Source: a virus (Duplodnaviria; Heunggongvirae; Uroviricota; Caudoviricetes). From it: a DNA stretch of 64,000 nucleotides. Position 1 is the stretch's first letter; each line of letters opens with the position of its first letter. The stretch lies in IMG/VR virus record IMGVR_UViG_3300028887_000069, positions 52,898 through 116,897 of that record; one strand, 5' to 3'. The notes beneath the pieces are model-generated. The model did not search any database, was not told the origin of the DNA, and worked only from the letters and a program-made list of their open reading frames with translations. Below are positions 1 to 64,000 of the stretch, piece by piece. The translations under genes and the position numbers were made by a program.

Positions 1-595
1 TAAAGTTAGATACGCTTGCTTGTGCCATACGAGCAGCCTGATATGCTGATGTATCAGGGAAGAACGCAGCCTCATCAATCAATAATATACTTACAGCTGA
101 TATACCACGGGCAGCATCGGGATTTGACGACCTTGCATATGCTTTGCATCCGTTGAATAATTCAAACTCACTTCTATTTTTCTTTTTATATATTGACTTT
201 AAATTTTTGGGGTCGTTTTTGTTTGGTGAATAATAGTCAGGACCCCACATCCAACGTGGTATTTGGTCCAAAAACGTTGTGATTTTTATTAATATTTCTT
301 CTGCAAGTGGTTTTTTATTCGCAATACACAGTATGGTTTCAGGTGCCTTATCGGAAGAAAATACACATTGTCCACAAATCCATGCTGATGAAATTGTGGT
401 TATACCCGCTTGACGGTGCTTAATTGCAATAACCTCATTTTTTTCGCCGAGTGCTGTTAAAAATGCTTTTTGTCTTGGAAATAGGTTAAACGGGCGTTGT
501 ACGCCGTCACTATAGGTTGTAAGGAACTTTTCTATAAGTTTTATACGGCTTTTATCTTGATAACATTCAACATATATTTGTTTAAGTGGATTCAT
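1..595 (-). CDS. terL: Terminase large subunit, N-terminal part; continues beyond the window start
   Basis: Manual minus-strand translation from the ATG at 595: MNPLKQIYVECYQD...IAIKHRQAGITTISSAW...ILLIDEAAFFPD. The Walker-B box (LLIDEAAF) is TerL-like; the Walker A is deviant (RQAGIT). The ORF is cut by the window edge. Confidence 0.55.
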   Translation of the reverse strand, partial: MNPLKQIYVECYQDKSRIKLIEKFLTTYSDGVQRPFNLFPRQKAFLTALGEKNEVIAIKHRQAGITTISSAWICGQCVFSSDKAPETILCIANKKPLAEEILIKITTFLDQIPRWMWGPDYYSPNKNDPKNLKSIYKKKNRSEFELFNGCKAYARSSNPDAARGISAVSILLIDEAAFFPDTSAYQAARMAQASVSNF

Positions 596-623
596 CTCTC
601 TTTATTTTTTTGTATTGCGTACA

Positions 624-1745
624 CTAGTACGACTCAGGCATTTCACCTCCAAAGTCTTCCTCGGCAAAATATCCATCCTCTATGGGATACAGTCTGTTAT
701 TTTGTTCAATGTAGTCATTGAAATCGTCTTCATCCTTTTTGTCCAATATGTTTTCCACAAGTTCGTCAAAATATCTAATTCCCTTGTTTGTATGGGCAAA
801 AATCTCCTGCATGAACTCATTGAACTTCGGGGTGTCCAACATTGACATTTCCATGAACAGAAAATTCAACCCCACATTTTCGTTGATGCCTTCCAACAAG
901 GGTGAAATCTGTTCCCACAACGCAGTACCGAGACGGCTGTCCCAAATCTCCGCCATCTTGAAATCGCTTTTCTTCATCACATAGTATGCCTTGTCCTTGT
1001 CATCAGGTAATCCCTTAAGGATTGCAACCTCAAGAAGCCCCTTTATTGTATTCTGCAGCATTATCGGAAATATCGTTCCATATGCCTCGACCTTGATAAG
1101 TTTCGGCGCGGCGTTAAGCATTACCTCAACCGTGCCGTCAGCGCCTTTTCCCGTACCCAAGGCGATGTCATCCAAAGCATACATCAGATAGTCGCTGTAT
1201 CTTATGATTTTGCTATACAGGGCGGGCAATTCGGGGTTTATCTTGTAAAGTTCCTGCACATAGTTTGAAACATTGTAGGCATATTCCTCTGAAGCACCCT
1301 CGACCAAGGCATTGAGTAGTCTGCGTTTATAGACTTCATCACCAAGGTATTTGATGTCGTCAATATCCTCAAACGAGTAGTTCTCATCCTCCTCAGGCAC
1401 CATTCTCTCTTTAGACGTGTCAATTGTGTCAGTAAGATGGCATCTCACGTCTATGGTATCTTCGGGTATCCTGAACATATCATTCACAAGGTCACCACAC
1501 AGTTGTTCCAATGCAGCACGTGATTTCTTTTCTTCTTCAAGACATTTGGCGAAAAGTTCATTCAACTCTCTAACTATCTCATTGTCACTTTTACCATTTA
1601 CACCGTTTTTAAGAGAAGTATACCTGCTTGCAAGTATATTCATTATATACTCGTTAGGTGTCGGCTTCGGTGGAAAAGAGGGATGGTCTCCAAGAGATGT
1701 CTTGTTGGAGACAACTGCGTCTGCTATGTGTTTTGGAAGTTCCAT
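624..1745 (-). CDS. Hypothetical acidic protein, 373 aa, late/structural block
   Basis: Long minus-strand ORF immediately upstream of terL in transcription order; no recognisable motif. Confidence 0.45.
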   Translation of the reverse strand: MELPKHIADAVVSNKTSLGDHPSFPPKPTPNEYIMNILASRYTSLKNGVNGKSDNEIVRELNELFAKCLEEEKKSRAALEQLCGDLVNDMFRIPEDTIDVRCHLTDTIDTSKERMVPEEDENYSFEDIDDIKYLGDEVYKRRLLNALVEGASEEYAYNVSNYVQELYKINPELPALYSKIIRYSDYLMYALDDIALGTGKGADGTVEVMLNAAPKLIKVEAYGTIFPIMLQNTIKGLLEVAILKGLPDDKDKAYYVMKKSDFKMAEIWDSRLGTALWEQISPLLEGINENVGLNFLFMEMSMLDTPKFNEFMQEIFAHTNKGIRYFDELVENILDKKDEDDFNDYIEQNNRLYPIEDGYFAEEDFGGEMPESY

Positions 1746-1758
1746 GTATTATTTTGTT

Positions 1759-2073
1759 TTATTTGAATAAGTTTGAAACAGGTACAACAACCGAGTTTTC
1801 TTTGAGTTTTTTAAGTCTCATTTCTTTTATCTGTTGTTTTGAAATGAGTTTGGACTCGTAAACTGGTGTGGCTGTAGTGGAATTGCTGAGACCTGTTACC
1901 TTCATCGAATCGCTACCCGTTTTTTTAGCCATATCTACACCCTGTTTAACCGCCTCTGGAGATACGTTGCCACTATTGTCAGCAGATACCGAAACGGTTG
2001 CACCTGAATCTGCAGTCTGTATTTCATTGACAATTTCTTTGAACTGTTCCTCTGTTATCTTGAATTTTCTCAT
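1759..2073 (-). CDS. Hypothetical protein, 104 aa, with the shared N-terminal motif MRKFKITEEQFKEI
   Basis: ORF with a late-type TAAATATAA box just upstream and no SD; N-terminus matches the motif shared by five other late proteins. Confidence 0.5.
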   Translation of the reverse strand: MRKFKITEEQFKEIVNEIQTADSGATVSVSADNSGNVSPEAVKQGVDMAKKTGSDSMKVTGLSNSTTATPVYESKLISKQQIKEMRLKKLKENSVVVPVSNLFK

Positions 2074-2101
2074 TGCAATTGTTCTTTTTTATAAATATAA
2101 T

Positions 2102-2728
2102 TTATTCCTCTTTCTTTTTAAAGGTTTTTCCTGTATATGGTGAGTTTCCATATGTCCGATGTTTGACATTGGTGTCATTCATAGGTTCGTTATCATCATC
2201 AGTGAAACGATTAAACAGGTTGTCTATCCTTGCGTTCATGGACTCGTTCATTGGCTGTTGCATATCACCGCCCATGTCAGGGGCACCCATTCCTTGGTCT
2301 CCTCCATCCATCGGAGGCATTTGCATATCGGCGTTTGCATCATCACCCTGTCCATTCTCGTCATCGTTCACCTTGTTAAGGATTTCCTGAGTATCTTCAG
2401 GATTCAGTCCGTCAACACACTGTTTGACAATCATGCCTGCAACGTATTTGTTTAAGTCAGCGTCGGGCTGTGGCAGATTCTCGCTATACTTTCTCAGGCT
2501 TTGACTCAGTTTGCCTGTCAATTGCTGTATGTATTTCTTGGGGTCGCTTTCTTCGTCAGCCTCAACTCCTGCGTCAAAATTGGTGTCATATGGGTTTTGT
2601 TGTCCACCGTCCATAGGAGGCATCATATTCATATCGTTTTCACTTTCCATTCCGCCACCCATAAAAGAAGAATCCCCCATTGGAGGTGCCATAGGAGCAT
2701 CCATCATAGGAGATTCCATCCCCCCCAT
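2102..2728 (-). CDS. Met/Gly/Pro-rich acidic low-complexity protein, 208 aa
   Basis: ORF with repeated PPMDGG and MGG(M)ES segments; likely disordered. Confidence 0.4.
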   Translation of the reverse strand: MGGMESPMMDAPMAPPMGDSSFMGGGMESENDMNMMPPMDGGQQNPYDTNFDAGVEADEESDPKKYIQQLTGKLSQSLRKYSENLPQPDADLNKYVAGMIVKQCVDGLNPEDTQEILNKVNDDENGQGDDANADMQMPPMDGGDQGMGAPDMGGDMQQPMNESMNARIDNLFNRFTDDDNEPMNDTNVKHRTYGNSPYTGKTFKKKEE

Positions 2729-2757
2729 ATTGGGGACTCTTAAAACCTTGCGCTCAG

Positions 2758-4152
2758 TTAATCTTTTTTTTTAAACCTTTCCATTACAGCATCGGTGAGC
2801 ATATCGATGATTTTCTCACTGAACGGGTCACCGCTATGTCCAATCTGCGTACCGAAAGGCTGTTCACCCTTTGCAGAATCATCGTTCCAGTCACGTCCCC
2901 ATGTGTTGATTTCTCTGTTGTCAGGAGTGGTCATAGGAACTTTCTGATATGCAGGGTGTTTTCCGAAAACATCAAGTTTGTTTTCTCTGATAGGTTCAGC
3001 GTCGAACTCAGGCTCATCGTCGTCTATATCAATTTCAAATTCCCTTTCACCGTCGGTAAGCATTGTAGAATCACCATCAATAGGAAAACCCGTCTCAGGG
3101 TCGAGGTTTTCCTCATTCATTTGCTGATTGCTTTGCTTGTTAGGAAGTTTGTCATCAAACGGAGCGCTGTCACCAGGTTCAGATACATGTTGGTCCATAT
3201 TCTCGGTGTTGTGTACAACATCTTCGTTTACATCCTGATTGCTCTGCTCTTTCGGGAGTTTATCATCATAAGGTGCACTGTCACCGATTTCGGTCCCCTT
3301 AGAGGTATCCATGTAATTCAGTGCATCGTTCCATGCAAGAACCTGTGCCTCGGTCACTCTGATTGTTCTGTGTTTGGATTCGTTCATTCTAACACCGTCG
3401 TCGTTTTTGTGTGAGTTACCCTTTGCACCCGCAACAGCGACACCTTCAGATTCTACTGACTTCACATCTTTGTTGTATGTGTCATCGGCGGTTTTCGGGT
3501 CAGTGTGTTCATTGCCTTTTATTTCTTCTTTATATTCACCCTTATTGGAATAGGTACCGTCAGCCTTTTTGGGGTCTGTCTCGTTTTCTTTCATGTTGTT
3601 AACCTTGTCGGTTGACATTGGTTTCTCAACGAAAGGATTACCTTCTTCCGCATTCTTGTCGGGACTTCCGAGTTCAATAGCCATACCTTCCTTATTTTCA
3701 GAAAGGATATAAGACACGTTATTCGTGATTTGTTTAAAACGGTTGATTTCGTTTCTCATTTCACGAGTTTCGTTGATTTGCCATTCAGCATCCTTAGTTT
3801 CCTTGAAAGGGCTGATTGAAACCTTTGTGGCAGCGTTGGCCTCGTTCAGGGATTTCATTTTCAGACCGAACTGCTTGGATGCAACGGTATAGGTGTCATA
3901 TTCATGCTGTTTCTTATTCATGAAACCACCGATGTAGTCATAGTCCTCGGCAAGAACCTCGGTGTCTTTTTTGGGGGCAACCTTAATATAGAATTTGTTG
4001 TTTTCCTTTACAATACCGTATGTATTGCCGTCAGCACCAACCTGATGGTACTCGACTATTGACTGTCCGCTTTTCTTGGAACTTTCATTGAGACCGTAGT
4101 TCATAAGTTGCTTCATTCTCAAAAGTTCCTCATTGTTAATTTCGTTCGACAT
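2758..4152 (-). CDS. Repeat-containing hypothetical virion-type protein, 464 aa; start taken at the ATG at 4152 rather than the GTG at 4176
   Basis: Internal duplicated segments GDSAPYDDKLPKEQSNQ / GDSAPFDDKLPNKQSNQ and TDPKKADGTYSNK / TDPKTADDTYNKD. N-terminus MSNEINNEELLRMKQLM resembles the shared late N-terminal motif. A TAAATATAAATAT box lies 30 nt upstream. Confidence 0.5.
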   Translation of the reverse strand: MSNEINNEELLRMKQLMNYGLNESSKKSGQSIVEYHQVGADGNTYGIVKENNKFYIKVAPKKDTEVLAEDYDYIGGFMNKKQHEYDTYTVASKQFGLKMKSLNEANAATKVSISPFKETKDAEWQINETREMRNEINRFKQITNNVSYILSENKEGMAIELGSPDKNAEEGNPFVEKPMSTDKVNNMKENETDPKKADGTYSNKGEYKEEIKGNEHTDPKTADDTYNKDVKSVESEGVAVAGAKGNSHKNDDGVRMNESKHRTIRVTEAQVLAWNDALNYMDTSKGTEIGDSAPYDDKLPKEQSNQDVNEDVVHNTENMDQHVSEPGDSAPFDDKLPNKQSNQQMNEENLDPETGFPIDGDSTMLTDGEREFEIDIDDDEPEFDAEPIRENKLDVFGKHPAYQKVPMTTPDNREINTWGRDWNDDSAKGEQPFGTQIGHSGDPFSEKIIDMLTDAVMERFKKKD

Positions 4153-4182
4153 ATTACGTATGTATCTTTTTTGCACTTATTT

Positions 4183-4195
4183 TAAATATAAATAT
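4183..4195 (-). promoter_or_regulatory. Late-type upstream motif (plus-strand TAAATATAAATAT; ATATTTATATTTA on the coding strand), 30 nt 5' of the ATG
   Basis: The same 13-mer or a close variant precedes minus-strand late genes at 2093-2105, 8709-8723, 13887-13901, 25226-25238, 26681-26693, 32969-32980 and 34621-34635. Confidence 0.55.
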
Positions 4196-4204
4196 TACCT
4201 TAAA

Positions 4205-7123
4205 TTATTTTTTACTTTTCTTTTTGTTTTCGTAGACATCATCTTGCCTAAGCAACTCATCTGAAGCGACATCCATTTTAGACAACGGAGGTGTATTGTC
4301 GTCGGTGTCATCGACAGCAGGTTTATTATTTTCCACACTATCTCTCGTTACCGTATATTCACGTGGCATTTCTTTCGGCAATAAACCAAGGCTTCTCTTA
4401 ACTCTGTCAATATTTCCGAGTGCCCATTCCAAATCAGTTTTCCTGTAAACACCTGGTATTACCTGCTTAAATCCAAAACGTTTCATCGCATCATGCAAGG
4501 CTGATGTTGTCACGCTATCATTATTTAGCGCTTTACGGAATCTTCCAAGCCAAGAATTTAGATAAACATTTCCATATCCAGGATTCATCTCTTTCAATTG
4601 AGTTTCATACACAATCACAGTCTTGGATTTGTTTTCATTGACATAATTCCCCGCCGAGATTTGTGTCAAAACCTTTGAGCCACCCTTAATGAACATTGAT
4701 GCCAAGTCACCTCTGTGGTGCCACACGTCAAGGCAACGGTTCACAAGTATAAGTTTTTCACCTACAGACATTGAAGGATTATATTCGTTTAATATATTAC
4801 CCAACGGTTTCAAGCCATAGTCACTTATCGCATCTCTACCATCGGGAGCAACAGCGTAATCATCCCACCCTCGTTCATATAGAAAGTCATAACATGATTC
4901 AAAACTGTAGTCAGGTTCAATACCTTTATTTGTACACCATTGTTCATATTCATCTTCGAACACCTCCCTGAAATCATCTTCAGGAAAATAAGAAGAATGA
5001 CCTGAAATCTCAGTATTAGCTTGGAGTTGAAGACTATTTCTCATAATCAGTTCAACCCATTCGTCAACTATACGCTCAGGGAAACGCATCGCCTCTCCGT
5101 TCTGCATATAATCCTGTAACGCTCTGTTGTATTGTGACGGGTTTATCAAATTCCAATATTGTTTACTTCCCTTTGGTGCATTTTTAAAATCCATCAAAAC
5201 TGTATAAACATCGACATTTTCATAAACATCGGCTATTAAATCATCAATATAACCCTCATTTAGTTTTTCTTTTTTATTTTTAGTCATTGATTTATAGCAA
5301 GTAGCAAGAAGACCGTCACCCTCCAAATCATCATCTTTTTCTGGACACTCATAGTTATCACCATCTAAAGCATATTGGTCTAAAATTTTATCGTACACTT
5401 TAGGTAGGTTCTCTACAATTGTTTTAGCATCATCTTTCACATCGTTGTTCCAAGGGTATAAGAAATCTTCAATATTTTTATTGAGATATCCTATTTTATC
5501 TTTTATACTCTTCTCAAGCCCACTTTTGACTAAATCATCTTTCATGTACCAACCTTTTATTTTTTTAAGTAAAAGAAGTACATTTCCAAGTGCGCTATAT
5601 GCTTCACGGGTTGATTTTGCACTGTCTAATTCTTTTTTATTTACTTCCAAAACCTTTCTAGTTAATTGTGCTTTAAAATCAAGACCATCATCAGATTGTA
5701 ATGGAAGTACACCCCAAGAACCTTCATTTAAAGACATCTGTTTGTCATAGTTGTAGTTTATAATGTCCCAAATCTTCTTTATGTATCCCTCAGCCCTCAA
5801 TATTTTCCAAATGATATTACCACTGCTCATTTCCTTCGCCTTGGTCTTTAACCCCTCACGCCTCATACCTTTTAAGGTGTTGAATATTGACAACATTTTA
5901 TTTGAAAGGGTTTCCACCTTCTTGGCATCATTTTCCTTGGAAATCTGTTTTTCAAGTTTGTCTATCTTGTCAAGATATTTCTCAGCAGTCTGCTTTACAT
6001 ATTCCTTGTTCAATTTGGCATCGGACAAATCCTTCGGTTCTTTAACCCAATCATTTTTCTCGAGTGAATAGACACCGCTTGCCTCCGCAGGTGCATCCAA
6101 ATCCTCAACCGAAAGTTCAACGTTGAATCCATATATCTTAAGTTTCTCGTGGGTGGAGTTCCACTCTGTTTTCTTGGCATCGAAGAAATTCTTGACAAAG
6201 TCGGTCTTTTTGTACACTTTTTTGAAATCCATTATAATATGAATGTCAACATCCGAGTATTTTGTCCAATTGTAGTTGGCTATTGAACCCGTCAGGACAA
6301 TGTCCTCAGGTTTAACCCATCTTATATCAAGGGTCTTCACAAAGTCATCGGCAATGTCAAGCAGACGCATACGGACCTTGGAGTTGAGTTTGTTGTTCAC
6401 CCAAAACTTGGGGTGCAACTGTTCCTTGGGTTCAAACGGCTTGAGTGAAACCTCTTCCTCAATTGTTTCACTCTCATTCATCCTCCTTGCATAAAATTGG
6501 TTATATACCTCATAAGTCAAGCCCGCATCAAGGATGATAATCTGTGCGTCACCGTCACGTTCAGTTAATCCATAGGTGGATAAACGCAACATGTCTCCAA
6601 GAGGAATGTTGTAGTTTGTCATATAGTCCCATATACCTCTAAAGAACCAATTGTCGGGATGTTCCTCCATGCAATATTCGTACATTTCGTCGTCCATTGC
6701 ATAATAAAATGATTTGCGTCCATTGGGGGCATAGGCGTTGAATGTTGCCACAACAAACGATTGGAAATCATCCCAAGACAAATTAAGGACCTTTTTGAAA
6801 TCGCTTTTCTTGGCGGGCAGTACATTTTCCTCTATAATCCACTCATAGTCATCGGAAACACTTTCAACATTGACAACAATGCCATCGTTCTCCCTCGACA
6901 TTTGTGCTTCCACACGATTCTGCGCCTTTCCCTTTTCATTGATGGCAAGTTTCAAAACCAATTCGTCAGTCAGTTCAAATATGATACGTGAACTTCCCTT
7001 ACCAAAGGAAGGACCTAAATGTTCTTTACAGTATTTCAGCCTTGCAGCAAATGTTTTGCAGTTTTGAAATTCACCGAGGTTGAAATCACCGCCCAATGCT
7101 TCGTTTATAACTTTACTTTCCAT
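4205..7123 (-). CDS. Large multidomain protein, 972 aa, with a Pol-beta-type nucleotidyltransferase signature; possibly a kinase-like N-terminal domain
   Basis: Motif LTGSIANYNWTKYSDVDIHII fits hG[GS]x9-13Dh[DE]h. N-terminal FGKGSSRIIFEL...VLKLA...IILDAGL loosely resembles a kinase glycine loop, catalytic Lys and DFG-like triad. Confidence 0.5.
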   Translation of the reverse strand: MESKVINEALGGDFNLGEFQNCKTFAARLKYCKEHLGPSFGKGSSRIIFELTDELVLKLAINEKGKAQNRVEAQMSRENDGIVVNVESVSDDYEWIIEENVLPAKKSDFKKVLNLSWDDFQSFVVATFNAYAPNGRKSFYYAMDDEMYEYCMEEHPDNWFFRGIWDYMTNYNIPLGDMLRLSTYGLTERDGDAQIIILDAGLTYEVYNQFYARRMNESETIEEEVSLKPFEPKEQLHPKFWVNNKLNSKVRMRLLDIADDFVKTLDIRWVKPEDIVLTGSIANYNWTKYSDVDIHIIMDFKKVYKKTDFVKNFFDAKKTEWNSTHEKLKIYGFNVELSVEDLDAPAEASGVYSLEKNDWVKEPKDLSDAKLNKEYVKQTAEKYLDKIDKLEKQISKENDAKKVETLSNKMLSIFNTLKGMRREGLKTKAKEMSSGNIIWKILRAEGYIKKIWDIINYNYDKQMSLNEGSWGVLPLQSDDGLDFKAQLTRKVLEVNKKELDSAKSTREAYSALGNVLLLLKKIKGWYMKDDLVKSGLEKSIKDKIGYLNKNIEDFLYPWNNDVKDDAKTIVENLPKVYDKILDQYALDGDNYECPEKDDDLEGDGLLATCYKSMTKNKKEKLNEGYIDDLIADVYENVDVYTVLMDFKNAPKGSKQYWNLINPSQYNRALQDYMQNGEAMRFPERIVDEWVELIMRNSLQLQANTEISGHSSYFPEDDFREVFEDEYEQWCTNKGIEPDYSFESCYDFLYERGWDDYAVAPDGRDAISDYGLKPLGNILNEYNPSMSVGEKLILVNRCLDVWHHRGDLASMFIKGGSKVLTQISAGNYVNENKSKTVIVYETQLKEMNPGYGNVYLNSWLGRFRKALNNDSVTTSALHDAMKRFGFKQVIPGVYRKTDLEWALGNIDRVKRSLGLLPKEMPREYTVTRDSVENNKPAVDDTDDNTPPLSKMDVASDELLRQDDVYENKKKSKK

Positions 7124-7150
7124 ACAATTTAATATAATATGTTTTGACTA

Positions 7151-8689
7151 TTAAATCCACCTTAATTGTTTTTCAAGCCTGTAGTTCTGATATATCTGTT
7201 CATAGTTCAGGTCACAGGAATGAAAGCGGAACACCTTGAAATAGCCCTCAAGGGAACCGCCAAACTCCTGTTCCAAGAACAGCAAATCCTCAGGTACGGT
7301 ATCCAAACCATAGACGACATCGCACAGCCCCTGTGTTCCACCACCAATTGAAATATTGTACGGCACACCCTCCTGTTTTTCGTATACATCATTCAACACC
7401 CTGAGTAAAAGCGTCGGTATCGGTTTCGAATACAGTACAATTTTACCGTTGACATAGAAAATGAGTCTCATCAAGTCCACCTTCTTGTTGTAAGGTATCG
7501 AATCCTTCGGCAAAAACGGAATGACCCTTACGGCAACATGGTTCCATTCACCAACCTTTATTCTCTCCTCATACGACCACTCCTCCTCTATCGCATATCC
7601 CTTCTCGGATTCGCAGTCCTGAACCATGTACTTGTACCCAATCTTTCCATCCACTTTCACTTGGAATGCCAAGGCGTTTCTGAACAGGTCCTTCAGAATG
7701 TCATACTGCTTTGTCTTGTCTGTTTTCAGGTCACCTATCGTTTCAACCGTGTATCCGTCCTTGCTTCTATTCACATAGAGATAATAGTTCTCACCAAAGT
7801 TTTTCTCGTCAAACAATATTCTTGCATACTCGTCGTCGGTGTGTTCATCGCTTGCCAAAAGCCCGTTCTTGCTTCGGTTGTATGTCACAAATTTGTTGTT
7901 TATATCAACTACCGTGTCATAACTGTCAAGACGCAGCCCGCTGTCGGTGGTGAGGTCGGTCGTAAAAACGTTACTTCCGCTTCCCGAATCGTCACTGTTA
8001 TAGTATTTCCACCACTTGTTCTCCGCCCTTGTACCGATATAGAAGAATATTCCCTTGTTCTCGGGATAGACATCGTTAAGCGTAGGTAACTTCTCTTCAG
8101 AACCGCTTGGTACTGAACCGTCAAAAACAGGCTTGAAGACAAATTCCATTGTCCATCCGTTGCCGAGTTTGCTTGGCAATACCCTGTATTCACACCCCGT
8201 GTCGGTTTGGAAAAACCCCTGATAGAATCCCCCGTTCAGTTTTGATATGTTTATGTTGTTCTCCTTTACAATCTCATTCCCGTATGAATATATCTTGTTA
8301 TTGCCCGCAACCCTGTTCAAATACAGTTTCATGTCGTCGACACCAGTCTCGAGAACACTGTTCTGATAGATATCGTCGAACTCCTCCTGCGTTATGGTAT
8401 CCTTGTCATAGGTAAGCAAACCGTTATCCACACCCGTCAAGCCGATATTGGTAAGCGAGACACCTTTATTGATTGCATTCTCCCATTGGTATGTGTCCAT
8501 CGACACCAAACCGTTTTCAAGCAAGCACTCATCCATTGCCGTGTCAATGTATGAAGCCAAACACTCATCCTGAAACATGTCGGCAAGATTGCCCCCGTAC
8601 TGTTTCAAGTACAGGTGCATGTCCCAATAGTCAGCCTTGTTGACCTTGAATTTGAATACCTTCCTGTTATGGTTTAGAATATTACTCAT
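7151..8689 (-). CDS. Putative tail fibre or receptor-binding protein, 512 aa, with a C-terminal ConA/LamG-like jelly-roll
   Basis: C-terminal EWNHVAVRV...LIFYVNGKIV pattern is typical of LamG/ConA lectin folds; position and size also fit. Confidence 0.4.
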   Translation of the reverse strand: MSNILNHNRKVFKFKVNKADYWDMHLYLKQYGGNLADMFQDECLASYIDTAMDECLLENGLVSMDTYQWENAINKGVSLTNIGLTGVDNGLLTYDKDTITQEEFDDIYQNSVLETGVDDMKLYLNRVAGNNKIYSYGNEIVKENNINISKLNGGFYQGFFQTDTGCEYRVLPSKLGNGWTMEFVFKPVFDGSVPSGSEEKLPTLNDVYPENKGIFFYIGTRAENKWWKYYNSDDSGSGSNVFTTDLTTDSGLRLDSYDTVVDINNKFVTYNRSKNGLLASDEHTDDEYARILFDEKNFGENYYLYVNRSKDGYTVETIGDLKTDKTKQYDILKDLFRNALAFQVKVDGKIGYKYMVQDCESEKGYAIEEEWSYEERIKVGEWNHVAVRVIPFLPKDSIPYNKKVDLMRLIFYVNGKIVLYSKPIPTLLLRVLNDVYEKQEGVPYNISIGGGTQGLCDVVYGLDTVPEDLLFLEQEFGGSLEGYFKVFRFHSCDLNYEQIYQNYRLEKQLRWI

Positions 8690-8820
8690 CCGTTATCAAT
8701 GTATATATTATAAATATACAATCATATGAATAAGGAAACCGCCACAAGTAAAGGAGGTGGTTCGACTCTGACAGCTTCCTCGCAATCTTGGGCGGTCTTA
8801 TTATTAAATATCATGCAACA

Positions 8821-8853
8821 TTTGAAAAATGTCACATAAAAATAGTATATTTG
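8821..8853 (+). promoter_or_regulatory. Middle-type promoter: TTTG-N21-(aaaaatag)TAtaTTTG
   Basis: The box aaaaatagtatatttg recurs at 13927-13942, at 31520-31535 on the minus strand before ligA, and in degenerate form at 23545-23560. Confidence 0.55.
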
Positions 8854-8879
8854 TTCTGTATTATAATAATATCTTGATA

Positions 8880-9683
8880 ATGAATAGTTGCATCAAATTT
8901 TTTGGTGGAAAGAACGGGATGTACAAGAACATTATACCCGAATTTCCTGAGAAGGGTAGTTATGACACATACATTGAGCCGTTCGGCGGCTCGTTCGCCA
9001 TTGGTCTGCATACCCCCGAGGACATGATTGCCCCGATTGAGATATATAACGACCTTGAAAAGAATGTGTACTCGCTGTTCAAGGTCTTGTCGGATGAAGC
9101 GAAGTTCAATGAATTCAAGAAACTCTGTGATTTGGTATATTATGACGAAGACTTAAGGTCTGAATATATCGACGATTTGAAAAATGACAAAGAGTTGGGC
9201 GAGGTTTCCAGAGCGTTCCGCTTTTTCTATATCAACCGAACAAGCCACAACGGTATTGGTGGGTTCAGTCTTCAAAGGGTTGTGAGGAGAAATATGTCCA
9301 AGAACGTAAGCGACTTCCTCAGTACGGTTGACGGGCTATATGAACTCCACCAACGCCTGAGCAAGGTCAATTTCATGAACAGGGACGGCATCGAACTCAT
9401 GAAAAGGTTCTCCGAACCCAACATTTTCATCTATGCAGACCCGCCATACGTGCATTCAACACGTGGGACGACGAGATATACAGTGGATATGGATGATGAC
9501 ACTCAAAAAAAGTTTTTGGAAGTCTGTATAAACAGTCATGCCAAGATACTTATAAGCGGTTACGACTGTGAGATGTACAACATTCTGACCGAAAACGGCT
9601 TTACCAAAAAGCACTTTGACAAACAGGTCATTGAAGGCAACAACTACAGTCTCAACAAAGAGACACTTTGGAAAAATTATTAG
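8880..9683 (+). CDS. dam: DNA N6-adenine methyltransferase, Dam-like
   Basis: N-terminal KFFGGK plus YIEPFGGSFAIG (motif I) and IYADPPY (motif IV). Start moved to the ATG at 8880 because the middle-type promoter box lies inside the longer track ORF. Confidence 0.7.
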   Translation: MNSCIKFFGGKNGMYKNIIPEFPEKGSYDTYIEPFGGSFAIGLHTPEDMIAPIEIYNDLEKNVYSLFKVLSDEAKFNEFKKLCDLVYYDEDLRSEYIDDLKNDKELGEVSRAFRFFYINRTSHNGIGGFSLQRVVRRNMSKNVSDFLSTVDGLYELHQRLSKVNFMNRDGIELMKRFSEPNIFIYADPPYVHSTRGTTRYTVDMDDDTQKKFLEVCINSHAKILISGYDCEMYNILTENGFTKKHFDKQVIEGNNYSLNKETLWKNY

Positions 9684-9702
9684 AAAAACACATAAATACA
9701 AA

Positions 9703-10077
9703 ATGGATGAACTACATTTAGATTCAGTTATCGAAGCCTCGGGCAAATACAAGGGAATGACAGTACAGGAAGTCATTGACAAGAAGAAAAGCGCTGTCTT
9801 CCAACTTATCAAGAAAGGATTGATATTTGACGACGAGGTATTGAAGGTGTGCAACATCACCAAGACAATAAGGGACAGGAAGGCAATAAACGTCATAGTT
9901 GACCATGACAAGCCCGCTGTAAAGAAACTTGCAAAGGACACCGCATCCCTGAAAGATATTCTCAAGGAGATAAACACCCTCGAATATTACGAGGACGAGA
10001 AAAACAAGGAAACAGACGAAAACAACGACCCAAATTACCCGACAGAAGATGGAATTATCGAACCCAACAACGAATAA
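9703..10077 (+). CDS. Hypothetical protein, 124 aa
   Basis: ORF; start taken at the first ATG (MDELHLDS) of the longer alternative-start track ORF. Confidence 0.4.
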   Translation: MDELHLDSVIEASGKYKGMTVQEVIDKKKSAVFQLIKKGLIFDDEVLKVCNITKTIRDRKAINVIVDHDKPAVKKLAKDTASLKDILKEINTLEYYEDEKNKETDENNDPNYPTEDGIIEPNNE

Positions 10078-11011
10078 GCGTATATTCGGCTTTGCAGGAA
10101 GAATGCGAAGCGGAAAGGGAAGTCTCTCAAACGCCGTGAAGGAGAATTTCGACGGTGAAATAATAACCGTTGCCGACGCATTGAAAAGGCTTGTCATAGA
10201 AATGATTCCCAATGTATGCTCCAACATCATGGAACTTAATGCTGTGAAAAACAGAGGTGATGTCTTGGACTGCGGCATAAGCGATAAGGATATAAAACTT
10301 ATTTCCGACAACACCTCCGTTCCATATGAGGATGTTGAGCGTGAATGCAAGGATAAGAAACAGTGGGTTGACGTCAGGGACATGCTGCAGTTCATAGGAA
10401 CCAACATAATACGCAAGTACAATCCTGATTGGCATGTGGAAAAACTCATATCCAATATACAGAACAGTTCCAAGGATACTGTATGTGTTGACGACGTGCG
10501 TTTCCCTAATGAAAGACAGGCAATCGAGAAATTTGGCGGTACGGTATTCTTTGTCATCAGACCCCAAAGCGAGATATTGACAAACCACCCTGCCGAAACA
10601 TCACTTGTGTGGCAGAATTTCCTCAACAAAAGGATTATCATCAACGACAGCAGTGAAAACGTTCTACAGGAAAATTTCGTACAGGCGGTGAAAGACGATT
10701 TCAGATGGCAGTCGGAAAACAGGATATTCCTTTCAGCCAATGAAAACTATTTCTCGGATAATGTGAGTTTCGGGTATGAGCATCGCAACGAAAACCTTCA
10801 TCTCATGTATGAGTTGATTAAGGAAAACAAAGACCAACCGCTTTTCCAAAAACACGGTATAATAACTTATGATGCCGATAATGCAACCGACGCAAACAGG
10901 TTTGTCATGCGTGTGCAGAAACACTCAAAGGAAATATACCATTGCGGTCACAGATTTGTCTTCTACAACCCGTTGATATTTGAAAATCTGAAAATACACT
11001 TAACTACTTGA
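10049..11011 (+). CDS. P-loop NTPase, phage dNMP-kinase-like, 320 aa
   Basis: N-terminal RIFGFAGRMRSGKGS P-loop resembles phage deoxynucleoside-monophosphate kinases. Confidence 0.4.
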   Translation: MELSNPTTNKRIFGFAGRMRSGKGSLSNAVKENFDGEIITVADALKRLVIEMIPNVCSNIMELNAVKNRGDVLDCGISDKDIKLISDNTSVPYEDVERECKDKKQWVDVRDMLQFIGTNIIRKYNPDWHVEKLISNIQNSSKDTVCVDDVRFPNERQAIEKFGGTVFFVIRPQSEILTNHPAETSLVWQNFLNKRIIINDSSENVLQENFVQAVKDDFRWQSENRIFLSANENYFSDNVSFGYEHRNENLHLMYELIKENKDQPLFQKHGIITYDADNATDANRFVMRVQKHSKEIYHCGHRFVFYNPLIFENLKIHLTT

Positions 11012-11384
11012 TATAGTTTACGGACAGCATTCCGTCACGACTTATCTTGTTGTCCAACCAATCGTCAACAACCTGCTTGATGAACTTTTTCCTGTCATCA
11101 TCATCCTTGATATTCGAGGCGAATTTGGAATCAAGTTTTGAAAGCAGTTTTTCCACACTTATGGTTTGAAGCGGTTGCCCTGAAACACTCAGCACCTGTA
11201 CCGCATTCTTCTCCACAACATCACCGTTCTCGTCTATGTCGTCATATTTAGCCTTGGCAAAATGTTTGTCAAGGTATCTCTTTATTGCCGACACCAAATG
11301 TATGTTTATGACAAATGCCTCGGTCAGTGCATTCTCATACGCTTCCCTTAACTGATTTTCCGTTATGTAGACAACCTTACTCAT
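11004..11384 (-). CDS. Hypothetical protein, 126 aa, with shared N-terminal motif MSKVVYITENQLREAYE
   Basis: ORF translationally coupled (ATGA overlap) to the upstream Clp ATPase gene. Confidence 0.45.
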   Translation of the reverse strand: MSKVVYITENQLREAYENALTEAFVINIHLVSAIKRYLDKHFAKAKYDDIDENGDVVEKNAVQVLSVSGQPLQTISVEKLLSKLDSKFASNIKDDDDRKKFIKQVVDDWLDNKISRDGMLSVNYIK

Positions 11385-13864
11385 TTATCACTGCTTTCAT
11401 TATAAATATCTGAATATTTGATTTTGTATCCTTTCTTAGGTGTATTCTCCAAAAGGTAGTCAGTCAACTTGTCCTCCAATTGGCGACGCAATTCCCTGAG
11501 TATCGGTCTTGCACCGTATTCAGACTCTTTCTTGACCTCCTTGAAGATATTCTTCGGAAGTTCGCCCTCAAAGATTGACTCATCAAAAGCATAGCCGAGT
11601 TTTTTTACACGTTCCTCGATTTTCCCTATCTCTATCTTTATGATGGTCTTGAGGTTATCGTCAGTCAGTTTGTTCATGAACATTATCTCGTCAATCCTGT
11701 TTATGAACTCGGGTGGAAGTTTTTTCTTGATTGTGGACAATATAATGTCCCTATCCCTTACATCCTCGTTTTTGTCGCCAAAACCAATCAAAGGTTTCTT
11801 GTTGGCGGCTTCCTTTGTCCCGATATTGGATGTCATCAATATGATAACGTTCCTGAAATCAACGGTGTTTCCCTTGTTGTCTGTCAGTCTTCCCTCGTCG
11901 AATACCTGAAGGAACGTATTGTATATCTCCTCATTGGCTTTCTCTATCTCGTCAAGCAGAAGCACACAGTGGTTGTTTTTCTTTATTGCCTCAGTCAACA
12001 GACCACCCTCATCATAACCGACGTAGCCCGCCGAACTTCCTATCAGTTTGTTCACACTGATTTTGTCAGCATACTCACTCATGTCAAGCCTGACCATGTT
12101 CTTCTCACTACCGAAAACCTCCTCGGCGACTTTCTTTGCCAAGAAAGTCTTTCCGCATCCGCTTGTTCCTGACATCAGGCATACCACAGGCTTGTCGGGA
12201 TTGCCTAATCCAACCCTCTGCCGTCTGACCGCCTTGCACAGAATCTCAACCGCCTCATCCTGTCCGATAACCTTTTCCTTAAGACGACTGTCAATGTTCT
12301 TAAGTTTCTCGAGTTCGGTCTTGCCAATCTCGCCCACAGGGATGTCTGTTTTCTTTGATACGCATTCGTACAGTGACTTGAGCGTTACAGGCAGAGGTTT
12401 CTTTTCACTCAACATCTTCTTCTCATAAAGGTTTATCTCGCTCTTCTTCTTGACCTCGTCGGCACAGAGTTCGTCGTACTTTTCATACGATTCCGAATCC
12501 GACTTTGTCTTGATTTCATCTATCTTGTTCTGTATCTCTATCAGTTCAGATACGAGTTTGTCAAGATTATCGTCGTTTTTGACCTTCATCAACTCAGTGG
12601 CCGCTGCAGTGTCAAGTATGTCACTTACGGTATAGATATCAGCATTGCCGAAGAAACGTTGCGACAGGTTTATTGCGGTGGTTATCACATCGTCGGAATA
12701 TGTCACAAAGTGGTATTTCTCATACTTGGCGGCAACCTTCTTTATGATGTCGAATTTGTCTTTCCCATCCTTGTCAGTCAAGACAATCTTCTCAAAACGC
12801 CTTACAAGGTTTTTGTTTGGCTCAATGTATTTCGAATAGTTGTCATGCGTTGTGGTACATATGAACATTATGTTCTTGTTGTTCAGTATGTCCTCCAACA
12901 TGACGTCAGTTGCAACCTCAGTGAATTTGCTGTTTGGCGAAAGGATTGAGTTTATGTCGTCAATGAAAAAAATGTACCTGCCGCTTTTGGCTGCGGTTTC
13001 GATGATGTTTTGGTACTTTGACTCGAAACCACCCCTGAAGCCCGTGCCCGATGTCAACGATATGAAATCCATCTTCATGAGTTTCTTGTCCTTGAAATAC
13101 TTGGGCACGTCACCGTCCACAATCATGTTGGCGATGTGCTGCACAGTACAGGTCTTTCCGCAACCCGACTCTCCCACCACTATCACGTTGTTCTTGTCTC
13201 TTTTCAATAGTGCGGTGAAAATTTTGTCAATGATTTCACCGTTTCCGATTGCCTTGTCCAACTTGCCGCTGATTGCCATCTTGTTCAAGTCAATCAGGTT
13301 TTTCTCAACATCGGTGTTTTCGGGGTATTTCCCACTTGCGGGTTGTGTCTTGGGTGTATTCTCGGTTTCCTTTTTCTGTTTGCTTTTGGGCTTGCGTTTC
13401 TCCTTCGTCTGTGTATCGGCAACGGTGTCGGCATTTTCAGCAATGGTGCTTTCCATCACACTTTCAATCTGTGAGGTTGTTATTCCGTATTTCTTGAAAA
13501 CCTTATACGAGTTCTCGTCAAGCAGTAACAGAATGTCCAGAAACAGGCAGGAATTTATCACGTCACCTTTCTCGTTGCATTTCTCAAGAACCTCGTCGTA
13601 TATCTTATCGTATTTCGGTTCTGCACCTGACATCGGGGTTGTGTTTGAGAGTTCGGTATAACAGTCGTTTTCCAGACTGTTCAGGCTTTCGGTGAAAAAA
13701 AGTTTCTCCAACGCCTTGTAAGCAAGACAGTCTTTATTGGAGAGAACTGAATATATGTAATAATATGAACTTATCTTCTCGGTGGGAAACTGCGACACAA
13801 GGTCTTTCTTTATATAGTTGAATACAACCTTTGCCTCGTTTGTGAACGTATATTTTTCTGCCAT
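11381..13864 (-). CDS. Clp-family double-AAA+ ATPase (ClpB/ClpC-like), 827 aa
   Basis: Clp_N-like N-domain; D1 Walker A GESGCGKT; coiled-coil linker; D2 VIGQDEAVEIL...GTSGCGKT. Confidence 0.75.
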   Translation of the reverse strand: MAEKYTFTNEAKVVFNYIKKDLVSQFPTEKISSYYYIYSVLSNKDCLAYKALEKLFFTESLNSLENDCYTELSNTTPMSGAEPKYDKIYDEVLEKCNEKGDVINSCLFLDILLLLDENSYKVFKKYGITTSQIESVMESTIAENADTVADTQTKEKRKPKSKQKKETENTPKTQPASGKYPENTDVEKNLIDLNKMAISGKLDKAIGNGEIIDKIFTALLKRDKNNVIVVGESGCGKTCTVQHIANMIVDGDVPKYFKDKKLMKMDFISLTSGTGFRGGFESKYQNIIETAAKSGRYIFFIDDINSILSPNSKFTEVATDVMLEDILNNKNIMFICTTTHDNYSKYIEPNKNLVRRFEKIVLTDKDGKDKFDIIKKVAAKYEKYHFVTYSDDVITTAINLSQRFFGNADIYTVSDILDTAAATELMKVKNDDNLDKLVSELIEIQNKIDEIKTKSDSESYEKYDELCADEVKKKSEINLYEKKMLSEKKPLPVTLKSLYECVSKKTDIPVGEIGKTELEKLKNIDSRLKEKVIGQDEAVEILCKAVRRQRVGLGNPDKPVVCLMSGTSGCGKTFLAKKVAEEVFGSEKNMVRLDMSEYADKISVNKLIGSSAGYVGYDEGGLLTEAIKKNNHCVLLLDEIEKANEEIYNTFLQVFDEGRLTDNKGNTVDFRNVIILMTSNIGTKEAANKKPLIGFGDKNEDVRDRDIILSTIKKKLPPEFINRIDEIMFMNKLTDDNLKTIIKIEIGKIEERVKKLGYAFDESIFEGELPKNIFKEVKKESEYGARPILRELRRQLEDKLTDYLLENTPKKGYKIKYSDIYNESSDK

Positions 13865-13886
13865 TTCTTAACTTGTCTATGATATT

Positions 13887-13901
13887 AAATATAAAAATAT
13901 T
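13887..13901 (-). promoter_or_regulatory. Late-type motif variant before the Clp ATPase gene
   Basis: taaatataaaaatat. Confidence 0.4.
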
Positions 13902-13914
13902 CAAGACATAAACC

Positions 13915-13942
13915 AAGACGTTTCAAAAAAATAGTATATTTG
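13915..13942 (+). promoter_or_regulatory. Middle-type promoter box aaaaatagTAtaTTTG before the KTSC gene
   Basis: Same conserved box as at 8838-8853. Confidence 0.5.
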
Positions 13943-13963
13943 CGGAAACAAAAATAACAAAAC

Positions 13964-14494
13964 ATGGTAATCTACAACAAATACGTAAACAAGGTCGACC
14001 ACACGTGGTACGACAGCAGCAACTTGGTGTACAGTGCCTGCTATGACGCAGAGAACGAGAACAAGACACTGAAAATTGTCTTCAAGGGAGGCAGAACATA
14101 TATCTACAAGGATGTTTCGCCCGAAGACTACGTCGCTTTCTCGAAGGGTGCGTCATCCAACGGTGAGGCGTTCAACAAGAACATCGTCAAAAAATACAAG
14201 GGAGTCAGGCTCGGTGACACCGACTTGGACAAACTCGAGGAACTGAAGAAATCCTTCATCGAGGACAACACAGCTATCGAAACCGCCATGTCTAACTTGG
14301 CTTACCACCTCGAAATAAATGAAAAGACGGGTGAGTTCAGACTGTTGCTCAACGGCAAACCGATTTATGAGGGAACTGAAGGGAAAGTGTCTATCGTAAA
14401 CCTCTTCGCTTCCATGCATATACTCTATTCCATATCCGAAATGGAAAAACCGTTGTCAACAAGTGACGATTTTGAAAAGGAGAACATTGTATAG
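13964..14494 (+). CDS. KTSC-domain protein, 176 aa
   Basis: SSNLVYSACYDAENENKTLKIVFKGGRTYIYKDVSPEDYVAFSKGASSNGEAFNKNI matches the KTSC fold pattern common in phage proteins; a TAtaTTTG promoter box lies upstream. Confidence 0.5.
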   Translation: MVIYNKYVNKVDHTWYDSSNLVYSACYDAENENKTLKIVFKGGRTYIYKDVSPEDYVAFSKGASSNGEAFNKNIVKKYKGVRLGDTDLDKLEELKKSFIEDNTAIETAMSNLAYHLEINEKTGEFRLLLNGKPIYEGTEGKVSIVNLFASMHILYSISEMEKPLSTSDDFEKENIV

Positions 14495-14516
14495 TATTTA
14501 CAACAAAATATAATCT

Positions 14517-14903
14517 ATGAATATTGTAAGAAATTTAGGAGACCGCTACAAAGTGCTCAGCGGTTTACAGACAGCCATCCTCATAGAAGAGACATTGGAA
14601 AAAGAGGGGTGTCCCTTGAGCGACCATCAAAAACGCAGACTCCGCGATTCATTCGGCAACAGTGGAAACAGGGGCAACCTTGACATGCCGTTCATCGCTT
14701 ATGCGTGGGAAGAGGAAAAACCGAGCGGAAACATAGGTTGGCGCATCTCCGCACCGTTCATGTATTTATATGCTATCATAATGTCATTCATTATCCAACC
14801 AATTAAATGGGTTTTGACAGGCAAATACTATTGGGGGCAAAAATCTCCAATATCGAGGTTTGGCGTGAATTGGTACAACAAAGTAACAAACAGGAGATGG
14901 TAG
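14517..14903 (+). CDS. Hypothetical protein, 128 aa
   Basis: ORF only. Confidence 0.35.
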   Translation: MNIVRNLGDRYKVLSGLQTAILIEETLEKEGCPLSDHQKRRLRDSFGNSGNRGNLDMPFIAYAWEEEKPSGNIGWRISAPFMYLYAIIMSFIIQPIKWVLTGKYYWGQKSPISRFGVNWYNKVTNRRW

Positions 14904-14904
14904 T

Positions 14905-15132
14905 ATGAAAACAATGATATTTTTTGAAGACCTCTTTGAGAGTCTTTCGGAATTTGACAAAAGGAGTTTTCTCGAATATGTGGCGAAATATGTTCCCATG
15001 AATTTGGAGAATGCAACCACGGAGGAACTGATTGATGAATTGAAAAACCGTGGCGATGCCGAGCCAAATGACATTTTCGATGAGGATGCCCTGATTGAGG
15101 CTGTAGAAGAGTTAGGTTATAATGTAGAATAA
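14905..15132 (+). CDS. Hypothetical acidic protein, 75 aa
   Basis: ORF with AGGAG-type SD. Confidence 0.35.
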   Translation: MKTMIFFEDLFESLSEFDKRSFLEYVAKYVPMNLENATTEELIDELKNRGDAEPNDIFDEDALIEAVEELGYNVE

Positions 15133-15133
15133 A

Positions 15134-15586
15134 ATGGTTGATATATCGGAAGATAGAAACAAGTTGGAGAAATATATCCTGAGATTCACCGACGATGTTG
15201 TGAAATCCACAAGGTCGTCGTACTATCGGTTTCCTGGATATATAGTGCGTGTGTCCGACCATATAGGCACCAATTCCTCGGGATTCTTCTCAATAATCCC
15301 TGTAGGGAACGACAACTATATAATACACAAGCATACGAACGGCAGTTTGAAACTCTGTTCCTATAATGAAATTAAAGATTTTGTCAAGCATATAGGCGAG
15401 TTCTCGGAATTCATGATACCGCAGCCGCAACCGAATTGGGAATTGGCCAAGAACGAGGCGGTTGTACAGGACGGCAACGTCAACGCCGACTTGGTGTTTG
15501 GGATAAACAAGAAATACTTCAGCCCCGGACAGATTAACGCAATCGAACAGATAGTAAATCAAATCAAGCAAAAGAACAAACTATGA
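15134..15586 (+). CDS. Hypothetical protein, 150 aa
   Basis: ORF only. Confidence 0.4.
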   Translation: MVDISEDRNKLEKYILRFTDDVVKSTRSSYYRFPGYIVRVSDHIGTNSSGFFSIIPVGNDNYIIHKHTNGSLKLCSYNEIKDFVKHIGEFSEFMIPQPQPNWELAKNEAVVQDGNVNADLVFGINKKYFSPGQINAIEQIVNQIKQKNKL

Positions 15587-15879
15587 CGACAGGTACGGTA
15601 ATATATCTAAGCGGTGCATTGTTTTTCACTGCGGTTGCATATATAGTATTGGAATACATGAACAAGCATTCCGACATATCCTTCTTCGAATACACCGACA
15701 AGTCGGAAGGCATGGTCTATGCGGCGTTGTTTGGTGTACTATGGGAATTTTCCGTTCCAATTGTCATTGCCGCTTGCATAGTGTGGGTTATCTACTTCTT
15801 CCTGCAACCGATTGTTACAAAGTTGATAGATTTCATCTCCAACCTTTTCCGAAAACGGGATAGCGGCAGAAGTTTATAA
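15583..15879 (+). CDS. Small membrane protein, 98 aa
   Basis: ORF with two hydrophobic segments. Confidence 0.4.
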   Translation: MTTGTVIYLSGALFFTAVAYIVLEYMNKHSDISFFEYTDKSEGMVYAALFGVLWEFSVPIVIAACIVWVIYFFLQPIVTKLIDFISNLFRKRDSGRSL

Positions 15880-16071
15880 ACCTATTCAAAAGTAGTCAAA
15901 AGTGTCTAAAACTAACTCGTATAAATATATTGTAGTTTGACACTATTTATATAATGGAAACTGAAGCAGAGAGCAGTTCCAAAATAACAGTAAAGATATA
16001 TAGAGGTTTTATCCTTGTCGGTTCTCTCTGCAACTATAACCGCAAGTTTAATACCTCTTTTTTATTGGAAT

Positions 16072-17712
16072 ATGGTCATAGACAGCAAATACACGAAAAT
16101 TTTCAAATCAAACGGACTGACACGTCAAAAATATGACGAGTTGGTTGGGTTCGCTCTTATGCTGCGTGACCACAAGAACCTTGTTTCCGAATATGTCAAC
16201 TCCAATCTTGAACACTACCTTGAATACAGCAAACTTGACTTCTTGAAGGAAATGCGCGCAACATACAAGGATGCCATTCCAAGTTCGTTTGATGTTCAGT
16301 TATACACTCAAGTGTTCAACTGTTACCAGAACAAGTTTGAGGCAATCCGCAAGCACCTTGACTTTGAAGTCGTGAGATTTGTTGGTTTTGAGTTCTACAA
16401 GCGTGACACCAAAAAGAACAAGAAAGGCGACTTGAAAAAGGTTGTGACAGAAAAGTCAAAAACACCTCTAACAATATGTCTAACATACCTTGCAAGGTAC
16501 GGAAACGAGAACACGCTTGACTATATCGCCAAGCAGTTGGAGACCTGCGATGAAAAGAAACGTGAGTTTTACAACAACATACTGCGTTGTTGTGAGAAAT
16601 TCGGTTTTGAACGTCTGTTTGAACTCGCTTTGCGTAAACGTAACAGAATCATAAAACGGTATTCTGAATATCCGATTGAGTTCAAGTCCTTGTCATTCGG
16701 GGGAAGGTGCAGAAAAACAAGAATCATTGACTACAACAAGAAGTTCGGTTCAGTCATCAACTCCTTTGTCAGTCTGTCGGGAATCGGAAGAAAGTCGTTT
16801 GATATTCCCGTTAAGTTTAACAAGGATTGGCACGGCAGTATGAGAGACTACAGCAAAACAAATCCCGACTATGAGTATGTGCTTACGTTCAACGAAAAAT
16901 ACCATCAAGTGAACATCAACTTGTGCAAGGACGGAGAGAGGTATATACCAGAAGCGGGTGACAATGTTGTTGGTATTGACGTTAATTGCAAGCACAACTT
17001 GTTCAGTCTTTCAAACGAGACAACTTATGATTACAATCGACAACTTGTGAAGGATTTCTGCAAACTGTCGTTGGTGGTTGACGAACTGAAGAAGGACAAG
17101 AACTACACCATCGGCAAGCGCAAGCAGCAGAAACTTGACACCTTGAAGATGAAGATGCTGAAATCCGAGCAACAACTCATTTCAGGTATGTGCAAGGAAC
17201 TGATGATGGATGGTGTGAACCACATCGTTATGGAAGACCTTGACAACGGTTTTGGAAGGTGCTACGTCAAGGACAAGGACAACGAGGATATAAACTACAA
17301 CAGAAAGGTCAAGTTTCTTGGTTTAAGTTCATTAAAACAAGAGGTTGAACACATAGCAAGGAAGTACGGAATCGCATTGTCAACCGTACAAGCGAGTTAC
17401 ACAAGCAAAATGTGTCCGATTTGCGGTTGCATTGCCGATGAGAACAGACCAAATCAAGAAACATTCGAGTGTATTGAGTGTGGACACGAAGATAACGCCG
17501 ACGTGAATGCGGCGATTAATATAAGGAATAGAGTGGCTGTAACCGTGTTGCAGCAGAAACTCTTAAAACAACGCGATAACAAATCCTTTGAACCTAAACG
17601 TCTCAAGCGCGAGAAAGTGAAAGAGATATTGTTATCGTTCCGAAGAGACTTGCTGAAAAATGCAGGTAGTGAATGTAATAAAAGTATGATGAATACTTTT
17701 GATTATGTTTAA
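16072..17712 (+). CDS. TnpB/Cas12f-like RuvC nuclease with C-terminal zinc finger, 547 aa from the first ATG
   Basis: RuvC-I VVGIDVNCKHNLF; RuvC-II HIVMEDLDNG; zinc finger plus RuvC-III CPICGCIADENRPNQETFECIECGHEDNADVNAAINIRNR. The catalytic D/E/D appear intact. Confidence 0.7.
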   Translation: MVIDSKYTKIFKSNGLTRQKYDELVGFALMLRDHKNLVSEYVNSNLEHYLEYSKLDFLKEMRATYKDAIPSSFDVQLYTQVFNCYQNKFEAIRKHLDFEVVRFVGFEFYKRDTKKNKKGDLKKVVTEKSKTPLTICLTYLARYGNENTLDYIAKQLETCDEKKREFYNNILRCCEKFGFERLFELALRKRNRIIKRYSEYPIEFKSLSFGGRCRKTRIIDYNKKFGSVINSFVSLSGIGRKSFDIPVKFNKDWHGSMRDYSKTNPDYEYVLTFNEKYHQVNINLCKDGERYIPEAGDNVVGIDVNCKHNLFSLSNETTYDYNRQLVKDFCKLSLVVDELKKDKNYTIGKRKQQKLDTLKMKMLKSEQQLISGMCKELMMDGVNHIVMEDLDNGFGRCYVKDKDNEDINYNRKVKFLGLSSLKQEVEHIARKYGIALSTVQASYTSKMCPICGCIADENRPNQETFECIECGHEDNADVNAAINIRNRVAVTVLQQKLLKQRDNKSFEPKRLKREKVKEILLSFRRDLLKNAGSECNKSMMNTFDYV

Positions 17713-17804
17713 TTCTTCGGATTAACGTTTTTTAGGAAAATAAATTTGGCAGTAAGGGAAAAAGGCGTTAATTTTGCAAACGTTAAACTTAAAAAAGAAA
17801 AAGA

Positions 17805-18821
17805 ATGAAAGGTCCAATGTTTTTTAGCGACAAGGCACCCGTATTTAAAAACCGTGCCTTGGAGATTTGGTTGCGGGACATACAGAAATACAAGGTACTG
17901 TCCGTGCAAGAGGAAGAGGATGTGATACGCAGGTACAAGGAAGGGGACCGTTCTGCTTTGGACATACTAATCCAGAGCAACCAACGGTTTGTGTACAAAA
18001 TGGCGAAAACGTTTTCCAAGGATGCCGACACGATACTTGAATTGATATCGGAAGGCAACTTGGCGTTATTCGACGCAATTGACAGGTTCGACCTCACAAG
18101 AGGATACAAGTTCATGTCATACGCCGTATGGTTCATAAAGCGCAATATGCTTGAATATTTTTACCATAACGGTTTGGTAAACCATTACGTCTCCCGAGAC
18201 ATAATGTGCAGGGCAAACCGTATCAAACATAAATGGTTCCAGGAAAACGGGTATGACATACCGTTGGATATACTCAGGGATAAGGTTAACGAAGAACAGC
18301 CAATGCGGACTGTCCGTGACAAGATGTTCTTTGCCGACATAACCATCAAGTACGACGGTGACTACTGTGAGACCAACGAAGCCGAGGAATGCAGCCTGAT
18401 AAACACGGTTCGACCATCCATGAACAAATGCGAGGAGATTTTCGAGCGTGAGGATGAAATGAAGCGGGTCGAGTATTATCTTGACGCTGTCTGCAACAAT
18501 GACGCCGAGAAAAACATAATGATTGACAAATACGGACTGTTCGGGAACGAGCAGTTGGGTGAGGCAAGCCTATGTATGAAATATGGAATCGAAGCGTGGT
18601 ATATAGGTTATCTCAACCTTAAGATAATGAGGGCTATGAATCAGTTCGCCAAGACAGGAACCGTTCCAAAGAAACGCAAGACAAAGGTCGGTTCAAGGAT
18701 TGAAGAAAACCTTAAAGCCGGAAAGAAAGGTGTTTCCGTTTCCGCAAAAGCCCAAGTGAGTGTAAAGAAGAAAGAAAAAACCACTCCAAAACGTAAAACA
18801 AAATCGGCTTGTGGCTCTTAA
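17805..18821 (+). CDS. Sigma-70-family factor with a lysine-rich C-terminal tail
   Basis: Region 2 ALDILIQSNQRFVYKMAKTF...GNLALFDAIDRFDLTRGYKFMSYAVWFIKRNM; a region-4-like HTH; KKRKTK...KKKEKTTPKRKTKS tail. A TAatTTTG promoter lies upstream. Confidence 0.7.
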   Translation: MKGPMFFSDKAPVFKNRALEIWLRDIQKYKVLSVQEEEDVIRRYKEGDRSALDILIQSNQRFVYKMAKTFSKDADTILELISEGNLALFDAIDRFDLTRGYKFMSYAVWFIKRNMLEYFYHNGLVNHYVSRDIMCRANRIKHKWFQENGYDIPLDILRDKVNEEQPMRTVRDKMFFADITIKYDGDYCETNEAEECSLINTVRPSMNKCEEIFEREDEMKRVEYYLDAVCNNDAEKNIMIDKYGLFGNEQLGEASLCMKYGIEAWYIGYLNLKIMRAMNQFAKTGTVPKKRKTKVGSRIEENLKAGKKGVSVSAKAQVSVKKKEKTTPKRKTKSACGS

Positions 18822-18989
18822 TATCCCTGTCGTTCAGGATATGTGACAAAATCTCTTTATGGTCTCTGATTGGTAAGGTGTAGGCGTTTTCAATTGTTAC
18901 CTTACCTTTTTCAATCTTATAGGTGATGAGTCTCATATACCATAAATATCCAGAAAAAGTCTTTAATCTTTTTTATTAAAAAAGTACGT

Positions 18990-20018
18990 ATGATTAAAAG
19001 CATAACATTTACAGGAGAAAGAGGGTACATCGGAGAACGATGGACTGAAAAAGACAAACCTGCCAAACCCAAGAAAACTGATTGTCGGTACAGGAAATAT
19101 TCGTTCGAAACCCACCGTGATGTGGTTGACGACGAGAAATTCAATGACGACATGGAACGGTATAAGGAAGAAATGAAGACATACCGAAAGGTTAAGAATC
19201 AATACAAAGTATCCTGTTCCGAAATCCTTGTCGGTCGCAAGTTCGAATTCGCATCAGACAAAATAAACCTTATCTTCGGTCCAAATGCCTCGGGCAAGAC
19301 CACAATCATCAAGGGAATTGCGGCACATGCTTTCTGCAAGGACGGCTTTTCCTCATTTGTCAGACCGATTGATTTCCGCATTGGGTTTGGCGAAAAACGG
19401 GCACCTGAGAAATATACCGCAGAATTACTAAACTTAATAGGCAACACCTCAAGCGTGGTGGAGTGGGACGGAAGCCCGATTTATTTCCATAATTTCGACA
19501 ATCGCCCGAACTATGGGTCCATCGGCGACTTGCAGGGTTCGATTATCGAGAATACGGCCGAAGAGCTAATGTATATTATGGATAAAAACCAACAGTCGGC
19601 AGGACAGACCATGTTCTATCAGTTCCACAAACTCGCGGGCATGATGTCAAGGAACGTGACCTACGACGATTTGCTGAACAAGCCATACGGGAAATACGGC
19701 AAATCGGATAAGGACAACCCGTGGCGCTTGGCATATGACGCACAGGAAGCATACTACAGGTCGTTCCCGATGGCATACAACCCAAACGGACAGAACACCT
19801 ACCTCTTCGATGAAATCGACAAGTCGATGGACATACTGAACATACATGCACTCTATGCAAGCATATTGCCAGGCATGATGAAAAAGTACAACAAACAAAT
19901 CATAATCATATCACACTCCCCGATAGTGCTAAGTGATGAAGTTTATAACTCCGACAAGTACAACTTCATCTCGATGGATGAGGAATACACAGAGAAATGT
20001 AGGAAAATTTTATCATAA
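18990..20018 (+). CDS. ABC-type (AAA_21-like) ATPase, 342 aa
   Basis: Walker A IFGPNASGKTT; signature-like QSAGQ; Walker B YLFDEID; H-loop IIIISHSP. Confidence 0.6.
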   Translation: MIKSITFTGERGYIGERWTEKDKPAKPKKTDCRYRKYSFETHRDVVDDEKFNDDMERYKEEMKTYRKVKNQYKVSCSEILVGRKFEFASDKINLIFGPNASGKTTIIKGIAAHAFCKDGFSSFVRPIDFRIGFGEKRAPEKYTAELLNLIGNTSSVVEWDGSPIYFHNFDNRPNYGSIGDLQGSIIENTAEELMYIMDKNQQSAGQTMFYQFHKLAGMMSRNVTYDDLLNKPYGKYGKSDKDNPWRLAYDAQEAYYRSFPMAYNPNGQNTYLFDEIDKSMDILNIHALYASILPGMMKKYNKQIIIISHSPIVLSDEVYNSDKYNFISMDEEYTEKCRKILS

Positions 20019-20025
20019 AAAACAT

Positions 20026-29255: not shown

Positions 29256-29591
29256 CTAAATCAGACAGACAAGAATCTGCGCCACATGCAACGCCTGGTC
29301 AATGTAAAGGCTCGTAATGTCGGAACACTTGGGGAATTTCTTGTACAGACCCCTGCACTTCCAATAGTCGATAAGGTAATGACCAACCACAAGCATAATC
29401 ACCTTCCACCAAGCGAATATGCCGATGAACGCAAGCGCAAGCGAGAGTCCAAAACCCCATATTGCTGAATGCACAAACAGGATGTAGTTGTACTTGCTCT
29501 TCCACTTGGCAAGAAACGTGCCCTGCAGCGGATAATCCAACACCAAATTGCAGAAATAAAGCACCATGAAACTAAGCAATATCGTCTCCAT
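29256..29591 (-). CDS. Integral membrane protein, 111 aa
   Basis: Three hydrophobic segments. Confidence 0.4.
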   Translation of the reverse strand: METILLSFMVLYFCNLVLDYPLQGTFLAKWKSKYNYILFVHSAIWGFGLSLALAFIGIFAWWKVIMLVVGHYLIDYWKCRGLYKKFPKCSDITSLYIDQALHVAQILVCLI

Positions 29592-31515
29592 ATGTCTTGA
29601 TTGTTTTGTTTAACTTCTTTGCATCCTTCATTTTCGAACTGCCGCTTTCAAGGTCATCTGTTATAAGGAAATCACACTCCTTAATCGAAACCTCCTCCAC
29701 AGTATACCCGAGTTTTGAAATATGCTCCTTGTATTCATTCTTTGTCTTGTAGCCGTAAGCCTTCGGTGAACCTGTAAGTGTCAACTTCAATAACTTACCA
29801 CTACTCTGTTCGGTATGGAAAATCACTTTCCTTCCACCAAATTCCTCTATCGACCTGACAACCGCCATCACGATATTGTACTTGTCCTCGCCTTCATCCC
29901 ATCCCGAGACAACGCTTTTCTCCAATCCATAGAAACTGTATTCACATCCCGACAGTTTCTTGCCAATCTCCTTGACAGTCTTCCCGTCATTGGATATGCC
30001 TTCATATGACAGCATTGAAATAACCTGCTCTATAGTTACCTCTCCAATACCGAACACCCCTTCCACAAAATTGTCCCATACCTTCCCTTCCAATCCCCCT
30101 TCGGAGAGCTTCGCCCTCAATTCACTCTCACTGACGGTCAGATAATCCCACGGGTGTTTGTACACACAACGGTACAACGACTCCATCATCACCTCTCCAA
30201 GACCGAATATCTTGAGTGCCGACATTCCGTTTATGAAACGCTGTATACGGACACCCTCACACTCGTCGTTGATGCACTTGATGAATTTTCCGTTCTCCAC
30301 ATAGAGTCCACTCCCACAATACGGGCACTTGAACTCGTTCAAGATGTCAAACGGCTTCTCACATTGGTTGACCACATTCAATATCTGCGGAATGATGTCC
30401 CCGCTTTTCACTATCGACACTATGGAACCCACGTTGAGGTTGTTCTTCTCTATGAAACTGTAGTTGTACGCACTCGCCTTGGACACCATTGTATCGTCAA
30501 GCGCCACAGGCTCCAATAACGCCACAGGAGTGAACACTCCCGTTTTGCCCATGCTCATCTCAAACCCCTTTACGGTTGTCACACAATCCTCAGGCTTGAA
30601 CTTCACGGCCACCGCCCACAACGGATGGTGCTCCACCTCGCCAAGCACGGAACGGTAACGCTGTTCAACCTTGAACACCATACCGTCAACGCGGTACGGG
30701 CTTTCCTCATACTTGTAGTTCTCATACATCTCAAACAGTTCCACGAAATGCTTGTCAAAACCATTGTTTGTAACCGCAAACGTTGTCTCAACACGATGCA
30801 ACTGTGAATAGTTTTTAAATCCCCAATCCCCTATTTCGGTTATGTCATGGTACACTAACTCGGCACCGTTCATGGAACGCATCTCCACGGGTACAAGGTC
30901 TATCTCCCTCATCTGTCCCTCAGTGGAATCATCCGAGTTCAACACACCCGCCACATAGTTGCGCTCGTTGCTGAACCTGTCTCCGTACTTCTCCGCAAAC
31001 ACATCCTTGCGTATCACAGCCTCGCACCTGACCTCCACAATGTCGTGCACCGCAGGTATGGTCTGTGGATATTGAGACCTGTCTATCTTCGGCAGGTAGT
31101 CACGCCCGTACTCCCCGTCACCACGGGATAATGCATACGTGATATGCCCGTCAATGTACACAAGGTTTATTGCGTTTCCGTCAAGTTTCTGTCCAACCTC
31201 CACCTTCACCGCATACTCCCCGCACTTGGAAATCGCGCCCTTCATCCACTTGGCGAATTCCTCCACGGGTGCCTCGCCCGTGTTCTTGTCAGCCTGTATC
31301 TTCTCAAGCGACCTCATGGGGGTCGGATGCTTCACCTTCGCCTTCCTGTCCCAATACCCCACATTGTTCACCACAGACGATTTCTGTGCCTTCAACTTCT
31401 CCTCAAGGGCATCGAACTCGGCGTCGGTCATTATCGGCTGCTCGTTGTAGTAGGCTTCCTTCGCCTCCGCATAAAGCAACTCGTCACCTTTCAAATTTTC
31501 TTTAATTGTTTCCAT
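29572..31515 (-). CDS. ligA: NAD-dependent DNA ligase (LigA)
   Basis: Ia domain YYNEQPIMTDAEFDALEEKL; adenylation KLDG box; zinc finger CPYCGSGL...C; C-terminal BRCT-like segment. Start taken at the internal ATG preceded by a TAtaTTTG box. Confidence 0.8.
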   Translation of the reverse strand: METIKENLKGDELLYAEAKEAYYNEQPIMTDAEFDALEEKLKAQKSSVVNNVGYWDRKAKVKHPTPMRSLEKIQADKNTGEAPVEEFAKWMKGAISKCGEYAVKVEVGQKLDGNAINLVYIDGHITYALSRGDGEYGRDYLPKIDRSQYPQTIPAVHDIVEVRCEAVIRKDVFAEKYGDRFSNERNYVAGVLNSDDSTEGQMREIDLVPVEMRSMNGAELVYHDITEIGDWGFKNYSQLHRVETTFAVTNNGFDKHFVELFEMYENYKYEESPYRVDGMVFKVEQRYRSVLGEVEHHPLWAVAVKFKPEDCVTTVKGFEMSMGKTGVFTPVALLEPVALDDTMVSKASAYNYSFIEKNNLNVGSIVSIVKSGDIIPQILNVVNQCEKPFDILNEFKCPYCGSGLYVENGKFIKCINDECEGVRIQRFINGMSALKIFGLGEVMMESLYRCVYKHPWDYLTVSESELRAKLSEGGLEGKVWDNFVEGVFGIGEVTIEQVISMLSYEGISNDGKTVKEIGKKLSGCEYSFYGLEKSVVSGWDEGEDKYNIVMAVVRSIEEFGGRKVIFHTEQSSGKLLKLTLTGSPKAYGYKTKNEYKEHISKLGYTVEEVSIKECDFLITDDLESGSSKMKDAKKLNKTIKTYGDDIA

Positions 31516-31519
31516 AACC

Positions 31520-31560
31520 AACGCAAATATACTAAAAAAATCCCGTATCGCTACGGGATT
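31520..31560 (-). promoter_or_regulatory. Middle-type promoter on the minus strand, immediately 5' of ligA; near-leaderless
   Basis: Reverse complement reads tttttttagTAtaTTTGcgttggttATG. Confidence 0.5.
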
Positions 31561-31575
31561 CTGTATTTTTTCCTC
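31530..31575 (-). terminator. Terminator after the SPFH gene on the minus strand
   Basis: aatcccgta-tcgc-tacgggatt with a T-tract on the minus strand. Confidence 0.5.
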
Positions 31576-31583
31576 AATCTTTT

Positions 31584-32375
31584 TTATTTTCCGAAATTGA
31601 TGAACGGCACACTGTTGCCCATCATATAGGTCGGTAATTGTCCAGACCATTTTTGGACAGCTTCGTATTCCACAAGTTTCTGATTGCGTTCCAATGCAGT
31701 CGCCTTGATTCTCATAGCCTCAGCCTCGGCTTCCGCCTTAATCTTGGTCTGCTTGGCCTGTTCCTCAACCTGTATGGTAACGTTCTTAGCCTTCAACGCA
31801 TTCTGCTCGGCGACCTGCTTCTCCTTGATTGCGGTCTCGAACGCATCGTCAAAGTCTATCTCGGTAATCTGGAATTGGATATTGATGAAATAGTTGCTGT
31901 CCAACACCTGACGCAATCCACTCTCGATGTCACGGCGAACGTTATCCCTGTTCGCCACAATCTCCGTGGCGGCATAGTCACCGAATATGTCCTTCATCGT
32001 GCTTCTGATAAACGGCACCACAATCCTGTTATGGTAATCCTCGCCAACGTTCTTCATAAGGTCGGCAACATTCTCCTTCACAAGGTCATAGTTGATAGTG
32101 TAGTCCACAACCGCAGTCTGCACATCCTTCGTGTAGGAGTTCTCCTGTCCGTCGAACTTCTTCTGCTGCACGTTCACCTTCTTTATCGTCTGCACGAACG
32201 GAATCTTAAGATGCGGTCCGTCAGGAATCGACGACTCGTGGATTTTGCCGAAAGTACTCAGCACCCCACGCTGTGTCGACTTGACAGTGTAGAACGAACA
32301 GGCAATGATGATGATTGCCAAAACACCGGCTACCGAAAGCCAGATAATCTCTTTCATGGTAAATGTCTTTTTCAT
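31584..32375 (-). CDS. SPFH/band-7 (prohibitin/HflC-like) membrane protein
   Basis: N-terminal TM segment followed by an SPFH-like core and an Ala/Glu-rich coiled coil. Confidence 0.7.
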   Translation of the reverse strand: MKKTFTMKEIIWLSVAGVLAIIIIACSFYTVKSTQRGVLSTFGKIHESSIPDGPHLKIPFVQTIKKVNVQQKKFDGQENSYTKDVQTAVVDYTINYDLVKENVADLMKNVGEDYHNRIVVPFIRSTMKDIFGDYAATEIVANRDNVRRDIESGLRQVLDSNYFINIQFQITEIDFDDAFETAIKEKQVAEQNALKAKNVTIQVEEQAKQTKIKAEAEAEAMRIKATALERNQKLVEYEAVQKWSGQLPTYMMGNSVPFINFGK

Positions 32376-32406
32376 GTTTCCAAATTTTTTAATTAATACT
32401 ATATTT

Positions 32407-32781
32407 TCATTTTCCTATATTCCAAACCAACCTGTATCCATACTCCTCACAATACTTCTCCAACACACCTCTGTAAAACTTCAACCCTTCCTCAGTGAAC
32501 TCCGATACGGGGAAGTCAAGACTCGACCCATATACAAGCAACACCTTTTCCGCACTGTTACCGCCATATAAGGTGTAGAACGCACCAAACGGCATCTGCC
32601 TCTTTGTGGTTGTCAATTCCATCGCCCTCTCAAAGTCCATCTCGGGATTATGCATGACCATGAAAAGCCCGCTGTGCGAATTGCACTTGTTCTCCTTGTT
32701 GTAGAAATACAACTCGCCGCCTCCTCCCTTCAGGGGAAAAATGATGAATCTGTAACAGGTAATCTCGGGTGTTGTTATCAT
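32407..32781 (-). CDS. Hypothetical protein, 124 aa
   Basis: ORF only. Confidence 0.4.
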   Translation of the reverse strand: MITTPEITCYRFIIFPLKGGGGELYFYNKENKCNSHSGLFMVMHNPEMDFERAMELTTTKRQMPFGAFYTLYGGNSAEKVLLVYGSSLDFPVSEFTEEGLKFYRGVLEKYCEEYGYRLVWNIGK

Positions 32782-32936
32782 ATTTGCCTTAACATTTCGT
32801 CAACCTGCTTCAACTTGCGCTTGGTCCTCCTAAGTTTCTTCTTGTCTTCCTTTATTTGAACCTCAGTGTCATGCTTCTCGGTCAACAGTTCCTTTTTGAC
32901 ACTCCTTAGTTTCTTCTTCATGTTGTCGTCTTCCAT
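32778..32936 (-). CDS. Small basic coiled-coil protein, 52 aa (manual call)
   Basis: ATGA overlap with the downstream gene; a late-type box lies upstream. Confidence 0.25.
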   Translation of the reverse strand: MEDDNMKKKLRSVKKELLTEKHDTEVQIKEDKKKLRRTKRKLKQVDEMLRQI

Positions 32937-33072
32937 ATCGCTTTACAGTTAAGACATATTATTTCCCTTAACTATAAATATCCGACAACCTGTCTTCGGA
33001 GTTTCTTTCACATTTGCAAAGGTAATGCCTTTTTCCGAATGGACCAAATCTTTTTTGTTAAAGAATGTTAAT

Positions 33073-33426
33073 TCACTCGTATATGTAGTCGATTATCCGC
33101 CTGAACGCCTCGGCATCATCCCCATCCAATTCCCATGGACGCTTGCCCACACTCAATATGTCGGGCATCTCTACATCCTTCGTGACGAACGCCACCACAT
33201 AGCACGACTCGGGATTCTTGAAACAACTCTCATGCACACAGAACCCAATATCCTCACCCTTCCCGTAATAGGTCTCCCCAACCTTCTCAAACTCCTCCTC
33301 TTTCCCGTAATAAGGATTCTTTTCCCATTTCACTATCTCTGCGGCATACCCACCGTTATACCCCATCCCCTCATGGATGACCTTCAACTCGACGTCACCG
33401 AACCTGAACCTTTTCAACTCTTTCAT
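33073..33426 (-). CDS. Hypothetical protein, 117 aa
   Basis: ORF only. Confidence 0.4.
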   Translation of the reverse strand: MKELKRFRFGDVELKVIHEGMGYNGGYAAEIVKWEKNPYYGKEEEFEKVGETYYGKGEDIGFCVHESCFKNPESCYVVAFVTKDVEMPDILSVGKRPWELDGDDAEAFRRIIDYIYE

Positions 33427-33549
33427 GACTTATCCATTTTTACGGTAAAACTCATTATACCATTTCTCGGCAACTTTCTTTTCAATAATCTGTTTAATTT
33501 CTTTCTCCATATGTCTTTTATGTTTGTTTTTGCATCACAAATATACTAT

Positions 33550-33590
33550 AAAAAAACAAAAAAAGCGGGTCTCCGAAAAAAAACCCGCCT
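33550..33590 (-). terminator. Terminator on the minus strand
   Basis: gcgggt...acccgc hairpin followed by a T-run on the minus strand. Confidence 0.5.
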
Positions 33591-33619
33591 TTCATACTAT
33601 GGGAAAAACTAAAACATCC

Positions 33620-34057
33620 TCATTTCTGCTTCTTCACTATCCTGAAGTTCTTCTCCGCACCCTTAGGCTCTATCAACTGCAGACGGTACTCACCGCACTG
33701 ATAACTCGACATGTCAACGTAACCGACACCACCGTTGATGTAGTTCTTCGTCACAGCCTGGTCATTGGCGTCATACAGATAGTAGGTTATACCCGATACA
33801 CTGCCGACACTGACCTTAACCTTGTCGGTACGACCCTCCTGCTTCACGGTGGCCGCATTGTCCATAACAGTCACGTTCGCAATGCTCATCTCGGTGACTG
33901 TGTAACTGTAGGTCTTCACGGCAGTACCGCATATGCGGTCACCCCTCTGAACAGACACCCTGCTGTTGTTGCTGACAGACACCTGCCTCACGGGACGCTG
34001 CCCCATCACCACGCACACGGCGCAGACGAATAAAACAATACTTAAGATTTTCTTCAT
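33620..34057 (-). CDS. Secreted beta-rich protein, 145 aa
   Basis: Signal peptide MKKILSIVLFVCAVCVVMGQ. Confidence 0.45.
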   Translation of the reverse strand: MKKILSIVLFVCAVCVVMGQRPVRQVSVSNNSRVSVQRGDRICGTAVKTYSYTVTEMSIANVTVMDNAATVKQEGRTDKVKVSVGSVSGITYYLYDANDQAVTKNYINGGVGYVDMSSYQCGEYRLQLIEPKGAEKNFRIVKKQK

Positions 34058-34156
34058 AACTCTTCCTTTGTTTTTTACCTTATTATTATTCTCTACCCTT
34101 TAGTGCATCTTATAAGCAATTTATTTTACTTTCACCTGACTGTAAATGGACAATTA

Positions 34157-34591
34157 CTATAGGTCACCGTACGGAATGCATCTCCAATCAAAGTTTTCGT
34201 CGTGAAAGTCGGCTCTTTCATCATCTGTCATGTTTTTGGTAGCCTCATCATCCATGTCCTCCCATTTGCGGGCTATGTTCTGAGCCTGCTTGTGTTTTCT
34301 GTTAAAGAATGTGTATAGGGTGTCAAACGCATCAAACGCCTTCATCATTATCTTGCTGTCAGAGCTATAGCCACCACCACATCTATTCCCACCTTCGTTC
34401 CACCAACCACCTGTTTGAAATGCATTGAGGGCTTCCTCAATTACACGCAACGCATCCTGCACCTCTTCGAAGTTATCCAACCTATCCGCACGATAATAGG
34501 CATGCGACATCGTCTTGTAATCTATCTCGTCAATGACTTCCCTTATCAACCCCTTCAACTCACGCTCGTTCAACTTTATTGTCCGTTTCAT
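34157..34591 (-). CDS. Hypothetical protein, 144 aa, with shared N-terminal motif MKRTIKLNERELKGLI
   Basis: A late-type box lies upstream; no SD. Confidence 0.45.
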   Translation of the reverse strand: MKRTIKLNERELKGLIREVIDEIDYKTMSHAYYRADRLDNFEEVQDALRVIEEALNAFQTGGWWNEGGNRCGGGYSSDSKIMMKAFDAFDTLYTFFNRKHKQAQNIARKWEDMDDEATKNMTDDERADFHDENFDWRCIPYGDL

Positions 34592-34639
34592 AATTTATGT
34601 TTTGTTTTTATATCTTATTTAAGATATAAATAGTATGGA

Positions 34640-35000
34640 AAACATAAATATGGCACCCCTATATTTTCCACAAAAATTTTTTCTGGATTTTTTTTTGGAT
34701 AGGGGATAGTCCAAAAAAGAGGGGTGGGGGTCTTGAGAAAAGGCAATTTTTTTCTGGATTTTTTTTTGGGAAACGTCGTTCGGTAATGTGAAGACACGCT
34801 TTTGGGAAAAAACAAGAAAGGCACCTTATGGAAAAAGGCAATTTTTTTTCTGGATTTTTTTTGGAAACGTCGTTCGCGGAACCGTGTCCCTGTTTTAGGG
34901 CAAACAGAGGGAGGGGGTGTGCGGGGGGATACGTAGGCAGCCCCCACGTAGGGAGGGGGTATGGCAGGGGGTTGCATACCCCTACCCCATACCCCTATGT
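34640..35000. other. Non-coding region with three direct repeats of ttttttctggattttttttgg, poly-T tracts, and a GC-rich palindromic G-run/C-run block
   Basis: Repeats lie near 34678, 34750 and 34841. A G-rich block at about 34900-35000 carries gggaggggg x2 alongside ccccatacccc / ggggtatgg complementarity. The track ORF here is low-complexity and spurious. Confidence 0.4.
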
Positions 35001-35009
35001 GCCAATGTG

Positions 35010-35327
35010 TCAGTCGGTGGTCTGATAGTAGTATGACAAATCGTCATCCTTGAGGTTGGTGCAGCACCAATGGTCAATCTTTCGCCACAACTCATCGTAA
35101 ACGTGAGCGAGGTTGTTGTTGCGGTCAGCGTGTTGCCATATCTTGTGATTGAGAACGAGAGCCAACTCGGTAACATAAACCGTGTTGTTTTTCCACTCCT
35201 TAAAGGCACGGTTGTAGGTGTCTTTCACGGCAGACACACCGAAACGGTCGGCGATTGAGAAATCGTCCCAAAAGGTTGTTTTGGTTTCGTAGCCGCAGTT
35301 TTCAAGCATAAATTGTTTCCAAGTCAT
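35010..35327 (-). CDS. Hypothetical protein, 105 aa
   Basis: ORF with an early-type promoter on the minus strand upstream. Confidence 0.4.
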   Translation of the reverse strand: MTWKQFMLENCGYETKTTFWDDFSIADRFGVSAVKDTYNRAFKEWKNNTVYVTELALVLNHKIWQHADRNNNLAHVYDELWRKIDHWCCTNLKDDDLSYYYQTTD

Positions 35328-35430
35328 AGTGTTTAGGGTTTTAGTTAATACTTCGTTTGTTGTTCGTTACGTATGCAAAGGTACAAAATGTTTTTGGACT
35401 ATGCAAATTTTTAACGTTTGATGAGGTGTT

Positions 35431-35548
35431 TTATTTTGTCGCTTGTTTCCTCAATGAGAGAAACGAAAAGGGTTGCACAAAAGGCGGATATGGCGATGAT
35501 GCCGATAACCGACAAAAGGATGAAGAAGAAAAAAAGGATTGTTTTCAT
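35431..35548 (-). CDS. Small hydrophobic peptide, 38 aa (manual call)
   Basis: MKTILFFFFILLSVIGIIAISAFCATLSFLSLRKQATK; a minus-strand early-type promoter lies upstream. Confidence 0.3.
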
Positions 35549-35857
35549 AGGTCAATGTGTTTTAGTTAATACTTTGTTTTAATTTTACATTTGCAAAGAT
35601 AAGGTTATTTTTTGGATTGTGCAAATTTTTAACATTTTGGGTTTTGCGGATTTTGTATGTGGGCTGTTTCCCTTTAACACTTGCAAATATAACACTTCCA
35701 TTTGGATTGGGCAAGGATTTTAACATTTAATTTTCAGCGAGGGGAAAAGTTTGCGTTAGGAGTGTTAAAAATTTTTCCATATCAATTTAATTTATTACCT
35801 TTGCAAGCGTAAACAAACGAAAACACATTTTATTAATCATTAAAGAAAGGAGACAAT

Positions 35858-36112
35858 ATGAAAGTGAACGAAAACAAAATCAAAGAGTGGAAAGAGATGA
35901 CCGACAATAATCTGCATAGCGAGGTACGCTTGGAGATTGCGGTTTACTTTGGGTTTCACGACTACAAGATGATGTTCAAGCGGTTTGTTGAGAAAGACGG
36001 ACTGACTTGGAGCGAGTATGTGGAGCGGAACCGACTTTCGGAGGCAATGTTTGCACGTATAAAGGGGTTGTATGGCGATGAGGTCGCAAAGGAGATATAC
36101 AATGTATGTTAA
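35858..36112 (+). CDS. Small early protein, 84 aa
   Basis: EP+SD+ORF. Confidence 0.45.
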   Translation: MKVNENKIKEWKEMTDNNLHSEVRLEIAVYFGFHDYKMMFKRFVEKDGLTWSEYVERNRLSEAMFARIKGLYGDEVAKEIYNVC

Positions 36113-36137
36113 ACATAAAAAGAAAGGAGAAAAGACT

Positions 36138-36299
36138 ATGAGAAAGATTTGGGAAATCGTAAAGGGTTTTATAGGTATCGTTTTGGCGGTTTGGCTGTTG
36201 GTTGCGGTCGATAACTACTACGTCAAGAAAACACACAACAAGAGCATATTGAAGATTGTGAAGAAAGAGGTTGTTGAGTTTGTCAAGTGTGCGGTGTAG
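36138..36299 (+). CDS. Small membrane protein, 53 aa
   Basis: SD+ORF; start trimmed to the ATG after the SD. Confidence 0.4.
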   Translation: MRKIWEIVKGFIGIVLAVWLLVAVDNYYVKKTHNKSILKIVKKEVVEFVKCAV

Positions 36300-36393
36300 G
36301 GGAAATAAAATGTTAAAAAATTTGGTGGATTGGGAAAAAAGACTTATCTTTGCAAACGTCAATCAAAGTTAAACTAAAACACAATAAAAGGGA

Positions 36394-36486
36394 ATGAACA
36401 AAGCAAAAAACATTTTTCAAGCGACAACATTTGTATTGTGCATCGCAATCGTCTTGACGGCAACAATCGTTTCGGTAATAACCTAT
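36394..36486 (+). CDS. Hydrophobic peptide, 30 aa (manual call)
   Basis: EP upstream; the ORF is below the track cutoff. Confidence 0.25.
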
Positions 36487-36510
36487 TAAAAAAAGAAAGG
36501 AGACAAAACT

Positions 36511-36669
36511 ATGGCAAAGTATTTTTTCAACATTGAGTACACGGACGGAACGACAAAAAGGGTTGAGGGAAACGACCTATCCGATTTGATGGCAAATCAG
36601 AGGGGTTGGGTGAAAAAGGCAATGAAAGACGGAAAGATTAGCGGAGTCAGCGGTGTTATGCCCTCATAG
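36511..36669 (+). CDS. Small protein, 52 aa (manual call)
   Basis: SD+ORF, with a terminator downstream. Confidence 0.35.
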   Translation: MAKYFFNIEYTDGTTKRVEGNDLSDLMANQRGWVKKAMKDGKISGVSGVMPS

Positions 36670-36699
36670 GAGAAATTGGTTAATAAAAGGTGAATACGA

Positions 36700-36731
36700 C
36701 CTCACGTTGGGAAACGTGGGGTTTCTTTTTT
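36700..36731 (+). terminator. Rho-independent terminator
   Basis: cctcacg-ttgggaaa-cgtgggg followed by a T-tract. Confidence 0.7.
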
Positions 36732-36740
36732 GCCTTTGCT

Positions 36741-36790
36741 TTACATTTGCAAATATAACACTTTTATTTGGACTGTGCAAATTTTTAACA
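36741..36790 (-). repeat. The same promoter cassette in inverted orientation, pointing back toward the terminator of the upstream plus-strand gene
   Basis: The reverse complement of 36741-36790 reads gttaaaaatttgcacagtccaaataaaagtgttatatttgcaaatgtaa. Confidence 0.55.
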
Positions 36791-36875
36791 ATTGAAAATA
36801 AAGTGTTAAAAATTTTGCCATATCAAATTTTCTTCTTACTTTTGCAAGCGTAACAAACAAAGAAAGGAGAAAACT

Positions 36876-37073
36876 ATGAAAATCGTTGAAAAGGATTTAT
36901 ATTCAGTTTTGCTGAAATTACGTGATACACGAAAGCAAAACAACGAACCTGCTGACACAATTCTTGAAGAAATTATTGAGGGGTTTCGCCCTACGGCACA
37001 CGGTTGTGCAAGGGATGCAAGAAAGTATCTGAAAGATAATAATATTGATTATACACTTAAAAGTAACGGTTGA
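36876..37073 (+). CDS. Small early protein, 65 aa
   Basis: EP+SD+ORF. Confidence 0.45.
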   Translation: MKIVEKDLYSVLLKLRDTRKQNNEPADTILEEIIEGFRPTAHGCARDARKYLKDNNIDYTLKSNG

Positions 37074-37169
37074 TTGCGGTTGGAAAAATAAAGTGTTAAA
37101 ATATTTCTCTATATGGAAAAACTTTCTTACTTTTGCAAGTGTAACAAACAAAAAGAAAGGAGCAACATT

Positions 37170-37532
37170 ATGAAAATTATTCACAACGACAGCCACCACT
37201 ACAGCAACAGCAACCCACCGAAGCTGCCCAAAGCCGCCAACAGGACCGTGGCGTACACAAAAGAAATCAAGTATTGCAGCGACTGCCCTATGTGCAAACT
37301 GTCTATGGTGTATTATGACGCTGAGGTGGACCAGGACGTTCAGGACCTATTCTGCACCAAATACGATAAACCAGAGATGGTACACTGGGCCCTCCACTGG
37401 GACGAGATAGCTGCTCGCAACTCCTCACACACTGGCGACGACCTTGTACCAGAGAACTGCCCGCTGATACCAAATGAGTTCAATAGTGAGCCTATTCATG
37501 AACCCAATGATGACCCCAATGGAATACATTAA
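37170..37532 (+). CDS. Small early protein, 120 aa
   Basis: EP+SD+ORF; start trimmed. Confidence 0.45.
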   Translation: MKIIHNDSHHYSNSNPPKLPKAANRTVAYTKEIKYCSDCPMCKLSMVYYDAEVDQDVQDLFCTKYDKPEMVHWALHWDEIAARNSSHTGDDLVPENCPLIPNEFNSEPIHEPNDDPNGIH

Positions 37533-37573
37533 CGAAAAATATTAAGTATTGGGTATGGTGAAAGTGTTAAAAA

Positions 37574-37605
37574 TTTGGTGGATTGAAAAATTAATCTTAC
37601 CTTTG
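37574..37605 (+). promoter_or_regulatory. Representative early promoter (EP): -33 TTTG, 20 nt, -7 TAccTTTG; Bacteroidota sigma-A type
   Basis: The unit gttaaaaatTTGgtggattgaaaaattaatctTAccTTTGcatacgtaa recurs with small variations upstream of about 45 genes or operons between 35.8 and 63 kb. Confidence 0.7.
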
Positions 37606-37640
37606 CATACGTAATCAATCAAAAAAGAAAGGAGAATAAA

Positions 37641-38033
37641 ATGACAAACGAAGAAAAAGCAAAGAATGGGTTAGTCTATGAACTTCACGGGTTGTACGAA
37701 TATGATGGTTTAACAAAAAAAGAGATAGTTAAACTTATAGATTCCACGTTAGACGATGGAGATTTTGAATCAAAGGAGATAACAAAGAAAGAAGTTGTTA
37801 GCAAGGACAAGATATTTGGGCATACTATGACAGAGATAGTTGAATTTCTGTCGAATATGGAGACCAAGTACGGAGTCGGTTGTTTAGAGGAGGAAAGGTA
37901 TTCGTATGAAGATTACGACTTGATATACAAATACAGTACGAAAGAGACTGTAGATGATATAATCACTCGTCTTATGGAAAAGATGACTGTCGTGTGCGAA
38001 AAATACTTAAATGTTAAAAATTTTTCTATGTGA
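37641..38033 (+). CDS. Small early protein, 130 aa
   Basis: EP+SD+ORF. Confidence 0.45.
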   Translation: MTNEEKAKNGLVYELHGLYEYDGLTKKEIVKLIDSTLDDGDFESKEITKKEVVSKDKIFGHTMTEIVEFLSNMETKYGVGCLEEERYSYEDYDLIYKYSTKETVDDIITRLMEKMTVVCEKYLNVKNFSM

Positions 38034-38086
38034 AAACTTTTTCTTACCTTTGCATACGTAATCAATCAAAAAAGAAAGGACAAACA

Positions 38087-38362
38087 ATGACACAACAAGA
38101 GAAAGCAAGAGAAATATACAAAGACAACCTATATGACTGTGAAGTTAGAGGTGTTGTACAAGATGAACAAGAGATTTTGTTTATGCTCGAAAAGATGGCT
38201 CAATGGAAGCAACAGCAAATGATTGAGAAGGCTGTTAAGTGGCTCAAAGATAATGCAGGAACATATCATAGATTTAATGTAAATGAAAACAGATTTTACT
38301 ACAACTATAATATATTGATTGACGATTTCGAAAAAGCAATGGAGGAATGCCTTGCCGACTAA
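38087..38362 (+). CDS. Small early protein, 91 aa
   Basis: EP+SD+ORF; start trimmed. Confidence 0.45.
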   Translation: MTQQEKAREIYKDNLYDCEVRGVVQDEQEILFMLEKMAQWKQQQMIEKAVKWLKDNAGTYHRFNVNENRFYYNYNILIDDFEKAMEECLAD

Positions 38363-38571
38363 TCAACAAGAGTATTAACTAAAAACAATCTGGAATATGA
38401 GAACAAATAGAAAGAAAAAAATGTACAAGTTCATTGAAGGAAAAAAATACCGCATTCTGCGGTCATACTATGACGGTCGCATAATTGGGTACGTTGAATG
38501 TTAAAAATTTGCGTATGCGGAAAAAGTTGCTTATCTTTGCAAACGTAAACGTTAAAAGAAAGGAGAAAACT

Positions 38572-38886
38572 ATGAAAAAAAACTTTCCAACCTACTACAG
38601 CGAAGGATTACGCAATGAAATGCTTGAAATATCAGACAACCGCATACTGTGGAAGATGAATATCCAATCCGATGAAGAATATGAAATCTATCTCGCTGAG
38701 GTGGAAGAATACCGTTCACAACTTGAAGAACACTATCACACGCCTTTCTATCTGTGCGGTCGTAGTGGCAGGCACGTCTGCATCGAGGACACCCCGACAA
38801 ACAGAAGAAACTATCGTCATATATGCAGAAAGGTGGACACAATCCAAAAGGAACTAATTAAAAAACACTCTCACACGGAATGTTAA
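38572..38886 (+). CDS. Small early protein, 104 aa
   Basis: EP+SD+ORF; start trimmed. Confidence 0.45.
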   Translation: MKKNFPTYYSEGLRNEMLEISDNRILWKMNIQSDEEYEIYLAEVEEYRSQLEEHYHTPFYLCGRSGRHVCIEDTPTNRRNYRHICRKVDTIQKELIKKHSHTEC

Positions 38887-38971
38887 AAATTTTGTCAATT
38901 CAAAAAACTTTCTTACCTTTGCAAACGTTAAATCAATAAATAAAATTATTCACTTAAAAAAGGAGGTAAAA

Positions 38972-39181
38972 ATGAAAAAGACATTTGAAGTAAAAGTTAA
39001 AGTAGTCCTTGACTGCGGTGAAAACGTAACTGACGAGAACGCCAAAAAATTTGCCGAAGAGGTGGTTGGCACTTGTATGGCTTGGGGAGAGGGGGAAGCC
39101 GAAGATGTTGTGGAAACTTGCATAGACGAACTCGGTGACGAGGAGGAGTTTGACTGCGGTTGGGAAGGATATGAAATGTAA
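38972..39181 (+). CDS. Small acidic protein, 69 aa
   Basis: EP+SD+ORF. Confidence 0.45.
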   Translation: MKKTFEVKVKVVLDCGENVTDENAKKFAEEVVGTCMAWGEGEAEDVVETCIDELGDEEEFDCGWEGYEM

Positions 39182-39313
39182 CCCACAAAGGGGGGGGGGG
39201 AAGTAAACTAATGTGTAACCTTAAAACATCAGAGCCGATGAGAACACGCGACCGACCTTAAATAGAGATTAGTAATTTATTTCTGCATAATTAATATTTC
39301 ACATTCATAGGGA

Positions 39314-39350
39314 AGACTGCCTTGCTTGGGCGGTCTTTCTTTTTTTATTT
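39314..39350 (+). terminator. Rho-independent terminator
   Basis: agactgcc-ttgcttg-ggcggtct followed by ttctttttttatttg. Confidence 0.6.
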
Positions 39351-39351
39351 G

Positions 39352-39400
39352 TTAAAAATTTGCGTAATCCAAAAAAAGGTGTTATATTTGCAAATGTTAA
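39352..39400 (+). repeat. Conserved ~50-bp promoter cassette (GTTAAAAATTTGCnnnnTCCAAAaATAAGTGTTATATTTGCAAATGTtAA), direct orientation; one of about 14 copies
   Basis: Direct copies near 39352, 41221, 44230, 49089, 53564, 55466, 57811 and 62405. Inverted copies near 35672, 36741, 40524, 42097, 47010 and 51001. Confidence 0.6.
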
Positions 39401-39523
39401 GAGGGGGAGAGGGCGACACGACAAGAATGATGGGTGCAAGAAAAAAAGTGTTAAAAATTTCTCCATATCAAAAAACTTTCTTACTTTTGCAAATGTAACA
39501 AACAAAAAAGAAAGGAGTAAGAT

Positions 39524-39745
39524 ATGACGGACAGAGACAAGGAATTTCTCAGAAAACTGAAAGAGCTTATGGAGGAGTACAACGCATCGGTTGGTTTCAC
39601 TTGCAGTGATGGCTCGGACACCTATGGTCTCTATGACGACCACCTCGAAATTTGTATCAATGAAGGCGGTTTCAAGGATAGAGTTGTGTTTGAATCCGAT
39701 GGTTGGTGGATTGAATCAGGCGACATCCGTAAGGTTATTGAATAG
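39524..39745 (+). CDS. Small early protein, 73 aa
   Basis: EP+SD+ORF. Confidence 0.45.
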   Translation: MTDRDKEFLRKLKELMEEYNASVGFTCSDGSDTYGLYDDHLEICINEGGFKDRVVFESDGWWIESGDIRKVIE

Positions 39746-39834
39746 AGTGTTAAAAATTTTGGTATGTGGAAAAACTTTCTTACCTTTGCACACGTAAACA
39801 ACAAACGGAGTATTCACTAAAACATATTGGCACT

Positions 39835-40164
39835 ATGGAAATAAGCGACATTAAAATCAAGGGTAGCAACGTAAACGTGATTTACAGCGGAACGTACTAT
39901 TTCATTAGCAACTACTATGGCATTCTCGCTATTGCCGAGAGAACTGACGAGGATAGGGAGAAAGGCACGGTAGAGATGAGAATACGCATAGGAAACGCAC
40001 GTACATTGGGCGGACGTATGCAGACCCACTCAATTCTGCCCTCAATCAAGAAATACCTCACCAAGAGCGAAAACCGCTTTCTTGAAAAGAAAGTGTCCTA
40101 CAACGTGGTGGAGGAGGATTTGAACAAGGTTTACCTCACGATAGAAGAACATAAGTGCAACTAA
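39835..40164 (+). CDS. Small early protein, 109 aa
   Basis: EP+ORF; SD weak. Confidence 0.4.
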   Translation: MEISDIKIKGSNVNVIYSGTYYFISNYYGILAIAERTDEDREKGTVEMRIRIGNARTLGGRMQTHSILPSIKKYLTKSENRFLEKKVSYNVVEEDLNKVYLTIEEHKCN

Positions 40165-40184
40165 AAAAGAAAGGAGAAAACACT

Positions 40185-40454
40185 ATGAGAGTAATGACAC
40201 ACAACGACAACGCAATTCGTATGATTGACGCTTTCAAGCACTACAATCAGTTTATGACCGAGATAATTGAGGACAGCGACACGTTCAAGACGATTAGAGG
40301 GGTTGAGGGAAAGATGTACTGCGGAACATTCACCGCAAAGGTGTATGTGGGTACGAAACCGATAGGCACGTACAAGTTTGATTGCAGGCATTGGGCGGAC
40401 GTACTGACGCTATCCGATAGGGAGATGAAACCGAGAATAACAAAGGTGAAATAA
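40185..40454 (+). CDS. Small early protein, 89 aa
   Basis: SD+ORF, with a terminator downstream. Confidence 0.45.
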   Translation: MRVMTHNDNAIRMIDAFKHYNQFMTEIIEDSDTFKTIRGVEGKMYCGTFTAKVYVGTKPIGTYKFDCRHWADVLTLSDREMKPRITKVK

Positions 40455-40479
40455 GGGTTAATGGTTAATAATGGTTTTT

Positions 40480-40512
40480 GCCCTCACGCTGAAAATGCGT
40501 GGGGGTTTTTCT
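40480..40512 (+). terminator. Rho-independent terminator
   Basis: ccctcacgc-tgaaaat-gcgtggggg followed by a T-tract. Confidence 0.65.
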
Positions 40513-40674
40513 TTGCCCTTGCTTTACATTTGCAAATATAACACTTTTATTTGGAACACGCAAATTTTTAACACTTGAAATTAAATGTTAAAACGCTTTG
40601 TCGGTTCAAAAAACTTTCATACCTTTGCAAGCGTAAACAATCAAAGTTATTAATCATTAAAGAAAGGAGAAACT

Positions 40675-40914
40675 ATGAAAAAAGCACTTGTTCTATTATT
40701 CAGCGTGGACGAGTTCACTCTCGACCAATTAGACGAAATGAACGACAACGAGCGTTTCAAACTTGCAGTTAAAGAAGTTGGCGAGGGCAATGCGGACATT
40801 TACACACTTGCAGATTTTCTCGCAAGTATCAACAATGGCGAAGATTGCCTATCGGAGTGGTTCTGCTATCAGTACTATGCGGAGTTGAAGGAGTACGAAA
40901 AATGGTACAAGTAA
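40675..40914 (+). CDS. Small acidic protein, 79 aa
   Basis: EP+SD+ORF. Confidence 0.45.
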   Translation: MKKALVLLFSVDEFTLDQLDEMNDNERFKLAVKEVGEGNADIYTLADFLASINNGEDCLSEWFCYQYYAELKEYEKWYK

Positions 40915-40947
40915 ACAAAGTTATTCACATTAAAAAAGGAGGTAAAT

Positions 40948-41160
40948 ATGAAAAGACTTGCAGTTATTGACCGTGCGGCAAAAACGTTGTTCGTTGAGGA
41001 CGTGAACGATGAGGACATTGAGAAATGCGGTGGGATTGAGGACTATGTTATTGAAAACTACACCTTTGAGGGGGATTTTGCAGTGTCGGAGATTGTGGAT
41101 GCGGAGTATATGACAACGGACGAGAAAACGCCTATGGAGATTGTTTTTGAGGACTTGTAG
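40948..41160 (+). CDS. Small acidic protein, 70 aa
   Basis: SD+ORF. Confidence 0.45.
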   Translation: MKRLAVIDRAAKTLFVEDVNDEDIEKCGGIEDYVIENYTFEGDFAVSEIVDAEYMTTDEKTPMEIVFEDL

Positions 41161-41458
41161 GCGGTACACACACAACGGAAATTGTCCGTCTGCCCTATCA
41201 AAGGGTGGACGGATTTTTTTGTTAAAAATTTGGTCAATCCAAAAATAAGTGTTATATTTGCAAATGTGAAAGGGGGCAAGGGAGTGCTATGCCCTATTGG
41301 GAAAGTGTTAAAAACTTGCATAATTGAAATAGTTTTCGTATGGGGAAAATTAAATGTTAAAAATTTCTCTATGTCAATTTCATTTCTTACCTTTGCAAAT
41401 GTAATCAAGAAACAAAAACAATTAACCTAATATTAACCTAAAAAGAAAGGAACACATT

Positions 41459-41983
41459 ATGGAAAACACAACAATCAACACAATCAGCAACTTAAATAAA
41501 GGCATTTTCGGAGTAGAGGTCGTAACCTCAACTGAACCCGCTATGAGAAAGACCAACAACCCCTTTATCGGCCGTGTCCGCAAGGTCAGCACCTACCGCA
41601 ACGCAGTGCTTGGAGTGGACTATCAGAACGCAGTCAATGGTCGCTTAGACCGCAAGGGTGAGACCGCAGACTACAAGTCGGAAGCACCGAAAGGCAAGAA
41701 GTGGTACAACGCTTTCTTCTATCAGTCGCTGAACGATGAGAACGTTTTTTACCTCAAAATCGGTATGAGAAAGAACACCACCGTTGAGAGCGAGTACTAT
41801 GTGGACGGTCGCATCGCCACCGCAAGCGAGGTTGAGGAAATCAAGTCGTTTCTCACCTCCCACTCCTCAAGCGTAAAGAAACAAGTGAACGCAGGACTGA
41901 ACGAGGAAGAGCAGTATCGCATAGTCGCTCCGAAGTTGGAGAACGTGGTGAGCGTAAGACTTGGCGGTCGCACAATCGCATAA
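41459..41983 (+). CDS. Early protein, 174 aa
   Basis: EP+SD+ORF, with a terminator downstream. Confidence 0.45.
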   Translation: MENTTINTISNLNKGIFGVEVVTSTEPAMRKTNNPFIGRVRKVSTYRNAVLGVDYQNAVNGRLDRKGETADYKSEAPKGKKWYNAFFYQSLNDENVFYLKIGMRKNTTVESEYYVDGRIATASEVEEIKSFLTSHSSSVKKQVNAGLNEEEQYRIVAPKLENVVSVRLGGRTIA

Positions 41984-42005
41984 GACAAAGGACACCGAGA
42001 CAAAA

Positions 42006-42040
42006 AGAGGGAGTACAAAAACGTTCCCTCTTTTTTTGTT
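42006..42040 (+). terminator. Rho-independent terminator
   Basis: agagggag-tacaaaaacgtt-ccctct followed by T7. Confidence 0.65.
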
Positions 42041-42058
42041 TTGTGTGGTATATAAATA

Positions 42059-42074
42059 AGACACGATTGTGTCT
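42059..42074 (+). repeat. AGACACGATTGTGTCT inverted-repeat motif (6-bp arms, GATT centre); 8 copies, all in the same orientation
   Basis: Copies at 42059, 43414, 50329, 56587, 58559, 60871, 62118 and 63726; the flanks often extend to AATAAGACACGATTGTGTCTTA. Confidence 0.6.
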
Positions 42075-42255
42075 TAGGGGTATGGTTGTTGCCCCTTAAC
42101 ATTTGCAAATATAACACTTTTATTTGGTTCGTGCAAATTTTTAACACTTTCACTTGAACTTTTTTTCCACTTAAAAATAAATTGTTAAAAATTTGTGTAT
42201 GTCAGTTTTATTTCTTACCTTTGCACACGTAACAAACAAAAAGAAAGGAGCAATT

Positions 42256-42588
42256 ATGAAAAAAGTATATTATGGAAGTCTCGACAACGAAATTAAAGAT
42301 GTTGTGCTGACCGACAAAAAGAAACTTGACGGAAAGGAAGGCTATGGCTTCGCTTGTTGGCAATATTGGGTTGATAGGGAAAGAATAGGTCACGACCCTT
42401 GGGGTTTTCCTATCTATGGAAATTCTATAGAGTGCTATGCAGCCATTGGCGATTATTTTGAAAGCAAGGCGGAACGTGACCGTCAAGCCGAAATGATACC
42501 GAAAATCACAGGTCTTTGCGGAGAAAGGAAATACGGTGACACGGTGTCGTATTTCACTTTCACTTGGAAATACGAGGGCAAACGTTAA
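42256..42588 (+). CDS. Small early protein, 110 aa
   Basis: EP+SD+ORF; start trimmed. Confidence 0.45.
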   Translation: MKKVYYGSLDNEIKDVVLTDKKKLDGKEGYGFACWQYWVDRERIGHDPWGFPIYGNSIECYAAIGDYFESKAERDRQAEMIPKITGLCGERKYGDTVSYFTFTWKYEGKR

Positions 42589-42672
42589 AAATTTGTGTAT
42601 GTCAGTTTTATTTCTTACCTTTGCACACGTAAACAACAAACAAAGTATAACAATTAAAAAAAGGAGTACACT

Positions 42673-43359
42673 ATGAACTACAATGAAATCTTGCAAAACG
42701 AATATAATAAAGCAGTAAAAGATGTTGCCGATGCGAAATTCAACTCCACATTTCATCGTGGAATATTCGGTTTTATGAACGGCAAAGGGTGGACGGTTAC
42801 GAGTTTTGGCGATAGCAGTATATATTTCTATGGTGCAAGTCGCTTGTTCCGCTTTTACGCTCATCATTTCACAACCGACAAGGCGTGGACTTTGAGCGAG
42901 AGAGTGCAAATTAATTTTGAAAATTACTCGTGGAAAGAGGTGTATTCGTACCCATATACGAGGAATTGCAGTATCACTGATGTTAAAGTTTCCGAGTTTG
43001 ACAAGTTTTTCAAAAATGTAGCAGATAAAATAAGTAAAGAGCCGAAACTCAAACCTTATCGCACATACAGAGAGAGGGAACGAGAGTTTGATAAATATAT
43101 AGTCAGCGAAACATATTACGGATATGGCGCACCTGAACCAATTAGAAAGGAATTTGACAACTTGGAGGATGCAAAGAAATTTGCGTATGAGTATGCGGAT
43201 GAGAAATGTAAGAGGGGAAAGGAAAGAAATGATAGCACAAGCCGTTACTATTTCTCTTCACCGATTGATGCAACCAAAGAATGCCCCTCAAAAATATACG
43301 CTTGGAAATACTATGACTATAACGAATACCCATATTATGTGTATATTGAGGGTTGTTAA
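42673..43359 (+). CDS. Early protein, 228 aa
   Basis: EP+SD+ORF. Confidence 0.45.
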   Translation: MNYNEILQNEYNKAVKDVADAKFNSTFHRGIFGFMNGKGWTVTSFGDSSIYFYGASRLFRFYAHHFTTDKAWTLSERVQINFENYSWKEVYSYPYTRNCSITDVKVSEFDKFFKNVADKISKEPKLKPYRTYREREREFDKYIVSETYYGYGAPEPIRKEFDNLEDAKKFAYEYADEKCKRGKERNDSTSRYYFSSPIDATKECPSKIYAWKYYDYNEYPYYVYIEGC

Positions 43360-43457
43360 AAATTTGGTGGATTGAAAAAACTTTCTTACCTTTGCAAACG
43401 TAACATTCAAATAAGACACGATTGTGTCCTTATATAAACAAATTAAAAGAAACAACT

Positions 43458-44162
43458 ATGAAACACTACATTTATTTCAAGGGTCACGAAGTTTTGCAAG
43501 GATTTTTCGGTTCTTGCATTAACAACAGAGAGTGGTATGAGGGGTTGACGGTTGTTGGGGATTTTATTTATGAACGATTGCAAAAAGGAGAGGTGGATGC
43601 ACGTTTTGGCGGTGGTAACAACCCTATTGTTTTGGGAAAAGACTACACCCTCTTTGACAAGCGTATAGTTGATATGGAGTGGCGTGATATGACACCGAGT
43701 GAAAAACGCAAATACAACAAGGTGCTGAAAGATAACAACCTTTGTTTCAAAGTGCATAAAATGGTTGGAAAAACTGTCTTTGGGGATGAGTACACAAGGG
43801 AGTGTGAGGTGCTTTGTTGGGCAGACACCGACAAAATGCCCATCAGCGTGAACGGCAAAGTTATGACCTATGCGGAGTTCAAGAAACTGACCTTTGGCGA
43901 GAATATGAACGTGGTTAATTCGTGGGATAATGGGTATTCTCATTGGGGCAGTGAGACAAACAAAATGGAGAGTGTATATAGACTGCTGAACAATATTTGT
44001 GCCGAGCATACGGAGGATGCAAACGACCAAATAAACACGACTTGGAAAGGTGGAAAGGTGCATTGTGGGGAGTTGTGGACGTGGCAGTTTGACGAACACG
44101 GAGCATTGAAGTTGAGTTTGACCGAGAAAGAGTTTCATCATTCAGTTGTAAGCAATACATAG
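43458..44162 (+). CDS. Early protein, 234 aa
   Basis: EP+ORF; the AGACACGATTGTGTCC hairpin sits in the 5'UTR. Confidence 0.45.
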   Translation: MKHYIYFKGHEVLQGFFGSCINNREWYEGLTVVGDFIYERLQKGEVDARFGGGNNPIVLGKDYTLFDKRIVDMEWRDMTPSEKRKYNKVLKDNNLCFKVHKMVGKTVFGDEYTRECEVLCWADTDKMPISVNGKVMTYAEFKKLTFGENMNVVNSWDNGYSHWGSETNKMESVYRLLNNICAEHTEDANDQINTTWKGGKVHCGELWTWQFDEHGALKLSLTEKEFHHSVVSNT

Positions 44163-44195
44163 TTTTCATAGGGATAATAGGTTAATGGTTGGAAA

Positions 44196-44227
44196 CCTCA
44201 CGTTGGAGAGCGTGGGGTTTTTTTTAT
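44196..44227 (+). terminator. Rho-independent terminator
   Basis: cctcacg-ttggagag-cgtgggg followed by T8. Confidence 0.7.
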
Positions 44228-44419
44228 TTGTTAAAATTCTTGCGTAATCCAAAAATAAGCGTTATATTTGCACACGTTAAGGGGTGAGAAAGGTACATCA
44301 ATTATCTGCAACAAACGGAGAAAACTGCCAATAATTTGAAATGTTAAAAATTTGTGTATGTTAATATTATTTCTTACTTTTGCAAACGTAAAACAAACAA
44401 AAGGAAAGGAGAACAGACC

Positions 44420-44653
44420 ATGAAGAAAGTAAACAAAAGAATGTACGTGACATTCACGATAGGGAACGTTGTATTGGGTGACAGAAAGGTTGCCTTTGCT
44501 TGCAAGAATGAAGAGGAAATGAGAGAGGTATCGGCAGAGGTTTACTCCTTTGACGGAGTAAGCAATATCCGTTGGAGAAAATCGTCAGCACCGAAAGATA
44601 GGGAGATATATGAGTTTGGGGATTTGTACGACTGCAAAAAGTGGTTGAAATAA
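44420..44653 (+). CDS. Small early protein, 77 aa
   Basis: EP+SD+ORF; start trimmed. Confidence 0.45.
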   Translation: MKKVNKRMYVTFTIGNVVLGDRKVAFACKNEEEMREVSAEVYSFDGVSNIRWRKSSAPKDREIYEFGDLYDCKKWLK

Positions 44654-44746
44654 ATTGTTAAAATATTTTGTCAGTCCAAAAACATTTCATACCTTTGCAA
44701 ATACCAATTCAAACAAAGTATAACAATCTAAAAGAAAGGAACACCT

Positions 44747-45145
44747 ATGAAAAAGAACACACTCAAATCATTCTGCAAGAAAACCCTCAACCTCAACAAG
44801 AAAATGCACGATGCACTTGTTGCAATGGTGAACGAGAATGGCGGTCTTATCCGCACTGAAAGCAATGTGCTTAAAGGCAATGTCAAAGACGATGTATATG
44901 GGTTTGTCTTTGACGAGGAAACCGAAATGACGGTTGAACACCCTATTGTTGCAGTTGCCACTTGGGAAAACGGCACTGTGCTTGGAGTGCTTTTTGACTT
45001 CACCGATGGCAACACCACTTGGGAGGGTGAGAGTGACGAGGATATTTTGGAAGATGACGGTTGGTATTCGGTTGATGGCGGTGCAGTATTGCAGAACGCC
45101 ACACTCTATAATCTTTGCGAAACCCTTTGGCAGTACGCAAAATAA
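44747..45145 (+). CDS. Small early protein, 132 aa
   Basis: EP+SD+ORF. Confidence 0.45.
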   Translation: MKKNTLKSFCKKTLNLNKKMHDALVAMVNENGGLIRTESNVLKGNVKDDVYGFVFDEETEMTVEHPIVAVATWENGTVLGVLFDFTDGNTTWEGESDEDILEDDGWYSVDGGAVLQNATLYNLCETLWQYAK

Positions 45146-45149
45146 ATTG

Positions 45150-45189
45150 TTAAAATGCTTGGTGGATTGAAAAATTAATCTTACCTTTG
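45150..45189 (+). promoter_or_regulatory. Early promoter of the same family
   Basis: ttaaaatgcTTGgtggattgaaaaattaatctTAccTTTGcaagcgtaaac. Confidence 0.65.
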
Positions 45190-45239
45190 CAAGCGTAAAC
45201 AACAAACAAGTTATTAATCATTAAAAGAAAGGAAACACT

Positions 45240-45713
45240 ATGGAAAAGAAACACATTGTACATCTGAGTTATTCAACCTACGTTGATGTTGAGGTTATCG
45301 CACACGACAGCGTGTCCGTTGAGGATGTTATCAATATGGCACGTGAGAAAGTGGCGAACAACAACGAGAAGATAAACAAGGAAATCATTGAGAACCTTTG
45401 CGAGGATGCAAACTACATTGCGGACACCGAAAACCTTTTCAAGACCAAGAACCAAGCGTATGACGCCCTTTGCGAGAGGGTGGAACTTGCAGGCGGTTAC
45501 TTGTGCATAAAAAAGGAGTGGCGTCCTACAATCAAGATTGACGAGTATGATGAGGGAAAAATGCAGAGCGTGACGGTCAAGTCGCTTTTCCTTATGCACG
45601 ATGATAGCAGTCCGTTGCAGATAATTGACGAGAACGATGAGCGTTGGGATGTGGACGATTACCTCTTCAAAGAGGACATTGAGGAACTTTGGTCGCTCCT
45701 AAACGAAAACTAA
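45240..45713 (+). CDS. Small acidic early protein, 157 aa
   Basis: EP+SD+ORF. Confidence 0.45.
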   Translation: MEKKHIVHLSYSTYVDVEVIAHDSVSVEDVINMAREKVANNNEKINKEIIENLCEDANYIADTENLFKTKNQAYDALCERVELAGGYLCIKKEWRPTIKIDEYDEGKMQSVTVKSLFLMHDDSSPLQIIDENDERWDVDDYLFKEDIEELWSLLNEN

Positions 45714-45805
45714 ATGTTAAAATGTTTGGTGGATTGAAAAAATAATCTTACCTTTGCAAACGTAAAGTTAAAACAAAGTATAACAATTAAAGAAAGGAGC
45801 AAACT

Positions 45806-45991
45806 ATGAAGAAAAAGTATTCAGTACGCATTTATCTCCACACTTTTGTTGATATGGAGGTGGAGGCAGAGAACAAGAAAGAGGCTCAAGAAATTGCAAG
45901 TTACACTGATGAATATGATATGGAGCAGGTGATGGCAAATATGGTGCCTTGCAACGAGGGCATTGAGGACATTGAGGTTGTGGAACTCTAA
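45806..45991 (+). CDS. Small early protein, 61 aa
   Basis: EP+SD+ORF. Confidence 0.4.
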   Translation: MKKKYSVRIYLHTFVDMEVEAENKKEAQEIASYTDEYDMEQVMANMVPCNEGIEDIEVVEL

Positions 45992-46011
45992 AAGATAAGG
46001 AGGATTAAGAT

Positions 46012-46260
46012 ATGACACTTAAAGAGTTAAAGAAAAAGACAAGTGTACGTTGGTGCAGTTGCAGTCAATATGAGGTAACTATTACCTATCGTGGCAAGAC
46101 CTACAAATGCAAATCAAACAACTCCCTTGCTTGGGACAGACTTGATGATGAGAACTATCCCGACAATTACCGAGTGGGATTTTACACCAACAAAGGAGCG
46201 TGGCAGTCCTTTTACAACGAATGCCTTTTCAAGAACTTTATCGGAAAGTACAAATATTAA
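46012..46260 (+). CDS. Small early protein, 82 aa
   Basis: SD+ORF. Confidence 0.45.
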   Translation: MTLKELKKKTSVRWCSCSQYEVTITYRGKTYKCKSNNSLAWDRLDDENYPDNYRVGFYTNKGAWQSFYNECLFKNFIGKYKY

Positions 46261-46351
46261 ATGTTAAAAATTTGGTGGGTTGAAAAAATAATCTTACCTT
46301 TGCAAGCGTAAAGTTAAAACAAAGTATAACAATTAAAGAAAGGAGAACAAT

Positions 46352-46453
46352 ATGAAAGCAATTAACGCACTGAGAGACTATCTTGTATCGAACAACTTTA
46401 TCGTGCCGTTTAACGCACTCACCAAAAAGCAACTGCTGAACACCAAGTGTTAA
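46352..46453 (+). CDS. Peptide, 33 aa (manual call)
   Basis: EP+SD+ORF. Confidence 0.3.
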   Translation: MKAINALRDYLVSNNFIVPFNALTKKQLLNTKC

Positions 46454-46537
46454 AAATTTGGTCAATCCAAAAACATTGCATATTTTTGCACACGTAAGTT
46501 AATCAAAAGTCAAATTAAAAAAAGAAAGGAACATAAA

Positions 46538-46762
46538 ATGGAAATTAAAGGAACACACACAACCGACTACGTGACAAAGGAAGAGGTCAGCACCCTCACT
46601 ATTGACGAACTTGTGGACTATATCAACGGTTGCAAGGACGCAATCAAGGGGGCAAGGGGAGAGGCGGAACGCTATCGTGGATTGTATGACTTTACAAGCA
46701 AGTCAGCGGAAACCGCAGAAAAGAAACTCAAAGCAATCAAAGAGGTAGTAAACATTATGTAA
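46538..46762 (+). CDS. Small early protein, 74 aa
   Basis: EP+SD+ORF. Confidence 0.45.
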   Translation: MEIKGTHTTDYVTKEEVSTLTIDELVDYINGCKDAIKGARGEAERYRGLYDFTSKSAETAEKKLKAIKEVVNIM

Positions 46763-46788
46763 AACTAAAAAAGAAAGGAGCAAGCACT

Positions 46789-46938
46789 ATGAAAAAAGTA
46801 GTATTCAAGAAAGACGGAACAATCCAATACAATGACGGAAACGAGACAATGACTTTCACCACCGTTTCCGCACTTGTCAACCACCTCAACGCAAACAAGG
46901 TTATGTTGAAAGTTGAGGATTGCGAGACCGAAGAATAA
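46789..46938 (+). CDS. Small protein, 49 aa (manual call)
   Basis: SD+ORF, with a terminator downstream. Confidence 0.35.
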   Translation: MKKVVFKKDGTIQYNDGNETMTFTTVSALVNHLNANKVMLKVEDCETEE

Positions 46939-46966
46939 CCCCCTCCAAATTGGCATAATGGGTTTT

Positions 46967-46996
46967 GACCTCACGTTGGGAAACGTGGGGTTTTTT
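46967..46996 (+). terminator. Rho-independent terminator
   Basis: cctcacg-ttgggaaa-cgtgggg followed by a T-tract. Confidence 0.7.
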
Positions 46997-47190
46997 ATTG
47001 CTCCCCTCATTACATTTGCAAATATACCACTTATATTTGGACTACGCAAATTTTTAACATTTCCGCTTGCACTTTTTTCGCCCCTTGAAAAAAAAAAATG
47101 TTAAAATGCTTGTGTATATGAAAAATTAATCTTATCTTTGCAAGCGTAAAATTAAAACAAAGTATAACAATTAAAGAAAGGAGTAACACA

Positions 47191-47988
47191 ATGAAAGCAT
47201 ACAAAGGTTTTAGAAAAAAAAGTGATGGTACACTATGGTGTCGTAATTTCCAATACAAAGTCGGCAAGACATACAAGTTCGATTGGGAACCTATGATATG
47301 TGAACAGGGTTTCCACGCTTGTCATGAACCACATCAGTGTTGGTCATTCTACCCTAACGACGGGAAAAATGTGTACTACGAGGTTGAATGTGGTGGGAAG
47401 ATAGTTGAAAGTAGCGGGATTGACGGCAAGTTCGTCTGCACTGAAATTAAACTAATAAGAGAGATACCTGCACCTGAAAACAAGTTTGATGATTGTTGGT
47501 GTTTCCAAGATGGATATGCAATGGTGAAATTGGATGGTAAATGGAACTGTATCAATACGGAAGGAAAATACCTATCCGAGCAGTGGTGGGATGATTGTTG
47601 GTGTTTCCAAGATGGATATGCAGTGGTGAAATTGGATGGTAAATGGAACTTTATTGACACGAAAGGAAAATACCTATCCGAGCAGTGGTGGGATTGGTGT
47701 GGTGATTTCCGCAATGGTTATGCAATAGTGGAGTTGAATGGTAAATGTAATTTCATCAGTAGTGATGGAAAATACCTATCCGAGCAGTGGTGGGATTGGT
47801 GTTGGGATTTCCGCAATGGTTATGCAATGGTGGAGTTGAATGGTAAATGGAACCTTATCAATACAGAAGGAAAATACCTATCGGAGCAGTGGTGGGATTG
47901 TTGTTTGAATTTCTGCAATGGTTATGCAGAGGTGAAATTGAATGGCAAATGGTGTAAAATAAATACAAACGGAGAAATAATAAAATAA
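47191..47988 (+). CDS. Tandem-repeat protein with five WG-like (KWN) beta repeats, 265 aa
   Basis: About five 33-aa repeats of the form NGYAxVKLDGKWNxINTEGKYLSEQWWDxCxxF, encoded by near-identical ~99-bp DNA repeats; EP+SD upstream. Confidence 0.5.
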   Translation: MKAYKGFRKKSDGTLWCRNFQYKVGKTYKFDWEPMICEQGFHACHEPHQCWSFYPNDGKNVYYEVECGGKIVESSGIDGKFVCTEIKLIREIPAPENKFDDCWCFQDGYAMVKLDGKWNCINTEGKYLSEQWWDDCWCFQDGYAVVKLDGKWNFIDTKGKYLSEQWWDWCGDFRNGYAIVELNGKCNFISSDGKYLSEQWWDWCWDFRNGYAMVELNGKWNLINTEGKYLSEQWWDCCLNFCNGYAEVKLNGKWCKINTNGEIIK

Positions 47989-48127
47989 TGAAAGCATACA
48001 AAGGCTTTAATAGATATTAAGATGGTACATTCTATTTGTTAAAAATTTGGTAGATTCAAAAACTTTGCTTACCTTTGCACACGTAAACAACAAACAAAGT
48101 TATTCACATTAAAAGAAAGGAACCCCT

Positions 48128-48475
48128 ATGGAAAAGATTAAAGAAAACGCAGTGGCGGAGTTTGAGAAAGTTATCAAAAACTCGTGGACTTATGGCAAAA
48201 TGACCGAAGAAGAAAGAAATCGTCTTTGGGAGAAAATGGGCGACTTTGTCCGTCGAGGACACGTCAGCGGTTCGTTTGAGCAAAGGTGGCGTACAATGCA
48301 AGCAATGTATGGTATGTTTCTCGCAGGACTTGGAAACGTCAATAACCCTAATTGGCGTGACAAGGCAGAAACCCCAACAGAGAAAGCGACTGACATTGAC
48401 ACGATGGTTGAAACCTATCTTGGACTGACTTGTGCCGAGAAAGACGAATTTCTGTCACGTATAGAGTGTAACTGA
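48128..48475 (+). CDS. Small early protein, 115 aa
   Basis: EP+SD+ORF. Confidence 0.45.
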   Translation: MEKIKENAVAEFEKVIKNSWTYGKMTEEERNRLWEKMGDFVRRGHVSGSFEQRWRTMQAMYGMFLAGLGNVNNPNWRDKAETPTEKATDIDTMVETYLGLTCAEKDEFLSRIECN

Positions 48476-48566
48476 AATGTTAAAAATTTGCAAGGTTCAA
48501 AAAAGTTTCATACCTTTGCACACGTAAGTTAATCAAAAGTACAACTAATAAAGAAAGGAGAACATT

Positions 48567-48740
48567 ATGGCAAAAGGAAAAAAATGCGTGGTTATAGGAA
48601 ACACCGCTTGGGGATATACCTCAACACCAAAGACGTGCAACTCCATAGCAGAGGCGGTTAGAGAGGGCAAAATGTGGTTCGCCTACCGTATCTTTGACAC
48701 TTGCGGAAACCTTATTAAAAGAGGATTTGGGGAGGATTGA
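48567..48740 (+). CDS. Small protein, 57 aa (manual call)
   Basis: EP+SD+ORF. Confidence 0.35.
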   Translation: MAKGKKCVVIGNTAWGYTSTPKTCNSIAEAVREGKMWFAYRIFDTCGNLIKRGFGED

Positions 48741-48768
48741 CCTATGGTTAGATTTTTGGAGGATTTAA

Positions 48769-49032
48769 GTGGGTGCTACACCCATAAGGAAAAGGGTGAC
48801 ATTGTACTGCACCCTATCAACGATGACCCCCTACAACGTAGCGTCTGCATACCTCAATGCGTTGAAAGAACGTGGCGAGTTCGATAAGGACGATATGAAC
48901 TGCAAAGAACTGCTTATATGCCTACACTCATTTTACTATGGCGGTTTTCGTACCGCAATTGAGTGTGCCTTGTACCTTGAACGCCAACCGATAGCGGTTG
49001 AAGTACCGCTTGGAGACCCCGTAGTTGAATAG
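48769..49032 (+). CDS. Small protein, 87 aa; GTG start in the track
   Basis: GGAGGA lies 7 nt upstream of the GTG; a terminator follows. Confidence 0.35.
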   Translation: MGATPIRKRVTLYCTLSTMTPYNVASAYLNALKERGEFDKDDMNCKELLICLHSFYYGGFRTAIECALYLERQPIAVEVPLGDPVVE

Positions 49033-49053
49033 ACATTATTTCTCATCTTTTTT

Positions 49054-49086
49054 CCCCTCACACCGAAAGGCGTGGGGTTTTTTTAT
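49054..49086 (+). terminator. Rho-independent terminator
   Basis: cccctcacac-cgaaagg-cgtgggg followed by T8. Confidence 0.6.
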
Positions 49087-49252
49087 TTGTTAAAATTCTT
49101 GCGTAATCCAAAAATAAGTGTTATATTTGCAAGTGTAAACGAGGGGGAGACCGACCGATAGGGTGGGAGAGGGCAAATGTTAAAAATTTGCGTATATGAA
49201 AAACTTTTCTTACCTTTGCATACGTCAAACAAATTAAAAGAAAGGAGACAAT

Positions 49253-49489
49253 ATGAAAATAAAGATTTTACACGATGACGGTTTGGTTTACACCCCTAAT
49301 TCAATAATGGATGCGGAGGAACTGATAAACGATTATAGGGAGATGCTTGACCCTCGTATCAATGATGAGGCAGAGCAACTGCAATGGTTCAATTCATTAT
49401 CAACTGAAAGTCAGTTAATGCACATTGGAACGATGTGGGGAATTGACTATGATGTATATTATGGTTTGGGATATAAAGAAAAGGAATAG
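49253..49489 (+). CDS. Small early protein, 78 aa
   Basis: EP+SD+ORF. Confidence 0.45.
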   Translation: MKIKILHDDGLVYTPNSIMDAEELINDYREMLDPRINDEAEQLQWFNSLSTESQLMHIGTMWGIDYDVYYGLGYKEKE

Positions 49490-49582
49490 TGTTAAAAATT
49501 TGCGTATATCAAAAATTAATCTTACCTTTGCACACGTAACAAACAAAAACAATTATTAACACATTAAAAGAAAGGAAACACA

Positions 49583-50323
49583 ATGGAAAAAATTAACTAC
49601 AAAGGATTTACAATCACAATTGACAATGACGAATATCCCTCGAACCCTCGTGAATGGGATGAGGTAGGCACTATCTACTCCAATCACCGAGACTATAACC
49701 CTGACGATTGCCGTATCAATACACTTATGGAAAAATACGATGTGGACAGTCTCGCTGACCTTACGGAGAAACTGACCGAGAACAAGGTGCCGTTTCTGCC
49801 CATATATGCCTACATTCACAGCGGTATCTCACTGAGTACATCCGACGACAAATATCCGTTCAACGACCGTTGGGATAGCGGACTTTTCGGACTGATTGTC
49901 GGTGACAAGAAAAAGTTTGAGGAGATTTATGTCTTTGGCGACATCAAGGACTATCTGCGTGACCAAGTGGAGTTGCTGAACAAATATTACAACAACGACT
50001 TCTATTGGTATGGTGTTGAGGATGATGAGGGTGACACGATAGACATTTGTGGTGGGTTTGGTTCAGAGGAGGACGCACTGAACGAGGCAAAGGCAAGCGT
50101 GGATGCGTGGTACGAGGACAACGAGAATGTGCTTGACAACCCATCGATACCAACAGACGAACTGAAACGAGTTTTCTTTGAATACGTCACCTCTTCACCG
50201 CAGTGGGGCAGGGAACTGATGGACAAGGTGGATGAAAAAACACTCCGTACTTTTCTCAAAGGACAGTTGAAAGAAATGCTGACAAAGGAGGTGGTTGCAA
50301 AGGAGTTTGCCGAGTGGGGCTGA
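49583..50323 (+). CDS. Acidic early protein, 246 aa
   Basis: EP+SD+ORF; strongly acidic. Confidence 0.45.
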   Translation: MEKINYKGFTITIDNDEYPSNPREWDEVGTIYSNHRDYNPDDCRINTLMEKYDVDSLADLTEKLTENKVPFLPIYAYIHSGISLSTSDDKYPFNDRWDSGLFGLIVGDKKKFEEIYVFGDIKDYLRDQVELLNKYYNNDFYWYGVEDDEGDTIDICGGFGSEEDALNEAKASVDAWYEDNENVLDNPSIPTDELKRVFFEYVTSSPQWGRELMDKVDEKTLRTFLKGQLKEMLTKEVVAKEFAEWG

Positions 50324-50432
50324 CAATAAGACACGATTGTGTCTTAATCTAACTGAAAGTTAAACTTTGTTAAACGTTTTGTAAATCCAGAAAATATTTG
50401 TATCTTTGCACACGTAAAACAACAAGAATGCT

Positions 50433-50933
50433 ATGCGGAAGAAATACACACACCCACCTATGAGCGTCATATCCTTTTCACCTACAACACGTTTGTTGGA
50501 AATGGTGAAAGGGTACGCAAACGCTGAACCGAGAGAGAATTTTAGCGAGGATGAACTGAACGCCTTTCTCCTACATAGAAAGGTATGCCGAGAGGTGCTT
50601 GACTTTCAAGCGACACACCCCGAAATGCCACTCTATGCTATTCTGTCTATTGGTATAACGACAGGTGCGTTCAAACACTCCGACTTTGTAAGAGGGTATC
50701 GCCACTTTGACAAAGAACGTGCCGAGTTTGTCCTTGAAATGGGCAAGTGGTACAACGGATATTTAGGATTGGGCAAGAAACCGTCCGACACTACATATAG
50801 AATTGTAAACAAGTTCTACAAGACTACTTCACAATCCAAAAGAGAGTTCAAGTACAGAGTGAAGAAAGCGTATGAACTTGACGGAAAGCGAGGACATTAT
50901 CCTAAACTTTGCCAATCAATAGGTTGCTTATAG
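50433..50933 (+). CDS. Early protein, 166 aa
   Basis: EP+ORF; no SD; a terminator follows. Confidence 0.4.
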   Translation: MRKKYTHPPMSVISFSPTTRLLEMVKGYANAEPRENFSEDELNAFLLHRKVCREVLDFQATHPEMPLYAILSIGITTGAFKHSDFVRGYRHFDKERAEFVLEMGKWYNGYLGLGKKPSDTTYRIVNKFYKTTSQSKREFKYRVKKAYELDGKRGHYPKLCQSIGCL

Positions 50934-50957
50934 TTTAATGTGTTTAGTTGTTACTGA

Positions 50958-50988
50958 GACCCTACACCGCAAGGTGTGGGGTTTTTTA
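50958..50988 (+). terminator. Rho-independent terminator
   Basis: ccctacacc-gcaa-ggtgtgggg followed by T6. Confidence 0.65.
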
Positions 50989-51163
50989 TTTTGTTCCCCT
51001 TTAACACTTGCAAATATAACACTTTTATTTGGTTTGGGGAAATTTTTAACACTTCTCCATAAAGATTTTTTCCGTGCTTGAAATTAATTGTTAAAATTCT
51101 TCTCCATGTCAAAAACATTGCTTATCTTTGCAAACGTAAACAATCAAAGAAAGGAGAAACAAT

Positions 51164-51379
51164 ATGAAAAAAGCACCTAACACAATCAAGATTGACGGAC
51201 ACACCTACAACAAATGCTACATCAGCAAGGAACAATGGGACGAGTGCATAACCCCTTGTATTTTCTGCAACGGCAAAGTTCAAGAGGATTGCTCAAAGAA
51301 AATCAACTTCTGCCACGCAAACGAAGAACACGCTTGCTATGTGGACTTGGGGGCAATCTATGGTGAAGACGAAGACTGA
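51164..51379 (+). CDS. Cys-rich small protein, 71 aa
   Basis: EP+SD+ORF; multiple C pairs suggest a possible zinc-binding protein. Confidence 0.45.
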   Translation: MKKAPNTIKIDGHTYNKCYISKEQWDECITPCIFCNGKVQEDCSKKINFCHANEEHACYVDLGAIYGEDED

Positions 51380-51404
51380 ACAATCCAAAAGAAAGGAGAC
51401 AATT

Positions 51405-51725
51405 ATGATTAAGAGCAACAAGGAAAAGGCAATGCAAAAACTCTTCAATGAGTATGAGAAGATAATGAAAAACTATATCCGTAAACACGGAAAAAACGTC
51501 AAGGGCGTTGGGAAAGAATTCAACTTGGTGGATGAGTTGGACTTATACGTTGAATGCTTAACCGATAGCATAAGCAGACCGACAATCCTATCCCTCAAAC
51601 TCTGCAACGGTTATGTATTCTACGATACTGCGTTCGACCCTTGCCGTTTTGAGCCGACCACCGAGGGACTTTATATGATGGGGCAGATTTGCGACCAAAT
51701 GGAAAAGGATGAGAACGAGGATTAA
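51405..51725 (+). CDS. Small early protein, 106 aa
   Basis: SD+ORF; start trimmed. Confidence 0.45.
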   Translation: MIKSNKEKAMQKLFNEYEKIMKNYIRKHGKNVKGVGKEFNLVDELDLYVECLTDSISRPTILSLKLCNGYVFYDTAFDPCRFEPTTEGLYMMGQICDQMEKDENED

Positions 51726-51806
51726 TCCAAATGTTAAAATGCTTTGTTAGTTCAAAAATTAATCTTACCTTTGCAAGTGTAAACAATTAAAGAAAGGAGA
51801 AACACT

Positions 51807-52013
51807 ATGAAAAAAGTATCTGCAAGGGGTATAAAGTTCCCCATCAGCAAAACCAATCGAAACGGTGAAACGGTACTCATTACAAAAGATGTGTGCGAGG
51901 GTAAGACAGTTTATCTTCTGAATGTCAATAACGGAGCGTTCAAATACACAAGTTCAAACTTTGAAAAGTGTTTGGGCTATAGTGGATTGCCAATCCACGA
52001 TATTAAATGTTAA
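51807..52013 (+). CDS. Small early protein, 68 aa
   Basis: EP+SD+ORF. Confidence 0.45.
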   Translation: MKKVSARGIKFPISKTNRNGETVLITKDVCEGKTVYLLNVNNGAFKYTSSNFEKCLGYSGLPIHDIKC

Positions 52014-52098
52014 AAATTTGGTGGATTGAAAAATTCTTCTTACCTTTGCAAACGTAACAAACACGAAACAATAACACATTAAAAGAAAGGAGCAAACT

Positions 52099-52650
52099 AT
52101 GATTAGAAACATTAACACCGAGAAAGAACAAGTTACAATCTATATGATGTTCTACCCTATCAGTTGGGGGAGACATTGCTTTGACTTCTGTGACGAAAAG
52201 CAGGTCATTGAGAAAGTCAAGGAGTGGGGCAAGGACAAAGTGACTTTCTGCAAGTGGGCGGATATGGACGTGGACGATGACGGAGACTGCCGAGTTGCGG
52301 AGTTAGACAGCGATTGGTTCAACGATTGGGATGATGACCCAATCTATGCGGACGGAGACGCTGACGATGAGAGAGAGGACAAAAAGAGTGCGTTGGAGAC
52401 TATCGGACAGACCGAGGAATTTGTCAAGTCGCATTGGTGCTTGGCGGTCACAGAGGGTGTGAAAGACGGAATAGTCTATCCGATTGAACACGTTGTCGAG
52501 ACCGATGGCATTGAGGACAAGGTGCTTGAATACAAGGACGGAACGTTCACCGCCTTTTGGTTGGATGAGGACAACGAAATCCAACACGCAGAGAGCAAAA
52601 GTCTTGACGGAGCAAAAAAGGCATTGAAAAAGGCACACGGCAAATGTTAA
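52099..52650 (+). CDS. Acidic early protein, 183 aa
   Basis: EP+SD+ORF; Asp-rich. Confidence 0.45.
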   Translation: MIRNINTEKEQVTIYMMFYPISWGRHCFDFCDEKQVIEKVKEWGKDKVTFCKWADMDVDDDGDCRVAELDSDWFNDWDDDPIYADGDADDEREDKKSALETIGQTEEFVKSHWCLAVTEGVKDGIVYPIEHVVETDGIEDKVLEYKDGTFTAFWLDEDNEIQHAESKSLDGAKKALKKAHGKC

Positions 52651-52736
52651 AAATTTGGTCAATCAAAAAAAGTTGCTTATCTTTGCAAACGTAAACAAAC
52701 AAGAAAGTATAAACAAATAAAAGAAAGGAGACAATT

Positions 52737-52925
52737 ATGGCAAAAACATTCACAGTTAGCGTTCTTTATGAAACGAGAGTAAATATCACCGTCACCGCAG
52801 AGGACAGAGACCAAGCAAGGGAACTCGCCTATGCCGAAATGGATGCAATGGACGATGCGGACGTGGCAAAGGAAATGTTTGACAACCGTGACCTTTTGGG
52901 AACGGACATTGAAGAAAACGACTAA
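52737..52925 (+). CDS. Small acidic protein, 62 aa
   Basis: EP+SD+ORF. Confidence 0.45.
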   Translation: MAKTFTVSVLYETRVNITVTAEDRDQARELAYAEMDAMDDADVAKEMFDNRDLLGTDIEEND

Positions 52926-52942
52926 AAAAGAAAGGAGACAAT

Positions 52943-53233
52943 ATGAGAATTACAAAGAAAATCGCTCAATTGATAGACCTCTATGACGACAACACCGAGT
53001 TTGGAGGTAAGTCACACGCAAACGAAATGCTTGACGAATTTATGGGGGACTGTGAACTCCCCTACGGAACGAGTTTGACAAGGGTAAATGACGCTCTCAT
53101 AGAATGTGGACTGATGCCCTACGCAAGCGAGGAAATCAAGGCACTTATCAAGGTAAACAAAAAGTTTGACGAGTTGGGAATGCGGCCCTGCACCCTCAAT
53201 AAACTACGTAACCTCAAACCAAGTAAAATGTAA
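52943..53233 (+). CDS. Small early protein, 96 aa
   Basis: SD+ORF. Confidence 0.45.
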   Translation: MRITKKIAQLIDLYDDNTEFGGKSHANEMLDEFMGDCELPYGTSLTRVNDALIECGLMPYASEEIKALIKVNKKFDELGMRPCTLNKLRNLKPSKM

Positions 53234-53258
53234 AACAAATAAAAGAAAGGAGAACATT

Positions 53259-53501
53259 ATGACAACAATACTGACAAACAAATACGGAAAAACGACCTAT
53301 TCATATCCTCACACCATCGAGGGTATCGGTATCGTGGAAATGAACGGCACAAACGAGACAATGCAGACGCACATCTGCAAACCGAACTCAATTAAAACAC
53401 TATACACGCTGAACGCCTATTGGTGGGATTTGGACACCATCAATGACCTCATAGGCAAAAACACAAAGGACATCAAGGAAGCCTTTAGAAACGCTTGGTA
53501 A
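53259..53501 (+). CDS. Small early protein, 80 aa
   Basis: SD+ORF; start trimmed; a terminator follows. Confidence 0.45.
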   Translation: MTTILTNKYGKTTYSYPHTIEGIGIVEMNGTNETMQTHICKPNSIKTLYTLNAYWWDLDTINDLIGKNTKDIKEAFRNAW

Positions 53502-53530
53502 ATCCTTTCTACCTACTTTCATATTTGTGA

Positions 53531-53559
53531 CCCTGCGTCTTTATGACGTGGGGTTTTTT
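53531..53559 (+). terminator. Rho-independent terminator
   Basis: ccctgcgtc-tttatg-acgtgggg followed by T6. Confidence 0.55.
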
Positions 53560-53746
53560 ATTTGTTAAAATGCTTGCACAGTCCAAAAATAAGTGTTATA
53601 TTTGCAAATGTTAAAGGGAACAGAACATACCTATCCTACGCCCTCTAAAAAATAAAGTGTTAAAAATTTTTTTATGTGTAAACTATTTCTTACCTTTGCA
53701 TACGTCAATTCAAACAAAGTATAACATTAAAAGAAAGGAAAACAAT

Positions 53747-54289
53747 ATGGAACAGAAAGCAAAAAGAAACGGAAAATTCATCTGCACCCGTGATGTCAAG
53801 ATTTTACCCTTTGACCTCAACACCGCACATTGGGGTTTGGACAAAGTTATTGAGACCATCGGCAAGGCAAACATTGTCTCAGTTGAGAAGAACGAGAACG
53901 AGGTGCTTGACCGTATGTACGCAAACATAAAGACAGAGTACACAATCAAACTCAACTGCAAGCCCGACATCTATCGTGACTACGACAAGAACGATATTTT
54001 CGGAGTTAAGTATATGTCACGCAAAATGGTGAACCCTACAATCGTCATTACCATCTACAACCAAGAGGGCGTTGAATGCGAGGGTTCAAGCAGACTTGAA
54101 ACGCAGTTTGAGGCGTGGGTGCGGTTCTACGGAGTAAAGGAAAGACGCAAATACGGAAAGCGTTGGGAATGCTACGACAACAAACACCACTTTGGATATG
54201 CCTACGGAATGGACACCCTCTTTGAAGAAAGTATAATCCCATCGGTTGAGGAGTTTGTCAATGCACACAAACCGCTTTTGGGGAAGTGA
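53747..54289 (+). CDS. Early protein, 180 aa
   Basis: EP+SD+ORF; start trimmed. Confidence 0.45.
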   Translation: MEQKAKRNGKFICTRDVKILPFDLNTAHWGLDKVIETIGKANIVSVEKNENEVLDRMYANIKTEYTIKLNCKPDIYRDYDKNDIFGVKYMSRKMVNPTIVITIYNQEGVECEGSSRLETQFEAWVRFYGVKERRKYGKRWECYDNKHHFGYAYGMDTLFEESIIPSVEEFVNAHKPLLGK

Positions 54290-54391
54290 AAAATTAAATG
54301 TTAAAATGCTTGCAAGGGTGGGATTTTCTTCTTACCTTTGCAAGCGTAAACAAACAAGAAAGTATAAACAATCTAAAAGAAAGGAGACACT

Positions 54392-54745
54392 ATGAACAAT
54401 ATGCAAGAATGGATTAACGACTGCATCGGACTTTGGGACGGTGGAGAATACCTTGACGAGATTGAGAAATCGTTTGGTATCAACTACGACCCATCGGACG
54501 ATGAAACCCTTAACCTCATCAAAATGTGTTTTGAATGCAATCCGGAACGCCCCGAGATTGCAAACGCAATAGCAAGCGAAATGTACCGACTTGTCATTGA
54601 ACGTGCGGTAGATGAACTTGGGGCAAAGGAAGAGGATTTTGACTACTTCTGCAATGGCAAGTACGACACCGACCTCACTTGCGAGGGGGAGACCGTGAAC
54701 GATTGGGATGAGATTGTGGCACTCTATGAAAAGAAGAAAAAATAA
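54392..54745 (+). CDS. Small acidic protein, 117 aa
   Basis: EP+SD+ORF. Confidence 0.45.
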   Translation: MNNMQEWINDCIGLWDGGEYLDEIEKSFGINYDPSDDETLNLIKMCFECNPERPEIANAIASEMYRLVIERAVDELGAKEEDFDYFCNGKYDTDLTCEGETVNDWDEIVALYEKKKK

Positions 54746-54820
54746 ATTGTTAAAAATTTGCACAATCCAAAAAAATGTTTTACCTTTGCATACGTAATCA
54801 ATCAAAGAAAGGAGTATAAT

Positions 54821-54982
54821 ATGAAAAAGAACACGCACACAATCGTTGAAACCGCCTATGGCGAGGTTATGGTGAAATCCAATGGCGAATGCTACATTGG
54901 AGACAACTTTGACGACTACATAGGGGAAATCAACCCAAAACGCAACCTTGAAAGGCAGATTGAAAAACTGCTTGGCGAATAA
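54821..54982 (+). CDS. Small protein, 53 aa
   Basis: EP+SD+ORF; start trimmed. Confidence 0.4.
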   Translation: MKKNTHTIVETAYGEVMVKSNGECYIGDNFDDYIGEINPKRNLERQIEKLLGE

Positions 54983-55025
54983 ACAATCAATCAAAGTATA
55001 AACACATTAAAGAAAGGAGACAACT

Positions 55026-55397
55026 ATGAACGAGAAAGACATTAAAAAGGAACTCAACAAAGTGGATGCGTATTGGAAATCGGAACGCAAATACCGTGAC
55101 AAGTTCGGTTTGAAAATCAAGGAACTGCTTGAAGAACACGGAGAGGTCAAGTTTGATTGGGAAGAGGGAAACGCCCCAAGTGTCGTTTCAGCACACTTTG
55201 GCGATGATGTTGCCGACTGCTACGTTACGAGAGTTGGTTTTAACGAAAACGGTTCTATCGTCTGCGACCTACACGCCTACTACATTGGCGAGGACCGCTG
55301 CAACGTCTCAATAGACGATGTATGTTGCACGGCTGCCGACTATGTGGGCATACTATCCGAAATGTTGCAGACGATGCTCTACGAAAACGAGGAATAA
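55026..55397 (+). CDS. Small early protein, 123 aa
   Basis: SD+ORF, with a terminator downstream. Confidence 0.45.
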   Translation: MNEKDIKKELNKVDAYWKSERKYRDKFGLKIKELLEEHGEVKFDWEEGNAPSVVSAHFGDDVADCYVTRVGFNENGSIVCDLHAYYIGEDRCNVSIDDVCCTAADYVGILSEMLQTMLYENEE

Positions 55398-55428
55398 CAC
55401 TTTATTTCATAACATTTATTGCAAAGTA

Positions 55429-55466
55429 ACCCCTACGCTGAAAGGCGTGGGGGTCTTCGTTTTTTG
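55429..55466 (+). terminator. Rho-independent terminator
   Basis: cccctacgc-tgaaag-gcgtggggg followed by a T-tract. Confidence 0.6.
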
Positions 55467-55653
55467 TTAAAAATTTGCGCAATCCAAAAATAAGTGTTAT
55501 ATTTGCAAATGTTAAAGGGAGACAAACACACAACACCCTCATTTCATATAGATTGAAATTAAATGTTAAAATGCTTTGTCAGTTCAAAAATTAATCTTAC
55601 CTTTGCAAACGTAATCAAACAAAGATATTAACCTATTAAAGAAAGGAGACATT

Positions 55654-55914
55654 ATGAAAAAATACATAATAAGCGGTGATAAGGGAAACATTGAAAATTT
55701 TATGGATAACGCTAATTGGATTGGTTTTTTCAATAGTCTCCATTGCGTTATGGCCTGCGAACGCATAGATGACAACAGACTTCTTCTGTCTTTCAGTTTG
55801 CCCCGTCATTATATGCTTGACATTCCTACCGAAAAGGAAAAGACGTTAGCCGAAATGATTGAAAAAGAATGCAAGTCTTTCAATGTGACACCAAAAGAGG
55901 AGAAAGAATGTTAA
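55654..55914 (+). CDS. Small early protein, 86 aa
   Basis: EP+SD+ORF. Confidence 0.45.
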   Translation: MKKYIISGDKGNIENFMDNANWIGFFNSLHCVMACERIDDNRLLLSFSLPRHYMLDIPTEKEKTLAEMIEKECKSFNVTPKEEKEC

Positions 55915-55999
55915 AAATTTGCAAGGTTCAAATATTTTGCTTACCTTTGCATACGTAAACAAACAAAGATATTAAACCTATTAAAGAAAGGAGAACATT

Positions 56000-56311
56000 A
56001 TGGTAAAAATCACAATTATTGCAGATGACTACTATGTAGCACAGAACCTCTACGACATCGCCTCTATGGTGGAAAACAACGACATCCTTGATGAGGTCTA
56101 TGACGGAAAAAAGAACAAAATTGAGATTGCAGAGTACAACTGCACGATTGAGCGTGTGGACGAGACCGACAAACCTACCTACACTTGCCCTCATTGCGGA
56201 GAGCCGCTTGAACAAGGCGACTATGAGTACGACTACGAAAGCGGTGAACTGCGAGTGGCACATTGCCCCAACTGCGGTTGCGAGGGAGAGAAAATAGATA
56301 CTAACGACTAA
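56000..56311 (+). CDS. Small zinc-ribbon protein, 103 aa
   Basis: EP+SD+ORF; CPHCG...CPNCGC. Confidence 0.45.
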   Translation: MVKITIIADDYYVAQNLYDIASMVENNDILDEVYDGKKNKIEIAEYNCTIERVDETDKPTYTCPHCGEPLEQGDYEYDYESGELRVAHCPNCGCEGEKIDTND

Positions 56312-56332
56312 AAAAAGAAAGGAGAACAGACT

Positions 56333-56584
56333 ATGTACGAAAGAGAATACAAAATCAAGGACATCGAGTTCAAGAACAACGGAAAGGTTAAGGACAGAGA
56401 GGTGATAGTCACCCTTGACAACGACACCGAAATCCATATCACATCCTGCTATGAGAGTTGGCAACAGTGGGGAGGAACAAGAGACGAGTTGGGGACAACG
56501 GTGGACGTTGCAGAGTATGCAAACGATTGGTTGCACGGCATTGGGGAAATCCCTTGTGAAGTGTACGACTTCATAGACGAATAA
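56333..56584 (+). CDS. Small early protein, 83 aa
   Basis: SD+ORF. Confidence 0.45.
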   Translation: MYEREYKIKDIEFKNNGKVKDREVIVTLDNDTEIHITSCYESWQQWGGTRDELGTTVDVAEYANDWLHGIGEIPCEVYDFIDE

Positions 56585-56631
56585 TAAGACACGATTGTGT
56601 CTTGAACAATCTAAAAAGAAAGGAGAACATT

Positions 56632-56898
56632 ATGGATAAGAGATATATCATAAAACAAAGTATGTGGCGTTACCTACGCGACTGCCACTGCCTTACGATT
56701 GAGGGCAAGGAATGTGACGAGGAGGTCGATTGCCTTGAACTGATGGGCAACAAACTCTACTATGACGAGGGCAACGAAGAGATAAAGGTAATAAACGGTC
56801 TTGACGGTCGTGAATACTTTTGGAGCGAACTCAACGAGGACGAGCAGAACCAACTCATTGACGCTTTCGAGGACTACTACACCACGTACAAAGATTAA
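56632..56898 (+). CDS. Small early protein, 88 aa
   Basis: SD+ORF; start trimmed. Confidence 0.45.
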   Translation: MDKRYIIKQSMWRYLRDCHCLTIEGKECDEEVDCLELMGNKLYYDEGNEEIKVINGLDGREYFWSELNEDEQNQLIDAFEDYYTTYKD

Positions 56899-56990
56899 AT
56901 GTTAAAAATTTGTGTACGTGAAAAATCTTTCTTACCTTTGCATACGTCAATTCAAACAAACAATAACCTATTAAAGAAAGGAGAAAAACT

Positions 56991-57149
56991 ATGGAAGACA
57001 TTAAAAAAGAACTTGAAGAAATCAAACGTACCCTCAACGAGGAGGCGAGAATTTGCGAGACTATGCTCAACGGCAACGAGTGTTGGACTGAGGTGGACTG
57101 CAACGTTATCATTGACCTTGCAAAGAGACTAAACAAAATCAATCTTTAA
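56991..57149 (+). CDS. Small protein, 52 aa (manual call)
   Basis: EP+SD+ORF. Confidence 0.35.
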   Translation: MEDIKKELEEIKRTLNEEARICETMLNGNECWTEVDCNVIIDLAKRLNKINL

Positions 57150-57175
57150 CCCATAGAAAAGAAAGGAAACGCACA

Positions 57176-57748
57176 ATGAGTACAACAATGACAAAATCAA
57201 CCCCTTGGTATAACCCATTTACCTTGACTTATCCGAATTCACTCTATGGAGTTGAAATACACAACATTGTCTTCTACAAGGACGGAAAGGTCGTTGCTAC
57301 AACAAAGTGGTTCACGAACAACAACGAGTTCAGACTTGTCGTACTGCCCTTTGACGTGAAACGTGCCAATAAACTTAACCTTGACCGCAAAGACGCTTTC
57401 ACTATCAAACCCCAAAATGGTTGGTGCGATGGTTACGACCTCTACATACACGCTGACCTTATACCCTCTCTTAAAACGCTTGGTCGCATTGATGGACGTA
57501 AGACTTGGTATAACACCGAGACGCACGAAACCTTTGAAATTACACTGCACGGACAAAAAGACGGTGACACCGAGATAAAAGACCACACGCTCCGTTTCGA
57601 CTGCAACTATGAGTTCACCGACACGGACGAATACAAGAAATGCGTCAAACTCTGCAAGGATATGAAAGAGACTTGCGGTGCTGACATAAGCGAGTACCGA
57701 ATGCACGAAATACTGCAACACTACAACATCACGAAGAAGAGAAAGTAA
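57176..57748 (+). CDS. Early protein, 190 aa
   Basis: SD+ORF, with a terminator downstream. Confidence 0.45.
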   Translation: MSTTMTKSTPWYNPFTLTYPNSLYGVEIHNIVFYKDGKVVATTKWFTNNNEFRLVVLPFDVKRANKLNLDRKDAFTIKPQNGWCDGYDLYIHADLIPSLKTLGRIDGRKTWYNTETHETFEITLHGQKDGDTEIKDHTLRFDCNYEFTDTDEYKKCVKLCKDMKETCGADISEYRMHEILQHYNITKKRK

Positions 57749-57772
57749 CCCATAGTTCACTCCTTTTATATG

Positions 57773-57808
57773 TGCCGTCTGCCCTTGATTGGGCGGGCGG
57801 TTTTTTAT
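57773..57808 (+). terminator. Rho-independent terminator
   Basis: GC-rich imperfect hairpin ccgtctgccc...gggcgggcgg followed by T6. Confidence 0.55.
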
Positions 57809-57946
57809 TTGTTAAAAATTTGGCCGTTCCAAATATAATCGTTATATTTGCAAACGTTAAAGAGCAAAAAACCACTTAACCCTTGCATACGCAAAGATTA
57901 TTTTTTTTCATATAGATTAAAATAAATTGTTAAAAATTTGGTCCAT

Positions 57947-57968
57947 TCAAAAATTTATCTTACCTTTG
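57947..57968 (+). promoter_or_regulatory. Early promoter of the same family
   Basis: aaaaaTTTGgtccattcaaaaatttatctTAccTTTGcaaatgtcaa. Confidence 0.65.
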
Positions 57969-58017
57969 CAAATGTCAATTAAGATAAAACATTAACCTAT
58001 AAAAGAAAGGAGACAAT

Positions 58018-58494
58018 ATGAACTACAAGAAATTCTTTGACCGCACCTGTTACCACGTTGAAACCATCGACGGCAAGAAGTACGTACACATTGACGGTTA
58101 CGTGTACAACAACGGAGACGGAAATATGCTGACACAGTTTATCGGTGCCACCATATCCGTTGAGGAACTGCAAAAGACAAACGACCGTTTTGAGGACGTT
58201 GAAGACCTTTTTATGCGAACCTACGATGAAGTGTCCGACAAGGAGATTGAGACCTATTTCCGCAACATCAAGGAGTTCCCTATGGATATGGTGACAGAGG
58301 AAATCCCAAACGGTTGGTACGTGGATAAGAATTGGCACTCTGTGGCACAGTCGCTCTGCACTGACCTTGACAATGACGTGAACGATGTCGCAAGGCGTCT
58401 CAAGGCGTATGCGGAAGACAACAACCTCACGATAGAGGAAGTGGACGATATGTGTTGGGAAAACTCCTCCAATATGTTTAACGAGATAATGTAA
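58018..58494 (+). CDS. Early protein, 158 aa
   Basis: EP+SD+ORF. Confidence 0.45.
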   Translation: MNYKKFFDRTCYHVETIDGKKYVHIDGYVYNNGDGNMLTQFIGATISVEELQKTNDRFEDVEDLFMRTYDEVSDKEIETYFRNIKEFPMDMVTEEIPNGWYVDKNWHSVAQSLCTDLDNDVNDVARRLKAYAEDNNLTIEEVDDMCWENSSNMFNEIM

Positions 58495-58616
58495 GTTTTT
58501 TGTTAAAACGCTTGCACATATCAAAAATTAATCTTACCTTTGCAAGTGTAATCAAATAAGACACGATTGTGTCCTACATAAACAAAGTATAACAATCTAA
58601 AAGAAAGGAGAACACT

Positions 58617-59189
58617 ATGGCAAACATCGCAAACACACTCTATCGTATCGTTGGAGACGATGCAATCCTCACAAAGGTTGAAAATTCATTAAAGGTTGGA
58701 ATGTCACTGCAAGAGGTGTTGTCCTCACTCGGTTGCAAGGACTTCAAAGGTTACGCAAAGGGTGAAATCGTATGGATTGAGAATGACCCCGAGGGTCTTT
58801 GGATTGACCTACACGCTGACACTGCGTGGAACGAGAACCCCGACTTTATCAACGCTCTCAAAAAGGCGATAGACTGCATCGTGGGGTATCACTGCGAGGA
58901 GCCTGGTTGCGACTACTACGCAACAAACATTTCAGACGCAATTTGGGGCGAGTACGTTGCCGATGGCATAGACGGAACAACCGAGTACTACAAGACCTTT
59001 GAGGAAATGAAAGCGAACATTGTGGAAAGTCTCGCACTTGAACTTGCCTTTGAGGAGAATGACGGTCACGATGACGCATTCAAGACCTTTGACGGTATGA
59101 AAGATTGGTTGGAGAACTACTACACCAAACACAAGGACTACGACCCAATCACAATCCATCACTTTGACATTATTGACCCAATCATATAA
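58617..59189 (+). CDS. Acidic early protein, 190 aa
   Basis: EP+SD+ORF; the hairpin motif sits in the 5'UTR. Confidence 0.45.
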   Translation: MANIANTLYRIVGDDAILTKVENSLKVGMSLQEVLSSLGCKDFKGYAKGEIVWIENDPEGLWIDLHADTAWNENPDFINALKKAIDCIVGYHCEEPGCDYYATNISDAIWGEYVADGIDGTTEYYKTFEEMKANIVESLALELAFEENDGHDDAFKTFDGMKDWLENYYTKHKDYDPITIHHFDIIDPII

Positions 59190-59270
59190 ATTGTTAAAAA
59201 ATTTGGTCAATCCAAAAATTAATCTTACCTTTGCACACGTAACAAACAAATTAAAAGAAAGGAGACAACT

Positions 59271-59609
59271 ATGAACAAGAGAAAATTCTTTTTCGCACCT
59301 GCCTACTATGAATGGCACTTGACCGATGAGAGAGGAAACCTCATTCATGTTATGGCAGACCCTGCCGAGGAGACGTGCCACGAGGACGGAACACCTTGTA
59401 CCTTTGAAGAAGTGGAGGATATGTGTGCAAACGACCTTGAATGTGCCGACCGCACGTATGAAGAGGGCGAGGGTTACAACGGACATTATCTTGAAGACCC
59501 ACTCACAGAGGAGGAAACCGAGGAAGCGGCAAATGTTATGGCAACCGCGCTCTACAACTACTACTGCGTGGAGAACGAGGAGACCGATGCAAATTCACTT
59601 GAGTTCTAA
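59271..59609 (+). CDS. Acidic early protein, 112 aa
   Basis: EP+SD+ORF. Confidence 0.45.
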   Translation: MNKRKFFFAPAYYEWHLTDERGNLIHVMADPAEETCHEDGTPCTFEEVEDMCANDLECADRTYEEGEGYNGHYLEDPLTEEETEEAANVMATALYNYYCVENEETDANSLEF

Positions 59610-59684
59610 ATGTTAAAAATTTGCGTATGTCAAAAAAACTTCTTACCTTTGCATACGTAACAAATTAAAAGAAAGGAGAATACT

Positions 59685-59987
59685 ATGAAAATGAAAGGTT
59701 ATTATTGGACTGATGACGACACAATGTGTGCGTTCTTCGGTGATGTGCATAAAGAAAAAAACCTCACAATCGCCCGTGAGAGTGAATATCACTCCGAAGA
59801 TGACGAGGTGGTGATTATAGATGTCTTTTGGGATGACGATGACAATATGACCGAGGGTCATTCCATCAATCCCTCTACCCTCAAGTACTATGAGAAGAAA
59901 TGTAAAATTGACCCCAACATCACCCGTGAGGAATATGACGAGATTGTCACACTTACAAGGGCAAAGGCAAAAGAAACCACTGTTTAA
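59685..59987 (+). CDS. Small early protein, 100 aa
   Basis: EP+SD+ORF. Confidence 0.45.
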   Translation: MKMKGYYWTDDDTMCAFFGDVHKEKNLTIARESEYHSEDDEVVIIDVFWDDDDNMTEGHSINPSTLKYYEKKCKIDPNITREEYDEIVTLTRAKAKETTV

Positions 59988-60002
59988 CTTTAAGGTAGCA
60001 CT

Positions 60003-60197
60003 ATGACAAACATTGAACTTATTAGAACGGAACTTAATGAGACAAGAACCCTCATTGACACTCTCTGCGACAAAATCAATACAATGATGTCAATGTCAAA
60101 CGACTGTCTCGACTTCAGAGACGCAAAGGACAAACTGTCCGAGGTGGAAACAGAACTCGTTGAGAAGTACAACGAATACGCAACACGTAACAACTAA
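60003..60197 (+). CDS. Small coiled-coil protein, 64 aa
   Basis: ORF; weak SD. Confidence 0.35.
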   Translation: MTNIELIRTELNETRTLIDTLCDKINTMMSMSNDCLDFRDAKDKLSEVETELVEKYNEYATRNN

Positions 60198-60221
60198 CAT
60201 AAAAAGAAAGGAGACAAAACT

Positions 60222-60602
60222 ATGAATAAAACAAATCTGTCAAAAGAGGAAATCAATGTATTGACCGAGAAAGCAAACGACCTTGTGAGAAAGGAAACCG
60301 AAATCATTAATGCGGCACAAAAAGGTATTATATCCCTGCTTTCCAAGTGCGAAAACAACGAAATCACCTTGCCCGTCGGCAATGATGATGACCTTTCAGT
60401 CTTTGACTGCGACTGCAACGAATACCGTTCCATAGACAAGGTGAAACTTGTGAAATACAAAAGTGCCGTTGATTGCAATGGCAATAGCGACAATACCTTT
60501 GACGTTCCTGTCCTTGTCTCAAATGATATACCGTATCAGATGTACGAGACATCGGAAACACCCATACAGATACTGTCACGTATGGTAAACGAACTTGATT
60601 AA
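60222..60602 (+). CDS. Small early protein, 126 aa
   Basis: SD+ORF. Confidence 0.45.
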   Translation: MNKTNLSKEEINVLTEKANDLVRKETEIINAAQKGIISLLSKCENNEITLPVGNDDDLSVFDCDCNEYRSIDKVKLVKYKSAVDCNGNSDNTFDVPVLVSNDIPYQMYETSETPIQILSRMVNELD

Positions 60603-60629
60603 GTAACCAACTAAAAACAATCAATCTAT

Positions 60630-60827
60630 ATGGAAACAAAGAGAGAATACAAGATAGCGTTCAACCGCTCACGCAAGACCTATACAATCCGTCAGTACGA
60701 CAACGGCAAACTCGTCACAAAGTACCGCACCTACCCTCAAGGCAAGGACTACTCGGAGAATTGGACACAGAACGACATAGCGAACTATTTGCGTTATGCA
60801 AACGGAGACTATTTCATCGTAAAATAA
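60630..60827 (+). CDS. Small protein, 65 aa
   Basis: ORF only. Confidence 0.35.
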   Translation: METKREYKIAFNRSRKTYTIRQYDNGKLVTKYRTYPQGKDYSENWTQNDIANYLRYANGDYFIVK

Positions 60828-60850
60828 ACCATTAAAAAACATTACACACT

Positions 60851-61066
60851 ATGGAACAGAACAACACATTAGACACGATTGTGTCTCCTGCACAGATAAC
60901 GGACGTGGACACCCTCTGCCATTGCGTAGGATGTGACCTCAACACACAGGAGAAAGCACAGACAAGGATTGAGATTATCCTTAACTACCTCATGGAATGG
61001 AACGTCATCAAGGACTATGACGCTGACAGACTTGATTGGATATTCAGCGACGAGGAAACCTATTAG
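60851..61066 (+). CDS. Small protein, 71 aa
   Basis: ORF; contains the AGACACGATTGTGTCT motif in frame (DTIVS). Confidence 0.35.
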   Translation: MEQNNTLDTIVSPAQITDVDTLCHCVGCDLNTQEKAQTRIEIILNYLMEWNVIKDYDADRLDWIFSDEETY

Positions 61067-61173
61067 AAAAAAAAATTCATATTAATTGTTAAAAAATTTG
61101 GTAGATTCAAAAAAACTTCTTACCTTTGCATACGTCAATTAACAAAAAGGTTTAACTAAAACACATTATCACT

Positions 61174-62310
61174 ATGGAACAGAAAAACGACAATTTCATG
61201 CAGAGCGTTATGAACGCAATCAACGGAAACAACACTATGGTATCGGTCAATACCGATGCGAAACCCCTCGCCTGGAACGGAGTGATGGGCTGCAAGTCCT
61301 TCAGCACTCCCGTCACCGTCTCCGAGGCCGCAGAGGAGGTTGGGGCGAACTATGAGGTCAAGAAGCACCACATGGTCGCTATCACTGACGAACTCTATGA
61401 CGCCATCATCAACGGCACTCCCATCACGGAGGCAACGTTTACAAAGGGCTGCATCGTCTCATCCCACATGGCAACCATGCGTGAGGACAACGGACATATC
61501 CTTGGTTGTGTCGGCAAGGACTACGGCGTGATTCAGAACGCCAAGGCTCTCGAGTTCCTTAACATGATTACAAGCGGTGAGATTGACGGCACTGAGAAGG
61601 CAGTCATCGAGACCGCAGGCATACTCGATGGTGGCGCTCGTTTCTACATGACCGCCAAAATGCCCGAGAACATAACAATCCCAGGTGACCGTTTCGGTAT
61701 CGAGGACTACATCGTCTTCACCACCTCGCATGACGGAACGAATGCGGTTCAGGCATTCTTCACCCCGATTCGTGTGGTCTGCAAGAACACCCTCAACTAC
61801 GCCATGAAGAGCGCCAAGAACAAACTCGTCTTCCGCCACACCTCCCGCGTCAACGAGCGCATGGATTGGAACAACGAGGAGAACCGCAGAATGGCTGTGC
61901 AGACCCTGCAGATGCACAAACACTTCAAGGAGGCATTCGTCAACGACCTCATCGCCATGCAGAACATCAAGATAAGCGGTGACACCGACATCGCCAAATT
62001 CTGTGGCAAACTCTTCGCAGACGAGAAGGAACTCAACCTGCTTGCCAAGGCGAACTACAACGCCGACTCCGTTGAGGAACTGTCCACCCGCAAAAAGAAC
62101 CTCATCCGTGCCATGCAAGACACGATTGTGTCCGGAGTGGGTCAGTCCGAACATCAGAACACGGGTCTGTGGCTGCTTAACGGTGTGACCTCATACTTCC
62201 AGAACACGAAGCCGTGGAAGACCGAGGAGGACAAGTTCGACGGCATCATGGGCGGTGACGCTTCACGCAAGGTTCAGAAAGCACGTGAACTCATCTACGA
62301 AATGGTATAG
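61174..62310 (+). CDS. DUF932-like (phage/plasmid-related) protein, 378 aa, encoded in a GC-richer segment
   Basis: N-terminal ...AKPLAWNGVMG...TVSEAAEEVGANYEVKK... pattern recalls the DUF932/TIGR03299 family. EP upstream; strong terminator downstream. Confidence 0.4.
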   Translation: MEQKNDNFMQSVMNAINGNNTMVSVNTDAKPLAWNGVMGCKSFSTPVTVSEAAEEVGANYEVKKHHMVAITDELYDAIINGTPITEATFTKGCIVSSHMATMREDNGHILGCVGKDYGVIQNAKALEFLNMITSGEIDGTEKAVIETAGILDGGARFYMTAKMPENITIPGDRFGIEDYIVFTTSHDGTNAVQAFFTPIRVVCKNTLNYAMKSAKNKLVFRHTSRVNERMDWNNEENRRMAVQTLQMHKHFKEAFVNDLIAMQNIKISGDTDIAKFCGKLFADEKELNLLAKANYNADSVEELSTRKKNLIRAMQDTIVSGVGQSEHQNTGLWLLNGVTSYFQNTKPWKTEEDKFDGIMGGDASRKVQKARELIYEMV

Positions 62311-62342
62311 TACTTCCCCTTCATAGTTATCCCTTTCACGGA

Positions 62343-62390
62343 AAGACGGACTGCACAACCAAGTGCAAGTCCGTCTTTCTTTTATGTATG
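62343..62390 (+). terminator. Strong rho-independent terminator after the DUF932-like gene
   Basis: agacggactgcac-aaccaa-gtgcaagtccgtct followed by a T-tract. Confidence 0.7.
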
Positions 62391-62611
62391 TGTTTGGAAT
62401 GAATTGTTAAAAATTTGCATATTCCAAATAAAAGCGTTATATTTGCAAGCGTTAAAGCGGATGGAATATACCCCTGTCATTCCATCCTGTATGTTAATTA
62501 ACATTTTTTATGAAATTACATTTGGTCAGTCCATACATTCTTCATACCTTTGCAAATGTAAACAAAGGACAGACAACATTATCGTATAACCACTTAAAAA
62601 AGGAGAATATC

Positions 62612-62911
62612 ATGAAGACATTCAATTTCGTCAGCGGGTTGGACGAGGAAACCCGTGAAAGACATTCAATCAAACGTGACGACAACGGCTACTACCTCGT
62701 TCCCGACAGCGAGTCATCAATACTGATGGAATCCAAATCACCTATCATGAAAGACGCAAACAGGGTGGTCTACGCTCTCGAGAGCGTCAAGTTGGGCAAA
62801 CTCTCCACCAAGATGTTCAACACCCTCTCAGAGGCAAAGGAACACCTGAAGGGCGCACTCGACGAGAACGATTGGGACATCATCCCGCTTGAAGGGGAGG
62901 GCGTGTATTAA
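62612..62911 (+). CDS. Small protein, 99 aa
   Basis: EP+SD+ORF; start trimmed. Confidence 0.45.
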   Translation: MKTFNFVSGLDEETRERHSIKRDDNGYYLVPDSESSILMESKSPIMKDANRVVYALESVKLGKLSTKMFNTLSEAKEHLKGALDENDWDIIPLEGEGVY

Positions 62912-63009
62912 CAAATCTTTCAAATAAAGATTTGCGGGTTCCGAAAACACTTCATACCTTTGCATACGTAAACGAACGAATAAATAACAATCTAAAGATA
63001 TACAGTACC

Positions 63010-63507
63010 ATGGAAAAAACAAAGAAGGAAAAACGAACAAAGAACGTGCTTGACAATATGTTCAAGATGTCGATACTCGAGACAACGTTCACACACAAGG
63101 CCGTCAACAAGGTCAGGTGCACAATCGCATTCAAACCCTCGGATGTCCTCAACCCCATAGAGAAGGGCTACGACACCATCATGGAAAGACTCGCCAAGGG
63201 TCACCCCGAAATCAAGGTCAAGCGCAGCGTCTTCGACGGTCCGACTTTCTTCATCCACGCCGACGCCACCTGCCACCCCGACGACGTCTATAGGGAATCC
63301 ACGGGTATGCACATAGCAGAGACCAAGGCACGGCTCAGACTCAACAACTTCATGTACGACGTCGTGACCGAATACGCCGAGGAAAAAAAGAAGGAACTCA
63401 AGTCAGTCCTCCTTTGGCAGGAGGAATACCTCCTCAGAGTCAAGAACAACGACGAACACCTCGCCGACCTCTACAACTACCACGTAACCCCCAAGACAAA
63501 CCAATAG
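63010..63507 (+). CDS. Hypothetical protein, 165 aa
   Basis: EP+ORF; start trimmed. Confidence 0.4.
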   Translation: MEKTKKEKRTKNVLDNMFKMSILETTFTHKAVNKVRCTIAFKPSDVLNPIEKGYDTIMERLAKGHPEIKVKRSVFDGPTFFIHADATCHPDDVYRESTGMHIAETKARLRLNNFMYDVVTEYAEEKKKELKSVLLWQEEYLLRVKNNDEHLADLYNYHVTPKTNQ

Positions 63508-63511
63508 AGAC

Positions 63512-63727
63512 ATGGCGACAGTGACATTCAGTTGGTCAACCGTCCTCCTCACAGTGATAACGGTAATCCTCATCATAGGAACCTACCTCACGGGCGTATG
63601 GTGGACAGACAACAACAGGAAAAAGAGAATCGTCTCGAGAATAATCCTCGCAGTCATAGCCCTCACCTTCATCACGGGCATCTACGTCTCAATCAACCTT
63701 TGGCAGCAACTCCTCGCCACCAATTAG
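63512..63727 (+). CDS. Small membrane protein, 71 aa
   Basis: Two TM segments. Confidence 0.4.
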   Translation: MATVTFSWSTVLLTVITVILIIGTYLTGVWWTDNNRKKRIVSRIILAVIALTFITGIYVSINLWQQLLATN

Positions 63728-63777
63728 ACACGATTGTGTCTCATCCAAGTTATAATAACCTTTAAAACAATAAAGAT

Positions 63778-63957
63778 ATGCAGGACAACACAAACGACAA
63801 CCTCAAGGAAAAACAGAACGAAGACTCCGCCTTGGACTTCTTCAACACCGCCATGTCAACAATACCCACAAGGTACAACTCCCACGGCGGTCCAAAGTTC
63901 ACAAAGAAATCCCCCAAGAGAAAAAACATCAAACACGGTAACAGAAAAAAGAAATGA
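63778..63957 (+). CDS. Small basic protein, 59 aa (manual call)
   Basis: ORF only. Confidence 0.25.
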   Translation: MQDNTNDNLKEKQNEDSALDFFNTAMSTIPTRYNSHGGPKFTKKSPKRKNIKHGNRKKK

Positions 63958-64000
63958 ACACTCCCATCTTCCTTAACCTCCACGGCAAGGACTCCAAGAG
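63954..64000 (+). CDS. Start of an ORF truncated by the window end (MNTPIFLNLHGKDSK...)
   Basis: ATGA overlap with the preceding stop. Confidence 0.2.
   Translation, partial: MNTPIFLNLHGKDSK

Follow-up and report, generated by a model that had tools for sequence, protein, structure and literature searches.

Ribosomes of Bacteroidia are SD-blind: as the first-pass annotation of the present locus had stated and the literature confirms, they normally make no use of Shine–Dalgarno (SD) sequences. Ordinary ribosomes of this class ignore SDs because the pairing nucleotides are clamped in the bS18, bS6, bS21 pocket, nucleotides 1537–1544 of the 16S rRNA being held by bS18/bS6 and A1534 by Tyr54 of bS21. 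Ribosomes that lack bS21 read extended SDs of 9–13 bp, whose helix excludes this protein. In Bacteroidales, the SD is found on rpsR and not on rpsU. No published description of such an extended SD on phage early genes was found in the literature.

An 11-mer upstream of early phage genes

The window (the whole 64-kb stretch of phage DNA analysed) contains 37 exact copies of AAAGAAAGGAG, all on the plus strand between 35842 and 60213, and none elsewhere in the window or on the minus strand (Table 1). With one mismatch or fewer allowed, 53 sites were observed against 2.13 ± 1.43 expected from 100 shuffles. An ORF-opening ATG lies downstream of all 37 exact copies, with a spacer of 5–9 nt (mode 6) between AAGGAN and the ATG, and no copy of the motif lies outside a TIR. 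A strong SD had been claimed before nearly every one of about 65 genes in the block 35858–62911. The curated list holds about 61 genes there, and the claim itself is borne out, with about 54 of them carrying the 11-mer or a compensated or strong variant: the exact 11-mer in 37 cases, AAAGAAAGGAA/C in 10 and other strong variants in about seven (AAAAAAGGAGG twice, AAAAAAAGGAG, AAGGAAAGGAG, GATAAGGAGG and AAAAAAGGAG). The GG of the 11-mer is invariant (100%) across the SD genes, the G at position 4 is conserved in 90% and the two leading As in 94–100%. Adenine occupies position −3 in 92% of these genes, and their −30 to +20 region is unstructured (mean MFE −1.07 vs −6.62 for random 50-mers).

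Nearly every gene of the block was also supposed to possess a promoter. About 42 promoters of the Bacteroidota type are indeed present on the plus strand, but 11 of the 37 exact motifs are promoter-less and lie in 17–26-nt gaps, immediately behind the stop codon of the gene upstream. These 11 sites have only the 11-mer in common with the remaining ones.

Table 1. Positions of the extended SD motif, transcription signals and selected genes in the window.
Feature	Position	Strand	Remarks
Early-gene array	35842..60602	+	small early-type genes, about 57 in number; extended SD upstream of about 53
Exact AAAGAAAGGAG (starts)	35842, 36119, 36492, 36859, 37152, 37624, 38555, 39507, 40166, 40659, 42240, 45789, 46335, 46770, 47173, 48550, 49237, 51146, 51388, 51789, 52082, 52720, 52927, 53242, 54376, 54804, 55009, 55638, 55983, 56314, 56615, 56973, 58002, 58600, 59254, 59668, 60203	+
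Promoter-less exact sites	36119, 36492, 40166, 46770, 51388, 52927, 53242, 55009, 56314, 56615, 60203	+
AAAGAAAGGAA/C within array (starts)	38071, 41442, 44731, 45224, 46521, 48112, 49567, 53730, 57158	+
Other variants within array (starts)	38956, 40932, 42656, 44401, 45994	+
Exact extended SD, example	37624..37634	+	AAAGAAAGGAG, 6 nt 5′ of ATG of gene 37641-38033
Promoter-less extended SD, example	52927..52937	+	in 17-nt gap, stop of 52737-52925 to ATG of 52943-53233
8-bp variant AAAGAAAGGAA, example	41442..41452	+	upstream of gene 41459-41983; pairing with 3′-terminal UCCUUUCU retained
Compensated variant AAAAAAGGAGG(T), example	38956..38966	+	upstream of gene 38972-39181
Class A promoter, example	37566..37613	+	GTTAAAAATTTG (−33 TTTG), 20 nt, TACCTTTG (−7 TAnnTTTG)
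Class B promoter-like element, example	41215..41274	+	TTTGTTAAAAATTTG..AATCCAAAAATAAGTGTTATATTTGCAAATGT
Class B copies	39381, 41251, 44261, 49120, 53595, 55496, 57841, 62436	+
Class B copies, reverse-oriented	near 35693, 36759, 40542, 42115, 47010, 51020
Intrinsic-terminator hairpin, example	36698..36723	+	closes early module
Early-type genes without SD in or adjoining block (starts)	39835, 43458, 50433, 60003, 60630, 60851, 61174, 63010
Early-type continuation, extended SD mostly missing	60630..63727	+	SD-less starts 60630, 60851, 61174, 63010, 63512
Isolated early-type cassette outside block	25259..25713	+	class A-like promoter, AAAGAAAGGAA at 25311-25321, gene 25327-25713
Phage-encoded sigma-70-family factor	17805..18821	+	PF04542, E = 3.9e-14; host-type promoter, no SD
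DUF7666 and WG_beta_rep repeat protein	47191..47988	+	265 aa; 102-nt tandem repeats 47400-48011
Acidic protein, phrog_6186	49583..50323	+	246 aa
DUF932 protein	61174..62310	+	378 aa; no SD

Complementarity to the 3′ end of 16S rRNA

The core of the 11-mer, AGAAAGGAG, is perfectly complementary to the final nine nucleotides of the 16S rRNA (1536–1544, CUCCUUUCU-3′), a Bacteroidota tail being assumed for the host, and nine consecutive Watson–Crick pairs with C1536–U1544 are possible. The core is identical to the first nine nucleotides of AGAAAGGAGGU, the oligonucleotide that Jha et al. employed as fully complementary to the tail of F. johnsoniae, ACCUCCUUUCU. A 16S 3′ end of the Bacteroidota type, GGAACACCTCCTTTCT, was read in L122. 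Duplex energies of −12.2 to −13.6 kcal/mol are predicted for the 37 exact sites and the compensated variants and of −10 to −10.3 kcal/mol for the 10 AAAGAAAGGAA/C sites; the site at 37624, paired in context with UCACCUCCUUUCU, gives −13.4 kcal/mol, and that at 38956 (AAAAAAGGAGG(T)) gives −13.6 kcal/mol. The rpsR sites of Bacteroidales, treated by the same method, have a median of −11.2 kcal/mol (66/76 at −7 or below), and the predicted pairing of the phage SD is as strong as that of the host-order rpsR SD or stronger. The variants keep the pairing rather than the sequence: in AAAAAAGGAGGT, the G:C1543 pair is lost and pairs with C1535 and A1534 are gained, and in GATAAGGAGG the pairing has moved onto the core. 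Complementarity to the 16S tail, canonical spacing, restriction to the coding strand and independence of promoters support the behaviour of the 11-mer as an SD.

It seems hardly probable that this complementarity is coincidental and that a purine- or A-rich tract enhances initiation independently of the ASD, through bS1, low structure or upstream adenines. Initiation in Bacteroidia is indeed tuned by low structure and by adenines at −3, −6, −12 and −13, the phage leaders are unstructured and the unpaired As are conserved. However, an A-rich tract leaves the invariant GG and the G at position 4 unexplained, the A-rich leaders of late genes and of SD-less relatives lack GGAG, and an exact nine-nucleotide complement of the rRNA terminus is unlikely to arise by chance and to be fixed 37 times.

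Something besides pairing also constrains the 11-mer, since its two 5′ As are conserved despite having no pairing partner. This conservation beyond the needs of pairing would suit a motif that an endonuclease or an RNA-binding regulator of the phage or the host recognises, comparable to T4 RegB or RegA, and that marks early transcripts for timed shut-off instead of or besides recruiting ribosomes. T4 RegB cleaves GGAG within the SDs of early mRNAs, the motif is confined to one temporal class, and the structural core of the phage is T4-like (Gp23, Portal_T4, prohead protease S77). We nevertheless consider such a target quite unlikely: the compensated variants preserve pairing energy and not sequence, a cleavage tag would not require a fixed SD-like distance to the ATG, and the scan of 97 window proteins revealed neither a RegB/RegA-like family nor any other that binds RNA. 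Neither a translation factor nor a ribosomal protein nor a RegB-like gene nor any other phage factor that acts on ribosomes was found in the 64-kb window of a genome exceeding 200 kb.

Transcription signals, SD-less genes and encoded proteins

As the first-pass annotation had recognised, the promoters of the block are of the Bacteroidota type (TTTG, about 20 nt, TAnnTTTG). In the example upstream of the site at 37624, TACCTTTG is embedded in the near-palindrome TACCTTTGCATACGTA. TTTG-N18-21-TAnnTTTG occurs 72 times in Bacteroidales loci vs 3 times in shuffles, and sigma-70 TTGACA/TATAAT sites are not enriched. One promoter stretch contains 34 bp identical to Prevotella phage Lak-A2, and the nearest cultured terminase is that of a Flavobacterium phage. 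Together with the SD-less, A-rich leaders of the remaining genes, these observations support a host within the Bacteroidota. Class B elements always adjoin a terminator. At least 10 strong plus-strand terminators are located in 35.7–55.6 kb, and terminator-like sites on both strands number 29 vs 15 expected.

The SD had been described as common to nearly all early genes and missing from the rest of the genome. Both statements stand with exceptions. Eight early-type genes in or adjoining the block lack an SD, and within the early-type continuation only the gene at 62612 carries one (AAAAAAGGAG); the SD-less DUF932 gene has a class A promoter at 61088. For 36 genes outside the block, the predicted SD pairing energy averages −2.2 kcal/mol, and the neighbouring genes for terminase, portal and major capsid protein have no SD, but a promoter and SD cassette at 25259–25327 sits between late-type genes and precedes a protein of 128 aa for which a signal peptide is predicted. 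The remaining phage genes, highly expressed structural ones included, have no SD and possess A-rich leaders as in Bacteroidia. The late-type genes, T4-like structural genes among them, feature the motif ATATTTATA upstream, and the phage-encoded sigma factor is its likely reader. Early and late genes do differ in this respect, and unexpectedly so, because an SD-like motif accompanies Bacteroidota promoters in a phage whose other genes are SD-less and Bacteroidia ribosomes are SD-blind.

The proteins of the block agree with the earlier description of its content. Their median length is 90 aa, 27/62 have pI < 5, the WG-like repeats were recovered as WG_beta_rep, and 56000–56311 gives a weak zinc-ribbon match. 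Only 3/62 proteins have any match in Pfam and PHROGs, and no known anti-defence family is among these matches. Phages, viruses of archaea and mobilizable plasmids encode homologues of the 246-aa acidic protein, all annotated as hypothetical. The features suggesting an anti-defence or host-takeover island (small acidic ORFans, early promoters) are generic, and the block may or may not be one.

Relatives and comparison with rpsU and rpsR

Orthologues of gene 41459–41983 were used to map the SD among relatives. The window phage shares the SD with the 19-kb contig and L128, and partly with L124; in the close relatives (19-kb contig, L128), AAAGAAAGGAG/A is kept at orthologues with 55–95% amino acid identity. 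The SD is absent at the orthologous early genes of five more distant relatives, so the SD is dispensable for phages of this type.

Such a lineage-specific distribution could be explained by a host switch, and thus by an ordinary strong RBS in an atypical Bacteroidota or FCB-group host with normal SD recognition and no specialised ribosomes. SDs on ribosomal-protein genes are also more frequent in Bacteroidales than in Flavobacteriales. Phages of SD-using hosts, however, carry SDs on most genes, while all non-early genes here are SD-less with Bacteroidia-like leaders. The promoters are canonical for Bacteroidota and the pocket residues are reported to be conserved across the class, and an ordinary RBS seems unlikely.

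In L124, where 5/13 genes have the SD vs about 54/61 in the window, it co-occurs with one promoter/leader subtype, so spread of the cassette by recombination also fits. The polypurine stretch might then be a neutral passenger of promoter-leader cassettes at which recombination shuffles genes (T4 PeSL-like) and which are homogenised by gene conversion. Over 40 cassette copies of 60–120 nt, sub-families with common leader sequence, the lone cassette at 25.3 kb and the climbing fraction of SD genes are in line with this. We regard it as very improbable, since the promoter-less copies match other sites in the 11-mer only, variants are compensated, the ATG spacing is strict with A at −3, no copy lies outside a TIR, and relative L010 keeps the same SD behind another promoter type. 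The SD is independent of transcription signals.

On balance, we lean towards the 11-mer being no generic SD but a functional extended one that targets the very terminus of the 16S rRNA and gives early mRNAs access to ribosomes with a free 3′ tail. Pairing in vivo, the ribosome species involved and the benefit for the phage are what we infer from the sequence. The 11-mer would be a genuine translation-initiation signal, with rRNA pairing placing the AUG 5–9 nt downstream. About 54 early genes of this jumbo T4-like phage would depend for transcription on the sigma-A RNA polymerase of the host, acting at the approximately 42 Bacteroidota-type promoters, and their leaders would act like the host rpsU/rpsR autoregulatory sites. 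They may be read preferentially by 30S subunits with a free 3′ tail, either immature or without bS18/bS6/bS21; alternatively, the leaders themselves may pull the 16S tail out of the pocket. Early phage mRNAs would enter a ribosome pool that does not favour host mRNAs devoid of an SD. The translation takeover suggested earlier is a hypothesis; late genes, made after takeover, would need no SD. Early mRNAs may also be translated in the standard Bacteroidia way, because their leaders lack structure, are rich in A and have A at −3. The signal may do little in an uninfected, normally growing cell, since adding or lengthening an SD in Prevotella bryantii left reporter output unchanged (Accetto 2011). 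If this reading is true, a giant phage whose promoters are of the Bacteroidota type may exploit host ribosomes of a special class.

In Bacteroidia, counterparts of the phage leaders are known only from the autoregulatory sites of rpsU/rpsR, and the ribosomes that read these lack a pocket protein. The rpsU helix comprises 13 bp, partly with nucleotides 1532–1535, and expels bS21, whereas the phage helix comprises 9 bp and does not include these nucleotides.

Position of the motif and content of the early-type block

The array of Shine-Dalgarno (SD) sequences proposed in the first-pass annotation is real. The 11-mer AAAGAAAGGAG is present in 37 exact copies, all on the plus strand, with no exact copy in the window on the other strand or inside genes. 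When one mismatch is allowed, 53 sites are found, versus 2.1 +/- 1.4 in shuffled sequences. Every exact copy precedes an ATG that opens an ORF, and the spacer from ...AAGGAN to the ATG is 5-9 nt with a mode of 6 (52 genes), i.e., the motif is located on the coding strand at a short, fixed distance. The block of small early-type genes (35858-62911) comprises about 61 genes, 37 with the exact 11-mer, 10 with AAAGAAAGGAA/C and approximately seven with other strong variants. Nine positions of the motif are conserved at 94-100%, whereas the fourth (G) reaches 90% and the last (G) 82%. An A at -3 is found in 92% of SD genes versus 54% of SD-less genes, and the leaders are unstructured (mean MFE -1.07 vs. 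-6.62). Hence, the early mRNAs should still be translatable in the standard way.

About 42 plus-strand promoters of one design, consisting of aaaTGTTAAAAATTTG, a spacer of about 20 nt and tCTTACCTTTGCAnaCGTAA, precede genes of the block. The earlier claim that nearly every gene of the block has both an SD and such a promoter fails for 11 of the 37 exact motifs. These 11 are promoter-less and occupy 17-26-nt gaps that immediately follow the stop of the upstream gene; apart from the 11-mer, they share no sequence with the other sites. Several promoter-led genes, including that of a sigma factor, have no SD, and in a related 19-kb contig (L010) the same SD is located downstream of a different promoter type. 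Taken together, these three features indicate that the motif is a translation signal and not a part of the promoter.

The block proteins are tiny and often acidic, as first described, with a median length of 90 aa and a pI below 5 in 27 of 62. Pfam and PHROGs searches gave family matches for 3 of the 62 proteins, none to a family of known function. One match bears out the WG-like repeat protein recognised previously, while the zinc-ribbon mini-proteins proposed alongside it are retained only as a weak zinc-ribbon match of one protein. The WG_beta_rep units of the 265-aa repeat protein are encoded by five tandem 102-nt repeats, 63-83% identical to the reference copy. Members of the acidic-protein family phrog_6186 occur in phages, archaeal viruses and mobilizable plasmids, without exception as hypothetical proteins. 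The same searches on the 62 block proteins and 35 other proteins detected no ribosomal proteins, translation factors, RegB/RegA or known anti-defence families; Serglycin matches were an artefact of the GS linker in the concatenated queries and were disregarded. An anti-defence or takeover role would be plausible for early regions in general; none of the family matches points to one here.

Promoter types, temporal classes and genome context

The promoters had been described as Bacteroidota-type, and they do match the Bacteroidota sigma-A consensus (-33 TTTG, -7 TAnnTTTG, ~20-nt spacing). Named Bacteroidales genomes (247 kb) contain 72 instances of the TTTG/TAnnTTTG architecture versus 3 in shuffles, and E. 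coli-type TTGACA/TATAAT sites are not enriched in the block. The block genes, with their host-type promoters, are bounded by intrinsic terminators (29 vs. 15 expected). The genes in 1-35 kb and the structural genes feature another motif, ATATTTATA(A/T), 25-45 nt upstream of the start, with 9/9 copies on the strand of the gene preceded. It resembles the T4 late promoter, TATAAATA, and the sigma-70-family gene product is a candidate reader of it. The promoter types, the terminators, the ATATTTATA motif and the phage sigma factor with its host-type promoter support, without proving, the assignment of SD-bearing genes as early and SD-less genes as middle or late. The non-early genes have A-rich, SD-less leaders like those of Bacteroidia genes, in agreement with the SD-less remainder noted at first reading.

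A number of further elements were observed. The class B element, TTTGTTAAAAATTTGCgtAATCCAAAAATAAGTGTTATATTTGCAAATGTTAAAGGG, a second promoter-like sequence, always adjoins an intrinsic terminator. Its plus-strand copies are located ~90 nt upstream of a class A promoter (the early TTTG-N20-TAnnTTTG type) and may form tandem promoters or drive a short G-rich transcript; transcription from the reverse copies would run antisense into the early gene before them. The early -7 box is positioned inside a 16-bp near-palindrome, TACCTTTGCAAACGTA, whose CGTAA is conserved beyond the need of the -7 box and may represent an operator bound by a dimeric regulator, or else a -7 element that works in both directions. 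A 16-nt hairpin, AAGACACGATTGTGTC(TT), recurs in early-region leaders and intergenic spacers; it could serve RNA processing or stability, or act as a small terminator. The upstream element TGTTAAAA is common to several jumbo-phage contigs in IMG/VR and occurs once in 247 kb of Bacteroidales loci around rpsR. One class A promoter is identical over 34 bp (AAATGTTAAAAATTTTTCTATGTGAAAACTTTTT) to a promoter of Prevotella phage Lak-A2, where the leader behind it is SD-less. An isolated early-type cassette, with a class A-like promoter and AAAGAAAGGAA ahead of a gene for a 128-aa protein with a predicted signal peptide, is placed between oppositely oriented late-type genes in a moron-like manner.

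The window belongs to a very large phage genome: proteins identical to its own are encoded on 0.2-1 Mb contigs, and a 95-kb JGI contig overlaps it. The genome exceeds 200 kb and lies mostly outside the window; its source habitat is probably rumen or gut, and searching the literature for the sample accession turned up no papers. The closest cultured terminase is that of a Flavobacterium myovirus (27% identity). Megablast of 24 kb from each window half against GenBank phages returned no relatives, the 34-bp Lak-A2 promoter being the sole match, and tRNA and Rfam scans of the window gave 0 tRNAs and 0 Rfam families. Two TnpB/Cas12f-like ORFs with late-type neighbours are paralogous and feature RuvC-like ...GIDVN/GVDVN... 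sequences and a C-terminal zinc ribbon with a D.NAA.NI motif.

Features of the window and related sequences (window positions unless stated otherwise)
Feature	Position	Strand	Remarks
Exact AAAGAAAGGAG copies	35842-60213	+	
Promoter-led genes without SD	39835, 50433, 61174, 63010		
Promoter-led genes without SD	35327, 35726	minus	
Sigma-70-family factor	17805-18821	+	host-type promoter, no SD
Isolated early-type cassette	25259-25713	+	
ATATTTATA(A/T) copies	2098, 4195, 8717, 11409, 15928, 25232/25238, 26693, 32981	minus	upstream of SD-less genes
ATATTTATA(A/T) copies in compared sequence L004	upstream of 13077, 15178, 17878		genes preceded by the motif overall include portal and head genes
Class B element, plus copies	39381, 41251, 44261, 49120, 53595, 55496, 57841, 62436	+	
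Class B element, reverse copies	near 35693, 36759, 40542, 42115, 47010, 51020	reverse	
TACCTTTGCAAACGTA near-palindrome	e.g., 43387-43402	+	30 plus-strand copies
AAGACACGATTGTGTC(TT) hairpin	42058, 43413, 50328, 56586, 58558, 62117	+	6 copies
Class A promoter identical to Lak-A2	38008-38041		MK250019.1 235242-235275 (L005 20001-20034)
Early gene with homologues in public data	41459-41983		
WG-like repeat protein	47191-47988		DUF7666 and WG_beta_rep
Tandem 102-nt repeats	47400-48011		
Acidic protein	49583-50323		phrog_6186
Zinc-ribbon mini-protein	56000-56311		weak match
DUF932 protein	61174-62310		
Terminase_6N, Portal_T4, Peptidase_S77, Gp23	just upstream of window		T4-like packaging and head genes
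ClpB-like ATPase, helicase, NAD-dependent ligase	first 35 kb		
Methyltransferase	first 35 kb		
SPFH protein	first 35 kb		
TnpB/Cas12f-like ORF 1	16072-17712	+	transposase PHROG matches
TnpB/Cas12f-like ORF 2	20785-23130	+	by sequence inspection, without family match

Predicted pairing with the 16S rRNA tail and comparison with host SDs

The sequence AGAAAGGAG is the reverse complement of CUCCUUUCU, nt 1536-1544 at the extreme end of F. johnsoniae 16S rRNA. Jha et al. (Jha 2021 PMC7797042) give AGAAAGGAGGU as the perfect SD oligonucleotide for the tail ACCUCCUUUCU, with C1543 and U1544 as the final 16S nucleotides. A Bacteroidota-type 16S 3' end in one of the compared sequences (L122) has the identical tail, followed by GGAG. 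Duplex energies were predicted against UCACCUCCUUUCU, a tail taken from these two sources, which may not be that of the phage's own host. The exact motif reaches -12.2 kcal/mol alone, out of context, and -12.6 to -13.4 kcal/mol in its leaders. The AAAGAAAGGAA/C genes range from -10 to -10.3 kcal/mol and the compensated variants from -8.8 to -13.6 kcal/mol. Another 36 genes of the window average -2.2 kcal/mol. Values of +3 to -3.3 kcal/mol were obtained for the terminase, portal, protease and capsid genes.

The pairing comprises 9 bp in 37 genes, 8 bp in 10 genes and 7-9 bp in the compensated variants. In the variant AAAAAAGGAGGT, G:C1543 is lost and pairs with C1535 and A1534 are gained, and GATAAGGAGG slides onto the core. 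The variants keep the pairing, not the sequence. A purine enhancer independent of the anti-SD (ASD) would owe nothing to such pairing, and we consider it highly improbable; the two 5' As of the 11-mer have no pairing partner, so some other constraint must act on them. Pairing of these As with a longer 16S or pre-16S tail was considered and is unsupported, the one readable 16S end continuing as GGAG.

The literature agrees with the premise of the first-pass annotation that Bacteroidota ribosomes normally avoid SDs. On Bacteroidia ribosomes SDs go unread, since bS21 (Tyr54 on A1534), bS18 and bS6 (U1537, C1538, U1541-U1544) hold the 3' tail. An exception is known for rpsU: ribosomes that lack bS21 read its 9-13-bp SD, the helix and bS21 being mutually exclusive. 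Autoregulatory SDs are described for rpsU (bS21) in Flavobacteriales and often, instead, for rpsR (bS18) in Bacteroidales (Jha 2021 PMC7797042; McNutt 2023 PMC9976891; Arpin 2026 PMC13000457; Naeem 2026 PMC13000453), and a reporter in Prevotella bryantii was unaffected by SDs. From 80 rpsR loci of Bacteroidales, with Bacteroides, Prevotella and Muribaculaceae among them, we scored 76 sites by the same energy method. These sites have the form (A)AAGGAGG-N7-8-ATG, with a median of -11.2 kcal/mol and 66/76 at or below -7. By predicted energy, the phage SD equals or exceeds even the strongest host sites. Its target lies further towards the distal end of the tail and coincides exactly with the nucleotides that bS18/bS6 hold. 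The 11-mer as a mimic of the host rpsR site was rejected, the latter being core-centred.

Bacillota phages carry SDs of the AAAGGAGG type, similar in sequence and targeting the same 16S tail, CCUCCUUUCU. However, theirs are found on essentially all genes together with TTGACA/TATAAT promoters, whereas here they mark one temporal class under TTTG/TAnnTTTG promoters. An SD-competent host, in which the motif would be an ordinary SD, seems unlikely.

Position, promoter independence, complementarity, the comparison with host SDs and distribution among relatives make a functional extended SD the most economical reading of the motif, as judged from sequence. In a Bacteroidia host, it would act only on ribosomes with the tail out of the pocket. 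Candidates are subunits without bS18/bS6/bS21, late assembly intermediates for example, and subunits whose tail the helix itself displaces; the early phage mRNAs would thus take a route so far known for rpsU/rpsR. It is this specialised-ribosome mechanism that we infer. No ribosome-directed protein was found in the 64-kb window. In its full form, the proposal is that jumbo phages of one rumen/gut clade have built up an "SD regulon" of many genes in a phylum blind to SDs, with ~54 early mRNAs using or generating freed-tail ribosomes as a private early lane via the host channel of ribosomal-protein autoregulation. On this reading, the mRNAs carry 9 bp complementary to just that stretch of 16S rRNA which bS18/bS6 hold, and would therefore be translated by such ribosomes or produce them. 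We put this forward tentatively, as possible and short of probable.

Distribution among relatives and comparison with known systems

Early gene 41459-41983 has 47 homologues in public data. An orthologue with 94% aa identity (L128) keeps the SD, and the 19-kb contig (L010/L029/L041), with five orthologues of 55-95% aa identity, keeps AAAGAAAGGAG/A. At 79% aa identity (L124), AAAGAAAGGAA is found on 5/13 genes and not on the orthologue itself. At 57-70% (L125, L126, L127, L129, L130 and L131), SDs are present on 0/21, 1/26, 0/23, 0/4, 0/9 and 0/12 genes, respectively. A 373-kb IMG/VR phage (L031) with eight orthologues of 40-65% aa identity has the same architecture of one promoter per small gene and an SD on 0/22 promoter-led genes (median -1.55 vs. 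-13.15 in the window). Being kept in close relatives and missing from distant ones, the extended SD is a recent acquisition specific to this lineage; it has spread over most of the clade's early genes and is maintained as the proteins diverge.

For one gene the pattern is reversed: the orthologue of SD-less gene 50433 on the minus strand of L031, otherwise SD-less, has a core SD, TAGGAGGAAAAACATTATG (start at 1757 of the reverse complement). In four relatives (L125, L129, L130 and L131), every small gene is preceded at ~25-30 nt by another promoter-like motif, (C)GTATATTAnnnnCATCAAA, and the 19-kb contig mixes a similar type, GCGTTATATAGGTGTAA, with the TAnnTTTG type (L010/L041 4490-4560 and 5480-5550), which suggests two interchangeable promoter classes in the phage group. 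Scanning for the combined promoter and SD pattern gave only two unrelated single matches in IMG/VR and 17 stretches in JGI metagenomes, of which only the 19-kb contig is a relative. The other JGI matches are single, several of them before host-like genes (UvrB, HU-like, CorA-like), and their number is close to chance expectation. An IMG/VR protein-profile scan with an early gene matched only the 373-kb relative.

Full-text literature searches found no description of SD use by Bacteroidota phages. One survey treated the lack of SDs in Cellulophaga phages as expected, and the 2023-2026 papers on specialised Bacteroidia ribosomes mention phages only for phage-encoded bS21. We regard the combination of an extended SD with a phage early regulatory cassette as new. 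Bacteroidia ribosomes are the best-understood natural case of "SD blindness", with one demonstrated client of the freed ASD, rpsU, and one suspected, rpsR. If true, the 16S-tail regulon would be the first case in nature, and the first in a virus, of the specialised ribosome serving genes other than rpsU/rpsR, and more than 50 early genes with rpsU-strength SDs would show that parasites can exploit this route. It would also let Bacteroidota phages distinguish early from late genes at the level of translation, and there may be a link to the bS21 genes, so far unexplained, of many such phages. The finding would surprise a specialist and is directly testable, dozens of natural leader variants (9-bp, 8-bp and core-shifted) being material for testing what frees the 3' tail. 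The leaders are possible orthogonal expression elements for Bacteroides/Prevotella engineering, and the motif could aid gene callers that assume no RBS in Bacteroidota phages.

The phage sites share with rpsU/rpsR a Bacteroidota-type context in which nearly all genes lack an SD, the A at -3, long complementarity to the 16S tail (9 bp vs. 9-13 bp in rpsU), predicted energies of -12 to -13.6 kcal/mol (vs. the rpsR median) and pairing with nucleotides sequestered by bS18/bS6/bS21. At least nine consecutive pairs with nt 1532-1544 are predicted in 37 genes, with energies far beyond background, as in an extended SD. In contrast, ~54 phage ORFans are involved here instead of one host ribosomal-protein gene, so the autoregulatory logic does not apply. 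The phage helix is distal (1536-1544), whereas that of rpsR is centred on the core and that of rpsU covers 1532-1544. F. johnsoniae rpsU also has a longer spacer to the AUG. Since the phage genes have no ribosomal-protein family matches, the block is not a member of the rpsU/rpsR regulon; the claim, made by analogy, is only that it would work in that manner.

The T4 endoribonuclease RegB targets GGAG in the SDs of early mRNAs. The T4-like phage examined here likewise has its GGAG-containing SDs mostly on early genes, and they could offer a class-specific handle for early shut-off. However, the conserved element is 11 nt long, its variants preserve rRNA pairing and no RegB-family nuclease was found among the window proteins, which represent the smaller part of the genome. 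A RegB/RegA-like, class-specific RNA target seems quite unlikely.

PeSL (promoter-early stem-loop) mobile regulatory cassettes were reportedly described by Arbiol et al. in 2010 in T4-type early regions. The likeness extends to tens of small early ORFans in a T4-like phage, modules bounded by a host-type early promoter and a stem-loop terminator, and cassettes that are repeated and apparently exchanged (the isolated 25.3 kb cassette; orthologues that have other promoters in relatives). Direct-repeat families of 28-41 copies, terminators, the isolated cassette and promoter swaps are all found, from which we infer cassette mobility. The motif might then be a neutral passenger of a spreading cassette; with variants that keep the rRNA pairing, this is very unlikely. 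Were the signal inert in such hosts, it would exemplify a regulatory cassette sweeping through a phage genome. Two features set the phage cassettes apart from PeSL: promoters of the Bacteroidota sigma-A type with the phage-specific TGTTAAAA element, and the presence, within the conserved unit, of a translation signal that is anomalous in the host phylum.

Phages that infect Bacteroidota can encode bS21 themselves (Mizuno 2019 PMC6375957; Chen 2022 PMC9723584), which is proposed to manipulate the same ribosomal site, the ASD pocket, in the same host phylum. If expressed late and with its ASD-blocking aromatic residue retained, a phage bS21 could in principle shut the SD-dependent early route; a bS21 gene is absent from the 64-kb window and the flanks examined. 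The strategy proposed here is, in contrast, encoded in the mRNA and not in a protein.

Follow-up and report, generated by a model that had tools for sequence, protein, structure and literature searches.

Many conserved palindromes of 13 to 17 bp, intergenic, at variable distances from promoters and served by one regulator, are found in phage phiC31 (the conserved inverted repeats) and in plasmid RK2 (the KorB and KorA operators). We know of no report of a strand bias in the centre of the phiC31 or RK2 sites. The nut sites of phage lambda also lie in a 5'UTR and just past a stop codon, and in their boxB hairpin the loop is critical and the stem may vary. Phage N4 has early hairpin promoters. 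REP elements are short extragenic palindromes past stop codons, present in many copies on host chromosomes, with a conserved 5' tetranucleotide and a Y1 transposase (RAYT). Integron attC sites are imperfect palindromes of 57 to 141 bp with R and L boxes that follow each cassette and are accompanied by an integrase and attI, and a directional centre is a property of recombination sites such as lox/FRT and attC.

The locus described here lies in a window of 64,000 nucleotides from a huge Bacteroidales-type phage, which is uncultured. It carries a 16-bp palindrome, RGACAC-GATT-GTGTCY, in eight copies. Like the phiC31 repeats and RK2 operators it is a set of multiple dispersed conserved palindromes, although the regulators are known there and only postulated here. 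With lambda nut/boxB it shares a hairpin of ~15 nt with a 5-bp stem, a place in 5'UTRs or after stop codons, sense orientation and a position upstream of terminators, but its stem is invariant, its loop varies, it has no boxA-like flank and there are nine copies rather than two. A lambda-type nut site was rejected, as none of the loops (GAUU, AAUU and GAAU) resembles GNRA and no conserved box lies upstream. The motif resembles REP elements in being a short palindrome past stop codons, but it has no GTAG-type flank and no copies in bacterial genomes; a REP or other host repeat was set aside on three unrelated single matches in 185,579 species genomes and on the lack of a Y1 transposase in the window. 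It resembles parS in being a 16-bp palindrome dispersed over a region and sometimes found within genes, but its sequence is unrelated to that of the ParB site (TGTTNCACGTGAAACA), and genuine parS is separately present alongside. Integron attC sites do not fit a unit of 16 to 20 bp on about one gene in five, with cassettes that have their own promoters and with no integrase in the window or the related loci.

Stoperators, described in the cluster A mycobacteriophages L5, Bxb1 and TipsytheTRex, occupy many sites in short intergenic spaces and are oriented with transcription (PMC9283540). The motif has the same disposition, with near-identical short sites at about one per 2 to 3 kb, intergenic or next to promoters, transcription-oriented and clade-specific; unlike the asymmetric 13-bp stoperators, to which a monomeric immunity repressor binds and which are spread genome-wide in temperate phages, it is a palindrome within one block of ~22 kb. 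The setting also recalls the PeSLs (early promoter plus stem-loop cassettes) of T4-type phages, with fast-evolving arrays of small orphan genes, strong host-type promoters, a stem-loop after the stop codon and mosaic junctions (PMC2839356, PMC4122927). However, PeSL stem-loops are G/C-rich terminators of variable sequence that always come with a promoter, whereas the motif is one invariant sequence without a T-tract, found inside genes too and not always with a promoter. At this locus it is the terminator-plus-promoter units that are truly analogous to PeSLs. Identity with the Hodor megaplasmid was rejected, since those are unrelated elements of Bacillota (PMC12934698).

Distribution of the motif in the window

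The eight copies, with their classes where assigned, are the following.

42059..42074, plus strand: copy 1, AGACACGATTGTGTCT, class TH; 24 nt past the T-tract terminator (42002-42035) of gene 41459-41983, and also downstream of the minus-strand TATATTTGCA promoter at 42113, at about +23 to +38 relative to it
43414..43429, plus strand: copy 2, AGACACGATTGTGTCC, class PH; in the 5'UTR of gene 43458-44162, with the -7 box TACCTTTGCA (43387) 17 nt upstream and the ATG 28 nt on
50329..50344, plus strand: copy 3, exact, class HP; 5 nt past the TGA stop of gene 49583-50323, with the -7 box of the promoter of gene 50433-50933 56 nt further on
56587..56602, plus strand: copy 4, exact, class H, intercistronic; 2 nt past the TAA stop of gene 56333-56584, with the ATG of gene 56632-56898 29 nt on and no promoter in between
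58559..58574, plus strand: copy 5, AGACACGATTGTGTCC, class PH; in the 5'UTR of gene 58617-59189, with the -7 box (58535) 14 nt upstream and the ATG 42 nt on
60871..60886, plus strand: copy 6, exact; inside ORF 60851-61066, codons 7 to 12 (L-D-T-I-V-S)
62118..62133, plus strand: copy 7, AGACACGATTGTGTCC; within the DUF932 gene 61174-62310, whose stop is 190 nt further on
63726..63741, plus strand: copy 8, exact, class H; it begins within the TAG stop of the membrane-protein ORF 63512-63727 and completes it, an overlap that corrects the earlier note, and the ATG of 63778-63957 is 36 nt on

Five copies are thus exact, and the three at 43414, 58559 and 62118 have C in place of T at position 16. 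The earlier note had described eight copies in fixed orientation at these positions, and all are indeed on the plus strand. A count against shuffled sequence, which it had proposed, showed strong enrichment: the relaxed pattern RGACACNNNNGTGTCY returned the same eight sites against an expectation of 0.01. A ninth copy lies at L001:4964, ~184 nt beyond the end of the window and 24 nt upstream of a canonical parS, which gives nine copies within 22 kb. No copy with up to three mismatches was found in the first 42 kb or anywhere else in the window outside 42 to 64 kb, and the ends of the TnpB/IS605-like element at 16 to 17.7 kb were rejected as its origin on this ground. Within the 42- to 64-kb stretch, six of the eight copies are non-coding, though non-coding sequence makes up 20% of it (P = 0.001).

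Two further details of the earlier description had to be revised. Intergenic copies were said to extend to an 8- to 9-bp stem, but the 8-bp form TAAGACAC/GTGTCTTA is carried by only three of the six non-coding copies (42059, 50329 and 56587, the last with a U-G pair). The two 5'UTR copies were said to replace the usual SD spacing; they are instead insertions of ~20 to 25 nt between the -7 box and an otherwise standard leader, and have ~35 nt of flanking sequence in common.

Conservation and turnover in related lineages

Comparison with related phages, also proposed in the earlier note, showed that the motif is kept in six lineages, whose DUF932 proteins are 54 to 76% identical to that of the window, and that within coding sequence it is kept even at the nucleotide level. 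The refutation foreseen in that note, a motif neither enriched nor kept in relatives, thus clearly fails. About 28 distinct sites were found, most of them 0 to 25 nt past a stop codon; ~26 are co-directional with the genes and two are flipped. Of 34 distinct sequences, 33 keep GACAC and GTGTC without change. The five inner base pairs are invariant but the centre is not, being GATT, AATT or GAAT, or flipped in copies that persist intact (L184:1551, and L062:2343 with its L006 ortholog). Positions turn over between lineages while the sequence stays fixed. In lineage L184, copies 6 and 8 are kept (4728 and 9187), the ortholog of copy 4 (1551) has its centre flipped to AATC between identical flanks, and copy 5 is missing from the orthologous leader. 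Every exact copy in a 372-kb relative falls within one syntenic region of ~25 kb. More distant relatives (L067 to L069, L180 and L181) were without the motif, and no replacement palindrome was found in them. Because the motif is unchanged in related phages, it is taken to be a real signal read by a specific factor, although sequence alone does not decide between a role in DNA and one in RNA.

The scan of bacterial species genomes was made with ATAAGACACGATTGTGTC; a degenerate 14-base scan of viral sequences was swamped by chance matches. The same 15-mer was met in unrelated IMG/VR contigs, as a tandem paralogue duplication (L036), as a repeat of the contigs' own (L016, L041 and L055), as a tandem pair (L033) or, in the remaining contigs, as single matches, none of them informative on the binding factor.

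The two coding copies are read in the same frame, D-T-I-V-S, as the earlier note had observed. The DUF932 family consensus is D-[TS]-I-E-S, and the copy inside the DUF932 gene arose through a Glu-to-Val change, after which its codons were frozen in five lineages. The codons GAC ACG ATT GTG are identical in all five; codon identity at conserved residues in these lineages is otherwise only 20%, with synonymous sites heavily diverged. Lineages lacking this internal copy instead have the motif 44 to 64 nt past the DUF932 stop. Both coding copies use the GATT centre despite available synonymous alternatives. The nearest DUF932 homologues from cultured collections are in crAss-like phages (30 to 36% identity), and a metagenome scan with the DUF932 protein returned no match.

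Pairing, flanks and promoter context

The predicted sense RNA has a stem of 5 to 6 bp, three of the six pairs being G-C, and a 4-nt loop R-A-W-Y (ΔG of -4.8 to -6.4 kcal/mol), and the hairpin is part of the minimum-free-energy fold in all eight window contexts. Over the 34 distinct sequences, the share of paired cells was 79.1%, and in shuffles it was 79.0%. The inner pairs, being invariant, are uninformative on pairing, and the outer and flanking pairs were no more paired than in shuffles, the outer pairs being unpaired in 29 to 68% of sequences; outside the invariant core, shuffle and slide controls gave no sign of selection for pairing. Which R base stands at position 1 is independent of which Y base stands at position 16, and 10 of the 34 sequences combine A with C, which would mismatch in RNA, as is predicted for independent positions. 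A covarying structured RNA was rejected on these figures and on the absence of any relevant Rfam match at E <= 1.

The flanks are A/T-rich only, with no conserved box or initiation region. No T-run follows any of the nine copies in the window and L001, and one is present in three of the 34 distinct sequences, all in relatives; a terminator scan listed the motif on the minus strand only, owing to the A-rich flank. An intrinsic terminator was rejected on this evidence, as genuine T-tract terminators occur elsewhere in the gene array, and some copies (42059, L184:6238 and L018r:7779) lie past efficient-looking ones.

Nearly every gene has its own strong host-type promoter. The distance from the motif to the -7 box is variable, the motif being 40 to 56 nt upstream of the box or 14 to 17 nt downstream, and the next ATG is 17 to 42 nt away where no host-type promoter intervenes. 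At 50329 and at several sites in relatives the motif (H) precedes a promoter, and these H-then-promoter units use the slot that a T-tract terminator has in terminator-then-promoter units; H also stands alone, after promoters and inside genes. Copies have spread along with co-oriented flanking leader sequence. Homology to relatives begins or ends at the motif edge in four of the six intergenic sites compared, and the motif stays with the downstream gene in three of four mosaic comparisons. Perfect parS sites are present at L001:5004 and 5435 and in all relatives; in four lineages the last copy of the motif is 7 to 30 nt upstream of parS, and none follows in the next 2 to 6 kb of available sequence.

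No DNA-binding protein was identified in the window or neighbouring loci. The sole small protein family common to all motif-bearing neighbourhoods (window 53259-53501, L064:4873-5205 and L179:101-478) was rejected as the binder, as it is without recognisable nucleic-acid-binding features. Autoregulation by the genes that follow the 5'UTR copies is unsupported, since neither Pfam nor PHROG gives these genes a function and the L184 ortholog lacks the 58559 copy.

Possible readings of the motif

Both candidates of the earlier note, an RNA hairpin and an operator, survive and hold most of the probability, the hairpin without support from covariation. Our preferred reading, to which we give a probability of roughly 40%, is that a dimeric phage regulator binds the motif as duplex DNA and so blocks or represses transcription; a protein as the reader, DNA and not RNA as what it reads, and transcription as the level of its effect are all inferred. 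The recognition site would be clade-specific and consist of two invariant half-sites, RGACAC, around a 4-bp A/T-rich centre with GATT preferred. A phage-encoded dimer would bind it at cassette gaps, just after or before promoters and occasionally within genes, and could thereby repress or block transcription through one ~22-kb block of the early, fast-evolving array of small genes, a mode of action like that of the mycobacteriophage stoperators, the phiC31 conserved inverted repeats and the KorB operators of RK2. The stoperator precedent, the flipped copies that persist intact and the confinement of copies to one region speak for this reading. Invariant arms and a more variable centre fit a dimer-bound DNA palindrome slightly better than a hairpin, and the outer positions, which vary independently, behave like two independent half-sites. 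The absence of the motif from distant relatives and the turnover of its positions are as expected if it co-evolves with a binding protein. Against a dimer, a symmetric protein would be blind to the orientation of the centre, yet ~26 of the 28 sites have GATT or GAAT on the sense strand and both coding copies have GATT, and the lack of a fixed distance to promoter elements argues against a classical promoter-proximal operator. It also counts against a DNA site that any DNA palindrome is an RNA hairpin too, and this one folds in every window context.

It is nearly as likely that the signal is a sense-RNA hairpin recognised by a specific phage RNA-binding protein or nuclease, with cistron-boundary processing or decay, transcription attenuation or RNA polymerase modification as in lambda boxB/nut as its outcome. 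Co-direction with genes, placement past stop codons or in 5'UTRs, the slot shared with T-tract terminators, the T-runs in relatives, the strand-specific preference for G at position 7 and the fit of every centre variant, flipped ones included, to R-A-W-Y on the sense strand all point this way. However, most protein-bound RNA hairpins show the opposite of an invariant stem with a variable loop, 29% of sequences would close the stem with an A-C mismatch, and the core is weak and usually without a U-tract. Copies behind strong terminators and the copy inside DUF932 make little sense as transcript 3'-end signals, which in conserved coding sequence would truncate the mRNA. Because copies have spread with co-oriented flanks, orientation may have been inherited rather than selected and argues less strongly for an RNA role than it seems to at first. 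A recombination site or mobile mini-palindrome is unlikely. It could be a cassette crossover or insertion site at which a recombinase acts, either site-specific or specific for single strands, the centre being directional like that of lox/FRT or attC sites, or mere conserved microhomology of the kind by which T4-type PeSLs mediate shuffling (PMC2839356, PMC4122927). The homology edges, the clean insertions into otherwise standard leaders, the flips of the whole element and the single centre and direction throughout a co-oriented cassette array of orphan genes would suit it. Junctions fall in short intergenic gaps anyway, though, and a conserved motif always ends an alignment, so that the coincidence is not significant; the one well-resolved cassette insertion beside a copy used the microhomology ACACC and not the motif. 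At 16 to 20 bp the unit would also make a small core site for a recombinase, neither an integrase nor a Y1 transposase was seen nearby, the TnpB element has no copy at its ends, only about one gene in five carries the motif, and nucleotide-level selection on the coding copy suggests a function for the phage itself. Similarly improbable is a directional element in the DNA that is linked to the cassette array and to the adjacent parS, being either the crossover site of a compact, integron-like system for cassette shuffling in huge phages or a polar boundary or roadblock; the boundary idea comes from the four lineages whose last copy is near parS, where it might limit or orient ParB spreading over the early region. 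Least probable is a hairpin or duplex promoter for a phage-specific polymerase, with transcripts starting a few bases downstream. All location classes would fit (post-stop, post-terminator, in tandem with host-type promoters, within the upstream gene), always facing the next gene and at a short distance from its ATG, the motif tends to stay with the downstream gene in mosaics, and clade specificity with sequence invariance is a feature of phage polymerase promoters. But the window showed no phage RNA polymerase, strong host-type promoters already serve almost every gene, no initiation region is conserved downstream, a flipped copy occupies the same slot, and for the crAss-like virion polymerase no early promoter motif is detectable (bioRxiv 10.1101/2020.03.07.982082).

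The huge phages of gut and rumen Bacteroidales are uncultured and their gene regulation is essentially undescribed, and the motif is a clean, conserved handle on one layer of it. It defines a regulon of ~9 sites in the early gene array together with a testable binding sequence, and predicts a co-evolving factor that a comparison of complete genomes bearing or lacking the motif could reveal. The DUF932 copy is also a case in which regulatory sequence overrode a conserved amino acid and was then frozen at the nucleotide level. Should the motif turn out to serve recombination or to be linked to ParB, it would have implications for the shuffling of accessory genes or the use of host partition machinery by these phages.

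The phage and its array of small genes

At the nucleotide level, the window matched nothing in the cultured-phage collection. Over its left 34 kb it has genes for a ClpB-like ATPase, an NAD-dependent ligase, a helicase, a D12 methyltransferase, and TnpB-like and sigma-70-like proteins, and from about 35.7 kb onward it carries an array of some 60 small plus-strand genes, almost none of known function. Related lineages were found through a DUF932 gene in this array (61174-62310), whose protein homologues lie on contigs of 200 to 372 kb, several of them in IMG/VR, and whose nearest relatives in the cultured collection are those of crAss-like phages (30-36% identity). From this setting we infer, since the window carries no virion gene, that the source is most likely a huge Bacteroidales phage. 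A TnpB/Cas12f-like protein (16015-17712, plus strand) adjoins a protein with sigma-70 region 2 (17805-18821, plus strand); a partial homologue of the former, 79% identical, is present in the relative L179, and another copy adjoins DUF932 in L067.

Nearly all array genes (35700-64000, plus strand) are headed by near-identical Bacteroidetes-type promoters consisting of TGTTAAAAATTTG, a spacer, TACCTTTGCA, and a leader with AAAGAAAGGAG at its end. The -7 box, of pattern TA[CT][CT]TTTG[CT]A, occurs 44 times (for example, at 43387, 45182, and 58535), and T-tract terminators split the array into units, an architecture that corresponds to that of PeSL cassettes in T4-type phages. Behind each T-tract terminator comes a second class of promoter, gtgtTATATTTGCAaatgttaaaggg, succeeded by a variable 40 to 60 nt and then by a standard promoter.

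Promoters of the gtgtTATATTTGCAaatgttaaaggg class in the window
39383, 41253, 44263, 49122, 53597, 55498, 57843, 62438; plus strand
35691, 36757, 40540, 42113, 47026, 51018; minus strand, directed back into terminators

Because the minus-strand copies fire back into terminators, these could be short units for antisense or small RNAs. A Shine-Dalgarno-like core 5 to 18 nt before the ATG was found in 70% of array genes in the window (35700-64000) and 43% in the relative L184, against just 7 to 10% in L059, L064, L179, L067, and L069. Shine-Dalgarno sequences are described in PMC3155529 as generally missing in Bacteroidetes. It looks as though strong AAAGAAAGGAG leaders were gained in one lineage, in a phage with Bacteroidetes-type promoters. 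Inside the gene at 47191-47988 (DUF7666 with WG beta-repeats), CCTATC[CG]GAGCAGTGGTGGG occurs three times at 47571-47896, spaced by ~100 to 200 nt; these copies mirror the protein repeats of that gene.

A palindrome repeated across the array

The eight copies of a 16-bp palindrome that the earlier note had read from the sequence were all recovered, every one on the plus strand. Five match AGACACGATTGTGTCT exactly, and three have a last-base change of T to C as the sole difference, where none would be expected from shuffles. The relaxed pattern RGACACNNNNGTGTCY returned the same eight sites only, against 0.01 expected from shuffles. A ninth copy lies ~184 nt beyond the window end on L001, a contig of the same phage (Logan SRR9008933) that lengthens the window by 4.6 kb. 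No motif was found at up to three mismatches in window positions 1 to 42 kb. Six of the eight copies are non-coding, in a region that is 20% non-coding (P = 0.001).

Copies of the palindrome in the window and on L001
42059, plus strand: after a terminator, with the T-tract 24 nt before (class TH)
43414 and 58559, plus strand: 5' untranslated regions, after a promoter, with the -7 box 14-17 nt before (class PH)
50329, plus strand: before a promoter, with a stop codon 5 nt before and the next promoter downstream (class HP)
56587, plus strand: alone between cistrons, with a stop codon 2 nt before (class H)
63726, plus strand, and L001:4964: alone between cistrons, overlapping a stop codon (class H)
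60871, plus strand: within a small open reading frame upstream of DUF932, read D-T-I-V-S
62118, plus strand: within the DUF932 gene, read D-T-I-V-S

The common reading of the two coding copies thus agrees with the earlier note. The two copies in 5' untranslated regions are ~20- to 25-nt insertions within leaders that are standard in other respects, and the two copies have ~35 nt of flank in common; the copy at 58559 is missing from the orthologous leader in L184.

Conservation and turnover among related phages

Relatives were surveyed in DNA fetched around DUF932 homologues, and the conservation in related phages that the earlier note had put up for checking was found in the lineages listed here.

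Copies of the palindrome in relatives (DUF932 identity to that of the window)
L059-61: 75%; 7 copies in 21 kb
L062-63: 76%; 3 copies in L062, 1 of them flipped, and 1 in L063
L064-66 (357-kb contig): 56%; 7 copies in 21 kb
L182: 73%; 2 copies
L183: 75%; 2 copies
L184: 63%; 5 copies
L179: 54%; 4 copies
372-kb IMG/VR contig, five pieces: 9 copies, 1 flipped and 1 with a GAAT center

These amount to ~28 distinct sites once orthologues are grouped. The record IMGVR_UViG_3300021255_000114 is among the motif-positive lineages. Because gene content is almost wholly different between the window and the L059 and L064 lineages, the copies mostly do not occupy orthologous positions, yet their sequence is identical. 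The distribution is regional: the window and L001 hold nine copies over 22 kb, and every exact copy on the 372-kb contig lies within pieces syntenic with one ~21-kb stretch. More distant relatives (L067-L069 and L180-L181; DUF932 identity of 45-53%, GC content of 29-35%) had neither the motif nor a substitute palindrome, and the bacterial species genomes scanned gave three chance matches only. One relative without the motif, L068 on a 308-kb contig, carries genes for Cas6, a Cas7fv-like protein, and Cas3 (L068:10097-16267), beginning ~2.7 kb downstream of DUF932. The identical 16-mer also occurs at 1312 and 3601 of an apparently unrelated phage contig (L036; IMGVR_UViG_3300031463_000004), each time overlapping the stop of the gene before it, with the ATG of the next of two tandem paralogous repeat-protein genes ~22 nt downstream; this pair is most likely a single chance match that was duplicated along with the gene.

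At the copy inside DUF932, the family consensus is D-[TS]-I-E-S-G, and D-T-I-V-S-G is found in the closest clade only, where the Glu-to-Val change makes the palindrome complete. The codons GAC ACG ATT GTG are the same in five members of that clade. Of 218 columns in which the amino acid is the same, just 44 (20%) also have identical codons, and four in succession have a chance of ~0.002; set against this background, the four frozen codons show selection on the nucleotide sequence itself. The internal copy is missing in three lineages with D-S-V-E-S (L064, L184, and the 372-kb contig), which have in its place a copy 44 to 64 nt 3' of the DUF932 stop; L179 has neither.

Duplex DNA or RNA hairpin

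The motif is a real, selected, clade-specific cis-element. Across 34 distinct sequences, the arms GACAC and GTGTC are invariant save for a single change in each arm (L059:1447 and L179:12249). The outermost bases, A or G at position 1 and T or C at position 16, vary independently, and 10 of the 34 combine A with C, which in RNA is a mismatch. The center, counted by site cluster, is GATT in 24, AATT in 2, and GAAT in 2. The flanks are A/T rich, frequently with TA on both sides, and their pairing is not maintained. The whole element is flipped at two sites: L184:1551, which is orthologous to window 56587 and has the same flanks, and L062:2343, which has an ortholog in L006.

The earlier note had proposed either an RNA hairpin or an operator, and both readings are kept. 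We favor, at a probability of about 0.4, a DNA operator or roadblock that would be bound as duplex DNA by a dimer, because the arms are invariant and the center more variable, the outer bases vary independently and flipped copies are intact, copies occur behind terminators and inside conserved coding sequence, placement around the DUF932 stop is either/or, and positions turn over in a clade-specific motif. A protein-read RNA hairpin is a tentative but serious candidate. It draws on the strong predominance of sense-strand copies (about 26 to 2), on position 7, where G is specifically preferred, also in both coding copies, on placement directly after stop codons and in 5' untranslated regions, and on the fact that copies take the slot that terminators otherwise fill; the hairpin is also present in the minimum-free-energy fold in all eight contexts, at just -4.8 kcal/mol for the core and -6.4 for the 16-mer. 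The orientation argument is weakened, however, because copies travel together with co-oriented flanking sequence. A pair-count test found paired cells at 79.1% versus 79.0% in shuffles and hence no covariation signal. The DNA and RNA readings remain close.

That the motif is a recombination site or a mobile mini-palindrome is improbable. Homology starts or stops at the motif edge at four of six intergenic sites (L059, L064, L062, and the 372-kb contig compared), but this coincidence is expected wherever a conserved element occupies a short gap, and a well-resolved cassette insertion beside one copy has microhomology other than the motif; the junctions are suggestive only. A promoter for a phage polymerase is less probable still, and a small remainder of the probability is assigned to none of these readings.

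Among known elements, an intrinsic terminator was ruled out by the lack of a T-tract; no Rfam family matched; and a host REP element, an attC site, and identity with parS were likewise rejected. In distribution and polarity the motif resembles mycobacteriophage stoperators, and the conserved inverted repeats of phiC31 and the KorB operators of RK2 are palindromes as it is, but each has at least one defining feature that the motif lacks. As for the PeSL cassettes, the features are mixed: the motif stands before a promoter at 50329 and at several sites in relatives, but also alone, after promoters, and inside genes. We place it in no named family and file it as a dispersed phage regulatory repeat in the general sense.

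A separate palindrome, the canonical chromosomal parS TGTTTCACGTGAAACA, is present in the DUF932 neighborhood of all relatives examined but four (L062, L179, L182, and L183), including relatives that lack the 16-bp motif. A few copies have one or two mismatches; the majority match perfectly.

Copies of parS
L001:5004-5019 and 5435-5450, ~224 and 655 nt beyond the window 3' end
L184:9667 and 10107
L059:2691, 5217, and 16327
L064:3106, 6096, and 15199

In four lineages the final motif copy lies 7 to 30 nt upstream of a parS, with no motif copy past that parS in the 2 to 6 kb of sequence at hand. No gene for ParB was found in the window. The presence of a host-type parS on a huge phage merits separate study.
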